Part shown: piece by piece, positions 1-56,818 of the stretch
Layout of the letters: each line of letters begins with the position of its first letter
Numbering within the stretch: position 1 is the first letter of the stretch
The notes under the pieces: generated by a model
What the model was told of the DNA's origin: nothing
Seen by the model: only the letters and a program-made list of their open reading frames with translations
Database searches by the model: none
Position numbers and translations under genes: made by a program
Source: an uncultured Clostridia bacterium
Lineage (GTDB): Bacteria > Bacillota > Clostridia > TANB77 > CAG-508
Direction of reading: 5' to 3'
Assembly: GCA_944389225.1 (NCBI GenBank)
Contig: CALXLP010000006.1
Coordinates: forward strand, 1-56,818
Length of the DNA stretch: 56,818 bases

Positions 1-191
1 ACAGTTGCTTTCTCTACAATTTCTTTTTCATTTGCTATTTCTGTTTCTTCTTTTGCTTGTCCTGCATTTCCTATGATTCCATTATCTCCTGTTATTGCAC
101 TTATTGTAATTCCTGCTAATATTAATAATATGATAATTGTAATCACTAACGCTAGTAATGTAATTCCTTGTTCCTTCTTCATCTTTTGCAT
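1..191 (-). CDS. Type IV pilin-like (class III signal peptide) surface protein, N-terminal part only (runs off window)
   Basis: ATG at 191 with AAAGGAG RBS; reads MQKMKKEQG|ITLLALVITIIILLILAGITISAITGDNGIIGNAGQAKEETEIANEKEIVEKAT, nearly identical to N-terminus of 441..1976. Confidence 0.9.
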   Translation of the reverse strand, partial: MQKMKKEQGITLLALVITIIILLILAGITISAITGDNGIIGNAGQAKEETEIANEKEIVEKAT

Positions 192-210
192 GTTCTTTGC
201 TCCTTTCACT

Positions 211-417
211 TTTCATTAAGTCAGATACTTAATGAAAGATTTAAAGAAGCTACTTTTATGATTATTTATATATTTTCAGCCTATTTTTATCTTATCTTTT
301 TTCCCTTTTACATATTCATTTATTTTGATAAATATCTCTTAAAAACACTTGATTTTCTTTGCAATTATGATATAATTTTTTTAGTAAAAAATTCATTGAG
401 TATCTGACTCAATGAAT
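211..417. promoter_or_regulatory. Putative invertible promoter switch 1 (OFF orientation)
   Basis: Left site TTTCATTAAGT-CAGAT-ACTTAATGAAA (211-237); right site ATTCATTGAGT-ATCTG-ACTCAATGAAT (391-417); cores are reverse complements; + strand promoter TTGATT(349-354)-16-TGn-TATAAT(371-376) points away from pilin gene. Confidence 0.75.
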
Positions 418-440
418 TTATTTTTTTCTTTTTGTATCGT

Positions 441-1976
441 TTATTCACATGTTAATCTTCCATCATTTCCTATCTTCCATAATTTCCATCCTTGTTCTAT
501 TAATTTATTATTCTGTATATATGTATTTAAACTAGTTATTACATCTTGAATATCTTCCATTTCAAATACTGTGATTTCTGTTTCTGCTTCATTACTTCCT
601 GTTACCTTTTCTATATTATTTAACATAAAGGAATTGGTTAATTCATATTTTTCTTGATTTTGCCAATATATAAGATCCATTCCACATATGCCTCCTGCAT
701 AAGAGGTAGATTGTATTTCTCCTGTATTCACACAGTTTTGTATAATCAATGTTTGTCGATTTAATCCTGTTATTCCACCTGCTCCACCAAAATACCATAT
801 ACTTCTATTTCCATCATATATAATGGTTCCACCATTTATACAATTTTTTATTTGCGTACTTTCTGTATTGTTACTGCCAGTATTTCCACATAATCCTCCC
901 ACACCATAATTTCCACTTGCGCTAGATTTTATTGTTCCTTCATTTATACAATTTAACATTTCTCCTGTAAATTGGTCTCCACAAAATCCACCAACTGCTG
1001 ATGTTGATTCTATATTTCCCAAGTTCACACAATCCCTTATGTTTAATTGACCTGTACACCTTCCTATTATTCCTGCCGCTACACCACCATATATCTTAAC
1101 ATCACTCATAATATTTTCAATTTGACTCTTTCCTCCTTGAGAAATAATTCCAGCATTATTACTTTGACTATGTATTTCTCCTTTTACTGTAATATTCTTG
1201 AAATTAGCATTATTTAAAGATAAGATGAGACCTGCATTGTCCTGTTTAGAAATATATAAATTACTGATTACATTTTCATCACCATCAAAATTACCTGAAA
1301 ATTGTTGTATTGGTTTAAATCCTTCTCCACTTTGTAATTCTTTTATTAAACTATCTGTATTTCCATCTTGATTCACATCGCCATAGCCTTTTGTTTCACT
1401 ATTTGCATATGATAATTCTGATTTAAAGTTTAAATTAGTACATAACTTTATATATGCATTCGTATATTGACTATAGTTTTTAGACCATTCCATTAAATCT
1501 TCTATACACCAAATCTCATATGGTTTTTCTTCACTTCCATCTAATGTGTTTCCATCTTTTCCAACAGTAATATCTCCTGGATATTTGTCTTCTATGATTT
1601 CAAAAGCTCCTTCTACATTTCCATCTTTATCTACTGTGTAATATCTGTTACTTTCATGAAATACAACTTCAAATTCATCCCCAGCATCTGATACTTCCGT
1701 TTTTTCTTCTCCTGTTTCCTTATCCAGTTGTTCTTGTAATTCACTTTCTTCGATATTTCCATATTTATTATTTCCCATTGCTTGTACAGTTGCTTTTTCT
1801 ATAATTTCTTTTTCATTTGCAATTACTGTTTCTTCTTTTGCTTGACCTGCATTTCCTATGATTCCATTATCTCCTGTAATAGCACTTATTGTGATTCCTG
1901 CTAGAATTAATAGTACAATAATTGTGATAACTAATGCTAATAGTGTAATTCCTTGTTCTTTCTTTATCTTTTGCAT
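441..1976 (-). CDS. Type IV pilin-like protein with large C-terminal GLUG-like/beta-helix adhesin domain
   Basis: Prepilin-like KKEQG|ITLLALVITIIVLLILAG (no Glu5); PYEIxCIEDL motif, FSGNFDG, repeated 'NCxNxGxI...GGIxG' units. Confidence 0.85.
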   Translation of the reverse strand: MQKIKKEQGITLLALVITIIVLLILAGITISAITGDNGIIGNAGQAKEETVIANEKEIIEKATVQAMGNNKYGNIEESELQEQLDKETGEEKTEVSDAGDEFEVVFHESNRYYTVDKDGNVEGAFEIIEDKYPGDITVGKDGNTLDGSEEKPYEIWCIEDLMEWSKNYSQYTNAYIKLCTNLNFKSELSYANSETKGYGDVNQDGNTDSLIKELQSGEGFKPIQQFSGNFDGDENVISNLYISKQDNAGLILSLNNANFKNITVKGEIHSQSNNAGIISQGGKSQIENIMSDVKIYGGVAAGIIGRCTGQLNIRDCVNLGNIESTSAVGGFCGDQFTGEMLNCINEGTIKSSASGNYGVGGLCGNTGSNNTESTQIKNCINGGTIIYDGNRSIWYFGGAGGITGLNRQTLIIQNCVNTGEIQSTSYAGGICGMDLIYWQNQEKYELTNSFMLNNIEKVTGSNEAETEITVFEMEDIQDVITSLNTYIQNNKLIEQGWKLWKIGNDGRLTCE

Positions 1977-1997
1977 TTTATCTTCTCCCTTCTATAC

Positions 1998-2202
1998 TTT
2001 CTTTTAGTTAAGTACTCTAAGAAATATAGAAAGTTGGATTTTATGCATTATTTAGCCTTTTTACTGTCTTTGTTCTTTTTTATTTTCTATTTTCCAATTA
2101 ATAAATTTTGTCATTTTATTTTTCATTTTTTGTTGATATCTATTATATTTATTGGTATAATCAAGGTACAAAAAAAGTTCTAGAGTACTTAACTCTAGGA
2201 CT
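1998..2202. promoter_or_regulatory. Putative invertible promoter switch 2 (OFF orientation)
   Basis: Left TTTCTTTTAGT-TAAGT-ACTCTAAGAAA (1998-2024); right AGTTCTAGAGT-ACTTA-ACTCTAGGACT (2176-2202) flanked by A- and T-tracts; promoter TTGATA(2133-2138)-17-TGn-TATAAT(2156-2161) on + strand. Confidence 0.75.
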
Positions 2203-2220
2203 TTTTTATTTGTTTCTTAG

Positions 2221-2640
2221 TTAAAATATCTTTGTAAATTGTGTTCCTATCCAAATCCAATAAATTCCTAATCCCACTAATGTTGCCAATACACTCATTA
2301 TTATATATACTTTTGTGCTGATTTTTCCTTTTCGTTTCATATATATATTAATCGGTAGTAATATTAACAAATATACAATTAAAAGAAACATTCCTATCAT
2401 TGCATTTAAACTTTCTTCACTTTCTGGTACATAATATGCACTTCCCTTAGGTTGATTTGAAAAGAACATATAAAATAATATAAAAAATATGGTATCCATA
2501 AATCCCATAAAACCATTAAATATAACAGACAATGTTGATATGATATATTTTTTTGGCTTTTCTTTAAATTTTATCAATCCAATTATTACACAAATCAATA
2601 TATAAATAATTAATCCTGCTAATATTTTTAATAATACCAT
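2221..2640 (-). CDS. Hypothetical membrane protein (about 4 TM helices)
   Basis: 139-aa ORF with four hydrophobic stretches; AGGAG RBS. Confidence 0.7.
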   Translation of the reverse strand: MVLLKILAGLIIYILICVIIGLIKFKEKPKKYIISTLSVIFNGFMGFMDTIFFILFYMFFSNQPKGSAYYVPESEESLNAMIGMFLLIVYLLILLPINIYMKRKGKISTKVYIIMSVLATLVGLGIYWIWIGTQFTKIF

Positions 2641-2771
2641 TTCTTTTTCTCCTAAGTTTTTTCTTATTTTATCATAAAAGCAAAAATTACTCTATACCTT
2701 TTCGATATAAAGTAATTTTTCTATTAGAATCATCAAAATTATTAAATTCTCAAATAGTATTCATATATAGA

Positions 2772-3542
2772 TTATACACCAACAGTTGAGAAACCATTAT
2801 CTACATGAATAATTTCTCCAGTAATAGCACTTGACATATCACTAAATAAAAATGCTGTAGCATTTCCAACTTGATTGATAGTAACATTTTTATGTAATGG
2901 TGCTCTTTCTTCAACAATATCTAATATTGAACCAAAGTCTTTGATTCCTTTAGCTGATAATGTTTTGATTGGTCCTGCTGAAATTCCATTAATTCTATAT
3001 CCATCTTTTCCTAAATCTCTTGCTAAATATCTAATGCTTGCTTCTAATGCTGCTTTAGCAACTCCCATTACATTGTATCCTTCAATTGCTTTTTCTGATC
3101 CATAATATGTATATGCAACAATGCTTGCTCCTTCATTTAACATTTCTTTTTCTCTTGCCATTCTAACAATAGCAACTAATGAATAAGCACTTACATCTTG
3201 TGCATGTGCATAGCCATCTCTTGATGTTAAGATAAAATCATTTCTTAAATCTTCTGTGTTAGCATGTGCAATAGCATGTAATAATCCATCGATTTTTCCA
3301 TGATCTTTTTTAATTTCTTCTAAGCATTTATCTATATCTTCGTCTTTACTTACATCATTACATACATAAACACTTGCTCTTGGCATATCTTTTACTAAAT
3401 CTTTTACTTTATCTACACTATCTGCTGAACAAGTACAAATAACTTCTGCTCCTTGTTCATAAGCTGATTGTGTTGCTCCCCATGCAATACTCCATTTGTT
3501 TCTTACTCCCATAATTACTACTTTTTTACCTTCTAATAACAT
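2772..3542 (-). CDS. fabI: Enoyl-ACP reductase FabI
   Basis: GVRNKWSIAWG, YNVMGVAKAALE, SAGPIKTL motifs. Confidence 0.93.
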   Translation of the reverse strand: MLLEGKKVVIMGVRNKWSIAWGATQSAYEQGAEVICTCSADSVDKVKDLVKDMPRASVYVCNDVSKDEDIDKCLEEIKKDHGKIDGLLHAIAHANTEDLRNDFILTSRDGYAHAQDVSAYSLVAIVRMAREKEMLNEGASIVAYTYYGSEKAIEGYNVMGVAKAALEASIRYLARDLGKDGYRINGISAGPIKTLSAKGIKDFGSILDIVEERAPLHKNVTINQVGNATAFLFSDMSSAITGEIIHVDNGFSTVGV

Positions 3543-3663
3543 TTTAAATTCCTCCTAATTTATATTTTTATTGTATAGAAAAATCAGCTTTTCTATGTTT
3601 ATCTTATATAAGTACAAGCTTTTTTCATATACAACAAGATTAATCTTTTTTATATGTTATATT

Positions 3664-4455
3664 TTAGCACATTGTTCTAAATTTTTCATATCTGTTTTCT
3701 ACTAATTCTTTTTTAGATAATGTGTTTAATTCTTTTAAACTTTTTTTAATGTATGATTTTAATTCTTTTAGAACCATTTCTATATCTTCTTGTGCACCAC
3801 CTTCTGGCTCTTTTATAATTTTGTCAATGATTCCAAAATCTTTTAAATCTTTAGCAGTAGACTTCATATCTTCTGCTGCTTCTTTTGCTTTACTTGAATC
3901 TTTATATAAGATACTAGCAAATCCTTCTGGTGATAAGATGGAATATACTGCATTTTCTAACATAGCAATTCTATCTCCCACAGCGATTGCCAATGCACCA
4001 CCACTAGAACCTTCTCCAATAACAATACAAATGATTGGTACTTCTAGTTTTGACATCTCAAATAGATTTCTAGCAATTGCTTCACCTTGACCTCTTTCTT
4101 CTGCTCCCATTCCAGGATATGCACCAGGTGTATCAATAAAGGTGATAATTGGTCTATTGAATTTCTCTGCTTGTTTCATTAATCGTAATGCTTTTCTATA
4201 TCCTTCTGGATTTGGCATTCCAAAATTTCTTTCCATATTTTCTTTTGCTTTTTTTCCTTTTTGTTCTCCTATTACGGTGACTGGCATACCATCAAATGTT
4301 GCAATTCCTCCAACAATTGCTTTATCATCTCCGAAATTTCTGTCACCATGTAATTCCATAAAATCATCAAATAGTCCATTGATATAATCTAATGCTTTTG
4401 GTCTATCCATTTTTCTTGCTAACATTACTCTATCCCATGCTGTTATTTTTGCCAT
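3664..4455 (-). CDS. accA: Acetyl-CoA carboxylase carboxyltransferase alpha
   Basis: [35 protein letters not shown]. Confidence 0.95.
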
Positions 4456-4471
4456 GTTTCTTCCTCCTTTT

Positions 4472-5317
4472 TTATTTGTGTAGTCTGATTAATTTTGCAA
4501 TTGTTGATTTCATATCTTTTCTTTCTACTATTTTATCAATAAATCCATGTTCTAATAAAAATTCTGAACTTTGGAATCCTTCTGGTAATTTTTGATTAAT
4601 GGTCTGTTCTATAACCCTTGGTCCTGCAAATCCAATTAAGGCATGTGGTTCTGCTAAAATGATATCTCCTAAGCTTGCAAAACTTGCTGTTACACCACCT
4701 GTTGTTGGATCTGTTAAGACAGATATATATAATTGTCCTGCTTTATCTAATTTGGTAAGTGCACTTGATGTTTTCGCCATTTGCATTAAAGATATCATAC
4801 CTTCTTGCATTCTAGCACCACCTGATACACAGAATATAATTAATGGCAATTTCTTTTTAGCTGCTGTTTCAATTGCAAGTGTAATTCTTTCTCCTACTGC
4901 TGATCCCATACTTCCCATTAAAAAGTTTCCATCCATAACAGCCAAAACTGCTTTTTCTCCTTCTATTTCACATGTACCACATTTTACAGCTTCTTCTATT
5001 TTTGTTTTTTCTTTTAACATTTCTACTTTTTTCATATATCCTTTAAAATTCAATGGATCTTTTGTATGAATATCTCCACCAATTTCTTTAAAGGTTCCTT
5101 CATCTGCAATTTGTTTAATTCTTCTTCTTGATGATAATCTAAAATGTTTGCCACAGTTTGGACACACACTCAAATTTTGGTGTAAATCGTCTTTATAGAT
5201 AATTTCTTTACATTTATCACATTTTACCCATTTTCCAATCATCATATCTGAAGCTTTTTCATTCTTGACTCTCTTTTCTTCCTTTTCGTTTACCTTTTTT
5301 ACTTTGTCTATTACCAA
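4472..5317 (-). CDS. accD: Acetyl-CoA carboxylase carboxyltransferase beta
   Basis: Zn finger CDKC...[35 protein letters not shown]. Confidence 0.95.
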
Positions 5318-5465
5318 GGTATTTCCCTCCTTTTATATCTTTGTTATTATATATGTATTTTGAATTTATTTCAACTAGGATAAGTAGTCAATTTTTTGTT
5401 AAAAGAGAATAAAATCAATAGATGAAATAAGAAATTAGCATTATAATTGCTAATTTCTTTTTCTA

Positions 5466-6809
5466 TTACATATTAAATTCTTTTTTTATAAAAGATGTGT
5501 CATAATTGTTTGTTTTAAAGTTTTCATTTTTTAGTATTTTCAATAAAAAGTCTATATTGGTTGTAATTCCTTCTACAACAAATTCTGCCACTGCACTTTT
5601 CATTTTTGCGATAGATTCTTCTCTATTTTTTCCATGAACAATTAATTTTGCAAGCATAGAATCATATGTAGGTGGAACTGTATATCCACTATATATAGCA
5701 GTATCTACTCTTACACCATTTCCTCCTGGAATATGTAATCCTGTTATCGTTCCTGGACATGGCATAAAGTTTTTATCTGGATTTTCTGCATTAATTCTTA
5801 CTTCCATAGAATGTCCATTAAATTTAATATCTTCTTGTTTATATGTTAATTCTTCTCCACTTGCAATTTTGATTTGTTCTTTTATGATATCTACACCTGT
5901 TACCATTTCTGTTACAGGGTGTTCTACTTGTATTCTTGTATTCATTTCCATGAAATAGAAATCTTTATTTTTGTCAACTAAAAATTCAATGGTTCCTGCA
6001 TTAGAATAACCAATTTCTTTTACTGCCTTTACTGCTACTTCTCCCATTTTCTTTCTAGTTTCTTCATCTAGTATACCACTTGGTGTTTCTTCTAATACTT
6101 TTTGATTTCTTCTTTGTACTGAGCAATCTCTTTCTCCTAAATGGATACAGTTTCCGTGCTCATCTGCTAATATTTGAATTTCCACATGTCTTGGATTTTC
6201 TACAAATTTTTCTAAATAAAGGCTATCATCATTAAAAGATACTTTTGCTTCTTGTTTAACAATATCATATTCTTTTTCTAATTCTTCTTTAGAAAAGGCA
6301 ACTCTAATGCCTCTTCCTCCACCACCTGCTGATGCTTTTAACATAACAGGATATTTAATTTGTTCTGCTAAGTTGACTGCTTGTTCTTTTGAATAGATTA
6401 ATCCATCTGATCCAGGAACAACTGGAACTCCTGCTCTTTTCATCGTTTCTTTTGCTCTTGATTTATTTCCCAACAATTCGATTAGTTTATAGTCTGGTCC
6501 AATAAATTTGATTCCTGTTTCTTGACAAATTTTTGCAAAATTTGGATTTTCTGATAAGAATCCAAATCCTGGGTGAATACTATCTGCACCTGTTAAGCAT
6601 GCTGCTTCTAATATGGCTTTTACATTTAAATAACTTTTATTAGATGGTGCTGGTCCTACACAAATGGCTTCATCTGCTAATTGTACATGTAAGGCATTTT
6701 TATCTACTTCTGAATAAATGGCAACTGTTCTAATTCCCATTTCTCTACATGCTCTGATAATTCTAACTGCAATTTCTCCTCTATTGGCAATTAATACTTT
6801 TTTTAACAT
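5466..6809 (-). CDS. accC: Biotin carboxylase
   Basis: KVLIANRGEIA, HPGFGFLSEN, GGGGRG, EMNTRIQVEH. Confidence 0.96.
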   Translation of the reverse strand: MLKKVLIANRGEIAVRIIRACREMGIRTVAIYSEVDKNALHVQLADEAICVGPAPSNKSYLNVKAILEAACLTGADSIHPGFGFLSENPNFAKICQETGIKFIGPDYKLIELLGNKSRAKETMKRAGVPVVPGSDGLIYSKEQAVNLAEQIKYPVMLKASAGGGGRGIRVAFSKEELEKEYDIVKQEAKVSFNDDSLYLEKFVENPRHVEIQILADEHGNCIHLGERDCSVQRRNQKVLEETPSGILDEETRKKMGEVAVKAVKEIGYSNAGTIEFLVDKNKDFYFMEMNTRIQVEHPVTEMVTGVDIIKEQIKIASGEELTYKQEDIKFNGHSMEVRINAENPDKNFMPCPGTITGLHIPGGNGVRVDTAIYSGYTVPPTYDSMLAKLIVHGKNREESIAKMKSAVAEFVVEGITTNIDFLLKILKNENFKTNNYDTSFIKKEFNM

Positions 6810-6968
6810 GAAAATTCCTCCTATGAAAGATAATTTATTTTTATATTTTCTATATTCTCTTAAAAAAAGACAGCTTACATACTGTCTTTTATACCTTATA
6901 TATTATATATTTATTTTTTATTTTTTTCAAGCTAGGATAGGTGGTCAGTAATTATCGATTACTTTCCT

Positions 6969-8051
6969 TTATTTCCAGTTTTCTGGAATTTCACTATAAT
7001 TTGTCAAATTCTCACATCCTGTATAACATGCATTTCCACTAATACCACTTCTTTCCCATAAAGGTATGGCATTTCCAGTCAAAGATGTACAGTTATAAAA
7101 TGCATTGTCTGCATTTTTAATATTAGGACAATTATCAAATAAATCAGATGGAATTCGTGTTAATGATGTACAATTATAAAACATAGCCCTAATATTTGTT
7201 AAATTACCAAAGCTATTTTCTTTTGGAGAAACAATTTCTGTTAAATTGGTACAATTAGAAAAATTAACATTAATCATTTTATTTTCTCCCCAATCTATTA
7301 TTTTTTGTAACGCTGGTGAATTAACTATTATTTGTGTAGCATATATCTTTATATTAAATATTTTATTTTTTTCTTCATATTTATGCATTACTGGTATAGG
7401 AGCCCCTATAACTGCTACAGATATATTATCATTGAAACTAGCTATTTTTTGTGATTTTCCAATTTCAGTCCCTTCTAATTTGCTATATGTTCCATCTCCC
7501 CAATCTATTATTCCATCCATAGAAATCGCTAATAAAACTGTTCCTTTATCTCCCACATTCACATCAATCTTAAAACCTTTTTCTACCTTTTCTCTTTCTT
7601 GTTCTGTTAAATCTGCCACCTCATAAGTAAAATTTTTCATATATTCTTCTTCAGTTTTAATCTCTAAATTTCCTGTTTCATAATTTGATGTAACATAATA
7701 TATATTCCCTGTATCTGAAAATGTTATCATATAGCTGTTATCTACTTTTTGAACAATTGTTTCTCCTTTACCAGCTACACTATCTAATTCTGTTTGTAAC
7801 CCTTGATAATCTTCTCCTACTGTTTCTGGTTCATAATATACTATTCCTAAAGCTGTTAAGGCTGTTTTTATCTGTTCCTCTTCTGTTGCCACAACATTAT
7901 CTTCTTTAGCATTTTGCGCTCTTGTTAATATTCCATTATTACCTGTTAATGTTGCAATTGTTACACCTGCCAATATTAATAATACAATAATTGTAATAAC
8001 TAAAGCTATTAGTGTAATTCCTTTGTTTTTTCTTGATTCTTTTGTTTTCAT
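6969..8051 (-). CDS. Type IV pilin-like protein with PKD-like (IDWGDG) and BspA/DUF285-like LRR C-terminus
   Basis: KNKG|ITLIALVITIIVLLILAGVTI; IDWGDG; repeats 'FYNCTSLT', ends IPENWK. Confidence 0.85.
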   Translation of the reverse strand: MKTKESRKNKGITLIALVITIIVLLILAGVTIATLTGNNGILTRAQNAKEDNVVATEEEQIKTALTALGIVYYEPETVGEDYQGLQTELDSVAGKGETIVQKVDNSYMITFSDTGNIYYVTSNYETGNLEIKTEEEYMKNFTYEVADLTEQEREKVEKGFKIDVNVGDKGTVLLAISMDGIIDWGDGTYSKLEGTEIGKSQKIASFNDNISVAVIGAPIPVMHKYEEKNKIFNIKIYATQIIVNSPALQKIIDWGENKMINVNFSNCTNLTEIVSPKENSFGNLTNIRAMFYNCTSLTRIPSDLFDNCPNIKNADNAFYNCTSLTGNAIPLWERSGISGNACYTGCENLTNYSEIPENWK

Positions 8052-8075
8052 CTCTTCTTTTTCCTCCCTTTTAAC

Positions 8076-8282
8076 TTTCTATTATTTAGTTACTCTAAGA
8101 AATTTACATGTATATTAAAACCTGCTTATAAGTTATTTTTGTTAACATTCTTACTGTTAATTTCTTTCATATTCTCAAAAAATTTTTTATAAAAAAATAA
8201 ATTAAAATCCTATTGACAGCCCTGCAATTTATTGTTATCATAATTGTATGAAATCTTTCTTAGAGTAACTAACTCTAAGATT
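8076..8282. promoter_or_regulatory. Putative invertible promoter switch 3 (OFF orientation)
   Basis: Left TTTCTATTATT-TAGTT-ACTCTAAGAAA (8076-8102); right TTTCTTAGAGT-AACTA-ACTCTAAGATT (8256-8282)+T-tract; perfect 17-bp IR 8086-8102/8256-8272; promoter TTGACA(8213-8218)-17-TGn-TATCAT(8236-8241) on + strand. Confidence 0.78.
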
Positions 8283-8532
8283 TTTTATTAATATTATGTT
8301 TCTTACAAAAGTTCTATTTTTTTATTTATAAGTAAAGCAAAAACCATTTTTTCAACGCAATACTTCCATTTAAGTTTCCTATAAATACAGAGTAAATTAC
8401 TTATTTTTCAGATAGTTTTGATTTACAATTTAAATAAAATTAGCTTATTTTTATATACTGACATTAAATGTCAATACAACAATTACTTCTTTTGTGTCAT
8501 AATTACTTTAAACATTAGTTTAGGGTGATGTT

Positions 8533-8739
8533 ATGATAAAAGAAAAAAGAAAGGCAAAAAAATATACACAAGAAAAAATGTCTGAAATACTAGGAATTAG
8601 TTTGAGACAATATATACGAATTGATAACGAAGAAGATTTACCCAGAAGAGATGTTTTAAAAAATCTGATTTTAGAATTAGAATTAACAGATGAAGAATTA
8701 GGTGAATACATAAGAATTATGGCAAATAAAATAGCTTAA
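8533..8739 (+). CDS. XRE/Cro-family helix-turn-helix protein
   Basis: TQEKMSEILGISLRQYIRID HTH pattern; upstream palindrome TGACAT-TAA-ATGTCA (8459-8473); hairpin 8728-8779 downstream. Confidence 0.85.
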   Translation: MIKEKRKAKKYTQEKMSEILGISLRQYIRIDNEEDLPRRDVLKNLILELELTDEELGEYIRIMANKIA

Positions 8740-8844
8740 GAATATTAAATTATATAATAAAATATTCTTAAGCTATTTTTTATTATATGATGAAAACTAG
8801 TTTTTTATCTTCGCTTACACATAAGTTTCTTCATATACATTATC

Positions 8845-9531
8845 TTATTTTGTTGATATATGTATATTTTCAATTTCTGCATTTAATTCTCTAGAAATAA
8901 TATTTTGTATTTGTGCTACTTCTTCTTGTTGTAATTGTTCTGCTCCAATAATCACACTAATGCTATCTCCATTTACAAAAATAATATTATTAGTAAATCC
9001 TTTTGTACTAATCAAATTCTCACATATCATGATACTATTTTTCGTATCATTAATTTTTTTAATTTCTTCTGTGGCACTTTGTTTTTGCGTTTCTAAGCTA
9101 TTACTACTATTTAATACCTTTTCATAACTTTCTATCATCTGTGAATACATAGTGTCTCTTTCTAGTTTTGATTTTGTAAAATATTCATCTGATGTTACTG
9201 TTGCACTTGTTTGTGCTACTGTATTAGCTGTACTATTTTCTGTTGTGTTATTGTCTTGTGTCATATTTGTATCAGCCATTGTATTTGTTGTATCTGCTGT
9301 TACATTTTCTTCTACTTCATTTTCACTAACTGCTTCACTATTTACTAATGTAGCATCTCCAATATCAGCAATTTGCATATCATCATTTGCTTCCATTTCC
9401 ATAGCTGTCTGTGTAGATACTTGCTCTGCTGTATTGGTAGTATAATTCAAATATCCAGCAGTCACTAACATTAAGGCAATAACATAAATAATTACTTGAT
9501 TTTTCTTCAATAAGCCTTTCATTATTTTCAT
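8845..9531 (-). CDS. spoIIIAH: Stage III sporulation protein AH
   Basis: N-terminal TM 'LMLVTAGYLNY', YFTKSKLER, ENLISTKGF; last gene of spoIIIA cluster. Confidence 0.88.
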   Translation of the reverse strand: MKIMKGLLKKNQVIIYVIALMLVTAGYLNYTTNTAEQVSTQTAMEMEANDDMQIADIGDATLVNSEAVSENEVEENVTADTTNTMADTNMTQDNNTTENSTANTVAQTSATVTSDEYFTKSKLERDTMYSQMIESYEKVLNSSNSLETQKQSATEEIKKINDTKNSIMICENLISTKGFTNNIIFVNGDSISVIIGAEQLQQEEVAQIQNIISRELNAEIENIHISTK

Positions 9532-9610
9532 ACTTTACCTTCCTTTCAATGTTTTTTTCTTGATTCATTGTTTAAACTCTTTTTTAAACAATTTTTATTT
9601 ATTCTATAAA

Positions 9611-9663
9611 AGTCCTGTCCCTTTTGGACGAAAAATGTCCATTTTGACACGTCCCTAATGTTC
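9611..9663 (-). repeat. REP-like dispersed repeat copy A (overlaps spoIIIAG stop)
   Basis: agtcctgtcccttttggacgaaaaatgtccattttgacacgtccctaatgttc; near-identical to 14575-14621. Confidence 0.85.
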
Positions 9664-10278
9664 CATTTCAAAGACTTGTATTTTATGGGTTGGTAGTCCT
9701 GTTACTGCTTCTACTGCTTGGATGATACTTGTTTTTACTTCTGCATTTTCTGCTCCTTTTGCTGTGATAATTGCCCCTTCTATTTGTGGTTCTACTACTT
9801 TTTGTGTGATGACTGTTTTTTGTCCATCATTTTCTTCATATATGATTTCTTTTTGTGAATCGGTTTCTTCTATGGTTCTAGTTCCTCCTGATGTGTCTGT
9901 TTCTTCTGTATTACTGGTTTGTGTGTTTTCATTATACATAGGTATAATTTCACTTGATTCTGAGTAATTGATGAATACATTGACTTCTCCTACGCCTTGA
10001 ATTTTTGCTAATATTTCTTCTAATTTTATTTCCAATTCATTACTGGTATTACTCGATACTTCCAATGAAGATGTATTACTACTTGCTAATTGTTTTGAAG
10101 TATCATTTTGTGAATTTTTTTGGTTACCACTATCTCTATCTCCATTCCATATGATATTAATAATCACAACTGTGACAATTAATATGACAACAAAAAATAC
10201 CAAATTTTCTATTTTCTTTTTATTATTCTTATTTCCATCTTCTGGATTGATTAACCCTTTTAATTTATCTTTAAACAT
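9655..10278 (-). CDS. spoIIIAG: Stage III sporulation protein AG
   Basis: LEEILAKIQGVGEV, PQIEGAIITAKGA, AVEAVTGLPTHKIQV. Confidence 0.9.
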   Translation of the reverse strand: MFKDKLKGLINPEDGNKNNKKKIENLVFFVVILIVTVVIINIIWNGDRDSGNQKNSQNDTSKQLASSNTSSLEVSSNTSNELEIKLEEILAKIQGVGEVNVFINYSESSEIIPMYNENTQTSNTEETDTSGGTRTIEETDSQKEIIYEENDGQKTVITQKVVEPQIEGAIITAKGAENAEVKTSIIQAVEAVTGLPTHKIQVFEMEH

Positions 10279-10916
10279 GTTTCCTCAACTCCATATTCTT
10301 CTTTTAAGAACTTTTTTATCTTTTGAATATCACTATTATTTATATTTTGTTTACTCTCATCTTGTTCCTCATTTGTTTTTTTAATTTTTCCGACTGTAGT
10401 GTTTACTGGTTTTATCTTTTGAATTTCATTTACTAACTTATCTTCAATTGTTTCTGTTTGTCCTGTTTCATTTCCTTGTTGATTATTTTCTTGATTTTCA
10501 TTTTTTTCAACTGTTAAAACAATTTCTTCTATATAATTTTCTTCATTTTCATTTGATAATGTTGCATACACATTACAAGTCGTGACTTGATACCCTAAAT
10601 TCTCTATTTTTTTAGTGATATCTTTTTCTAATTCTTCTATATAGATTTCTTCTATTTGACTATTCACAGTGCTTTGTTCTTCATTTGCTTGATTGGTTGT
10701 ATAATTACCGATATATTCATTTAAATCATAAGAACTAACATCTAATATATCTTTATTTTTAACAAATGGTGATATGATATTAAAAATAATATATATACCA
10801 AATACCATTCTGACATATTTTTTTGTTTTATTATTGGGTAATAACATTTCTAAAATGGATATGACAATAATGGCCAATCCTAAACTTTTTGCCCAACTAC
10901 TTAAAAACTCTATCAT
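10260..10916 (-). CDS. spoIIIAF: Stage III sporulation protein AF
   Basis: ILEMLLPNNKTKKYVRMVFG; operon position. Confidence 0.88.
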   Translation of the reverse strand: MIEFLSSWAKSLGLAIIVISILEMLLPNNKTKKYVRMVFGIYIIFNIISPFVKNKDILDVSSYDLNEYIGNYTTNQANEEQSTVNSQIEEIYIEELEKDITKKIENLGYQVTTCNVYATLSNENEENYIEEIVLTVEKNENQENNQQGNETGQTETIEDKLVNEIQKIKPVNTTVGKIKKTNEEQDESKQNINNSDIQKIKKFLKEEYGVEETCLKIN

Positions 10917-10924
10917 AACTTCCC

Positions 10925-12076
10925 CTACCTATACATCATTCCTGTATTGGATATTTTAACAACTAAAGCTGTGCCAACAATTAGCATAACAGATACAGAA
11001 CATAAAATTGCTAGAAAAATTTTATACACATCTCCTATTTGATCTAATAAACTCGTAATATTTTTATCTGCTATTGGTTCACAGATTGCCGACATTAACT
11101 TATACGCTATTGTAAAAATTCCTAATTTTAAGATTGGTATAACACAAATTCCGATGGCAATAATGATTCCAATAATCCCTACTGCATTTTTTAAAATAAT
11201 GCCACATCCTAAAACAGTATCTACAGCATCACCTAAAATTTTTCCTACTACAGGTATTGCTGAACTAACAACTGCTTTTGTCGTTTTAGCAGTGATGCCA
11301 TCTACACTACTAGAAAGTGTCCCTTCTAAAGAAATGACTGCTACAAAAATGGTAAGAATAATACCAAAAAACCACACCACTCCTGATTTTAAGAATTTCG
11401 ATAATTTGTCTATTTGTACATTATCTGAAATTTTAGATATCACAATTAAGCTCGTAAAAACTAATACAATTGGAATAATGAGCGTTTGTATAATGTTTCC
11501 TATAAAATTAATTAAGAATAATATAATAGGCTCTAATACACCACTTGTTGTAATACTTCCTGTATATATCATGAGTGAAATAAGTAAAGGAATTAATATA
11601 TTCATAAACCCAATTAAATTATTACAGGTATCTTTTACAACTTGTACAATATCAGAAAAGTTCATCATAACAATCGTAACAATCAATATGTATTGAACAT
11701 AGTAAATCAGTTTTGAAATTGTATCATTTTCTAAACTTTCACTAACAGATTTTAGGACACTATGTATCACCACAATCGCTAATATACTTCCTAATGCGGT
11801 TAAACCATCTACTAATTCTCCTCCTAATACACTAATTATTTTTTTGAATAATGTTTGATTATCCACTTCTCCTTTTATGGCATTTTCAAGAATTTCATTT
11901 ATATCAATATCTTCAAAGAACTCACCGGAATACTCATCTGCTTGCTCGATAAATTCACTAATTCCAAATTCTTCTTGTTGCTCTTTTAATGTTTCTTCTT
12001 CATCGGCAATTACAGTTGGCATTGTGAAATATAAAAAGAGAAGAACAATTATCAAAATATATATAATTCTTTTCAT
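10925..12076 (-). CDS. spoIIIAE: Stage III sporulation protein AE
   Basis: Multi-TM; IPVVGKILGDAVDTV, KNAVG. Confidence 0.92.
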   Translation of the reverse strand: MKRIIYILIIVLLFLYFTMPTVIADEEETLKEQQEEFGISEFIEQADEYSGEFFEDIDINEILENAIKGEVDNQTLFKKIISVLGGELVDGLTALGSILAIVVIHSVLKSVSESLENDTISKLIYYVQYILIVTIVMMNFSDIVQVVKDTCNNLIGFMNILIPLLISLMIYTGSITTSGVLEPIILFLINFIGNIIQTLIIPIVLVFTSLIVISKISDNVQIDKLSKFLKSGVVWFFGIILTIFVAVISLEGTLSSSVDGITAKTTKAVVSSAIPVVGKILGDAVDTVLGCGIILKNAVGIIGIIIAIGICVIPILKLGIFTIAYKLMSAICEPIADKNITSLLDQIGDVYKIFLAILCSVSVMLIVGTALVVKISNTGMMYR

Positions 12077-12120
12077 TTTGCCTCCTTATCTTTTGTAAAC
12101 TTTGTTGTTTTCCTTAGTAT

Positions 12121-12513
12121 TTAAGGCAAAATTTGCAATATAATTTCTAATAAACTAGATATAATCGGTATGGACATAGAAATGATGATGATTTTACTTC
12201 CTAACTCTATTTTACTAGCAATAGCACCTTCTCCAGAATCTCTACATATACTAACTGCAAATTCTGAAAGAAAGGCAATTCCTGTTATTTTAATTAGCAA
12301 AGATAAAAATTGACTATTGATATTGGCTTTTCCTGCAATTGATTGTATTAAATTTACAATTCCTGATAATTGATCTGTTAATAGAAGTAATATAAGTGCT
12401 CCTGTTAATAAACTGATATATATTGCAAATTCTGGTTTATATTGTTTTAACAATATGATGATAATCAATGCAATTAATCCAATTCCTATAATTCTAATAA
12501 TTTCCATAAACAT
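12121..12513 (-). CDS. spoIIIAD: Stage III sporulation protein AD
   Basis: KITGIAFLSEF, ICRDSGEGAIASKIELGSK. Confidence 0.92.
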   Translation of the reverse strand: MFMEIIRIIGIGLIALIIIILLKQYKPEFAIYISLLTGALILLLLTDQLSGIVNLIQSIAGKANINSQFLSLLIKITGIAFLSEFAVSICRDSGEGAIASKIELGSKIIIISMSIPIISSLLEIILQILP

Positions 12514-12519
12514 ATCCTT

Positions 12520-12714
12520 TTACAAATTAAATATAGTTCTTACTGTGTCAAATAATCCGCTAATTTCTTTTATTACCATAGTTAGAACAATAATTAATCC
12601 TGCTAAAGTCGTCATCATTGCTTGGTCTTCTCTCCCTGCTCTTACTAGTACTTGATGTAAAACAGCAACTAATATACCAATCGCCGCTATTCTAAATAAC
12701 AAATTGATATCCAT
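12520..12714 (-). CDS. spoIIIAC: Stage III sporulation protein AC
   Basis: MDINLLFRIAAIGILVAVLHQVLVRAGREDQA. Confidence 0.93.
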   Translation of the reverse strand: MDINLLFRIAAIGILVAVLHQVLVRAGREDQAMMTTLAGLIIVLTMVIKEISGLFDTVRTIFNL

Positions 12715-12810
12715 ATTTTATCTCATTCCTTTCTCAAGGCATTAAACTAGTCGAAAAAGAATTAAATACTTATAATTATTTTCAACCTTTCTCTTTTCCT
12801 TTTATTTTTC

Positions 12811-13329
12811 TTAAATTAAAATAATGACAATTGCTAATCCTATAGTGGTTCCAAGCTTTCGATACAATTTTTCATTTTTATCTTTTTCTTGCTGAGCTTC
12901 TTTGATTTGTTTTTCCAAAAAATTTTCTGTAATTTCTATTTGGCTAATTTGTCCTTCCACATCTGTTTGTCCTAACATTTTGGAAAGCATTAATAATACA
13001 TGTTTATCTTCATCAGTAAGATTTGTTTCACTTGTCTGTACTGCATTTTCCCAGGCTTCTCCCGCACTAAAATTTTGCATATTCTTTCTAGCTTCTTCAA
13101 ATATTTGTCCTATATTTTCTTTAGCATTACTTGCCATTTCTCTAAATATTTCTGGAATGGGTTCATATGTAAATCTAATTTTTGATTTAAAAACATTTAA
13201 AATATTTTTGATTTCTTCTAATTCTTCTAATCGATAGGAATATTTTTTAGCTATACATCTTCCAATAAAACTGGATGCAATAAATACTAATAACAGCATA
13301 AAACACTTAATTACTTGCATATCATACAC
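12811..13329 (-). CDS. spoIIIAB: Stage III sporulation protein AB
   Basis: LGQTDVEGQ, KNEKLYRKLG...GLAIVIILI. Confidence 0.9.
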   Translation of the reverse strand: MYDMQVIKCFMLLLVFIASSFIGRCIAKKYSYRLEELEEIKNILNVFKSKIRFTYEPIPEIFREMASNAKENIGQIFEEARKNMQNFSAGEAWENAVQTSETNLTDEDKHVLLMLSKMLGQTDVEGQISQIEITENFLEKQIKEAQQEKDKNEKLYRKLGTTIGLAIVIILI

Positions 13330-13476
13330 CTTGTCCTTTGCATTTATAAATAAAAATTTATGCTTTTCTTATTGTATAGGAAAAACCGACTTTTATTTTG
13401 AACAAATTTAGATTTTTCCGTATACAACAAGATTAGGCTTTCTTATATAATATATTCACCTCTTTTTCTTTTAGAA

Positions 13477-14346
13477 CTATATAAAAATAATTTTCTCAAT
13501 GATTTTTTTATCAATTAATTTTTTGATATATGGATTACTATGTACATCTTCTATACTTTTTCCATGCATTGTAAATATACCTTTTACACCAGACAACATT
13601 GCTTCTTCAATAGCTTGTATATCTTCATTTCCTCCAATTTCATCACAAGCAATAATCTCTGGTGCCATAGTTCTAATTAATATCTTAATTCCTTTTGCTT
13701 TTGACACATTATCAATAATATCTGTTCGAATCCCAACATCATTTTGTGGAACTCCTCTATACATTGCTGCAATTTCTCCTCTTTCATCAACCACTCCACA
13801 AGTTTTTCCTTTGAAATTTATCCCATTTACTCCATTACTTAAATTTCTAATTAAATCCCTTAACATTGTCGTTTTTCCTTTTCCCGGTGGTGAAACAATT
13901 AATGTATTAAAAATTGTTTGATTTTTAATGTCAATAACTTGTCCGATAATGCGATTACTACAATTGGGAACTTCTCTAGCAATTCTAAAATTTAAACTGG
14001 TTATATATTTGATATTGATGATTTCTCCATTTTCTACAACTGCTGTTCCTGTTATTCCTACTCTATGTCCTCCTCTTATGGTAATATATCCTTCACACAA
14101 TTGCTTTTTATATGCATAAATAGAATTTTCACATAATCTTTCTACAATTTGTAATATTTCATTTTGTGTAATTTTATATTCCACAATTAATTCTTTATCT
14201 CTAAGTTTCAAAATTAGCGGTCTATCAATTCTAATTCTAATTTCTTGCAATTCATCTTTTATTTTATTATTGGAAATGATTGTATTATATAAAATATTGG
14301 ATAAATTCATTGGAAAAAACTTAACAATTTCTAAAAGCTTTTCCAT
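13477..14346 (-). CDS. spoIIIAA: Stage III sporulation protein AA (ATPase)
   Basis: QEIRIR, GGHRVG, SPPGKGKTT Walker A, VDERGEIA, DEIG. Confidence 0.93.
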   Translation of the reverse strand: MEKLLEIVKFFPMNLSNILYNTIISNNKIKDELQEIRIRIDRPLILKLRDKELIVEYKITQNEILQIVERLCENSIYAYKKQLCEGYITIRGGHRVGITGTAVVENGEIINIKYITSLNFRIAREVPNCSNRIIGQVIDIKNQTIFNTLIVSPPGKGKTTMLRDLIRNLSNGVNGINFKGKTCGVVDERGEIAAMYRGVPQNDVGIRTDIIDNVSKAKGIKILIRTMAPEIIACDEIGGNEDIQAIEEAMLSGVKGIFTMHGKSIEDVHSNPYIKKLIDKKIIEKIIFI

Positions 14347-14574
14347 TTTTCACTCCTTTTATCATATAATTTCAGGATTTTATTTGTTTTACTTATACCC
14401 AATAATATATATATTCTGGAAAATTTGATTTATTACTATTTTTTAGGTGATATCTTTATTGGTTACTTACATGAACGTTTCTTTTATAAATACAAAAAAA
14501 GTAAGACTTTACATTTTAATTTGTAAGTCTTACTTTTTTATTTTTTCTAAATTCTATTTATTAAATTTATTATG

Positions 14575-14627
14575 AGTCCTGTCCCTTTTGGACAAAAAAT
14601 GTCCATTTTGACACGTCCCTAACGTTT
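14575..14627 (-). repeat. REP-like dispersed repeat copy B (overlaps stop of 14619..16568)
   Basis: agtcctgtcccttttggacaaaaaatgtccattttgacacgtccctaacgttt. Confidence 0.85.
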
Positions 14628-16568
14628 ATTAATAACTGCTCTATAAATTAGTCCTGTATTAATATCTTTTTCAAATTCTACCCTATATGCGTCATCTACA
14701 TTGATACTACTTTTTAACAGTGTAATATTTTGTTCATTAACTTCATATTCCTCTCCATCCATGTTGATTTCTTCTATTTTGTTATTTCCTTCTGTTTCAT
14801 TGTTATTTTGAATAGTTGTTAATAATCCTTTGACTGTTGCTCCTTTGGTATTTGTACTTTGATATAATTCAAATTTTGCATTAAATGCATTTACTGCTTG
14901 TTCATCGATTTCTGTGGTTGTTTGACTTGATACTAAAAATGCTGGTATTAGGTATTGAATTGGATTTTGATCTTCAGATACTCCCAATTCTTCCATTTGT
15001 ACTTGATTAACTTCTACCATTCTTTCTTGTATAGCATTCATTAAATTACTAACATATTCGTTGTCTTTATCATTTAGGATAACTGCATTATTTTCTGTTA
15101 AATCCTCTATTGTCACTCCATCTTTAAATTGTACATTGTTTGTTACACTATATTTATTTTGACTGGTTGTCTTTTCTGATGTATCATTTGAAGTTTCGTT
15201 TATTGTTGTTTCTTCTGGCTCTTCAACAATTTTCCCTGTGTTATCTATAACAAATCTGTCTCCCGTACTAACAAATGTAATATTAAATGTTGTATCAGTT
15301 TCTTTTTCTAAACGCATATCTGCATATATCTCATTTTCTCCTGATGATAATTCTTCTTCTACATTTGTATCGCTAATTTGTGTACTATCTTCTCCTGCTG
15401 CTATTTTATTTGCTTGAACAGTTGTTATTAATGACTCAATTGTTTCCCTCTCACTTGAAATATCTAATGTATCTTGTGAATTTTCTGTTCTTTCCTCTGC
15501 ATTAGTCTCTTCATACTTTCCTTCTAACGTTAGCTCATATGTTTCTGTTACGCTATCAGAAGCTAACCCAGCATATTTTGCTGTAAATACAGCATTTGTA
15601 TCTTGTTCATCCGCATTTAATGTTGCTGTGTAGGTTATATCTTGTCCATTTTTTTCTTTATTCATTACTAATGTAATTCCCGAACTTCCTACATCCATTC
15701 TACTAAGATTGCCTCCTGTAGCATATACAGTCATTTCAATATCATTATTTAATTCCCACTCATTAATACTTTCTATAACATCATCTATAGAATCTTCGTT
15801 TAATTGTGTATTAGTTCCTATCCCTTGTAATATTTCATTTAATTTATGTGTTGTATTGGCATCTGTCTTTAATACATTTAAAATTTGAATCAATGTATTC
15901 TTCAGTTCTTCACCTGTTAGTGTTAGTCTATATCCTGTTAAATCTCCTTCTGTTAATGTTGAAAACTTATTATCATCTAATGTATTTAATATATTATCAA
16001 AATAAGTTGTTTTCAAATTTTGTATTTCTTCATCAGAAAACTCTACATTTTGTAGTTTTAATATATTATTTATATCTTCTAGTCCAGATATTTCTTCATC
16101 ATTTCTAACAGCTACAAAACTACTTCCAATATATTGCGTTTGAATTCCTGTTACAGTATTTGTTTTTCTATATGTTAATGGAAAATTGACACTATCTGAA
16201 TAGTTGAGACTAATCTCTTTTTCTGATTTTGAATCATTCGGAACTTCTTTTCCTGAAAAAGTAATATTAAAATTATTGGCCAATTCTAAGTCGTCTTCCA
16301 TATTAGGAATGGATACATCAAATGTTATCTCTCCATTATTTTCATAGCTTGTACTACTCTTTTTTTGGAAATATTGCATTAACTGATTATCAATAAATCC
16401 ATCTTCACTTTGCACAATCTGTGAAGTATATTTGAAGAATAACTGTTTATTACTCTTAAACATATCTGTGAAAAAATATAAATATGCTACGACACCCACT
16501 AAAAGTAGGATAATAACTAACAAGATAATAACTGTTATTAACAAGCTTTTACTTTTCTTTTGTCCCAT
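14619..16568 (-). CDS. Membrane-anchored acidic surface protein with an internal pilin-head-like segment
   Basis: Likely start MGQKKSK (GGAGG RBS); single N-terminal TM; internal segment resembles post-helix domain of the pilin-like proteins. Confidence 0.7.
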   Translation of the reverse strand: MGQKKSKSLLITVIILLVIILLLVGVVAYLYFFTDMFKSNKQLFFKYTSQIVQSEDGFIDNQLMQYFQKKSSTSYENNGEITFDVSIPNMEDDLELANNFNITFSGKEVPNDSKSEKEISLNYSDSVNFPLTYRKTNTVTGIQTQYIGSSFVAVRNDEEISGLEDINNILKLQNVEFSDEEIQNLKTTYFDNILNTLDDNKFSTLTEGDLTGYRLTLTGEELKNTLIQILNVLKTDANTTHKLNEILQGIGTNTQLNEDSIDDVIESINEWELNNDIEMTVYATGGNLSRMDVGSSGITLVMNKEKNGQDITYTATLNADEQDTNAVFTAKYAGLASDSVTETYELTLEGKYEETNAEERTENSQDTLDISSERETIESLITTVQANKIAAGEDSTQISDTNVEEELSSGENEIYADMRLEKETDTTFNITFVSTGDRFVIDNTGKIVEEPEETTINETSNDTSEKTTSQNKYSVTNNVQFKDGVTIEDLTENNAVILNDKDNEYVSNLMNAIQERMVEVNQVQMEELGVSEDQNPIQYLIPAFLVSSQTTTEIDEQAVNAFNAKFELYQSTNTKGATVKGLLTTIQNNNETEGNNKIEEINMDGEEYEVNEQNITLLKSSINVDDAYRVEFEKDINTGLIYRAVINKR

Positions 16569-16675
16569 AAAAACCTCCATTCGAGTCATATACTCTAATA
16601 AATTTTAAGTATGATATTTCTTATAATATAAATAGATAAATAACTGTATTCCTACTGTCATTTATCTATTTTCCT

Positions 16676-17395
16676 TTATTCTTCCCAGTTATGATAAATA
16701 TTTGAAACATCATCTAAATCTTCTAGGTTTTCAATTAATCTTTCCATTTTTTCTGTTCCTTTTTCATCTAGCTTAACAGTGGTTGTTGGTACCATTTGAA
16801 CTTCTGCTTCTAAGAATTCTAACCCTGCTTCTTCTAGTTTTTCACGAACAGCCATAAAGTCTGCTGGATCTGTTGTAATTTCATATACTTCCTCTTCTGA
16901 TGAAAAATCTTCTGCTCCTGCTTCTAATGCTAACATCATTAAATCATCTTCACTCATTGATGTTGTTTCTTTTTCAATAACCATAACACCTTTTTTATTA
17001 AACATATATGATACACAACCAGTTGTTCCTAAGTTTCCTCCAGCTTTATCAAATACATGTCTAACATCTGCTGCTGTTCTATTTTTATTATCTGTTGAAG
17101 CTTCTACAATAACGGCTACTCCGTTTGGTCCATATCCTTCATATGTAATTTCTTCATAATTTTCATTACTTGTTGATGCTTTTCTAATTGCATTATTAAT
17201 TGTATCATTTGGCATATTGGCAGCCTTACATTTTGCAATAACATTCTTTAATTTTGAATTTCCTGCAGGATCTGGTCCACCTTCTTTTACAGCAATTAAT
17301 AATTCTCTTCCTAATTTTGTAAATATTTTTCCTCTTGCTGCATCTGCTTTTCCTTTTTTGGCTTGTATGTTGTGCCATTTACTGTGTCCTGACAT
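16676..17395 (-). CDS. yebC: YebC/PmpR family protein
   Basis: [27 protein letters not shown]; start set to MSGH with GGAGG RBS. Confidence 0.95.
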
Positions 17396-17548
17396 TTTAA
17401 TTCCTCCTTTTTTATTCTTCAATATTTTATCATAGTTTTTCTATTTTGTGTAGTATTTTACAAATAAAAGTTGTTTTTATTTAATAAAAAAGGAATATAT
17501 TCTACTTTAAATAGAACATATTCCTTTCCTCTTTGTCGTTATATAACT

Positions 17549-17788
17549 TTAAAGATTTAAATATTTATCAACAAGTTTCTCAAATTCCTCCGTTTCATTA
17601 AAATAGCTCTCATGCTTACTCACATCAAATGTTTTGACATTTTCTTGCATCAGCATTTCACATAACCCATTTATAAGTTCTGGGTTTTTTAAATTGTATG
17701 TATATAATTCTTTTCGTAATTCCTTTTCTTTTTGTGCAGATTCAAGAAACCTTTGAACTTCTGGCTTGGCTTCATATTCTGCCTTGAG
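17549..17788 (-). pseudogene. Start-less open frame, probable gene remnant
   Basis: 79 codons LKAEYEAKPEVQRFLESAQKEKELRKE...EEFEKLVDKYLNL* immediately preceded by in-frame TAG, no RBS/start. Confidence 0.35.
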
Positions 17789-17811
17789 CTACATATGTCA
17801 ATATTTTTTAC

Positions 17812-18654
17812 TTACTTTAAATCTATAAAATTTAATTTTTCAATAATGTCTTTCCCTATAATTTCATTTGCTAATTCCACAAATTCATTAAATAACTCAA
17901 TTTGGCCTCTATGGTGAGTATCTATACCATACACCACATGAATGTCATATTCTGATGCAATCTTCCAAAATTCTTTACATGGATATGCTACTTTCTTTAA
18001 TTTTTTTCTTTGTTCTTCTATTGGTTTGTGATTCAATTTTCCATTTTCATAGTATGTTTCTGCAAATATATTATTTAAATTAATTTCTAATGGTACACCA
18101 TATTTTTCAGCAGCTTGACAAATAAGGTGTGCAACTTTTGCTTCAATTTCTCCAAATTCTTTTCTCTTTAACATATATAAATCAGGATGTGCAATAATAT
18201 CTGGAATTTCACATTTCATTGCTTGTTCTATATATTCTGCATATCTTAATAATTCTTTATCTGAAAAATCATCTTTTCCATGTATTTTTAAATTTTTATT
18301 ATCATCATAAGCAAAATGCTGTCCTAAAATCAATTTATCTGTTTCATCTTTTAACTCTTTTAAGTTTTCTTCTTCTCCTGGTAAATATTCCACTTCATAC
18401 CCACTTTGGATTTCAATTTGTCCAGCATATTTTTCTTTTAATGTTTGTATGCTCTCTAAATATTCTTTTCTTTGATTATATTTCATACGCATATGTTTTC
18501 TTTTATCTATTTTATTTTTTTCTGGACAATGGTCTGTAAAAGTCATTCTTTTAAATCCCATTTTGATGTATGCTTCTACATATTCTTCATCTGTCAAATC
18601 TAAATCTGCGTGTCCACATCTATATGTATGTGAATGATAATTAAATTCTTGCAT
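17812..18654 (-). CDS. PHP-domain phosphatase (histidinol-phosphatase-like)
   Basis: NYHSHTYRCGHA, FTDH, AHPD, GIDTH metal ligands. Confidence 0.85.
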   Translation of the reverse strand: MQEFNYHSHTYRCGHADLDLTDEEYVEAYIKMGFKRMTFTDHCPEKNKIDKRKHMRMKYNQRKEYLESIQTLKEKYAGQIEIQSGYEVEYLPGEEENLKELKDETDKLILGQHFAYDDNKNLKIHGKDDFSDKELLRYAEYIEQAMKCEIPDIIAHPDLYMLKRKEFGEIEAKVAHLICQAAEKYGVPLEINLNNIFAETYYENGKLNHKPIEEQRKKLKKVAYPCKEFWKIASEYDIHVVYGIDTHHRGQIELFNEFVELANEIIGKDIIEKLNFIDLK

Positions 18655-18671
18655 GATTTTTCCTCCTTTTA

Positions 18672-19280
18672 CTATTCATTATCTAATATATCTGGGAACA
18701 ATGTGTATATATTAAATCCCAACATATTATCAAATCCTTTCTTTAATTTTTGTATTTCTTTAACAAAGTAGATTGTATTTTCAAATATCCCTCTTCTTAT
18801 CATAATATCAATTAGTCTTTTTTCTAATGTCACATTTACATTTGTACATATCATATCACATAAATTAATAATTCTTTCATAAATGGTATATTCATGTGTT
18901 TGTATAAAATTTGATAAATCCACATTTTCTTCTGGCAACCATCCTATTGTGCACATATAGTCATTATTTAAAAATGAATGTGTTAAACAAACATTAGCAT
19001 ATTCATCAGCATACCCTTCTTGTTTTATATATTGATAACCATTTTGTGGATGTTCTAAAAATCCACCTATTCCTTTTCCAATATCATGAATATATCCTAA
19101 CGTTTTTGCTTTTTCTACATCTAATCCTAGTTTTTCTGCTATTTTACCTGCAGAATTTCCTACACATATAGAATGATCTATCCAATTTGTATCCTCCGTT
19201 TTTCTCCTAAATTCTTCTAACATTTGTAATGCTTTTTCTGTTGTTAATTCCACTTTTTTCACTCCTTCGAATTTATCCAT
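18672..19280 (-). CDS. HD-domain phosphohydrolase
   Basis: H...GYIHDIGK...H...HS...D pattern. Confidence 0.85.
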   Translation of the reverse strand: MDKFEGVKKVELTTEKALQMLEEFRRKTEDTNWIDHSICVGNSAGKIAEKLGLDVEKAKTLGYIHDIGKGIGGFLEHPQNGYQYIKQEGYADEYANVCLTHSFLNNDYMCTIGWLPEENVDLSNFIQTHEYTIYERIINLCDMICTNVNVTLEKRLIDIMIRRGIFENTIYFVKEIQKLKKGFDNMLGFNIYTLFPDILDNE

Positions 19281-19758
19281 TGTTCCAATTTATTATATTA
19301 TATTTTTCGCTTTTTTCCAATATTTGAATCTGTTTTTGTATTTCTTGTATATCTTCATCATTAAATGGTTTAAATGTATCATAAAATCCTGTATCTTTAT
19401 ATGGAAATACTAAAGCTTGTCCAAATGGTTGTGTTCTGGAATCTCTAGTTCTTCCATACAAATGTATATGAAAAACTGGTTTTGTTCCTTCTACATATGC
19501 CCAATTTCCATTTTCTTGATAATTGATTCTTTCTATATGAACTCCTCTATTTCTCATCCCTATTATCATTGCTTCACTAACTAACATGGTTAGTCTCATC
19601 ACTTCAATAGCTTCTTTTGGACTCAAATCCAATCTACTTGCAAAATATTTTTCCTTTGCTCTTATCCAAATATGACCTCCATCTCCCCTTGGAATATGTG
19701 GCACTTTCGGTACACAAGCCATAAATGTTTCTGTTTCATATATGATAATATCATTCAT
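19273..19758 (-). CDS. HIT-like protein
   Basis: DGGH, NYQENGNW, FHIHLYGR histidine triad. Confidence 0.75.
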   Translation of the reverse strand: MNDIIIYETETFMACVPKVPHIPRGDGGHIWIRAKEKYFASRLDLSPKEAIEVMRLTMLVSEAMIIGMRNRGVHIERINYQENGNWAYVEGTKPVFHIHLYGRTRDSRTQPFGQALVFPYKDTGFYDTFKPFNDEDIQEIQKQIQILEKSEKYNIINWNNG

Positions 19759-19784
19759 AATATTTCTCCTTTACATTTCATACA

Positions 19785-20303
19785 TTATCCTTCATTGGCC
19801 AATATTTTCTTTTTCTTCATATAAATATCATTTTTAAATACTGCATATATTCCAACTAATAGTAAAGTTAATTCTCCTAATACCATAAACCAACTTTGAT
19901 AATAGGTATAATAAATTCCATATGTTATTCCTGTTGTTATTCCTGATATTCTGACCAATTTCATATTTGACTGCCACAAACAATATGTTCTGATGATAGA
20001 ACCAATTGTTGGCAACAAAGATATTGTACCATCCCATGTAAACATACAATTTACAATAATAATACTTTCAAAAAAGAATAAAATAACAATATACACTATT
20101 TTATTAATTTTATTTTTATTGATAAATATAAATGTTCTAATAAAATTTATAAGACTTAACACTGCTCCTGTATATGCTGTTATGATAAAATCATAAATTG
20201 CTTCTAAAAGACAACTTAATGATTGTACAAATAACGATTTTTTTCTTTCTTTTATACAAATGCTAATGACTAGTGTGAAAACTGCTAATATACTAAATAT
20301 CAT
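19785..20303 (-). CDS. YgjV-family inner membrane protein
   Basis: Multi-TM, 'AYTGA...INFIR', 'ISLLP' pattern. Confidence 0.65.
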   Translation of the reverse strand: MIFSILAVFTLVISICIKERKKSLFVQSLSCLLEAIYDFIITAYTGAVLSLINFIRTFIFINKNKINKIVYIVILFFFESIIIVNCMFTWDGTISLLPTIGSIIRTYCLWQSNMKLVRISGITTGITYGIYYTYYQSWFMVLGELTLLLVGIYAVFKNDIYMKKKKILANEG

Positions 20304-20317
20304 TTTTCTTCCCTCTT

Positions 20318-21751
20318 TTATTGTTTCAATTTTTTAAATAAATCTTCATATATTTTATCTGCATTTAAATACATTACCATATGAATTTTTCTATCATTTT
20401 CATGAAAATGATAACTTAAATCTTCGTTAATATCTGGACAACTAATTTCTTTTTCTTCAAACCATTCTCTATTAACTAAATAAGCTATAACACTAATATC
20501 CCAAATTACTCTTCTTGTTCGAATTCCCAATACTTCATTATTATAAAATCCTCTACATAAATAATTACATAGTTCATTTTTTCCTTTTAAATATTGTTCT
20601 AATTCAAAGATTGATGTTTTTAAATTAGAGGCCACACCTTTGCAAGGTATGATTGTTAATTTGACTTTTGATGTAAATATGTCTTTTACAGCTTGTACAT
20701 CTTGTCTAAAATTAAATTCACAATTATTTTCACATACAGGACTATTTCCTCCAAGCCAAATAATTTCAATCTTGTCCATAATTTCTGGTGCTTTTTTTAT
20801 AGCTAATGCAACATTGGTAATCGCTCCAATTGCCATAATATATGTTTGCTCATTTCTATTTGCTATTTCAATCATTTTTTCTACTGCTTCATTTGTTTCA
20901 TTATATCCATTTTCTAAATAATCTGTTGCTCCTTTAAATACTTTTCCTTCTGTATTAAAATTAAGCCATTTTGCTATTTTTAGTACTTCCTGATAACTCT
21001 TTTCTAGTCCCTCTTCTATGCTAATATCATTATCCCAATGATATGGTGCAATGGTAATCGCCTCTATATGAAATCTATCTTGAGATTTTATCATATAACT
21101 GACTGCAAATTGATCATCCCACGTGTTATATGTGTCTGTGTCTAGAATTACATTTATCTTTTCTACTTTATCTTCTTTTTTATATAATGGATTCAACTTT
21201 TCATATATTTCGTTCCAATTCTTAACTCTCTCAAATCTAGTTTCTTGCTTATTATATCTTGTCGTCATTTGTAAACATTTCACACCATGATTTTCAATAT
21301 CTTCACAATGTTTACTGGAATCTTCAATCATCATATCGATATGATTTGCCCTACATACTTCACCTTTTCCATGTCTGTTGGTAAGTATCAATTTATCATA
21401 ATAAATCTCATATTTTGCTAGCCAATCTTTTGTCATTTCTAATGGATTTACATATTCTCCATTATCTCTTGCAGAAATGATATATATATCATTTCCATCT
21501 TGTTTTAATTTGTCAATGACTCTTTTTGCATTTTCCAATGGTTTTAAGTTTGTAGCAATTCTTTGTATATTGGTATGATAAAATTCATCACTTTCTTCTT
21601 GTGACCAATCAAACATGTCTATGGTTATATATACTGGATTTTCATTTATAATCCCTGTATTTCTTAGTTGTTTATCATATTTTAAATATTCTTTTAGTAA
21701 GTCATCATCAAAATTGGATATGCAATTATCTATATCGATTCCTATTCTCAT
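20318..21751 (-). CDS. Fusion: NT5C-like HAD 5'-nucleotidase + nucleoside hydrolase
   Basis: N-term MRIGIDIDN...ISAR...IEDS; C-term ILDTDTYNTWDDQFA, AIGAITNVA, WLGG, EFN, IWD. Confidence 0.8.
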   Translation of the reverse strand: MRIGIDIDNCISNFDDDLLKEYLKYDKQLRNTGIINENPVYITIDMFDWSQEESDEFYHTNIQRIATNLKPLENAKRVIDKLKQDGNDIYIISARDNGEYVNPLEMTKDWLAKYEIYYDKLILTNRHGKGEVCRANHIDMMIEDSSKHCEDIENHGVKCLQMTTRYNKQETRFERVKNWNEIYEKLNPLYKKEDKVEKINVILDTDTYNTWDDQFAVSYMIKSQDRFHIEAITIAPYHWDNDISIEEGLEKSYQEVLKIAKWLNFNTEGKVFKGATDYLENGYNETNEAVEKMIEIANRNEQTYIMAIGAITNVALAIKKAPEIMDKIEIIWLGGNSPVCENNCEFNFRQDVQAVKDIFTSKVKLTIIPCKGVASNLKTSIFELEQYLKGKNELCNYLCRGFYNNEVLGIRTRRVIWDISVIAYLVNREWFEEKEISCPDINEDLSYHFHENDRKIHMVMYLNADKIYEDLFKKLKQ

Positions 21752-21778
21752 ATGTTTTCCCTTCTATTATTATATGTT

Positions 21779-22336
21779 TTAATTTTTTATCTCAAATGTT
21801 CGTATTTCACAATTATTCAAATTTAAATCTTCTAATATTCCTTCTTCATTTGCTCCATTAAAATATCCATTAATGGCTCTTGTTACTCCACCATGTGTAA
21901 CAATTAAAATATTTTTTTCTGTATACGCTTCTTTTAACTCATCTATTAAATTCCATACTCTATTACATAAATCCTGTATGGTTTCTACACCTTTATATTC
22001 TTTATTCAGACTATAATTATTTAGTATCTCTGAATACCAATTCTCATCTTGAATTTCTTCTCTTGTTTTCCCTTCAAATTCTCCAAATCCTCTTTCTTCT
22101 AGTGCTTCTTTGAATATAATAGGTACATTTTTTGCTTCATTAATAATTTCTGCTGTTTTTCTAGCTCTCTTCAATGTAGAAGATACAATCATGTCTATTG
22201 GATAATCTTTTAAAATATTCTTTACTTCTTTTGCTTGTTCAATTCCTTTTTCGTTTAATTCAATATCTGTCTTTCCTTGAATTCTTCCTTCCTTATTCCA
22301 ATTGGTTTGTCCATGTCTAATGATATAAAACTTCAT
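21779..22336 (-). CDS. Histidine phosphatase (phosphoglycerate mutase family)
   Basis: RHGQTNWN, SSTLKRA, VTHGG. Confidence 0.9.
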   Translation of the reverse strand: MKFYIIRHGQTNWNKEGRIQGKTDIELNEKGIEQAKEVKNILKDYPIDMIVSSTLKRARKTAEIINEAKNVPIIFKEALEERGFGEFEGKTREEIQDENWYSEILNNYSLNKEYKGVETIQDLCNRVWNLIDELKEAYTEKNILIVTHGGVTRAINGYFNGANEEGILEDLNLNNCEIRTFEIKN

Positions 22337-22356
22337 ATAAATTTCCTTCCTTTATT

Positions 22357-23008
22357 TTAATTCATTTCTTTTAATAATGGAATCACATCTGATAAAGATT
22401 CTAATTTTGCATATACAAGATTTTCTATTTCTTTTGAAGGTTCTTCTAAATCTGGTATCATAATAGGTTTCATTCCTGCTCTATATATAGATAAAACACC
22501 ATTGGCTGTATCTTCAACGCCTATACATTCTTCTTTAGATAAATTTAATTGTTCTATACATTTTGAATAGATCTCCGGGTCTGGTTTTCCGCTTAGTTAC
22601 TATATCTCCTCCCATTATTATATCAAAGTAATCAACTACTCCAACCTTTTTCAAATATTTCTTTATCACTTCTAAATTAGAAGAACTTGCCACTGCCATT
22701 TTATAATCATTATTTTTTAGGAAATCTAATAATTCTAATAGTCCTTTTTTTGGTTCTATCGGATTATTTTCAAAATATTTTTCAACATATTTCTCTCTTG
22801 TTTTCAACAATTTTTCAACATCTAAGCCTTCAAACTTATTACCTAATATTTCTTTTAAACGTTTATTGTTTGTTCCTCTTATTTGTGTTAATGTTTGATC
22901 GTCTATTTTTACATTTAAATCTTCTCCTGCATGTTTTAATCCTCCTTCTTTTATATGTTCTGTATCTAACATTGTTCCATCCATATCAAATATCACTGCT
23001 TTTATCAT
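22357..23008 (-). CDS. HAD-family phosphatase (beta-PGM/CbbY-like) split by +1 frameshift at CGGA (22591-22588)
   Basis: FDMDGT...ASSS in frame 0; GKPDPEIY...VEDTANG...AGM...KEMN* continues in +1 frame to 22357. Confidence 0.85.
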
Positions 23009-23142
23009 CGTAATTACACTCCTTCATTTTTTATATAAATTCCTTTGCTAATCTTATTTTAACAATATTGTAATAAAAATTGCAATATTGGATTGCAGAA
23101 ATACCTTTTATTCTTTATTTTTCTGTTTTAAACTTTTTTTAT

Positions 23143-23748
23143 TTATATTATAAAATAAGAATTTGTTTCTCTATTTTCAAGAATGTCATCTGCAAAAAAG
23201 GCATATTTAAATCTAATTCTATTATCCCAGATAATGTTTTCAATCTCACATTTTCCTAAAACATTTAATATATCAAACGTAAATGTATTCGGTATTCTTA
23301 ATACCAAATTATGTGTTATATTCTCTTTTGCTTTATAAAACATTTCCTTTATACTTGGTTGTGTCATTTCTAAATTCATCACATGCTCTTTTTTGTTACT
23401 TCCCGCACTCCAATCTGGGTCTAATATTGCAACTTCTGCTTGTATATTTTGTAAAAGATTTTCATCTAAAACATTTCCTTGTATAAATTCTGTTCTATTT
23501 TGAACTCCATATAATTGTGCATTTTTCTTTGCTGATACAATTCTTTCTTCATCCATATCAATTCCATAAACATAATCTAGTTTTTTAGCTAATTGAATAA
23601 CCGTCATTCCCAATGCACAACATAATTCTACACCTGTTTTATACTCACTCAATCTTTTAGCCAAATGTTTACTTATGACTTCTGGACAACTCATATAGAT
23701 TCCATCTGCATCCCCATATATTTCTTTAGAGAATTTATTTTCATTCAT
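23143..23748 (-). CDS. Class I SAM-dependent methyltransferase (TGS1/RsmD-like)
   Basis: ELCCALG motif I, GIDMD, AKKNAQLYGV, LDPDW. Confidence 0.75.
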   Translation of the reverse strand: MNENKFSKEIYGDADGIYMSCPEVISKHLAKRLSEYKTGVELCCALGMTVIQLAKKLDYVYGIDMDEERIVSAKKNAQLYGVQNRTEFIQGNVLDENLLQNIQAEVAILDPDWSAGSNKKEHVMNLEMTQPSIKEMFYKAKENITHNLVLRIPNTFTFDILNVLGKCEIENIIWDNRIRFKYAFFADDILENRETNSYFII

Positions 23749-23987
23749 TTTATGCTCCCTTTTATATCTTAATGTATTTCTTCTTAATAATAATCATATT
23801 TTCCAATAATTATTTTTTTCATCATACCATAAAGTCTAAAAAAAATAAAGTTTCAAAATAAATCGATTGTTTTGGAAACTTCATTATAATTTTTTTCATT
23901 ATTAAAAATTTATATGTATATAATAGAAACGGATGTCTTTGGCAAAATGCCTCTGACATCCTTGTTCCTATTGATAGAAGTGTTTTC

Positions 23988-24431
23988 CTACAGGCCAAAA
24001 TATAAGGCGCTGAAAAGTTCCTCAACCATTCCTTCGAACTCTTGTCCTACGAAATCATTCACTCCTGCCGTTGTGACGGTTTTTACCAGTTCTATGATAT
24101 GGTTTTTTTCCTCCTCTTTCCATTGCTTTCCCTGGACAGCTTTTTTCAAGGTTACATCTCCTTTGATGATAACCTCGTTAATGCAGGCTCTCGCCAACAT
24201 TATCTCCGCAATCTCTGCAGCACGCTCCTGGCATTTTTTCAGGCCTATTTCCAACTCCACTCCATATTGATCAAGAACATCGTTCTTAATCGGAGTAGTG
24301 ACTTCTTTCACTAGCCTTTTCTTCATCTCTTTCGAGAAAACCAGGCTTCTAGCCTTTGTTGTTATTTCTGGATACCGCTTAATAACATCTCCTATATCCA
24401 GAAAATCGATTGTCATCATTTCAACTCCCAT
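23988..24431 (-). CDS. Orphan hypothetical protein, GC-richer than neighbours
   Basis: 147 aa, GGAGG RBS, TGn-TATAAT upstream. Confidence 0.6.
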   Translation of the reverse strand: MGVEMMTIDFLDIGDVIKRYPEITTKARSLVFSKEMKKRLVKEVTTPIKNDVLDQYGVELEIGLKKCQERAAEIAEIMLARACINEVIIKGDVTLKKAVQGKQWKEEEKNHIIELVKTVTTAGVNDFVGQEFEGMVEELFSALYFGL

Positions 24432-24505
24432 CTTCTTTACCTCCTGATAATAAATTTTTATTGGGTCTATATTTATTATACCATTTTTTGAAATATTATG
24501 TCAAT

Positions 24506-25288
24506 TTATCCTAATGCCACATCTAATATCATCATAATCACAAAACCAACTGCTACACCAATTGTTCCAATATTTGAATGCTCTCCTTCTTGTGATTCGG
24601 GAATCAATTCTTCTACAACAACATAAATCATTGCTCCTGCCGCAAAAGCTAATAAATATGGTAATATTGGTACAATTGTATTCGTTAATAATATGGTTAT
24701 GATAGCTGCAACTGGCTCAACAATTCCGGACAATGTTCCATACATAAACGCTTTTAACTTAGACACCCCTTGGGTTCTTAATGGCATAGATATAATAGCA
24801 CCTTCTGGAAAGTTTTGGATTGCTATGCCAATTGCTAAACTAATTGCACCCGCTAGACTAATTCCTACATTTCCTATCATAGCTCCCGCTAATGTCACTC
24901 CCATAGCCATCCCTTCTGGGATATTATGAAGTGTTACAGCAAAAACAAGCATAGTCGATTCTTTTATTTTCGCTTTAATTCCTTCTGGTTTATCTGTATG
25001 TAAATGTAAATGTGGTATGATACTATCTAAAATCAATAAAAAACCAATTCCTAATAGAAATCCAATAACTGCTGGTAACCATGAAATTTCATGTTGTTCT
25101 ATTGCCATTTCCATAGATGGCATGAGTAATGACCAAATAGATGCTGCCATCATGACACCTGCTGCAAAACCAATTAATAATTTTTCTACTGTTTTATGAA
25201 TAGATTTTTTCATAAAAAATACCATTGCAGAACCTAAAAGTGTTCCTAAAAATGGTATAACTAATATCATAATCATATCTATATTCAT
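24506..25288 (-). CDS. zupT: ZIP-family metal transporter
   Basis: GFAAGVM, PHLH, LHNIPEG, QNFPEG, AAGAMIYVV. Confidence 0.88.
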   Translation of the reverse strand: MNIDMIMILVIPFLGTLLGSAMVFFMKKSIHKTVEKLLIGFAAGVMMAASIWSLLMPSMEMAIEQHEISWLPAVIGFLLGIGFLLILDSIIPHLHLHTDKPEGIKAKIKESTMLVFAVTLHNIPEGMAMGVTLAGAMIGNVGISLAGAISLAIGIAIQNFPEGAIISMPLRTQGVSKLKAFMYGTLSGIVEPVAAIITILLTNTIVPILPYLLAFAAGAMIYVVVEELIPESQEGEHSNIGTIGVAVGFVIMMILDVALG

Positions 25289-25444
25289 ATATTTCTCCCT
25301 TCTTCTGTATATTTTATCATAGTTGTATCATATTTTTATCAATTTGTATAGCCTATATTTTTTCTTATTCAACAAAAAAATGTACATAAAATTAACAAAA
25401 TTTTATGTACATTTTTTACCCCTTTTATTTTATATTATTTTTCT

Positions 25445-26245
25445 TTATTGTTTAGGTCTATATGTCATAATATTACTTACAGCTTCTGGTCTAACTGGTG
25501 ACATTAAAATTTTTCCTGTTCCTCTGTATACATTAACAAATCCTTCTCCTGCAACAGCTGAACCTAATAAACTTCTTGTAGATTTCTCTACTGTAAAATC
25601 TAATGAATCAGACCATGCAATTGCCATATTTCCATCAATTTTTATTTGGTCATTTTGTAATTCTATTTCAATTAATTCTTCTCTTGGAACTGGACTTTCT
25701 AGAACTGCAATTCCTTGTCCTGATAATTTTAAATTAAATAATCCTTCCCCACCTAATACAGCTGAAGATAAATTACTTCTCATAACGACATTTGTATTCA
25801 AACTTGCTTCACAAGCTAGGAATAATCCATCTTCTAAAACCATACTACCGTTCCAAGCACCAACATCTTCTAGTAAAATATAGTTGTATGTTGGTTCTAA
25901 TGCCAATAATCCTGTACCATGATATTTAGGTTTTACTGTTGATTCACTTGTTACACTTCCCTTTATTGCTTTTCCTAAGAAATCTCCAACGCCTTTTACA
26001 TTTGTTTTTGACTCTATATTTCCAGCCATCCATTGCATTGCTCCGGCACTTGTCACATATTCATCTCCTTGTAATTGAATCACAACTTGTCTTCTTCTAA
26101 CATTCATCTTTGCTGCAAAATATTCTGACATTGCTGTCAATTTATTAACACTGACATCTCTTTGAAATTCAACAACTGAAATATTTCCCTTTCTTTCTAT
26201 AATTTTTACATCATCATTATCAAATAGGTTCTTAACTGAAATCAT
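25445..26245 (-). CDS. AIM24-family protein
   Basis: GAMQWM, GGEGLF, IDGNMAIAW, GEGFVNVYRGTG. Confidence 0.82.
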   Translation of the reverse strand: MISVKNLFDNDDVKIIERKGNISVVEFQRDVSVNKLTAMSEYFAAKMNVRRRQVVIQLQGDEYVTSAGAMQWMAGNIESKTNVKGVGDFLGKAIKGSVTSESTVKPKYHGTGLLALEPTYNYILLEDVGAWNGSMVLEDGLFLACEASLNTNVVMRSNLSSAVLGGEGLFNLKLSGQGIAVLESPVPREELIEIELQNDQIKIDGNMAIAWSDSLDFTVEKSTRSLLGSAVAGEGFVNVYRGTGKILMSPVRPEAVSNIMTYRPKQ

Positions 26246-26401
26246 AAAAATACCTCCTTCTATTTTTTCAAACTCATTATATACAAAACTTCTATATTTT
26301 TACAATATATTATAAAATTTTTTTATATTTTTTTATCAATTTGTTTTATTTCTATTTTCTTGTGGTATAATGATAAATGAATTTTAACAAAAGAAAGGGA
26401 G

Positions 26402-29026
26402 ATGATTGTACTCATGTCAAATACTAAGGAAGAAGTAAACGTATCAAAACTCTATGGCCAAGAGTGTTTACTATCCAAAAAAGATTTTATCAAGAAATAC
26501 AAGATTAAAGAAGAAACCGGTCTAAGTTCTCAAGAAGCTGAATACAAATTAAAACAATTAGGCCCCAATATCATTAGACAAGCCAAACCAAAAAGATGGT
26601 ATCATTACTTTTTTGAAAGTTTGTTTACACCTTTTAATTTAATTTTATTAGGAATTACTCTACTTTTGTGCTATACAGATGTTATCTTACCAGAAACACC
26701 TAGTTATGCCAATATTATTGTTATTGCTATTTTAGTTGCTGCTAGTACTTTATTAGACTTTGTTGAAATATATCGTTCTAATAAAGCAGCCGGTAAATTA
26801 AAAGAATTGGTTGCAACTACTTGTCATGTTTTAAGAGATGGTAAAGAATTGCAAATTCCTATAAAAGATGTAACTCTTGGTGATATCGTTATTCTTACTG
26901 CTGGTAGTATGATTCCAGCTGATTTAAGAATTATAGAAGCAACTGATTTATATGTTGGACAATCTTCTTTAACTGGAGAATCTGAGGCCGTAAAAAAATT
27001 AGTTGAAACAGAAGTAAATCCTGAAGATTTAGATAGTATCGCTGATTTAGACACTATTTGTTTTATGGGAACCACTGTCATTTCTGGTAGTGCAAAAGGA
27101 GTTGTTATTAAAACAGCCGATTCTACTTATTTTGGAAAAATTGCACATACAATAACCTCTGGTAAACCAAAAACAGCTTTCCAAAAAGGAATCGAAAGTA
27201 TTAGTAAATTATTAATCCGTTTTATGCTAATTATCATTCCTGTTGTCTTTATCCTTAATTTCTCAAAGCATAGTATTGTAACAGCATTTACTTTTGCAGT
27301 AGCGATTTCTATTGCTATTACACCTTTACTACTTCCTGTTATTTTATCTTCTTGTTTATCAAAAGGTGCTGTCAAAATGTCTAAGAAAAAGACAATTGTA
27401 AAAAAACTAGATGCTATTCAAAATTTTGGTGCTATGAATATTTTATGTACAGATAAAACAGGAACATTAACAGAAGATAAGATTGTTCTAGAAAAATATT
27501 TAGATATAAAAGGTGATGAAGATCTTGGTGTTTTAAAATATGCTTATTTAAATGCAAGTCTTCAAACTGGTTTAAGAAGTAATATTGATGAAGCTGTTAT
27601 TAATCGTGGTAAAGAATATAATATGCCAGAATTAACTAGTAAGTATATAAAAATAGATGAAATACCTTTTGATTTTTCTCGTAGACGTTTATCTATCGCC
27701 GTAAAAAATGAAGAAGGTAAAGATGAATTAATTACAAAAGGTGCCGTAGAAGAAATTTTAAATATTTCTACTTCTGTAGAATATAGAGGTGTGGTTTCCC
27801 CTCTAACTAAAGAAATTAAAGAAAATATACAAAGAATTAGTAAAAACTTAAATAAAGAAGGTTTAAGAGTCATTGCTGTTTGTAAAAAATATAGTAATGA
27901 ACCTGGTTATGATTTTGAAGTAAAAGATGAAAAAAATATGATATTAATTGGCTTTATTGGTTTCTTAGATCCACCTAAGGAAAGTGCCAAAGAAGCTGTT
28001 GCAAGAATGAATAAAGCTGGCATTCGTGTTATTGTTTTAACGGGTGATAATGCAGAAGTTACAAAATGTATCTGTGATAAAGTAAATATCAAGTCTAAAC
28101 ATATCATCTTAGGAAGTGAATTAGATAAGTTATCTGATATAGCTGTTCAGAGATTAATTAAGAAAAATAACATTTTTGCCAAATTATCTCCTATCCAAAA
28201 AGCAAGAATTGTAAGGCTTTTGAAAGAGCAAGGAAATGTTGTAGGATATATGGGAGATGGAATTAATGATAGTCCTTCCCTAACCAATTCAGATGTTGGT
28301 ATTTCAGTAGATACTGCTGTTGACATTGCAAAAGAATCAGCTGATATTATCTTACTAGAAAAAGATTTAAATGTTTTATTAGATGGTGTAACAGAAGGAA
28401 GAAAAACATTTGCAAACTTAATGAAATATATTAAGATGGCAACAAGCTTTAACTTTGGAGAAGTGTTATCTGTTATTGTAGCAAGTATTGCTTTACCATT
28501 TTTACCAGAAACACCTATCCAATTATTAGTAGAAGGTTTATTATATGATTTTGGACAAATGACACTTCCTTTTGATGATGTAGATGCAGAAATCGTTCGT
28601 AAACCTAAAAAATTAGATATCAAGAGTTTAAAACATTTTATGCTATTTATGGGACCAGTTAGTTCTGTTTTTGACTTAATTGTATTTGCTTCTTTATGGT
28701 TTATCTTTGGCGTTAGAGAAGCCGCGCTTTTCCAAACAATTTGGTTCTCTTATAGTATCGTTTCAAACTTAATTGGTATGCATATTATTAGAACTGCAAA
28801 AATACCTTTTATACAAAGTAATGCAAATAAAATGGTATATTTCTCTTCTATCTTGTTAATTTTAGTAGGACTTATCGTACCATTTACACCTTTAGGAAGT
28901 TTCATTGGATTAGTCCCAATGGCTGCCGAAGATATTGTGTTAATCTTTGTTGTAACCTTCCTATACTGTATTTTAGCTATGTTTGCGAAAAAGGTTTACA
29001 TCAAAAAATATGGTGAATGGATTTAA
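26402..29026 (+). CDS. mgtA: Mg2+-transporting P-type ATPase
   Basis: TGES, DKTGTLT, DEIPFDF, DPPK, TGDN, GDGIND; start may be 26414. Confidence 0.9.
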   Translation: MIVLMSNTKEEVNVSKLYGQECLLSKKDFIKKYKIKEETGLSSQEAEYKLKQLGPNIIRQAKPKRWYHYFFESLFTPFNLILLGITLLLCYTDVILPETPSYANIIVIAILVAASTLLDFVEIYRSNKAAGKLKELVATTCHVLRDGKELQIPIKDVTLGDIVILTAGSMIPADLRIIEATDLYVGQSSLTGESEAVKKLVETEVNPEDLDSIADLDTICFMGTTVISGSAKGVVIKTADSTYFGKIAHTITSGKPKTAFQKGIESISKLLIRFMLIIIPVVFILNFSKHSIVTAFTFAVAISIAITPLLLPVILSSCLSKGAVKMSKKKTIVKKLDAIQNFGAMNILCTDKTGTLTEDKIVLEKYLDIKGDEDLGVLKYAYLNASLQTGLRSNIDEAVINRGKEYNMPELTSKYIKIDEIPFDFSRRRLSIAVKNEEGKDELITKGAVEEILNISTSVEYRGVVSPLTKEIKENIQRISKNLNKEGLRVIAVCKKYSNEPGYDFEVKDEKNMILIGFIGFLDPPKESAKEAVARMNKAGIRVIVLTGDNAEVTKCICDKVNIKSKHIILGSELDKLSDIAVQRLIKKNNIFAKLSPIQKARIVRLLKEQGNVVGYMGDGINDSPSLTNSDVGISVDTAVDIAKESADIILLEKDLNVLLDGVTEGRKTFANLMKYIKMATSFNFGEVLSVIVASIALPFLPETPIQLLVEGLLYDFGQMTLPFDDVDAEIVRKPKKLDIKSLKHFMLFMGPVSSVFDLIVFASLWFIFGVREAALFQTIWFSYSIVSNLIGMHIIRTAKIPFIQSNANKMVYFSSILLILVGLIVPFTPLGSFIGLVPMAAEDIVLIFVVTFLYCILAMFAKKVYIKKYGEWI

Positions 29027-29037
29027 TGAAAATGTAT

Positions 29038-29112
29038 CAAAATGGACAGAGCTTATTTCAAGTTCTGTCCATTTTTACTATTTTTGTCCATTTTGACACG
29101 TCACCAACGTCC
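29038..29112. repeat. Degenerate REP-like copy / bidirectional hairpin between mgtA and yfcE
   Basis: aaaatggacaga...tctgtccatttt hairpin followed by tgtccattttgacacgtc shared with copies A/B. Confidence 0.6.
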
Positions 29113-29120
29113 ATTTATTT

Positions 29121-29663
29121 TTACTCTTTATATCTATATTCTTCTATCACATTTCCATCAACATCTTTTATGACAATATCTTTTTCTTCTATCATTGCAT
29201 AACTATGTGGTGTATTTTCTTTTGGTAATGAGATAGAACCTGGATTTACAAATAATTGATTATCATATTTTTTAATAAAACATGTATGGAAATGTCCGTA
29301 AAACATAATATCAAAATCTTCTGGTGGCAAATTATCTATATTGTATTTATGTCCATGTGTAAAAAACATATTTTTTCCATTAATTTTTTCTAATATATGT
29401 TCTTTTATATCAAATTCAGAAACCATTTGATCTACTTCTGCATCACAGTTTCCTCTTACAACTTCTAGTTTATCTTTTACACTATTTAATACTTTTGTTA
29501 CTTTCATTGGATCATATCCATCTGTTAATGGATTTCTAGGTCCATGATAATATAAATCTCCTAATACAACTATTTTTTCTGGTTTTTCTTTTTTAATAAT
29601 TTCTTTTAATTTGTCAGCATATACACCTGACCCATGAATATCTGATACAACCAATACTCTCAT
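29121..29663 (-). CDS. yfcE: Metallophosphoesterase YfcE
   Basis: SDIHG, LGDLYYHGPRN, VRGNCD, THGH, GHFH, NPGS. Confidence 0.9.
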   Translation of the reverse strand: MRVLVVSDIHGSGVYADKLKEIIKKEKPEKIVVLGDLYYHGPRNPLTDGYDPMKVTKVLNSVKDKLEVVRGNCDAEVDQMVSEFDIKEHILEKINGKNMFFTHGHKYNIDNLPPEDFDIMFYGHFHTCFIKKYDNQLFVNPGSISLPKENTPHSYAMIEEKDIVIKDVDGNVIEEYRYKE

Positions 29664-29791
29664 AAAACTCATTCCTTTCTTCCTTAGCTAGTTTTTGTAT
29701 TTTTTAATTATGATATATTGTAAGATATATTATTATAAAATTCAACCCCTATATAGAAAAAAATGGCATCATTTTTTGATACCACTTCTTT

Positions 29792-30325
29792 CTATTCCAT
29801 CAACTTTTTGATATCTTCATCTTGTTTTAACTTGTTTGATATAAAATGATATGCTTGCTTATTTTGTTTCACAGCAATTTCCGCCAACTCTTTATCATCA
29901 ATCAATCGTTTACTAGCATATTTGATAATAATCCCCTTATTTTCTACTGCTGCTTTTACTACTTCTTTATCATCCCTTAATTCTTCTGATGCATAATATA
30001 ATGCTTGCCCATAATGTTTACAACATTCTAACATAATCTCCTTGTCTCCTGCTAATTCCTCTGATGCATAACAAATGGTCCAAGGTGCTGTTTTAGTAGC
30101 TAATTGTAACACTTCTTTATCTCCTTTTAACCTTGTACTTGCAAATTCTAAGGCTTCTCCATCTTGTTTTAAAGCTTCCATAACCACTTCTTTGTCATCT
30201 TGTAATTCTTCTGATGCCAATTCTAGGTTTTTTCCACTTTCTTTTACTGCTTGTAGGATTATTTCTTTGTTATTACTATTTTTTTGTATTTCTTCTATTT
30301 CCATTTTATCAGTCCCTTTCTTCAA
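29792..30325 (-). CDS. DUF4116-like repeat protein
   Basis: Repeats of 'ALxYASEELxDDKEVVxxAV'. Confidence 0.8.
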   Translation of the reverse strand: MKKGTDKMEIEEIQKNSNNKEIILQAVKESGKNLELASEELQDDKEVVMEALKQDGEALEFASTRLKGDKEVLQLATKTAPWTICYASEELAGDKEIMLECCKHYGQALYYASEELRDDKEVVKAAVENKGIIIKYASKRLIDDKELAEIAVKQNKQAYHFISNKLKQDEDIKKLME

Positions 30326-30695
30326 TCATATACATTATATCACATTTCATTACTAATTCTATATAGATAAATCAATTATTTTAGAATATCTTATCATTAA
30401 AAGATTGTCCAAGAAAAAAAGCTTACATCTGAAATTGCGTGGAGCCTTAAACATGGCTCTTAATGCCTTTGAGAAAAAGAACTTCCGTTACTCATTTGTA
30501 TTTTTGTATTGGCATTTAAAACAGCGTTTTTTAGGGTATTTTTATTAGCTGATGTTGCATCCCCAAATACATACGAAATGAAAATCGCACGAGATTTAAT
30601 CGACTTCTGGTATTCATCGTATAAAAAATCTTCAGCACCATGAGTAATTTTTACTCTAATGGGCTTCAGTATTCGTACTGGAGCCCATTTAAATA

Positions 30696-31493
30696 TTATA
30701 TATACCTTTCTATATCATAAAAATTATTTTCTTCTGTTAACACAATGTCAAAGTTCTTTTTATACACTTCCAAATTTTCTGTAACATTCTTATTTAAAAA
30801 CCCTATTTTTAAAGATTTATTTTCTGGATATTCTCCCATCATATGAATATCTTCAACTAAATCCCCAATCACAATTCTATATTCCTTTTCCTTTATTCTT
30901 TCTTCTACTTTTAAATCTCCTAATTTATCTATATTTTTATTTAATGTATGAATAATATTATCAGAAAATTTTATCATATCTCCATTTTCGTCAAACTTTA
31001 TAAAATTACCAATAATTGTTATGTTGTTATAATAACAATTGTTTTCTTTTAAAAATTGTTCTATTACATTTCCAATACCTGCTGAAAAGATAATTACTGG
31101 TATTTGATTTTCATATAATTTAGAAAGAAAATCTTTTGCTCCTTCTCTTAATTTTAGATAACTATTACTAACGCAATTTTTTAGTTTTTTCCTTGTAAGA
31201 TGATATGTATAATATAAATTCATAGAATTTGTATACCATTCTAACATATATTTTTCTTTTTCTTTCATATCTATCGTATAATCTAATTCTATTGGTCCAT
31301 ATTTTTCATAAAGCTTATTTAAATCATTAGCTATTTCCTGCCCCATTGCCTTTTTATTGGCACTAGTTGCCCAAGAGTCTTCACTATCACTTGATGTAAT
31401 TGTCTTATCATAATCCATGAAAACACATATATTATCTTTATTCATTTTTTCTTTTAGTTCTCTTATTTTGGCTTCATTATTTAGATATATCAT
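30696..31493 (-). CDS. Pyrimidine 5'-nucleotidase (UMPH-1/cN-III-like HAD)
   Basis: DYDKTIT, EKEKYMLEWY, LREG, FSAGIG, IHTLNK, IGDLVEDIHM, LKIGFLN. Confidence 0.82.
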   Translation of the reverse strand: MIYLNNEAKIRELKEKMNKDNICVFMDYDKTITSSDSEDSWATSANKKAMGQEIANDLNKLYEKYGPIELDYTIDMKEKEKYMLEWYTNSMNLYYTYHLTRKKLKNCVSNSYLKLREGAKDFLSKLYENQIPVIIFSAGIGNVIEQFLKENNCYYNNITIIGNFIKFDENGDMIKFSDNIIHTLNKNIDKLGDLKVEERIKEKEYRIVIGDLVEDIHMMGEYPENKSLKIGFLNKNVTENLEVYKKNFDIVLTEENNFYDIERYI

Positions 31494-31519
31494 AAATTTT
31501 CTCCTTATAAATAATACTA

Positions 31520-32434
31520 TTATAATAAATTAATCTGTTCTTCTGTTAAATTTGTTATTTTTTTTATTAATTCTATATCTAATCCTTCTTCTTTCATTTT
31601 TTTTGCTATTTTCTTTTTTTCTTCCGTCTTTCCTTCAGCTTTTCCTTCTTCCATTCCCTTTCTTCTTGCCTCATTTATTTCTGTATTATATGTTAATCTA
31701 CTTCTTTCTCTGATTTCATATAACTCTCTTTCATATTCATCTGCACTCATTTGTGTTAATTGTTCTACTGCTTCTTTAATTTCTTCATTTTCATTTTTAT
31801 ATTCTTCCATCATTTTTTCATCGCCCCCAATTACATATAACCATTTTTCTAGCAAATCTGCCACTTTTGGTTTCTTTTTCTTAAACTTTGGTAATTCAAT
31901 AATATAGTATTTTACCATGTCTGTTAAATATTCTTCCTCTTTTTCATATCCTATATTAACATATCTAATTTCTTCTGTTTTCTCATACTTTAACATGGCT
32001 AAACTTAAATATGCATTTCGTTTTACAACATTATCATTTATAATACATATAACAATTGTATCTTTTGCTTTTTTATATTCTTCTGATACTTTTATTTCTC
32101 CTGCTATTAATTTTGCATTATATACCACTAATCTTCTTTCTATGGCCGTTGTATTCCCCACTTGTAATTTAATATCTATCATTGTGTTATTATTTATTTC
32201 TGCTTTGATATCTAAGATACTTAATTTCTCCTCTATTGCTTCTTTAGGTATTTCTGGATTTTTTATTTCTATCTTTTGTATATCAATTTTTAATATTGCC
32301 TCTAATAAACTTTTTAGAATTTTTTCATTGCCACCTTTTCCAAATATCCTTTTAAATACATAATCATTTGATAATGGTAACATATTTACTTCTTTTATTT
32401 TATTTAAGTTGCTCATGTTTTTTTCTCCTTTCAT
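31520..32434 (-). CDS. Rpn/YhgA-like PD-(D/E)XK nuclease family protein
   Basis: NDYVFKRIFG, LDIKA, IELPKF, C-terminal EEGKAEG...IAKKMK...IKKITNL. Confidence 0.85.
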   Translation of the reverse strand: MKGEKNMSNLNKIKEVNMLPLSNDYVFKRIFGKGGNEKILKSLLEAILKIDIQKIEIKNPEIPKEAIEEKLSILDIKAEINNNTMIDIKLQVGNTTAIERRLVVYNAKLIAGEIKVSEEYKKAKDTIVICIINDNVVKRNAYLSLAMLKYEKTEEIRYVNIGYEKEEEYLTDMVKYYIIELPKFKKKKPKVADLLEKWLYVIGGDEKMMEEYKNENEEIKEAVEQLTQMSADEYERELYEIRERSRLTYNTEINEARRKGMEEGKAEGKTEEKKKIAKKMKEEGLDIELIKKITNLTEEQINLL

Positions 32435-32917
32435 TCTATCAAATTAATTTCTTTTATTCAATAAATCTATTTGAATTTATTAAATGCATTTAGAGCTTTT
32501 TGTTCATATTTTATTTATTTCTTTTTATACATGAAAAATTTATCTTTATCTTTTCTTCTCATAAACTCTATTTGTATTTATAGAAAATTTGGTTTTTTAT
32601 AACATCATAATTAAGCTAAATGTCAAATTATTGATATACAAAATATTAAAACTTCTATAATGGATTTTTAAATGAAATATAAATCTAGATATAAAAATAA
32701 TTTAAAATTAATTTTTAACACAGAATACATAAATGAACTTTTTAAAATGTTTGAATAAAATATTTTATTTTTATAAATATACTCGTTATTTAAGAGCAAA
32801 CTATAAAATTTAACTTGAATATAAATATATTTTAATAAAGGCTTACAAATAAAAAATCTCTAATTGCATTTCCATTATTTTACAATACAATTAGAGATTT
32901 TTCAATATTTTATTTTC

Positions 32918-34447
32918 TTATTTTTCAAATGTTGGTAATCCATTAGCATCTAATTTCCAATTATATAGTGTTACTCCTTTATCTTTATAATCATTTTTAT
33001 GTGCTTCTACATATGCATTTAATTTATCTATTATGCTTTTATCTCCTTTAGAAAATGCTATAGAATTTTCATTTGCTACCACGTTCTCATTTATTATAGT
33101 ATCTAAATAATAACAACTATCTAAATTTACGGTTGCTCCTCCCCATACACAATAGAAATTATAACTACTTCCACTTGGTTTTGAGATTGTTCCTAAGCTG
33201 CATGTATTTATAATATTTCTAGTTCCAGTATTATATGCTCCTCCAATTATTCCACTTGTTCTGCTCTTTCCTATTATTTCCCCTAAATTATAACAATTTA
33301 CTATAATCGTATTTCCATTAATATCATCAAAATTAATAATTCCTCCAACACTATCTCCTTGAAGATTTGCTAAATTACAACAATTTATGATTTCTACATT
33401 TCCCCATACTGAGCCGACAATTCCTCCTAAAGAACTACTACTGTTTATATTTCCAGAAATACATAAATTATACAATTTACTTCCAGAAGCTACTCCTGTT
33501 ATTCCACCGCCTCCTTGACACTCATAATATACATTTACTAAACTTAAATTTTTTAAAGTAGCCGTATATATTGTGTTAAATAGTCCTCCTCCATTTTTTG
33601 TATTCTCATATAAATTCTGAATTTCATGATTTTGTCCATCAAATATTCCTGCAAACATTAAATTTCCTGAACCTGTATTTTCACTAATGGGTACAAATCC
33701 AACTCCATTTCTATCTGTTAATAATTCTCTTAAATTTTGTGTACTATTTTCGTCTATCACATATGCTTCTTCCTCTTCATCATAACGCCATCCAATAGAT
33801 AAATCCGCGTATGATACTGTTGAATTAAAGTTTAAGTTCTTTGTTAGTATAAAATTTTTACCTGAAAATGTATTTCTTACCGCTTCTTTTATTTCTCCAT
33901 TTTCTATATAATTCCCTTTTCCTCTTGATATATTAGACAGTACCACTAAATCTTCTATACATGAAATTTCATATGGTTTTTCTTCACTTCCATCCAATGT
34001 TTCTCCATTTTCTCCTATCGTAAAATCTCCTGGATTTTCATCTTTATTAATCGTATATTCTCCTTCTACATTTCCATCTTTGTCAACTATATAATATCGA
34101 TTACTATCAATAAATATAACCTCAATTCCATCTCCTATATCTGTTGCTTCTGTTTTTCCTTCTCCTGTTTCTTTATCTAACTCACTTTGTAATTCATTTT
34201 CTTCTATATTTCCATATTTGTTATTTCCCATTGCTTGTACAGTTGCTTTCTCTACAATTTCTTTTTCATTGGCTATTTCTGTTTCTTCTTTTGCTCTACC
34301 TGCATTTCCAATAATTCCATTATCCCCTGTTATCGCACTTATGGTAATTCCTGCTAAGATTAATAACACGATAATAGTGATAACTAATGCCAATAATGTA
34401 ATTCCTTCTTGATTTTTTATTTTACTTTTTTGTATATGTTTTTTCAT
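32918..34447 (-). CDS. Type IV pilin-like protein with GLUG-like/beta-helix adhesin domain
   Basis: NQEG|ITLLALVITIIVLLILAG; first ~170 aa closely match 441..1976; divergent C-terminus. Confidence 0.85.
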   Translation of the reverse strand: MKKHIQKSKIKNQEGITLLALVITIIVLLILAGITISAITGDNGIIGNAGRAKEETEIANEKEIVEKATVQAMGNNKYGNIEENELQSELDKETGEGKTEATDIGDGIEVIFIDSNRYYIVDKDGNVEGEYTINKDENPGDFTIGENGETLDGSEEKPYEISCIEDLVVLSNISRGKGNYIENGEIKEAVRNTFSGKNFILTKNLNFNSTVSYADLSIGWRYDEEEEAYVIDENSTQNLRELLTDRNGVGFVPISENTGSGNLMFAGIFDGQNHEIQNLYENTKNGGGLFNTIYTATLKNLSLVNVYYECQGGGGITGVASGSKLYNLCISGNINSSSSLGGIVGSVWGNVEIINCCNLANLQGDSVGGIINFDDINGNTIIVNCYNLGEIIGKSRTSGIIGGAYNTGTRNIINTCSLGTISKPSGSSYNFYCVWGGATVNLDSCYYLDTIINENVVANENSIAFSKGDKSIIDKLNAYVEAHKNDYKDKGVTLYNWKLDANGLPTFEK

Positions 34448-34497
34448 TTTTTATACCTCTTTTCTACATTTTCTTTTGTTTTTAAACTATTTTTTAT

Positions 34498-34705
34498 TTT
34501 CTTTTAGTTTCTTACTCTAAGAAATTGATAATATCTTTCTAACTATTGTTATTGATAGATTTATAGGTATAAACTATAGTAAAAAAGTCTTTCATTTTTT
34601 ATAAAAATTTATCGTTAATTTAAAGAAAATTTTTATTGACATATCCTTACTTTATTGATATGATTTGTATACAAAAGGATTCTTAGAGTAAGAAACTCTA
34701 GGGAT
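34498..34705. promoter_or_regulatory. Putative invertible promoter switch 4 (OFF orientation)
   Basis: Left TTTCTTTTAGT-TTCTT-ACTCTAAGAAA (34498-34524); right ATTCTTAGAGT-AAGAA-ACTCTAGGGAT (34679-34705)+T-tract; perfect 18-bp IR 34506-34523/34680-34697; promoter TTGACA(34636-34641)-17-TGn-TATGAT(34659-34664). Confidence 0.78.
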
Positions 34706-34793
34706 TTTTTTGTTTTATTATCAAAATTTTATATGATATATTGTAATTTTATTTTAATCTTGTTATAATGTGGTTACATAATATAGAAAGGAG

Positions 34794-35096
34794 ATGATCA
34801 TTATGTCTGATGCACAACTTCAAGCCATAAAAGATGTTATAAAAATGACACCTAGGTTAAATTTAGAATGTTTAACCTCTATCAAAGTTTTAATGGAAAA
34901 AGCAATTGATTCAGAGCTTTTAAGATTAGAACCAACTGTTCTTTTGGATAACATGGATATCACTGAAAAAGTAATGTATTTAGACTATTTGAACGAAAAT
35001 CAAAAAACAAAAGAAAATGAAGAAGAAAACGCAATATCTTTTGAAGAAATCCTAAAAAGAGAGGGGTTGACATTTGATGACTTGAATCATATATGA
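34794..35096 (+). CDS. Probable type II antitoxin (RelB-like), 3' end fused to toxin remnant
   Basis: Acidic small protein ending AISFEEILKREGL; own promoter (TGn-TATAAT ~34764); followed by relE C-terminal fragment. Confidence 0.55.
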   Translation: MIIMSDAQLQAIKDVIKMTPRLNLECLTSIKVLMEKAIDSELLRLEPTVLLDNMDITEKVMYLDYLNENQKTKENEEENAISFEEILKREGLTFDDLNHI

Positions 35097-35163
35097 ATTA
35101 AATCAAAATAATCTTATTATTCTTATAACCAAAGCCTCTAATAGAGGTCAAATCTATAAATAA
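35086..35163 (+). pseudogene. RelE/ParE toxin C-terminal remnant
   Basis: IIYELNQNNLIILITKASNRGQIYK* resembles the typical RelE C-terminus; no start. Confidence 0.6.
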
Positions 35164-35382
35164 TTATTTCTTATTTTTAGTTTTATTTTTCAAAATTTAT
35201 ATTAATATTTTATATGATTTTACATCTTATTCATTATATATGTAATTAATCTTAATTTTTATTTTTTATCCTTTTTATTTCCTTTTGATTTATATTTCTT
35301 AAAAAAACTCGTAGAACTTTATCTTTTTTCTTTGTTGTGCTATAATGCAAATATAAATTTTATAGAGATAGGAGCATGACAA

Positions 35383-36699
35383 ATGAAAAACTTTTTTATT
35401 GTACTTGCAATGAAACTATTAAATATTGTACTAAAACTATTTGGAAAACATGGTGGTAATTTTTTAGGAAAAATCGCTTTTGATTGGAATCCAGAAATTT
35501 TTAAGTATTTTAAAGTGAACTGCCCTGTTATTGCTGTTACAGCAACAAACGGAAAAACTATGACCAATAATGCGATTGGATATGTTTTTCAAACTGCCGG
35601 AAAGAAAGTCATTAGTAACAAAGAAGGAAATAATATGGAAACTGGCATTCTTTCTACTTTATTAAAAACATGTAGCTTAACAGGAAAAATCAAAGCTGAT
35701 TATTTGGTTTTTGAAGTAGATGAAGGATATGTACCAGTTGTATTTAAAGATTTTCGACTAGATACTTTAGTTATCTTAGATTTCTTTAGAGACCAATTAG
35801 ATAGAAATGGTGAAGTAGAATCCTTAATTTTGAAAATCAATGATTTTCTAAAAACATATACTGGAAATTTAGTTTTAAATAATGATGATCCAAATGTTGC
35901 CAGATTAGGAATGGCAAATCCGAATAATGAAAACATCTATTATTTCCATGTTGATAGATATCCATATGCAACAGATAACATGAAAGAAGCTGGAGAAGGA
36001 AAATTTTGTCCATTTTGTAAGACACGTTTGGAATATGAATATTATCAATATTCTCATATTGGAAAGTTTACTTGTCCTAATTGTGGATATGGTGATAATG
36101 AAATTTATAAAGAAACAAAAAATATTAATTTAAATGATATGACTTTTGAAGTGGATGATATTTTGTATAAAATTAAATCAAATAGTATTTATATTATCTA
36201 TAATTTTACAGCCGTTATTTCTTGTTGTTCTTTATATGATATTGATACCAAATATATACAAGAAGCTTTGTCTAATTTTGAATTGAATAATGGTAGATTA
36301 GAAAAATTAGTCATTAAAGACGCTCCTACGATTATAAACTTAGCTAAAAATCCAACTGGTGCCAATGTCAGTTTACGATTGTTAAATGAAGATGATGAAG
36401 AAAAAGAATTATTATTTGTTTTGAATGATAATAAAGCAGATGGATTTGATGTTTCTTGGATTTGGGATATTAATTTTGATAATTTAAATAATGTGAAAAG
36501 AATTGTAACTGCTGGAACAAGAGGTTATGACATTGCCATTAGAATAAAAACATCCGGATTTGATGCAAATAAAATAGAAGCATATTTAGACCTAGAACAA
36601 GCAGTAAAGGCTTTATATACCAACACAACAAAAAAATATGTTATTGCAAATTATACTTCTTTACAACCTACTAGAACAGAAATTTTAAAATTAAAATAA
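35383..36699 (+). CDS. murT: Lipid II isoglutaminyl synthase subunit MurT
   Basis: TATNGKT, EVDE, FRDQLDRNGE, CPFC..CPNC Zn finger, KNPTG, DGFDVSWIWD. Confidence 0.92.
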   Translation: MKNFFIVLAMKLLNIVLKLFGKHGGNFLGKIAFDWNPEIFKYFKVNCPVIAVTATNGKTMTNNAIGYVFQTAGKKVISNKEGNNMETGILSTLLKTCSLTGKIKADYLVFEVDEGYVPVVFKDFRLDTLVILDFFRDQLDRNGEVESLILKINDFLKTYTGNLVLNNDDPNVARLGMANPNNENIYYFHVDRYPYATDNMKEAGEGKFCPFCKTRLEYEYYQYSHIGKFTCPNCGYGDNEIYKETKNINLNDMTFEVDDILYKIKSNSIYIIYNFTAVISCCSLYDIDTKYIQEALSNFELNNGRLEKLVIKDAPTIINLAKNPTGANVSLRLLNEDDEEKELLFVLNDNKADGFDVSWIWDINFDNLNNVKRIVTAGTRGYDIAIRIKTSGFDANKIEAYLDLEQAVKALYTNTTKKYVIANYTSLQPTRTEILKLK

Positions 36700-36710
36700 G
36701 GAGATCAATC

Positions 36711-37451
36711 ATGAAAGAATTAAAAATACTATACCTATACCCTGATATGTTAGAATTATATGGTGACTATGGAAATATACAAGTATTAAAATATAGACTT
36801 GAAAAACGAGGATTTAACTGTATTGTTGATAGATACTCTATTGGTGATGAAAAACCAGATTTTAAAAGTTATGATATCATCTTTGCAGGTGGAGGAGCTG
36901 ATAATGAACAAAGTATTTTATCTGAAGATTTGATAAAATACAAGGATGACATTAAAGAAGCTGAAAATGAAGGTGTATTCTTTTTATTAATTTGTGGTGC
37001 TTATCAATTATTTGGTAAATATTATAAAGGTGTTGAAGGAAATATCATTCCTGGTTTAGAAATATTTCCATATTATACAGAAGCTATCGCAGATAGAAAA
37101 AAGAGATGCATTGGAAATATTGTTCTTAATGTCAATTTAAATGGTAAAGATTCAAAAGTTATTGGATTTGAAAATCATGGTGGACAAACTTATGACATTC
37201 CTACACCTTTTGGAAAAGTTTTATTTGGAAATGGAAATAAATTTGGTGATACAGAAGAAGGGTTTTTTAAAGAAAATGTTATCGCTACTTATTTACATGG
37301 ACCTCTTCTTTCCAAAAATCCAGAAGTCACAGATTATATTATAAAGCGTTGTTTAGATAGAAAATATCAGGAAGATATTACATTAGAACCTTTAAATGAC
37401 GAATTTGAAAATTTATGTAGAAAACAATTATTAGATAGATTTTTAAATTAA
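36711..37451 (+). CDS. gatD: Glutamine amidotransferase GatD
   Basis: LYGDYGN, ICGAYQ, GFENHGG, TYLHGPLLSKNP. Confidence 0.92.
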   Translation: MKELKILYLYPDMLELYGDYGNIQVLKYRLEKRGFNCIVDRYSIGDEKPDFKSYDIIFAGGGADNEQSILSEDLIKYKDDIKEAENEGVFFLLICGAYQLFGKYYKGVEGNIIPGLEIFPYYTEAIADRKKRCIGNIVLNVNLNGKDSKVIGFENHGGQTYDIPTPFGKVLFGNGNKFGDTEEGFFKENVIATYLHGPLLSKNPEVTDYIIKRCLDRKYQEDITLEPLNDEFENLCRKQLLDRFLN

Positions 37452-37522
37452 AAAAGGGATTTTGGGGACGGACTCATTTTTCCCTTTTTATATATAATAA
37501 GAATCTTGCTATTTAAGACAAT

Positions 37523-37574
37523 AAAATCCCGGGCGAAATCATCTGATACTACCAAACGATTTGCCCGGGATTTT
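37523..37574. terminator. Bidirectional intrinsic terminator
   Basis: aaaatcccgggcgaaatc...gatttgcccgggatttt between convergent gatD and 37592..37942. Confidence 0.7.
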
Positions 37575-37591
37575 TGTTTGGGTAAATGAAC

Positions 37592-37942
37592 TTATTCCTT
37601 AGGAATCATCTCATATACTTTTGACGCTTGGATTTCTGTGCTTAATCTGTCAATTATCCTTTTTTCTGCATCTAGCATATAATACGCTCTGGCTTTTGAA
37701 TTGCAATGTTCTTTCAATATTGCTTTTGTTAGCTCTCTTATAGCTTTAAGAGTAGCTGATATTTCATCATGTTCATCCTTAACAAGTTCTTTTTGTACAA
37801 ACTCTTCATATGTGCTAGATGCCTTTAAGCTTTCTTTCATCCGATTCAAAAAATTATATGAATCTAAAAGCTCATTGCCAAGACCTTCTTGCTGCCTGAT
37901 TGCTTCCGTAATAAAATCATCCAATACTAATTCTTCACCCAT
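37592..37942 (-). CDS. Orphan hypothetical protein
   Basis: 116 aa, AGGAGG RBS, upstream TTGAAA/TATAAT-like promoter. Confidence 0.65.
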   Translation of the reverse strand: MGEELVLDDFITEAIRQQEGLGNELLDSYNFLNRMKESLKASSTYEEFVQKELVKDEHDEISATLKAIRELTKAILKEHCNSKARAYYMLDAEKRIIDRLSTEIQASKVYEMIPKE

Positions 37943-38199
37943 TTTGTTTTCCTCCTACTTATTATTAGTATTTCTTAATGTCACGAGTCTTTGCGTCTTA
38001 AATAAATATTAGGAATATTCTACAAATGACTCTGTAATATTATACTCTGTTTTTATTGATTTTTCAACCTTTCTTTCCTCTACCTGTATTTTCTCAGCAA
38101 TTTTCAAAAAATGAATTTCTTTTGTTTTTATATAAATATAAAAGTAGTTACATTCATTTCATTGAAACATAACTACTTTTTATAACTATTTAAAACAAT

Positions 38200-38721
38200 T
38201 TATAATTTAAACTCTACTGGTTTATGCTCTTTTAAACTTTCTTGAACATCTAATATTCTTTGATTTGAAGAACCTCTAAATCTAAGACTTAAATCCTTTT
38301 TATCTTCTTCAAACTTACCATCTACCATAACATCTATATATTTCAAAAGCTCTTTTGTTGTTTCATTATTAGGAGCCATTTTTCCGACAACATCTTTTTC
38401 AAAATCAAAGCCTGTATAACACCATATATTTTTGTTAGGAAATTTTTCTTTTACTTTTTTAACTAATGGTAATAATCCTTCTTGATTTTGTTTTTCTAAA
38501 GGCTCTCCTCCTAAAAGAGATAGTCCTGAAATATAGTCATGGTCTAAATAGTTAATTACTTGGTCTATTTGTTCATCTGTAAATTTATTACCATAATTAA
38601 AATCCCATGCACATTCATTAAAACAACCTTTACAATGATGATTACATCCACTGACAAATACGGATACTCTAACCCCTTCTCCGTTTGCTACATCTACTCT
38701 TTTTATATCTGCATAATTCAT
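38200..38721 (-). CDS. nrdG: Anaerobic RNR activating protein
   Basis: ANGEGVRVS, CNHHCKGC radical-SAM motif, FRGSSNQR. Confidence 0.95.
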   Translation of the reverse strand: MNYADIKRVDVANGEGVRVSVFVSGCNHHCKGCFNECAWDFNYGNKFTDEQIDQVINYLDHDYISGLSLLGGEPLEKQNQEGLLPLVKKVKEKFPNKNIWCYTGFDFEKDVVGKMAPNNETTKELLKYIDVMVDGKFEEDKKDLSLRFRGSSNQRILDVQESLKEHKPVEFKL

Positions 38722-38799
38722 ATTCTATCCCTCTTTTCTCCCTTTAGGTAAATTTTGGAACGTTTTGGCATATATCCCTAACGTTCCAAATTTCTTGTT

Positions 38800-40926
38800 C
38801 TACAAGTGTAATACTCTTTGTTTAATTTCTTTTGTTTTTCCTGCATTCCAGAAGTTTTCTCCTAGATATCCACAAGTTCTTCTAACAACCGTCATTTTTG
38901 AATGATCTTTATTTCCACAATTTGGGCATTCCCATTCGTTATCTTTATTCAAGATAATTTCTCCATCAAATCCACAAACATGGCAATAATCTGATTTTGT
39001 ATTAAATTCAGCATATTGAATATTATCATAGATAAATTTAACCGCTGTTTCTAATGCATCAATATTCTTTTGCATATTTGGTATTTCAATATATGAAATA
39101 GCTCCACCTGAAGATATTTTTTGGAATTCACTTTCAAATGAAAGTTTAGCAAATGCATCAATTTTTTCTCTTACATCTACATGGTATGAATTTGTATAAT
39201 ATCCTTTATCTGTTACATCTTTGATTGTACCAAATTTTTCTTTATCAATTCTAGCAAATTTGTAACATAAGCTTTCTGCTGGTGTTCCATATAGTGCAAA
39301 TCCAATATTTGTTTCTTTTTTCCATCTATCTACAGTTTCTCTTAAATGTTTCATAACTCTAATTGCAAAATCATGTCCTTCTGGAGTTGTATGTGATACA
39401 CCTTTCATAACTTTTGTCATTTCATATATACCAATATATCCTAATGAAATTGTTGAATATCCACCATATAATAATTTGTCTATCTTTTCACCTTTTGCTA
39501 ATCTTGCAATAGCACCATATTGCCAGTGAATTGGGCTGATATCAGAATGTGTTCCAAGTAATGCATAATGTCTACACATTAAAGCTTCTTTACATAGTTC
39601 TAGTCTCTCATCTAATAGTTTCCAGAATTTATCTTCATCACCATCTGCAACAATTGCAACTTGTGGTAAGTTAATACTTACAACACCTTGATTAAATCTT
39701 CCCTCAAATTTATAGTTTCCATTTTCATCTTTCCAAGGTGATAAGAAACTTCTACATCCCATTGGGCTAAATACATTACCTTCATAGTTTTCTCTCATTT
39801 TCTTAGCTGAGATATAATCTGGGTACATTCTCTTTGCTGAACATTTAACAGCTAGTTTTGTTAAATAATCATATTCTCCACCTTTTAGGCAGTTACATTC
39901 ATCTAATACATATACTAGTTTTGGGAATGCTGGTGTTACATATACGCCTGCTTCATTTTTTATACCTTGATATCTTTGTCTTAGTACTTCTTCAATAATC
40001 ATTGCATTTTCTTTAATGTATGGATCTCCCTCTTCTAGATGTAAGAATAAAGTTACAAAAGGAGATTGTCCATTCGTTGTCATTAATGTATTGATTTGAT
40101 ATTGAATTGTTTGTACACCTGCTTTTAATTCTGCTTTTAATCTATCTTGTACTAAATCTTCTATTATTTTATCAGATAATTTTCCTTTATATTTTTTCTC
40201 TATTTCTGATTTAAATTTATTATAGCTCTTTCTTAAATATTTTCCTAAATGTTTTAAGTCTACTGATTGTCCACCATATTGGTTACTTGCAACTGCTGCA
40301 ATAATTTGTGTTGTAACTGTACATGCTACTTGGAAACTCTTTGGACTTTCTATCATTTTTCCGTTCATAACTGTTCCATTATCTAACATATCTGCTATGT
40401 TAATTAAACAACAGTTGAAAATTGGTTGTACAAAGTAATCCGCATCGTGGAAATGTAAAACTCCGTCAGCATCTGCTTTTGCAATCTTTTCTGGTAATAA
40501 TAATCTTCTTGTTAAGTCTCTTGATACTTCACCTGCAATATAATCTCTTTGTGTTGAAGCAAGTAAAGTATTCTTATTTGAGTTTTCTTCTGCTAGTTCT
40601 TTATTTTCATTTCTGATTAATCCTAATATAGTTTCATCAGTTGTATTTTGTTTTCTTACCAAAGCTCTTGTATATCTATATACAATATATTTTTTAGCTA
40701 ATTCATATTTTTCAATTTCCATTAATTTTTCTTCGATGATATCTTGGATATCTTCAACTAACATTCTCTTTTTATTTAATTCTTCTATATATTGAATAAT
40801 ACCTTTTATATCTTCCTTATTTGCTCTTTCTTTTGGTTTTACCTCCTGATTTGCTTTTTCGATTGCTGTTTGAATCTTTGCTCTATCATAGTCTACAGCT
40901 CTTCCATCCCTTTTAATAACTTTCAT
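38800..40926 (-). CDS. nrdD: Anaerobic (class III) ribonucleoside-triphosphate reductase
   Basis: ATP-cone MKVIKRDG, NCCL, MGCRS, TPAES, CHVC/CPNC, RTCGY glycyl radical motif. Confidence 0.96.
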   Translation of the reverse strand: MKVIKRDGRAVDYDRAKIQTAIEKANQEVKPKERANKEDIKGIIQYIEELNKKRMLVEDIQDIIEEKLMEIEKYELAKKYIVYRYTRALVRKQNTTDETILGLIRNENKELAEENSNKNTLLASTQRDYIAGEVSRDLTRRLLLPEKIAKADADGVLHFHDADYFVQPIFNCCLINIADMLDNGTVMNGKMIESPKSFQVACTVTTQIIAAVASNQYGGQSVDLKHLGKYLRKSYNKFKSEIEKKYKGKLSDKIIEDLVQDRLKAELKAGVQTIQYQINTLMTTNGQSPFVTLFLHLEEGDPYIKENAMIIEEVLRQRYQGIKNEAGVYVTPAFPKLVYVLDECNCLKGGEYDYLTKLAVKCSAKRMYPDYISAKKMRENYEGNVFSPMGCRSFLSPWKDENGNYKFEGRFNQGVVSINLPQVAIVADGDEDKFWKLLDERLELCKEALMCRHYALLGTHSDISPIHWQYGAIARLAKGEKIDKLLYGGYSTISLGYIGIYEMTKVMKGVSHTTPEGHDFAIRVMKHLRETVDRWKKETNIGFALYGTPAESLCYKFARIDKEKFGTIKDVTDKGYYTNSYHVDVREKIDAFAKLSFESEFQKISSGGAISYIEIPNMQKNIDALETAVKFIYDNIQYAEFNTKSDYCHVCGFDGEIILNKDNEWECPNCGNKDHSKMTVVRRTCGYLGENFWNAGKTKEIKQRVLHL

Positions 40927-40985
40927 TTCACATTTCCTCCTTCGATTAGTATGTTTACATTATACCTCTAGAATTTTTATTTTCC

Positions 40986-40999
40986 GTTGCAAAAGCAAC
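40986..40999. promoter_or_regulatory. Palindromic operator GTTGC-N4-GCAAC near -41 of nrdD promoter
   Basis: gttgcaaaagcaac; minus-strand TATAAT at 40964-40959 with no consensus -35. Confidence 0.65.
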
Positions 41000-41108
41000 A
41001 CATTATGAAAAAAAACTTTTTCCAGTTCTTAATCTCTTTCACCTCTAAGCATTTTTCTTTTATTACAAATATGTTACAAAAATATTACAAAATTATTTTT
41101 ACTGTTTT

Positions 41109-41122
41109 GTTGCTTTTGCAAC
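41109..41122. promoter_or_regulatory. Second GTTGC-N4-GCAAC operator overlapping -35 of the Crp/Fnr gene
   Basis: gttgcttttgcaac; TTGCTT(41110-41115)-17-TATAAT(41133-41138). Confidence 0.65.
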
Positions 41123-41167
41123 TTTTTTAATATATAATGCTTATGTAATTTTAAAGGAGGAAAAAGC

Positions 41168-41800
41168 GTGAATACCAACTTTGACATAGAAAACTTTATT
41201 CTTGACTTTTCAAATTCTTGTCAAAAAAAGCAAAAAAAAGTCTTTAGCAAAAATGAAGTTGTTACAACTTATATAAAAAACAGAAATCAATTATGTATAT
41301 TACTAGATGGAAATGCCGATTTGGTACGTTATGACTTAAATGGTAATCGAACAATTGTAGAACATTTTTCAAAAAATGCTCTTTTTGGTGAAGTATTTTA
41401 TACGATTACGACCAATAACGAATTGTTAGTTGAAGCAAAATCAAATTGTACGGTTCTTTTCTATAGCTATGATGACATTTTTCATAAATGTAGAAACAAT
41501 TGTAAATTTCACCAAACCTTATCTGAAAATTTACCACAATTGATTTTAAATAAAGTAACAGATTTAAATATGAGAATTGAATTATTAACCAAAAGATCTA
41601 CTAGAGATAAATTACTTGGCTATTTTTCTTTACTCTCTACTAGAAAACTAAGTACTTCTTTTGAACTACCATTTTCTCTTACTGATTTAGCAGATTACTT
41701 AAGTGTTGATAGAAGTGCTATGATGAGAGAACTAAAACTATTAAAAGAAGATGGCTTTATTGAAAAAAACGGAAATCGAATTACTTTGTTATATAAATAG
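41168..41800 (+). CDS. Crp/Fnr-family transcriptional regulator
   Basis: cNMP-like FGE motif, CRNNCKFH, HTH 'LADYLSVDRSAMMRELK'. Confidence 0.92.
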   Translation: MNTNFDIENFILDFSNSCQKKQKKVFSKNEVVTTYIKNRNQLCILLDGNADLVRYDLNGNRTIVEHFSKNALFGEVFYTITTNNELLVEAKSNCTVLFYSYDDIFHKCRNNCKFHQTLSENLPQLILNKVTDLNMRIELLTKRSTRDKLLGYFSLLSTRKLSTSFELPFSLTDLADYLSVDRSAMMRELKLLKEDGFIEKNGNRITLLYK

Positions 41801-41802
41801 GG

Positions 41803-42158
41803 ACATTAGGGACGTGCCAAATCGGACTATTTTGGTCCAAAAGGGACAGGCCTACAAACTAATAATATATAATTAAACATTAAAACACCATATATTAATA
41901 AATTTATGAAATGACGAATGTGAATGAAATCATATTAGAAAATTTTAAGGTATCTAATAGGAAAATCTCAAATTTTATTTTGAGAGGTGCCTGTTAGATA
42001 CCTTTAGATTTTCTTTATGATGTAATGTTAGCCGAGAAATTTCATAAATTTATTAATATATGGTGTTTGGGTAAACAATTTTTCTAAATTATTTGTAATT
42101 TTTTAATAGGCCTGTCCCTTTTGGACCAAAATAGTCCGATTTGGCACGTCCCTAATGT
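41803..42158. mobile_element. 356-bp nested palindrome (REPIN/MITE-like) with 52-bp perfect terminal inverted repeats
   Basis: 41803-41854 is the exact reverse complement of 42107-42158; inner 30-bp perfect IR 41883-41912/42039-42068; further inner stems. Confidence 0.7.
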
Positions 42159-43159
42159 TCACTTTTTTGAATATAATTCCATGAATCTAAACACATATCT
42201 TCTAGTGTTTTTTCTGCTGTCCATCCTAATTCTTCTTTTGCTTTTTGAGGGTCTGCATAACAAGTTGCTATATCTCCTTCTCTTCTTGCTGTAATTTTAT
42301 ATGGTACTTTTTTTCCTGTTGCTTTTTCAAATGCTTTTACCATATCTAATACACTATATCCTTTTCCTGTTCCTAAATTATAGATATATAATCCTTCTTT
42401 TTCTTTCTCTATTTTTTCTAATGCTTTTACATGTCCTTTTGCTAAATCTACAACATGAATATAATCTCTAACCCCTGTTCCATCTGGTGTATCATAATCA
42501 TTTCCAAATACAGATAGTTCTGGTAAAGTTCCTGCTGCAACACGTACAATATATGGCATTAAGTTATTTGGAATTCCTTGTGGTTCTTCTCCAATTAGTC
42601 CGCTTTCATGTGCTCCTACTGGATTGAAATATCTTAATATACATATATTCCATGTATTATCTGAATGATAGATATCTTTTAAAATTTGTTCAATAAATAA
42701 TTTACTTGTACCATATGGATTTGTTGTTCCTCCAGTTTTACATTCTTCTGTTATTGGTATTATTTCTGGATCTCCATATACAGTTGCTGATGAACTAAAT
42801 ATAAATGTTTTACAATTATATTTTCTCATCGTATCTAATACAACTAATGCTCCTGAAATATTATTTGTATAATATTCAATTGGTTTTTGAACAGATTCTC
42901 CTACAGCTTTAAATCCTGCAAAATTGATAACTGCTTCTATGTCATTTTCTTCAAAAACTTTTTCTAGTTTTTCTCTATCCATGTAATTCATTTCATAAAA
43001 TTTAAAATCTTTTCCTGTTATTTTCTTAATTGCATCTAATACACTTGGTTTGCTATTAGAAAAATCATCTATAATAACAATTTCTTTTCCTGCATTTAAT
43101 AATTCTACTGCTGTATGACTTCCAATAAATCCAGCTCCTCCTGGTAATAATATTGCCAT
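42152..43159 (-). CDS. galE: UDP-glucose 4-epimerase
   Basis: [44 protein letters not shown]. Confidence 0.96.
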
Positions 43160-43453
43160 AAAATCATTCCTTTCTTTTTTTATTATGCCTATATTATATT
43201 ACTAGTTTCAAAAAAGTACAAGTCTATATTTTAAAATATTAATTTAAAATATCTGAATATCTAATTTTAAAAATTTGTTATGAATTTTTATTTCTTTACC
43301 CTTTTAACTACATACTCTCTGCTCTTTACAAATTTATGTAAATCTGATATAATATTGAAGGATTAAGCAAAATTGCTTGATGCAGAAAATCCATCACCTC
43401 TTTTGGTGATTTCAATATAGATGTAACATTTAAAAAACACAGGGAGAAAAAAA

Positions 43454-43861
43454 ATGGAAAAAAAAAGAGAAAAAATTTCTTTAGACACTTTTTGTAAGGT
43501 AGTAGGTGCCATTGTAATAATCATTGGTATCTTATCAGTAGTAATAGTGATTGCCGAGCTCTTCGCCCCTCCGGCTACAAGAGTACGGGATTCAGCATTT
43601 ATAGAGGAAACTCTTGAAATGGCTGATGACAATACCCATTCAGAGGAAAAGGCCATGCTTGCTGATTTTGTTAAAAATCAGTATGATTGTGCCCCAGAAA
43701 AAGTGGTGTTTTATGTCCATGCACCACATGATGCAATGGACTTTGATGTCGAAATCTATTATAAAGATTCCGGCACATGGTTCCATTGCTTAGTAAATGG
43801 GTCATCGCCAAAATTCTCTAAGGAGCTGTACAATCGGCTTTCCTACTTAGCAACTCAGTAA
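43454..43861 (+). CDS. Orphan membrane-anchored protein, GC-richer
   Basis: N-terminal TM, GGAG RBS; terminator cccatctcc...ggagatggg-tttt at 43868-43905. Confidence 0.65.
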   Translation: MEKKREKISLDTFCKVVGAIVIIIGILSVVIVIAELFAPPATRVRDSAFIEETLEMADDNTHSEEKAMLADFVKNQYDCAPEKVVFYVHAPHDAMDFDVEIYYKDSGTWFHCLVNGSSPKFSKELYNRLSYLATQ

Positions 43862-44030
43862 ACTCATCCCATCTCCAACTGCAATGCAGAAGGAGATGGG
43901 TTTTTCCTATTATATGAAAGATTTAACTTTTATCTCAGTGACATATAAAATTTTTCGTATACAACAACTATTAAAAAATGAATCTAACTTATTAACCATT
44001 TCTCTAATAAGTTAGATTCATTTTCCTTAC

Positions 44031-45428
44031 TTAAAGTTCACTAATTTCCATTCCGTCTTTTGTATCTTTTACTTCATATCCTTTTTCCTTGATTAAATCT
44101 CTTAATCTATCTGACTCTGCCCAATTTTTTTCTTGTCTTGCCTGTTTTCTTTCTTCTACAAGTTGTAAGACATCTTCTGGAATTTCTATTTCCTTATTTG
44201 TTTCTTCTTTATCAATGTTAATTCCTAATACTGTGTCAAATTTTAATAATAATTCTGCAATCTCTGGTGCTTTTTTAGGATATTTGATTACTTCCCATAC
44301 AAAACTCATAGCCAAAGGCATATTCATATCATCATTAATGGCTTTATGGAATTCATTTTCTAATCTTTCTAATTCTTTTTTATCTTCTTCAGTTAAAGTA
44401 TCTGTTCCATTTTTATTTGCTTGATAACCATTTCTTAATCTTTCTAATGATTTTGAAGATGCTTCTATTCCTTCCCATGTAAAGTTTAATTTATTTCTAT
44501 AACTAGATGTATAGCATAATAATTTATATACCAATGGGTCATATCCTTTTTCTTTAATATCTTTTAATAAATAAACATTTCCTAAGCTTTTTGACATTTT
44601 TCCACCATTGATTAATAAATATTCTCCATGTATCCAATAGTTAGCTGGTATTTTTCCACATACACCTTTACTTTGTGCAATTTCATTTTCATGATGTGTC
44701 GGTATTAAATCAATTCCTCCTGTATGAATATCAAATTGTTCTCCTAAATGTTTTCTTGACATAGCAGAACATTCAATATGCCATCCTGGATAACTTGGTC
44801 CCCATGGGCTATCCCATTTCATCAAGTGATTTTCTGGAGCCTTTATCCATAATGCAAAATCATATGGATTTTTCTTTTCAGGATCCACATCTACTCTTGC
44901 TCCTGCTTTTTGCTCTTCTACATTTACATTGGATAAAACTGGATATTTGTCTAATTTTGAAACATCAAAATAGATAGCAGTTGATGTTTCATATGCATAT
45001 CCTTTTTCTACAAGTTCTTCCACATATTCTAGCATTTCTGGAATATAATCTGTTGCTTTACAAATAATTTCAGGTATTTCAATATTTAAATCTTTTAAGT
45101 CGTCAAAAAATAACTTGGTATAATGTTCCGCTATTTCTAATGGCGTTTTATGTTCTTCTCTAGCTGATTTAATCATCTTGTCTTCTCCTTCATCTCCATC
45201 AGAAACCAAATGTCCTACATCTGTTATATTCATAACATGCTTAATTTTATATCCATTATATTTTAACATTCTTCTTAAAACATCTTGAAATATATTTGTC
45301 CTCATATTTCCAATTGTTGCATCTTTATATACAGTTGGTCCACATGAATATATTCTTACTTCCTTTTCATTGATTGGTTTAAATAAGTCTTTTTCTTTTG
45401 TTAAAGTATTATATAGATATATATCCAT
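44031..45428 (-). CDS. cysS: Cysteinyl-tRNA synthetase
   Basis: CGPTVY, PGWHIECSAM, HHENE, KMSKS. Confidence 0.96.
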   Translation of the reverse strand: MDIYLYNTLTKEKDLFKPINEKEVRIYSCGPTVYKDATIGNMRTNIFQDVLRRMLKYNGYKIKHVMNITDVGHLVSDGDEGEDKMIKSAREEHKTPLEIAEHYTKLFFDDLKDLNIEIPEIICKATDYIPEMLEYVEELVEKGYAYETSTAIYFDVSKLDKYPVLSNVNVEEQKAGARVDVDPEKKNPYDFALWIKAPENHLMKWDSPWGPSYPGWHIECSAMSRKHLGEQFDIHTGGIDLIPTHHENEIAQSKGVCGKIPANYWIHGEYLLINGGKMSKSLGNVYLLKDIKEKGYDPLVYKLLCYTSSYRNKLNFTWEGIEASSKSLERLRNGYQANKNGTDTLTEEDKKELERLENEFHKAINDDMNMPLAMSFVWEVIKYPKKAPEIAELLLKFDTVLGINIDKEETNKEIEIPEDVLQLVEERKQARQEKNWAESDRLRDLIKEKGYEVKDTKDGMEISEL

Positions 45429-45550
45429 TATTTCATCATCCCTTTCTTGTAGAATATGTATTATCTAAATTCAAATTTATCATTATGTATTTTGTTTTAA
45501 ATTGAGATGTGAAAAAATTCACATCTCAATTTTATCTTTGTGCTTTCTAA

Positions 45551-48202
45551 TTACTCCACTACGTTTTCTGTTGGTGGTACTGTATTTCCTCCATCTCCTG
45601 TATCACCGCCATCACTTGGAGGGTTTCCTCCTCCACTTGGTGGGTCTATTGTGTTTCCTGTTCCGCTTGATGTATTTCCACCACCTGTTGAGTTTGTTGT
45701 ATTTGTCGTATTTGTAGTTGGTTCCGTTGGTTTAGGTTCTTCTTCTTTTGGTTCTGTATGTAATGTACAGGTTCCATTAATTCTAGTTCCTGATGAACTT
45801 GATCCATTAACTGGTGTCCATAATCCCAATTGTTCTTTTGGTAAAACTGCACCATAATAATTTTGTCTAACTTCACAGTATTGTGAACAATATTCTGTTG
45901 CTACTAAACCTGATTCAGAACAAATTGTTTGACTTCCATGTCCTTCACATTGTTCTGGTAGATTGTCTTGTGTAAAGATTTCTGTATATGTATTTGTACA
46001 TCCTGTTGTTGCTAGACAACCTGTTGTTCTACATACAGTTTCTTCCACAATTCCACTTGGTCTTGTAAACGTTGCATTTGCTAAATCTTTATGAATTGCT
46101 GTCATTACACTATCCCAAATAACACCTGCTGGGTTATTTCCTGAATAAACAACTGTTTCTGGTTGGTCATATCCATACCAACATGCTGCTGCATAATATG
46201 GTGTAAATCCACAAAGCCATCTATCATAATCATCATCTGTTGTTCCTGTTTTGGCTGCTACGTCCATTCCACTAATTGCACAATAAGTCGCTGTACCAAC
46301 AGAAGATTTAACGGTTTCTTGTAAAATAGACTTAACAATATAGGCATTTTGTTCTGATATCACTCTAGTTTGTTCTTGCTTTGGTGTTAATACTGTATTA
46401 CCACTAGAATCAACTACTTTTGTATAGAATGTTGGCGTAATATATACACCATCATTTGCAATAGATGCATACGCTCCTGCCATTTCTAGTGGTGTTGCAC
46501 CATTGGTTGTTCCTCCTAAAGCTAAAGATAAATCCGCATCTTCATCTGCATTAATATGACTAAGTCCCATTTTATTTAAATACTCTATAGATTTACTTGG
46601 TGATAATTCTCTCATAATTTTTACTGCTGGAACATTTAAAGATTTAGCAATAAAATATCTGATATTTACTGACTCATTACTATATTTTCCATTTTGATTT
46701 TTTGGAATATATTTTCCTCCGAAATCTGTTTCTTGATCCATATACGCTGTTGCTGCTGTTATAACTTTTTCTTGTAATCCTGGTGCAATAACAGCTATTG
46801 GTTTAATAGAAGATCCTGTTTGTCTAACACTTTGTGTTGCTCTATTTAATCCTCTACTTTCTGTTTTTTCTCCTAAGCCTCCAACTGTTCCTACTACATT
46901 TCCAGTTTTATAGTCAATCACTACCATTGCTGCTTGAGAATGATCATTTAATTTTGCTCCAGTTTCTTTATTGGTAGCTCTTCCTGCAACAATATATCTA
47001 TCTTTTGCAAATTCTTCTTCCATTTGTGTTTGAATATTGGTATCTACTGTTGAATAAATGGTAAGTCCACTACTATATACATAGTTTTCTGCTAACTGTT
47101 GAGACCATCCTTTTTCTTCCATAACTTGATCAATGACTTGATCTAATACAGCTTCTGTATGATATGAATATGAAGATGTGGTTGCAATTGCTCCTTTTTG
47201 GAAGTTCAATCCTGCATCTACTTCTGCAATTGCTGCATCATATTCTTCTTGACTATTAATATATCCTAATTCATTCATTTTATTTAAAGCTACTTTTGTT
47301 TGATTTTTAATTAATTCTGTATTATCCTTTGTTTCATCAAATGGATTATATCTACTTGGAGAACTATTAATTCCTGCCATATATGCACATTCTGCTAATG
47401 TTAAATCTTTTGCACTTTTATTGAAATAATATTCTGCACCTAATTCAACGCCATGTAAATTTCCTTCTCCACCAACATATAATATGTTTAAATATAGCTC
47501 TAAAATTTGATCTTTAGATATCATTCTTTCTACCTGATATGCTTTTGCCCATTCTCTTACTTTTCTCATAATACCTGCTATACCAGATCTTTCATCATCT
47601 TGTGTTAAATTTTTTACCAATTGTTGTGTAATGGTACTTCCTCCATAAGAACTATTTCCTAATAAAGTTTGTAATATAGCTCCTGCTGTTCTTTTTAAAT
47701 CCACACCATTATGTTGATAAAATCTTTCATCTTCCATGGCCACATACGCTTTTGGCAAATAATCTGCCATATCTTCCAATGAAATAATTTTTCTTTTTTC
47801 ATCTCCACTTAGTTCAGCAACAACTGCTCCATTTTGATCTACGATAACAGAGTTCGCTGCACCAATGGTTAATTCTTCCTTGGTAATTTCAAAGTCATCA
47901 CCAAACAGTCCAAAAAATACACCAGCTACAACACCTGCTCCAATGACACATAATAATAAGAATATTAATATAAAGATTCTAATTGCCATCATTAATTTTG
48001 GATGTCTTGCTGAAAATTTTCCTTCTTTATTTTTTGATTTTTTTCCTTTACCTTTTCTATTGGTATTTTGTGTTGGTACTCTTTTGGTTGCTCTCATATC
48101 TCTTTTGTTTGTTGTATTGGGTCTTCTTCTTTTTTTTGCACTTCTCATATTATATTTTCTCGTTTTATCTTCATCACTACTTCTTCTATTACTACTTGGC
48201 AT
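45551..48202 (-). CDS. Class A penicillin-binding protein (PBP1A family)
   Basis: TM, EDERFYQH, GGSTITQQLVKN, SSIK, SLN, KTG; Cys-rich and G/T/P-rich tail. Confidence 0.93.
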   Translation of the reverse strand: MPSSNRRSSDEDKTRKYNMRSAKKRRRPNTTNKRDMRATKRVPTQNTNRKGKGKKSKNKEGKFSARHPKLMMAIRIFILIFLLLCVIGAGVVAGVFFGLFGDDFEITKEELTIGAANSVIVDQNGAVVAELSGDEKRKIISLEDMADYLPKAYVAMEDERFYQHNGVDLKRTAGAILQTLLGNSSYGGSTITQQLVKNLTQDDERSGIAGIMRKVREWAKAYQVERMISKDQILELYLNILYVGGEGNLHGVELGAEYYFNKSAKDLTLAECAYMAGINSSPSRYNPFDETKDNTELIKNQTKVALNKMNELGYINSQEEYDAAIAEVDAGLNFQKGAIATTSSYSYHTEAVLDQVIDQVMEEKGWSQQLAENYVYSSGLTIYSTVDTNIQTQMEEEFAKDRYIVAGRATNKETGAKLNDHSQAAMVVIDYKTGNVVGTVGGLGEKTESRGLNRATQSVRQTGSSIKPIAVIAPGLQEKVITAATAYMDQETDFGGKYIPKNQNGKYSNESVNIRYFIAKSLNVPAVKIMRELSPSKSIEYLNKMGLSHINADEDADLSLALGGTTNGATPLEMAGAYASIANDGVYITPTFYTKVVDSSGNTVLTPKQEQTRVISEQNAYIVKSILQETVKSSVGTATYCAISGMDVAAKTGTTDDDYDRWLCGFTPYYAAACWYGYDQPETVVYSGNNPAGVIWDSVMTAIHKDLANATFTRPSGIVEETVCRTTGCLATTGCTNTYTEIFTQDNLPEQCEGHGSQTICSESGLVATEYCSQYCEVRQNYYGAVLPKEQLGLWTPVNGSSSSGTRINGTCTLHTEPKEEEPKPTEPTTNTTNTTNSTGGGNTSSGTGNTIDPPSGGGNPPSDGGDTGDGGNTVPPTENVVE

Positions 48203-48408
48203 ATGTTTACCTCCTTGCCAGTTTGTACAAATTTCGTTTTATATTTTTGTTTTCATTACTTATTTAAGTTATAGAAAATCGATATCTACATTATATTATA
48301 TTTTATAAAAAAAGGAAAGTATTTGCTAAAATTTTTAAGATTTTCACAAATGTCTCATAATTTCTTCAAATTATGAATATAAAATATGTTATTTTCAATA
48401 TATAAAGA

Positions 48409-49239
48409 TTATATTTTTGTTTTTATTCCTTTTAAATATTGAATAGTTACATTGTCTCTTTTTATCCTTCTCAAAGTTTCTTCTATTGGCTGATTTTTAT
48501 ATTGTGTTGCTTCATAAACATCTTTTGCTTCAAACTGTTCTAAATGTGGATTTGTTTTCCAATCAATCTCATAATCATTAATATTTAATCCATTAAATCT
48601 TTTATTTTTTATCTTCACATTCCCTTTAAAGTTAATAATTGTGGCTGTACTATTGATTGTATATCGATTTATCAGTTCTGTCGGGAAATCTAAATTTAAT
48701 ATAATATTCGTTTTTGATAAAATTTTTCTTTTGTTATTTCCTACATTAATAAAAATTCCTTGTTCTTCTGAAATTTTTTCTTCGATATTTTTAAAACGAT
48801 CAATATGATTGGTAACAATTTTCACATATTTATATTTCATAACTAATTTTTCAATTGCATAAATTGCTAATTCTGAAATGTCATTTACTAAAACTCCGAT
48901 TTTTATTTCCTCTTCTTTTATTTTTAACTTTTTTATGACATATTCTAAAACATCAAATAATAGCATTTGAAACAGCCATCTTCCATTGACAATTTCGTAG
49001 TTATATGAATATAAATAATTAACATAGTTTTCTTGTTGTTTTACTTGTTTGCTTAGTACCAACTTCTTACTATTGGTTTTATCCAAAATAGTCTTTGTTT
49101 TGATAGCTAATTTATATGCTGTTTTTTCGTCTAAACTTGTCTTCGTAATTGGTAACATAATCATATCATTTTCTAATTTTACAATATGTAACCATTCTGC
49201 AATTTTACTAGGCTTGTCAGTTTCTTTTATATAATACAT
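48409..49239 (-). CDS. Conserved hypothetical protein
   Basis: 276-aa ORF, GAGGTG RBS; no confident family. Confidence 0.65.
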   Translation of the reverse strand: MYYIKETDKPSKIAEWLHIVKLENDMIMLPITKTSLDEKTAYKLAIKTKTILDKTNSKKLVLSKQVKQQENYVNYLYSYNYEIVNGRWLFQMLLFDVLEYVIKKLKIKEEEIKIGVLVNDISELAIYAIEKLVMKYKYVKIVTNHIDRFKNIEEKISEEQGIFINVGNNKRKILSKTNIILNLDFPTELINRYTINSTATIINFKGNVKIKNKRFNGLNINDYEIDWKTNPHLEQFEAKDVYEATQYKNQPIEETLRRIKRDNVTIQYLKGIKTKI

Positions 49240-49445
49240 AAAATCACCTCATATACTTTTCTCTTTTTAAGTATATTAAGGTGATTTTGTTTATAGAACA
49301 ATAGTGGGCTTTTTTGAACATTTTATCTGTTTATAACCTTTTAAAGTCCGCGTCATTGTTCGGCGCCAAATTTTACATTAGTAAAATTTGTGTGCAATCG
49401 TTAGAGCGAATCGACATTCTTGTATAGGAAAAACTCGAGTTTTTC

Positions 49446-56818: not shown

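Follow-up and report, generated by a model that had tools for sequence, protein, structure and literature searches.

Probable genome-wide promoter inversion of type IV pilin-like genes by a trans-acting tyrosine recombinase in uncultured gut Clostridia

The fimS switch of Escherichia coli is a short invertible promoter flipped by the tyrosine recombinases FimB and FimE, at a single locus and for a chaperone-usher pilus. In sites of the loxP/dif type, an asymmetric core separates two palindromic arms; two such sites in inverted orientation give inversion, and the cores of the two partners must match. Other known systems act on many loci. Mpi of Bacteroides fragilis is described in PMC5903667 as one serine master recombinase for at least 13 scattered inverted regions, including seven polysaccharide loci, and RecV of Clostridioides difficile, in the same source, as a tyrosine recombinase with seven sites whose inverted repeats are mostly unrelated; fimS and FimB/FimE are named there and in PMC11868660.

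We analyzed a stretch of 56,818 nucleotides from an uncultured Clostridia bacterium (the window), the genome assembly to which it belongs (G000, 1.72 Mb, 86.6% complete), and related genomes. We propose, with a probability of about 80%, that a repertoire of type IV pilin fusions is controlled by genome-wide promoter inversion through one trans-acting tyrosine recombinase whose gene carries a T-run frame switch. As with Mpi, one recombinase would serve many scattered regions controlling surface structures, but here a candidate of the tyrosine class would act on arm-core-arm palindromes in front of pilin fusions, and its own gene contains a variable T run. Compared by description only, the system shares with RecV a trans-acting tyrosine recombinase of a Clostridia and several scattered switches, and differs from it by about 21 loci with one arm consensus, one promoter layout, and one gene family. 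It resembles fimS as an invertible promoter for a pilus, a layout shared by homologues of the candidate that stand immediately ahead of a single switch with its pilin gene, whereas here the system is multi-locus, the targets are type IV pilin-like fusions, and the enzyme is a phage/Tn-type integrase. Unlike those of loxP/dif, the sites have 11-bp arms and a core whose 5 bp vary freely (7 bp if the invariant T and A on either side are counted), occur with many cores per genome, and double as terminator-like hairpins. This is apparently Mpi/RecV-like multi-locus inversion, distinguished by a new site family and a second tier of switching.

All eight 27-bp sites that the original prediction had placed in the window are present, in four pairs, each upstream of a minus-strand pilin-like gene. 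At locus 1, the 5′ end of gene 1 (1..191, cut by the contig end; N-terminus G followed by ITLLALVITIIILLILAG) is preceded by a gene-proximal recombination site (211..237, core CAGAT), a plus-strand promoter-like element of the sigma-A extended −10 type (349..376), and a distal site (391..417, core ATCTG) that is terminator-like, with a hairpin and then a T tract (z −4.6). Gene 2 (441..1976, 511 aa) follows the same plan, with a proximal site at 1998..2024 (core TAAGT), a plus-strand promoter-like element at 2133..2161, and a distal site at 2176..2202 (core ACTTA) that is terminator-like on both strands (z −5.5). For gene 3 (6969..8051, 360 aa), the corresponding features lie at 8076..8102 (core TAGTT), 8213..8241 (plus strand, TTGACA-17-TATCAT with TG), and 8256..8282 (core AACTA, terminator-like, z −3.7), and for gene 4 (32918..34447, 509 aa) at 34498..34524 (core TTCTT), 34636..34664 (plus strand, TTGACA-17-TATGAT with TG), and 34679..34705 (core AAGAA, terminator-like, z −6.6). 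The paired cores are reverse-complementary at all four loci, and the two sites of each pair are therefore inverted, as had been claimed. The spans of 185, 183, 185, and 186 bp originally given hold from core start to core end but not from centre to centre, where they are 180, 178, 180, and 181 bp. Each promoter-like element (TTGAnn-16/17-TGnTAnnnT) ends 14 nt before the distal site and faces away from the gene, so that all four switches are OFF, in agreement with the first reading. The accompanying statement that no equivalent promoter faces the gene needs a reservation at locus 2, where a weak gene-facing match scores 9 of 13 points versus 12 for the outward one.

A site matrix seeded only on the eight window sites gave 40 matches in G000 with scores of at least 16, every one at a pilin-like locus (one being the overlap of contigs C90 and C18), versus one or two in each of three block-shuffled genomes. 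The scan that had been suggested thus extended the family to 21 complete inverted pairs (11-bp arm, 5-bp core, 11-bp arm), all upstream of pilin-like genes; sites are present at 22 of the 28 genes of this type, and the short pilin of the pilus operon on contig C9 has none. The cores are reverse-complementary in 21 of the 21 pairs (shuffled mean 1.1, maximum 6), with 20 different cores among them. In DNA this rich in AT, promoter-like matches by themselves are no more frequent than chance predicts (17 versus 16.4 in shuffles, window positions 1–2400); the signal is their fixed place, 12–16 nt from a site at 20 of the 21 loci. They face away from the gene at 19 loci and toward it at one, and one pair has no promoter. 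As in invertons, inverted repeats flank the segment (21 of 21), an oriented predicted promoter lies inside it with the gene outside (20 of 21), and a locus exists in both orientations. The 77-nt overlap between C90 and C18, which falls at a switch, was rejected as an assembly sign of inversion, as it reaches 50 nt into the interior.

In the proposed mechanism, the tyrosine recombinase would bind the palindromic arms and exchange strands in the asymmetric core, which would flip the invertible segment of 160–195 bp. In the OFF state, the transcript from the outward promoter would enter the distal site, which would fold into a hairpin with a U tract behind it; in the ON state, the promoter would stand 12–16 nt before the proximal site and transcribe the RBS and the pilin gene. 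Judged by sequence, the distal site resembles an intrinsic terminator that would stop transcripts from the OFF promoter: a T tract (5 or more of 8) follows the site on the OFF side at 80 of 92 loci and on the ON side at none of the 92, and in the proximal site the outer arm is weaker and the U tract is missing.

No recombinase is encoded in the window, as had been noted, and the probable invertase lies outside it, at G000:C18:1908-2841. This predicted enzyme is a 310-aa tyrosine recombinase of the phage/Tn-integrase type, the closest solved structure being the Int of 6en0 (E 2.6e-22). The PF00589 catalytic motifs are present in its in-frame homologue P0001 (GLRIGE at 150, SSKT at 193, HVLRH at 259, LGH at 283, and RYVH at 294); in the G000 candidate, HVLRH, LGH, and RYVH are in the +1 frame. 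An Mpi-like serine recombinase was rejected, as the linked enzyme is PF00589 and the sole PF00239 match in G000 (C3) has no nearby site pair, and phage-like integrases on C102, C42, and C33 were set aside because no site pairs adjoin them.

Just before the catalytic C-terminus, the invertase gene carries a run of T9–T12, in a genome with only five T/A runs of 10 or more in its 1.72 Mb. The frame after the run varies among 15 genomes (in frame in 3, +1 in 9, +2 in 3), and invertase proteins identical over residues 1–222 terminate at 227, 235, 244, 310, or 311 aa. The shifted C-terminus is conserved (pN/pS 0.06 over 66 pairs of 12 copies); the N-terminal pN/pS of 0.36 is unreliable because codon indels were unaligned. 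Length changes between T9 and T12 would shift the invertase in or out of frame, and we propose that most lineages would therefore be locked, with in-frame cells reshuffling. We lean slightly toward a two-tier, lockable display, in which a homopolymer-switched master invertase would independently flip about 20 switches with terminator-doubling sites and locus-specific cores, choosing variable-domain pilin fusions for one shared type IV pilus. ON loci are not obviously commoner among in-frame genomes, three ON loci are found in G061, a +1 genome, and the 15 listed of 72 cluster members include no in-frame allele of G000's own lineage. Our literature search found no described case of a global invertase made phase-variable by a simple repeat.

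Slippage occurs on long T/A runs. Out-of-frame alleles are in the majority (12 of 15), yet their C-terminus is strongly conserved, and ON loci exist in out-of-frame genomes, which would suit a second, distinctly less probable reading of the T run as a rheostat rather than a heritable lock: polymerase slippage or ribosomal frameshifting on T10–T11 would let every allele produce small amounts of full-length enzyme and would set a low switching rate. The homologues in G077, G090b, and G207 carry a frameshift in the same region but no long T run, and point the same way. What speaks for a heritable switch is that alleles in each of the three frames, a +3 one with an extra Phe among them, encode proteins identical over 222 residues, and the DNA run itself therefore varies. 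A rheostat and heritable frame switching can coexist.

The assignment of the candidate as the invertase draws on its family, which tracks the sites by co-occurrence and linkage, as anticipated for an orphan tyrosine recombinase. The invertase clade (100/100 support) is present in 15 of 15 exact-motif genomes, and of the 201 genomes of the genus, 51 have a family member at E<1e-50, including all 19 that carry at least two paired loci. Fewer than two matches to the degenerate pattern were found in 32 of these 51, whose enzymes may use other arm sequences, have lost their targets, or do other jobs. A site pair starts 1–37 nt after the stop codon in 9 of 41 more distant invertase homologues, versus 1 of 58 other tyrosine-recombinase loci, that one without the arm motif, and arm variants follow invertase lineages. 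This linkage, with the 19/19 co-occurrence and the arm variants, makes it improbable that real switches are flipped by another enzyme, such as the XerD-like one on C39, the XerC-like one on C15, or one missing from the 86.6% complete assembly, even though G000 and most motif genomes carry both Xer-like genes and the G000 candidate adjoins the far end of a pilin gene, not a site. With the XerD model, the N-terminal 235 aa of the candidate score 37 bits (cut-off 330), and a separate XerD passes it. Identity with XerCD/dif was rejected, as there are 21 inverted pairs rather than a single chromosomal site and the candidate scores far below the XerD cut-off.

The same switches occur in related gut Clostridia: a degenerate pattern matched in 35 of 201 genomes of the genus and in none of 123 genomes from four other families of the order, the exact 20-base pattern being too narrow (matches in 2 of 61 relatives). 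The core was not part of the pattern used to search other genomes, and 96 of the 98 pairs found there have matching cores (shuffled mean 7.5, maximum 16), counts that overstate independence because the genomes are related. Cores are not always locus-specific, TCAAT being common to 6 of 8 loci in assembly CALXAE. G361, from another genus, has 21 matches with T tracts mostly missing and an in-frame invertase with a short run. L070 (Hyphomicrobiales) was rejected as a chance match with mismatched cores, and L024 was left out for an N run.

ON copies, sought as the counterpart of the OFF switches in the window, are found at 1 of 21 loci in G000; in relatives they account for 6 of the 74 loci that could be classified. 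One orthologous locus is OFF in L036 and ON in L077, with an interior 100% identical over 163 nt, flipped at the sites, and flanks 100% and 97% identical. Contig 9 of run X2, a 95% identical allele, changes strand at 329/392, as expected of locus 1 flipped ON, and fits such a flipped form, the limits of the pieces being inferred. Locus 3 was OFF in the assembled contigs of 4 of 4 runs. This comparison covered window positions 1–9000, locus 4 lying outside and other joints with short sides being ignored, and the assembled contigs of the four runs (24 listed) gave no proof of both orientations within one sample. The single orthologue found for the ON locus on C1, L042, is likewise ON, and some loci may therefore be fixed in one orientation. 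That the sites serve only as terminators or repressor operators, carried along when pilin 5′ regions were duplicated, with no inversion, is very hard to credit, for although distal sites are strong hairpins with T tracts and about 92% of classifiable loci share one orientation, this leaves unexplained the ON copies and the loop sequences matched within a pair but different between loci, and is contradicted by the exactly flipped L036/L077. Promoter inversion, as originally predicted, is thus supported by ON copies, this flipped locus, and the orphan tyrosine recombinase family tracking the sites.

The pilin-like proteins have a prepilin-type N-terminus (basic leader, G, hydrophobic helix) nearly identical to that of the short C9-operon pilin; residue +5 is not Glu, and Pfam N_methyl matches one paralogue below the cut-off (E 0.0018) and none of three window proteins. 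G000 encodes type IV pilus assembly genes, with two ATPases of PF00437 on C9, a peptidase of PF01478 on C1, and PilC/PilM-like neighbours named by eye. The cargo domains are beta-helix/GLUG or LRR. Gene 2 is modelled by AF2 (pLDDT 90.5) as two N-terminal helices, a small alpha/beta domain, and a GLUG-type beta-helix, with fold matches to 3n6z (Z 26) and 7uvk (Z 25) and GLUG matches in the atlas; these searches are dominated by beta-helix matches and speak to that domain rather than to the pilin-like N-terminal one, and the likeness to IgA1-protease beta-helices was taken as one of fold and not as evidence of protease activity. Genes 2 and 4 are paralogues (37% over 364 aa past the N-terminus). 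Gene 3 has a weak C-terminal BspA-type LRR (LRR_5, E 6e-5, below the curated cut-off), and its single-sequence fold was unusable (pLDDT 41.7). We infer that these proteins would be incorporated into the pilus and act as adhesins, binding from a position at its tip. The available part of PMC11680825, a paper on TANB77 pilins, does not mention inversion, phase variation, or a recombinase.

These results describe a large phase-variation system within one family of uncultured gut Clostridia, together with an enzyme-site pair that can be tested. Because many 5-bp cores are tolerated and matched only within a pair, the site would lend itself naturally to an orthogonal multi-switch recombinase toolkit in which the terminator is already built in. 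If the two tiers are real, a global invertase gated by repeat slippage would give a population a new means of timing the diversification of its surface, and cells could shuffle their surface and then lock the shuffled state.

On re-examination of the sequence, the original prediction of four invertible promoters in front of pilin-like genes stood as made: all eight sites were recovered in the window at the stated spacing, with cores inverted within each pair and promoter-like elements facing outward. The assembly that contains it (as contig C6) is 1.72 Mb long, with 27.8% GC and 86.6% completeness, and most of the sequencing runs holding at least half of the window's words were chicken gut metagenomes. 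A matrix built from the sites in the window gave 40 matches scoring at least 16 in this genome, every one at a pilin-like locus, where shuffles gave 1–2. There are 21 complete pairs, 162–194 bp from centre to centre, and an additional half pair at one contig start. Sites are present at 22 of the 28 genes with a pilin-like N-terminus, and the scan found none at the 142-aa pilin gene within the type IV pilus operon on contig C9. The two cores are reverse complements in 21/21 pairs (shuffled mean 1.1, maximum 6), and 20 different cores occur among these pairs. Promoter matches alone occur only at chance frequency in window DNA; the signal is their fixed position. Nineteen face outward and one faces the gene (C1:78345). 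The remaining pair, complete and in front of a pilin-like gene (C5:56431-56606), has no promoter beside either site and is possibly decayed or locked.

Both orientations were found in nature. L036 and L077, from other genomes, are copies of a single locus, OFF in the first and ON in the second, with the exchange at the sites, an identical 163-nt interior and flanks that are 100% and 97% identical. A 1354-nt contig from one sequencing run, a 95% identical allele of window locus 1, tracks window positions 1521-392 and then changes strand to match ~329-416, as expected of a flipped locus 1, although we infer the limits of the pieces. Locus 3 was OFF in 4/4 runs compared with the window. This is a real multi-locus invertible-promoter system, and we put the probability that the switch segments invert at about 0.95.

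The exact inner-arm pattern retrieved 99 stretches from a species-representative collection, 98 of them in 14 Clostridia assemblies and one a chance hit. The cores, which were not part of the search pattern, matched in 96 of the 98 analysable pairs from other genomes. These pairs were OFF in 68 cases and ON in 6; another 20, close to an edge of the fetched DNA, had no pilin motif, nor had a further 4, and some of these have other genes downstream. The target set may be wider than standard pilin-motif genes: the switches L379 and L304 (G134), L059, L009 and L229 precede genes encoding, for example, short signal-peptide proteins or minor-pilin-like N-termini. With a degenerate pattern, switches with variant arms were detected elsewhere in the family, in further lineages and genera (14/77 genomes), and none in 123 genomes across four other families. 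Cores matched in 43/44 further pairs checked, a set that includes a few loci already counted.

On folding, the distal sites of the window, putative terminators for the OFF-state transcript, form hairpins (z −3.7 to −6.6). Across 92 loci, which are related and whose ON or OFF state was simulated where unobserved, a T tract follows the site met by the promoter's transcript in 80 when OFF and in 0 when ON, with mean folding energies of −14.9 versus −5.8 kcal/mol. T tracts are largely absent in one genome, G361. Elsewhere in the window, a nested palindrome of ~355 bp (41803-42158) is flanked by a Crp-like gene and one for a sugar epimerase; it has 72-nt arms (90% complementary) and inner arms of 30 nt (perfect) and 36 nt. 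The 34 matches to its ~50-nt terminal unit are spread over 22 contigs, frequently in inverted pairs, and include window positions 9611-9661 and 14575-14625; the element is MITE- or REP-like.

Seven PF00589 matches were found in the genome, two of which are halves of one gene (C18:1908-2841) split by a T10 run and lying directly downstream of a switch-controlled pilin gene. Its clade occurs in 15/15 exact-motif genomes. Among 201 genus genomes drawn, 51 carry a family member at E<1e-50; all 19 genomes with at least two paired loci are among these 51, and the other 32 have fewer than two paired-locus matches. Judged from sequence, this tyrosine recombinase is very probably the cognate enzyme of the switches. 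The region upstream of its gene (C18:1835-1907) contains a conserved promoter-like element, TTGATA-17-TGATAT, matching in type those within the switches. Some genomes hold several family members (L224 and L149 in G199/G062; L232 and L328-L331 in G024): G062 has a split orphan copy and an intact copy adjoining its own switch, and G024 has five copies.

Among 15 genomes, the T run leaves the gene in frame in 3, shifted by +1 in 9 and by +2 in 3. Only five T/A runs of at least 10 exist in the genome. One metagenome contig carries T12, in frame, and shares 99.8% identity with a genome whose T11 run is out of frame; database proteins identical across 222 residues terminate at 227, 235, 244, 310 or 311 aa. 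Such differences between near-identical strains show that the run varies in DNA. The C-terminal 83 codons encode HxxRH, LGH and the catalytic Tyr, and their pN/pS in out-of-frame copies is 0.06; this conservation, together with the strain variation, shows that the gene is not a pseudogene. Out-of-frame alleles may be either silent or leaky through slippage. ON loci were found in out-of-frame genomes, and no in-frame allele of the genome's own lineage was seen among the 15 listed of 72 cluster members. We lean modestly towards the T run being a heritable lock. Distant homologues L322 (G077:C53), L324 (G090:C1) and L325 (G207:C37) are frameshifted near the same codon region (~residue 226–229) without a long T run; G077 nevertheless retains 11 paired loci.

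As for the cargo, the product of gene 2 has a confident model in which a pair of helices at the N-terminus is joined to a small domain and a beta-helix of GLUG type, and BspA-type LRRs occur in that of gene 3, as a weak match, and in a paralogue on contig C24. These proteins would act in adhesion at the pilus tip.

The system acts like Mpi and RecV, covered in PMC5903667, but this likeness does not establish membership in either. Parts of PMC11892184, PMC11868660 and PMC11680825 were also compared. The words 'pilin' and 'pili' are absent from the main text of PMC11892184, whose supplements list unpublished Firmicutes_A repeat motifs (groups 125 and 139) that could overlap with this site family. 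The literature searched, through listings and abstract openings of mostly non-subscription papers, yielded no account of this type of site, of promoter inversion ahead of pilin repertoires in these Clostridia or of an invertase switched by a homopolymer. The T run would add a second, apparently undescribed, tier of switching.

In 9 of 41 more distant invertase homologues, a site pair begins no more than 37 nt after the stop codon, mostly with a pilin-like gene next and in one case ON; the same rule gave 1/58 at other recombinase loci, that one without the arm motif. This arrangement suggests that an ancestral local invertase-switch-pilin cassette may have given rise to the trans-acting multi-locus form.

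Follow-up and report, generated by a model that had tools for sequence, protein, structure and literature searches.

Putative invertible promoter switches with shared arms and pair-matched cores before prepilin-type genes of an uncultured chicken-gut Clostridium

The analysed window, a 56,818-nt stretch of DNA from an uncultured chicken-gut Clostridium (genome G000, 1.72 Mb), contains four loci with eight sites which are probably invertible promoter switches placed before genes of prepilin-type surface proteins, the cores of the sites being matched within pairs and otherwise unconstrained. With good confidence, these loci can be counted as four of at least 20 such switches (invertons) in the genome. 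The evidence supports the view that one enzyme serves all of these recombination sites, which have their arms in common and an asymmetric core in the centre. The initial annotation had read the cores as locus-specific barcodes making the switches orthogonal. The shared enzyme and the pair-matched core were upheld in the present analysis; the uniqueness of the core at each locus was not, as cores were shared between loci and had no excess dispersion. The insulation of loci by different cores is a plausible side effect, and a designed or selected orthogonality is unproven.

Results

Sites of the window loci

The consensus of the sites was determined to be TTCTTAGAGT-N5-ACTCTAAGAA, i.e. an arm, a 5-nt core and a second arm. 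All eight sites of the window were found at the positions reported initially, and re-reading confirmed the coordinates and the reverse-complement pairing of the cores at each of the four loci (Table 1). Loci 2 and 4 indeed had identical arms at their left sites (TTCTTTTAGT ... ACTCTAAGAA), and the arms of locus 1 were variants (TTCATTAAGT/ACTTAATGAA). The motif AGTN5ACTCTA, allowing up to one mismatch, was enriched in the window with 29 matches compared with 12.7 expected, a count reached by none of 100 shuffles. The claim that each core differs from those of all other loci applied to the four window loci but not to the whole genome, where the locus 3 core TAGTT/AACTA was found again at contig C1:78333/78499.

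Table 1. Coordinates of the sites, promoter-like elements and regulated genes of the four window loci.
Feature	Position	Strand	Description
Locus 1 regulated gene, 5' part	1..191	-	MQKMKKEQGITLL..., prepilin-type N-terminus, runs off window start
Locus 1 gene-proximal site	212..236	.	TTCATTAAGT-CAGAT-ACTTAATGAA, core 222-226, variant arms
Locus 1 promoter-like element	349..376	+	TTGATT N16 TATAAT, points away from gene, OFF
Locus 1 gene-distal site	392..416	.	TTCATTGAGT-ATCTG-ACTCAATGAA, core 402-406
Locus 2 regulated gene, 511 aa	441..1976	-	prepilin-type N-terminus and large C-terminal domain
Locus 2 proximal site	1999..2023	.	TTCTTTTAGT-TAAGT-ACTCTAAGAA, core 2009-2013
Locus 2 promoter-like element	2133..2161	+	TTGATA N17 TATAAT, OFF orientation
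Locus 2 distal site	2177..2201	.	GTTCTAGAGT-ACTTA-ACTCTAGGAC, core 2187-2191, then T run
Locus 3 regulated gene, 360 aa	6969..8051	-	prepilin-type N-terminus, weak BspA-type LRR match
Locus 3 proximal site	8077..8101	.	TTCTATTATT-TAGTT-ACTCTAAGAA, core 8087-8091, outer arm degenerate
Locus 3 promoter-like element	8213..8241	+	TTGACA N17 TATCAT, OFF orientation
Locus 3 distal site	8257..8281	.	TTCTTAGAGT-AACTA-ACTCTAAGAT, core 8267-8271, then T run
Locus 4 regulated gene, 509 aa	32918..34447	-	prepilin-type N-terminus
Locus 4 proximal site	34499..34523	.	TTCTTTTAGT-TTCTT-ACTCTAAGAA, core 34509-34513
Locus 4 promoter-like element	34636..34664	+	TTGACA N17 TATGAT, OFF orientation
Locus 4 distal site	34680..34704	.	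TTCTTAGAGT-AAGAA-ACTCTAGGGA, core 34690-34694, then T run

Family size and within-pair matching of the cores

The survey set comprised 93 non-redundant site pairs from 16 genomes and metagenome contigs. About 20 pairs were detected in G000, 12 pairs in its relative G010 and 39 sites in another genome, G041. The partners were picked by their arms alone. The within-pair matching of the cores was perfect in 92 of the 93 pairs, with one single mismatch. Two core-mismatch pairs were seen (L104 and G041:C63), and in both the mismatched base was an outermost one of the core. The identity between partners was 0.99–1.00 in the core, 0.77–1.00 in the inner arm and 0.36–1.00 in the outer arm; outside the sites it fell to about 0.25.

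The inverted repeats, spanning the core and the inner arm, were spaced by 162–214 bp across the 93 pairs, and the site spacing was quantised at 165.6, 177.7, 190.5, 201 and 213.5 bp. On the coding strand of the gene-proximal site, the first core base was A at all 19 G000 loci and in 56 of the 63 orientable pairs overall; thus, only about four core positions vary freely.

Promoter-like elements, terminator-like sites and orientation

The best -35/-10 match reached at least 10.5 of 12.5 in 84 of the 93 segments, a consensus score which marks putative promoters only. Of the 85 segments to which a direction could be assigned, 80 had the end of the -10 element 13–17 nt from a site. All four window switches were OFF, the promoter facing away from the gene and into the gene-distal site. 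Among the 59 classifiable pairs, 55 were OFF and 4 were ON.

The distal site was terminator-like in 54 of 62 loci and the proximal site, which is not followed by a T run, in 0 of 62. The hairpin of the locus 1 distal site (dG -14.4) is followed by a T run with 9 U of 10 and thus resembles an intrinsic terminator, which would end the transcript made in the OFF state; the corresponding values for locus 2 were -16.3 and 9 U. Rfam families gave no match in the window. Short repeats which form hairpins may be a feature of the mpl genes of Mycoplasma penetrans.

An inversion was observed directly at one family member: between two assemblies (L082 and L117), a segment of 165 bp was exactly reverse-complemented between flanks that are identical over the aligned 60 nt on each side, the proximal flank being 99.8% identical over 510 nt. 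Paralogues were seen in both layouts, with the promoter adjoining one site or the other depending on the locus. Logan contigs, which drop rare variants, bridged locus 3 in four runs and locus 2 in one, in the window orientation only; neither the inverted orientation nor, among the matches listed, a strand-change joint was seen at the window loci in these 4 runs.

Regulated genes

All four window proteins share the N-terminus K-rich leader-G-ITL(L/I)ALVITIIVLLILAG, a motif without the Glu that is usual at position +5. With the N_methyl profile, the locus 1 fragment reached 21.0 bits, slightly below the cut-off of 21.2, and the other three proteins were unmatched. The C-terminal domain of the locus 2 protein contains repeated GG(I/F)CG-like motifs, and the protein matched no Pfam or NCBIfam family. 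Pilus machinery is encoded in the genome, namely a prepilin peptidase (Peptidase_A24, 73 bits) and PilB/PilT-like ATPases (T2SSE, 342.8 and 150 bits).

Core diversity between loci

As in a lox-like set, the arms were shared and the spacer was variable, 50 core types being counted on one arm consensus in the 93 pairs. Locus-specific addresses were not borne out, several genomes having one core at multiple loci. The TCAAT/ATTGA core was present at seven loci of G010. In G041, groups of about 4–5 loci had a common core among the matches listed, and two complete TCAAA/TTTGA loci were located 19 kb apart on one contig. The CAKNJL genome had ATCTC at three, ATTGA at two and ATTTC at two different loci, and CAJFRV had the AAAAG core at two. 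In G000, 18 distinct cores were determined for 19 loci, with AACTA at two of them.

The dispersion of the cores between pairs, by which the barcode reading could be judged, also failed to favour it. Compared with random draws, the G000 cores showed no excess dispersion (P = 0.66 for so low a number of close pairs, with a positional-composition null): 1 locus pair had identical cores compared with 1.8 expected, and 18 were one mismatch apart compared with 15.9 expected. For 16 of the 19 loci, another locus was found within one mismatch. Core changes were concerted, affecting both sites: TCAAT was changed to ACAAT or TCCAT in G010 paralogues, loci with similar flanks had CGAGT/TGAGT, TGAAT/TGAGT and CATTT/AATTT, and the tandem pair on C11 (CTTTT/CTCTT) differed by one core position at both sites. 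The flanks of the TCAAT paralogues were 87–96% identical. The core change between related loci tracked the divergence of flanks and segments, with no sign of acceleration.

Candidate recombinase

The likely enzyme acting on the sites is a tyrosine recombinase, a candidate by co-occurrence, which was present in 15 of the 16 site-bearing genomes. The gene in G000 is located outside the window at contig C18:1908-2841, with a product of about 310 aa. Among 41 related genomes, the other site-bearing one alone had an orthologue, of 85% identity, and in 13 of the 14 further site-bearing genomes the recombinase was detected with 69–93% identity. The intact G010 orthologue matched Phage_integrase (PF00589, cut-off 27.1 bits) with 116.1 bits, and the pieces of the G000 recombinase matched it with 60.6 and 50.8 bits. 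The translation contains the stretches LRIGE, HVLRHTFAT, LGH and NRYVH, presumably carrying the catalytic residues of tyrosine recombinases (Arg, His-x-x-Arg, His/Trp and Tyr).

In both G000 and G049, the recombinase gene adjoins a prepilin gene that is controlled by a switch. Its context was examined in 7 genomes: in 4 of them it had no relation to a switch, and G043 was uninformative, its contig ending 1.1 kb upstream. No transposon context was found around the gene in the stretches read. The reading frame is broken at a poly-T run in G000 and 11 other genomes, and the enzyme may therefore seldom be produced in G000.

Discussion

In the favoured mechanism, a segment of about 140–170 bp with a sigma-70-like promoter is bounded by two inverted 25-bp sites, each with its asymmetric 5-nt core between two 10-bp arms. 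The tyrosine recombinase most likely binds the arms, and strand exchange would occur at staggered cuts predicted on either side of the core. The usual overlap of tyrosine recombinases is 6–8 bp, a length which the 5-nt spacer reaches only if the T and A beside it are included. The overlap is probably 7 bp, made up of the core and the invariant T and A that flank it. With the core as overlap region, both sites of a pair would keep the same core: either the enzyme needs the identity, or inversion and replication copy one core into both sites. Since with staggered cuts flanking the core one inversion and one round of replication would make both cores identical, the matching within pairs does not imply that identity is needed. 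Between loci, the core would drift at about a neutral rate, be inherited by paralogues and change at both sites together. Different cores probably reduce cross-recombination between loci as a side effect, and the core set falls short of a complete orthogonal code and is not demonstrably a selected one. In the OFF state, the palindromic arms of the distal site and the T run would give a hairpin similar to an intrinsic terminator, in which the core forms the loop.

Invertons are an already known kind of element, and those described here are a variant with shared arms, core-only differences and 20–30 sites per genome. In Mycoplasma penetrans, most of the 38 lipoprotein genes of the mpl (P35) family have their own invertible promoter, with one tyrosine recombinase (PMC2268961 and PMC3599477, citing Horino 2003 and 2009). 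Dispersed and tandem surface-protein genes, independent small promoter inversions and a global tyrosine recombinase are similar in both cases; the phylum, the gene family (lipoproteins, prepilin-type here) and the recombinase lineage differ. The tyrosine "master" recombinase RecV of Clostridioides difficile, also a Clostridia enzyme, acts at a number of separate loci (Cdi1-Cdi7), where it inverts short segments that contain promoters or regulatory elements. In contrast to the present family with 20–30 sites per genome, shared arms and differing cores, there are about 7 sites in C. difficile and the whole repeats differ, which its authors took to suggest additional recombinases (PMC5903667). 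Mpi of Bacteroides fragilis similarly inverts at least 13 scattered promoter regions by one recombinase and controls surface structures (PMC5903667), but Mpi is a serine recombinase with another site architecture and the regulated genes are polysaccharide loci. The engineered heterospecific lox and loxPsym spacer variants for Cre (PMC10850332, PMC11260471) likewise have shared arms and a variable spacer, with exchange intended for identical spacers only. Those variants have 13-bp arms, an 8-bp spacer and tested exclusivity, whereas many of the cores determined here are one base apart and several loci have a common core. Finally, the AT-rich repeats recognised by Tn1549 Int are 11 bp long, have a terminal T which is critical, and surround a crossover region of 5–7 bp; the enzyme requires only minimal homology and recombines across non-homologous crossover regions (PMC5871717). 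The repeat and the terminal T resemble the ...AGAGT-N5-ACTCT... of the present sites. The Tn1549/Tn916 integrases, which are Y-transposases, move a conjugative transposon and ignore crossover homology, while the present protein of about 310 aa is chromosomal and tracks invertons.

The resemblance to Tn1549 Int makes it possible, though doubtful, that core identity is unneeded and heterology is tolerated as by the Tn916/Tn1549 integrases, the matching being a footprint of past inversions and the loci being separated by other means, e.g. short-range looping at helically phased spacing. Tn1549 Int was the closest solved structure (E 2.6e-22, residues 142-310), but the likeness is distant and covers the catalytic domain only. 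A heteroduplex turns into a homoduplex after replication (PMC5871717), and a heteroduplex overlap would accordingly give two matched lineages. Loci of the same core coexist in one genome, and the quantised spacing would suit a small loop that has to keep its helical phase. However, with heterology freely tolerated and no other difference between the sites, exchange between loci should homogenise the cores, and most loci differ; the mismatched pairs, just two and both with a core-edge mismatch, are compatible with either model. The opposite view, in which the cores are selected orthogonal addresses, core identity is strict and selection keeps the loci, or at least neighbours, on different cores, one enzyme thus being able to flip many switches while the DNA between them is neither deleted nor inverted, is unlikely. 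It agrees with the need of most tyrosine recombinases for overlap homology (PMC5871717), the many core types in G000 and in the survey, and the different cores of all four G000 tandem neighbour pairs (window loci 1-2, C11, C16 and C24), including the recently duplicated C11 pair, and, among the matches listed, of G041 same-contig neighbours within a few kb. In contrast, identical cores are common within genomes and even occur at complete loci on one contig, the G000 cores are not over-dispersed and mostly have one-mismatch neighbours, and core change keeps step with the divergence of flank and segment. The concerted single-base changes would imply recombination or conversion across one mismatch, and cores one base apart would therefore not be fully orthogonal.

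A different kind of enzyme, a serine invertase of the Hin/Mpi type for which the relevant match would be the central dinucleotide, is very improbable. Mpi is a serine master invertase (PMC5903667) and the genome has one Resolvase-family gene (C3:87140-87916); this sole gene, however, is followed by a second open frame, as would suit a large, possibly split, sporulation-type recombinase. Across genomes, the distribution of the tyrosine recombinase follows that of the sites, and all five core positions match, not two. The reading of the palindromes as terminator hairpins or operators, with coincidental or RNA-level pairs, was rejected as hardly tenable, being contradicted by the L082/L117 inversion. 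The frequent terminator-like distal sites and the window loci, where inversion was not observed, would suit it. The proximal site, although without a T run, still has the core and inner arm of its partner about 180 bp away, the exact inversion is bounded by both sites, the promoter adjoins either site, and an Rfam match was absent in the window.

A more far-reaching proposal, which we consider improbable at present, is that one small tyrosine invertase strictly needs identity on at least 50 cores, that the 20–30 switches per genome are largely self-insulating with selection acting mainly between close neighbours, and that the invertase is gated by the slippery poly-T. If this were true, the family would constitute a naturally occurring, ready-to-use library of heterospecific sites, all served by one compact enzyme, and the poly-T-gated master invertase would be a switch controlling switches.

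Structure of the switches in the window

The initial annotation described four loci in which each 5-bp core is the exact reverse complement of its partner, and this was reproduced for all eight 5-mers (table below). Every 5-mer was found at the centre of a 25-bp site consisting of a 10-bp arm, the 5-nt core and a second 10-bp arm. The consensus of the sites of loci 2-4 was determined as TTCTTAGAGT-N5-ACTCTAAGAA, and the site of locus 1 is a variant, TTCATTGAGT-N5-ACTCAATGAA. The paired sites are inverted to each other and lie 178-181 bp apart. The 153-156 bp of intersite DNA contain a good predicted promoter of the sigma-70 type (TTGACA-like and TATAAT-like elements separated by 16-17 nt), which ends about 15 nt short of the right-hand site. 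A ribosome-binding site and a gene start are located on the minus strand immediately to the left of each left-hand site. All four predicted promoters face away from the gene, which would correspond to the OFF state of an invertible promoter switch (inverton).

The encoded products have an N-terminus of the prepilin type, in which G-ITL(L/I)ALVITIIVLLILAG comes after a K-rich leader. The N_methyl profile gave 21.0 bits for one of the four proteins, marginally below the cut-off of 21.2. The large C-terminal parts (360-511 aa) matched no family, except for a weak LRR hit. A prepilin peptidase and PilB/PilT-like ATPases are also encoded in the genome (G000). No family was matched in the Rfam scan of the window.

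Two other elements of the window were recorded. An orphan site-like sequence, CCATTCGAGT-CATAT-ACTCTAATAA, sits at the start of an ORF of 656 aa; the search for a partner at a distance of 140-215 bp found none, and the sequence may be the remnant of a half-switch or a chance match. The second element is palindromic and about 356 bp long. It has terminal inverted repeats of 72 nt, 90% of which is complementary, and perfect repeats of 30 nt nested within it, and the G+C content of its ends is unusually high for the genome. It resembles a miniature inverted-repeat element, and a comparable G+C-rich fragment was observed upstream of another switch of G000.

Coordinates of the features in the window and in other contigs of the same genome (G000).
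Feature	Contig	Core sequences	Core positions or extent	Terminator-like distal site, followed by T run
Locus 1	window	CAGAT/ATCTG	222-226/402-406	392-416
Locus 2	window	TAAGT/ACTTA	2009-2013/2187-2191	2177-2201
Locus 3	window	TAGTT/AACTA	8087-8091/8267-8271	8257-8281
Locus 4	window	TTCTT/AAGAA	34509-34513/34690-34694	34680-34704
Orphan site-like sequence	window	CATAT	16577-16601	
656-aa ORF, minus strand	window		14619-16589	
Palindromic element	window		41803-42158	
Switch downstream of G+C-rich fragment	C16		1852	
Switch in ON orientation	C1	TAGTT/AACTA	78333-78523	
Tyrosine recombinase gene	C18		1908-2841	
Assembly break at distal site	C18, C90		1-77, 1-77	

Distribution of the site family

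When the complete G000 assembly (109 contigs, 1.72 Mb, 27.8% G+C) was scanned, about 20 such pairs were obtained. Among 40 related genomes searched by pattern with up to two mismatches, sites were found in one, G010 of the same genus, and the reversed-pattern control gave 0 matches. Exact-consensus scans of public collections added 16 metagenome loci and a further 75 from uncultured Clostridia (about 15 assemblies), the origins of which point to the guts of chicken and other animals.

Another genome of the genus, G024, was without TTCTTAGAGT sites. Its own sites form a related family that differs in the arms, GTCGTGAAG-N5-TACTTAACGAC, and in which the variable 5-mers again match within pairs (TACTT/AAGTA, CATTT/AAATG, GATTT/AAATC). 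The arms of window locus 1 are variants similar to those of this family.

Core complementarity within pairs

To avoid circularity, only the similarity of the arms and the distance were used in picking partners. This gave 101 candidate pairs, of which 96 matched perfectly in the core, one differed at a single core base and four at 2-5. The last four are not real sites, since their partner "arms" carry 7-8 mismatches; in these cases the true partner either lies beyond the contig end or escaped detection. These four rows, two rows of a record representing the same genome as G010 and three duplicates were left out, and window locus 1 was put in by hand, resulting in a final set of 93 pairs. The complementarity noticed in the window thus held in the wider collection, with 92 of the 93 pairs perfect and one (L104) bearing a single mismatch. 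A further pair with one core mismatch, outside the 93, was detected in the CAKNJL genome (G041:C63); both mismatches occupy an edge position within the core.

Over the 93 pairs, the identity between partners was 0.99-1.00 in the core, 1.00 and 0.99 at the bases touching it, 0.77-1.00 in the inner arm, 0.36-1.00 in the outer arm, and about 0.25 beyond the arms. Among G010 paralogues the core varies at both sites jointly (TCAAT, ACAAT, TCCAT), and a joint change at both sites was seen also in several locus pairs with similar flanks. The joint changes and the position profile together indicate that the matching is real, specific to the centre of the site and kept through change.

Diversity of cores between loci

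The cores had been proposed to act as locus-specific addresses, comparable to orthogonal lox sites, under one recombinase. This does not apply generally, as G010 has seven loci with ATTGA/TCAAT. These loci are recent paralogues with 87-96% identity over about 500 nt of flank, and their core is therefore shared by descent. In G041, cores were common to three, two and two loci, groups of about 4-5 loci per core occurred among the matches listed, and two complete TCAAA/TTTGA loci are 19 kb apart on one contig. In G000, 18 of 19 cores were distinct, a result that random draws would match: the one identical and 18 one-mismatch locus pairs compare with 1.8 and 15.9 expected, so that the diversity between pairs corresponds to chance. 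Another locus within one mismatch exists for 16 of the 19, and no signal of selection on core dispersion was obtained in this genome. The cores of neighbouring loci did differ in all four tandem neighbour pairs of G000, in line with the proposal of addresses, but a sample of this size (n = 4) has zero statistical weight.

Terminator-like distal site and spacing

Proximal and distal sites were assigned by a gene-based rule, by which 63 of the 93 pairs could be oriented. Calling the proximal site from arm degeneracy alone was rejected, as it gives wrong assignments where GC-rich variants form the distal arms. At the gene-distal position the site is an almost perfect palindrome with a T run behind it. 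A simple terminator criterion was passed by the distal site at 54 of 62 loci and by the proximal site at 0 of 62, and the mean number of T in the outward 12 nt was 8.3 for the distal versus 1.7 for the proximal site. The distal hairpin would act as an intrinsic terminator with the core as a 5-nt loop, and by this arrangement the OFF-state promoter appears insulated from downstream DNA.

The distance between sites in the 93 pairs was quantised into classes of 165.6, 177.7, 190.5, 201 and 213.5 bp, with a best-fitting period of about 12.3 bp. Such classes could arise if a small recombination loop has to be in helical phase or, alternatively, through lineage-specific indels.

Evidence for inversion

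In two loci from different assemblies, L082 and L117, the 165-bp intersite segments are exact reverse complements of each other, while the flanks are identical across the aligned 60 nt per side and the proximal flank has 99.8% identity over 510 nt. The promoter is beside the gene in one assembly and faces away in the other. Inversion is real for this member of the family.

A clear promoter direction was determined in 59 of the 63 oriented pairs, 55 being OFF and 4 ON. One of the ON loci belongs to G000 (C1:78333); its core is that of window locus 3. L090, the orthologue from another species, is likewise ON, and this switch may be a default expressed member of the family.

For the window loci, no second orientation was present among the joints listed for Logan contigs of chicken-gut metagenomes over window positions 1-9000. 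Logan contigs, which cannot reveal minority orientations, bridged locus 2 in one run and locus 3 in four runs, all in the window orientation. A metagenome contig of run X1 matches the window from base 227, the boundary of core and inner arm of locus 1. The preceding sequence is unrelated and differs from the expected inverted junction; the contig may represent a paralogous or rearranged locus of another strain. A break in the G000 assembly (C18/C90) also coincides precisely with the distal site of one switch. The break was suspected of holding the alternative orientation, but consists only of a 77-nt stretch by which two adjoining contigs, both running in the same direction, overlap; an assembly-graph branch there would be compatible with a mixture of orientations in the sample.

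The candidate recombinase

Seven Phage_integrase matches and one Resolvase match were obtained in G000. The recombinase of contig C15 (327 aa) was considered as the invertase. Its identity was 70-96% in most of the same-genus genomes searched, with or without sites, and 49-62% across the order regardless of sites. Being conserved in this manner, it was set aside as what looks like a housekeeping Xer-like enzyme.

The tyrosine recombinase of contig C18 is encoded just downstream of a switch-controlled prepilin gene. Among 41 related genomes, an orthologue (85% identity) was found only in G010; homologues in three others had 47-54% identity and the remainder at most 38%. The enzyme was present at 69-93% identity in 13 of 14 further site-bearing genomes, the sole exception being a 1.2-Mb assembly. 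In the genomes compared, the distribution of this candidate invertase tracks that of the sites. The gene is again 3' of a switch-controlled gene in G049 and lies in a context unrelated to switches in four other genomes, and the enzyme therefore looks global; the context in G043 is uninformative, as the contig ends 1.1 kb upstream of the gene. The closest solved structure is that of Tn1549 integrase. In G024 (loci L166, L175, L178 and L181), five recombinase copies with 47-50% identity to the candidate were observed, several of which adjoin prepilin genes.

The candidate gene contains a conserved poly-T run (9-11 T), at which it is interrupted. Comparison of the C18 gene with L034, L035 and L137-L150 placed it out of frame in 12 of 15 carrier genomes, G000 included, and in frame in three (G010, T9; G048, T10; G047, T11). 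The frame shift required at the run varies between genomes. Judged from these alleles, a slippery tract gating the enzyme by DNA or transcriptional slippage fits better than assembly error.

Discussion

The core is probably the overlap between two staggered cuts, which are likely to flank the heptamer T-N5-A. As a core of odd length is never self-complementary, every site is polar and an inverted pair can only invert. The products of a tyrosine recombinase would hold a heteroduplex overlap, from which one round of replication would give two daughters, each uniform in its two cores and differing from the other in core type. An analogous change from heteroduplex to homoduplex is described in PMC5871717. 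Since replication resolves the heteroduplex, matching of the cores is expected whether or not identity is needed by the enzyme, and a point change would by the same route reach the partner site. According to the same paper, Tn1549 integrase, the nearest solved relative, needs no homology at the crossover. Different cores may well reduce cross-talk between loci. On the whole, the observation of paired cores was confirmed and greatly extended, and its interpretation as a set of addresses was supported in part.

Many independent promoter inversions under a single recombinase are already known, examples being the M. penetrans mpl family (PMC2268961, PMC3599477), C. difficile RecV and B. fragilis Mpi (PMC5903667). 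The novelty lies in the host group and the regulated family, in arm/core sites of high regularity that carry 50 types of core, in the interruption of the recombinase gene and in a site that may also serve as a terminator. The literature searched contained no account of natural invertons with locus-specific cores; this is weak evidence that the idea is new to the literature, as few subscription journals were covered.

The example is unusually large and regular, with 20-30 switches per genome of 1.7-2.2 Mb, all preceding candidates for pilin-like adhesins; the uncultured Clostridia that carry them are common in the chicken gut. The probable region of strand exchange can be placed from the sequences by themselves, the identity within pairs being 1.00 in the core and about 0.25 immediately beyond the arms. 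How a master recombinase with dozens of sites avoids scrambling the genome becomes testable with these data: matched and mismatched pairs, same-core loci on one contig, 50 cores, and in-frame and out-of-frame alleles of the enzyme are all at hand as natural material. The finding is of moderate interest at present, and this would rise if strict dependence on core identity were revealed by assays. Should core identity turn out to be necessary, a compact recombinase and a wide choice of naturally occurring heterospecific sites would become available for synthetic biology. Should it be dispensable, loop geometry is the principle of insulation to which the quantised spacing points.
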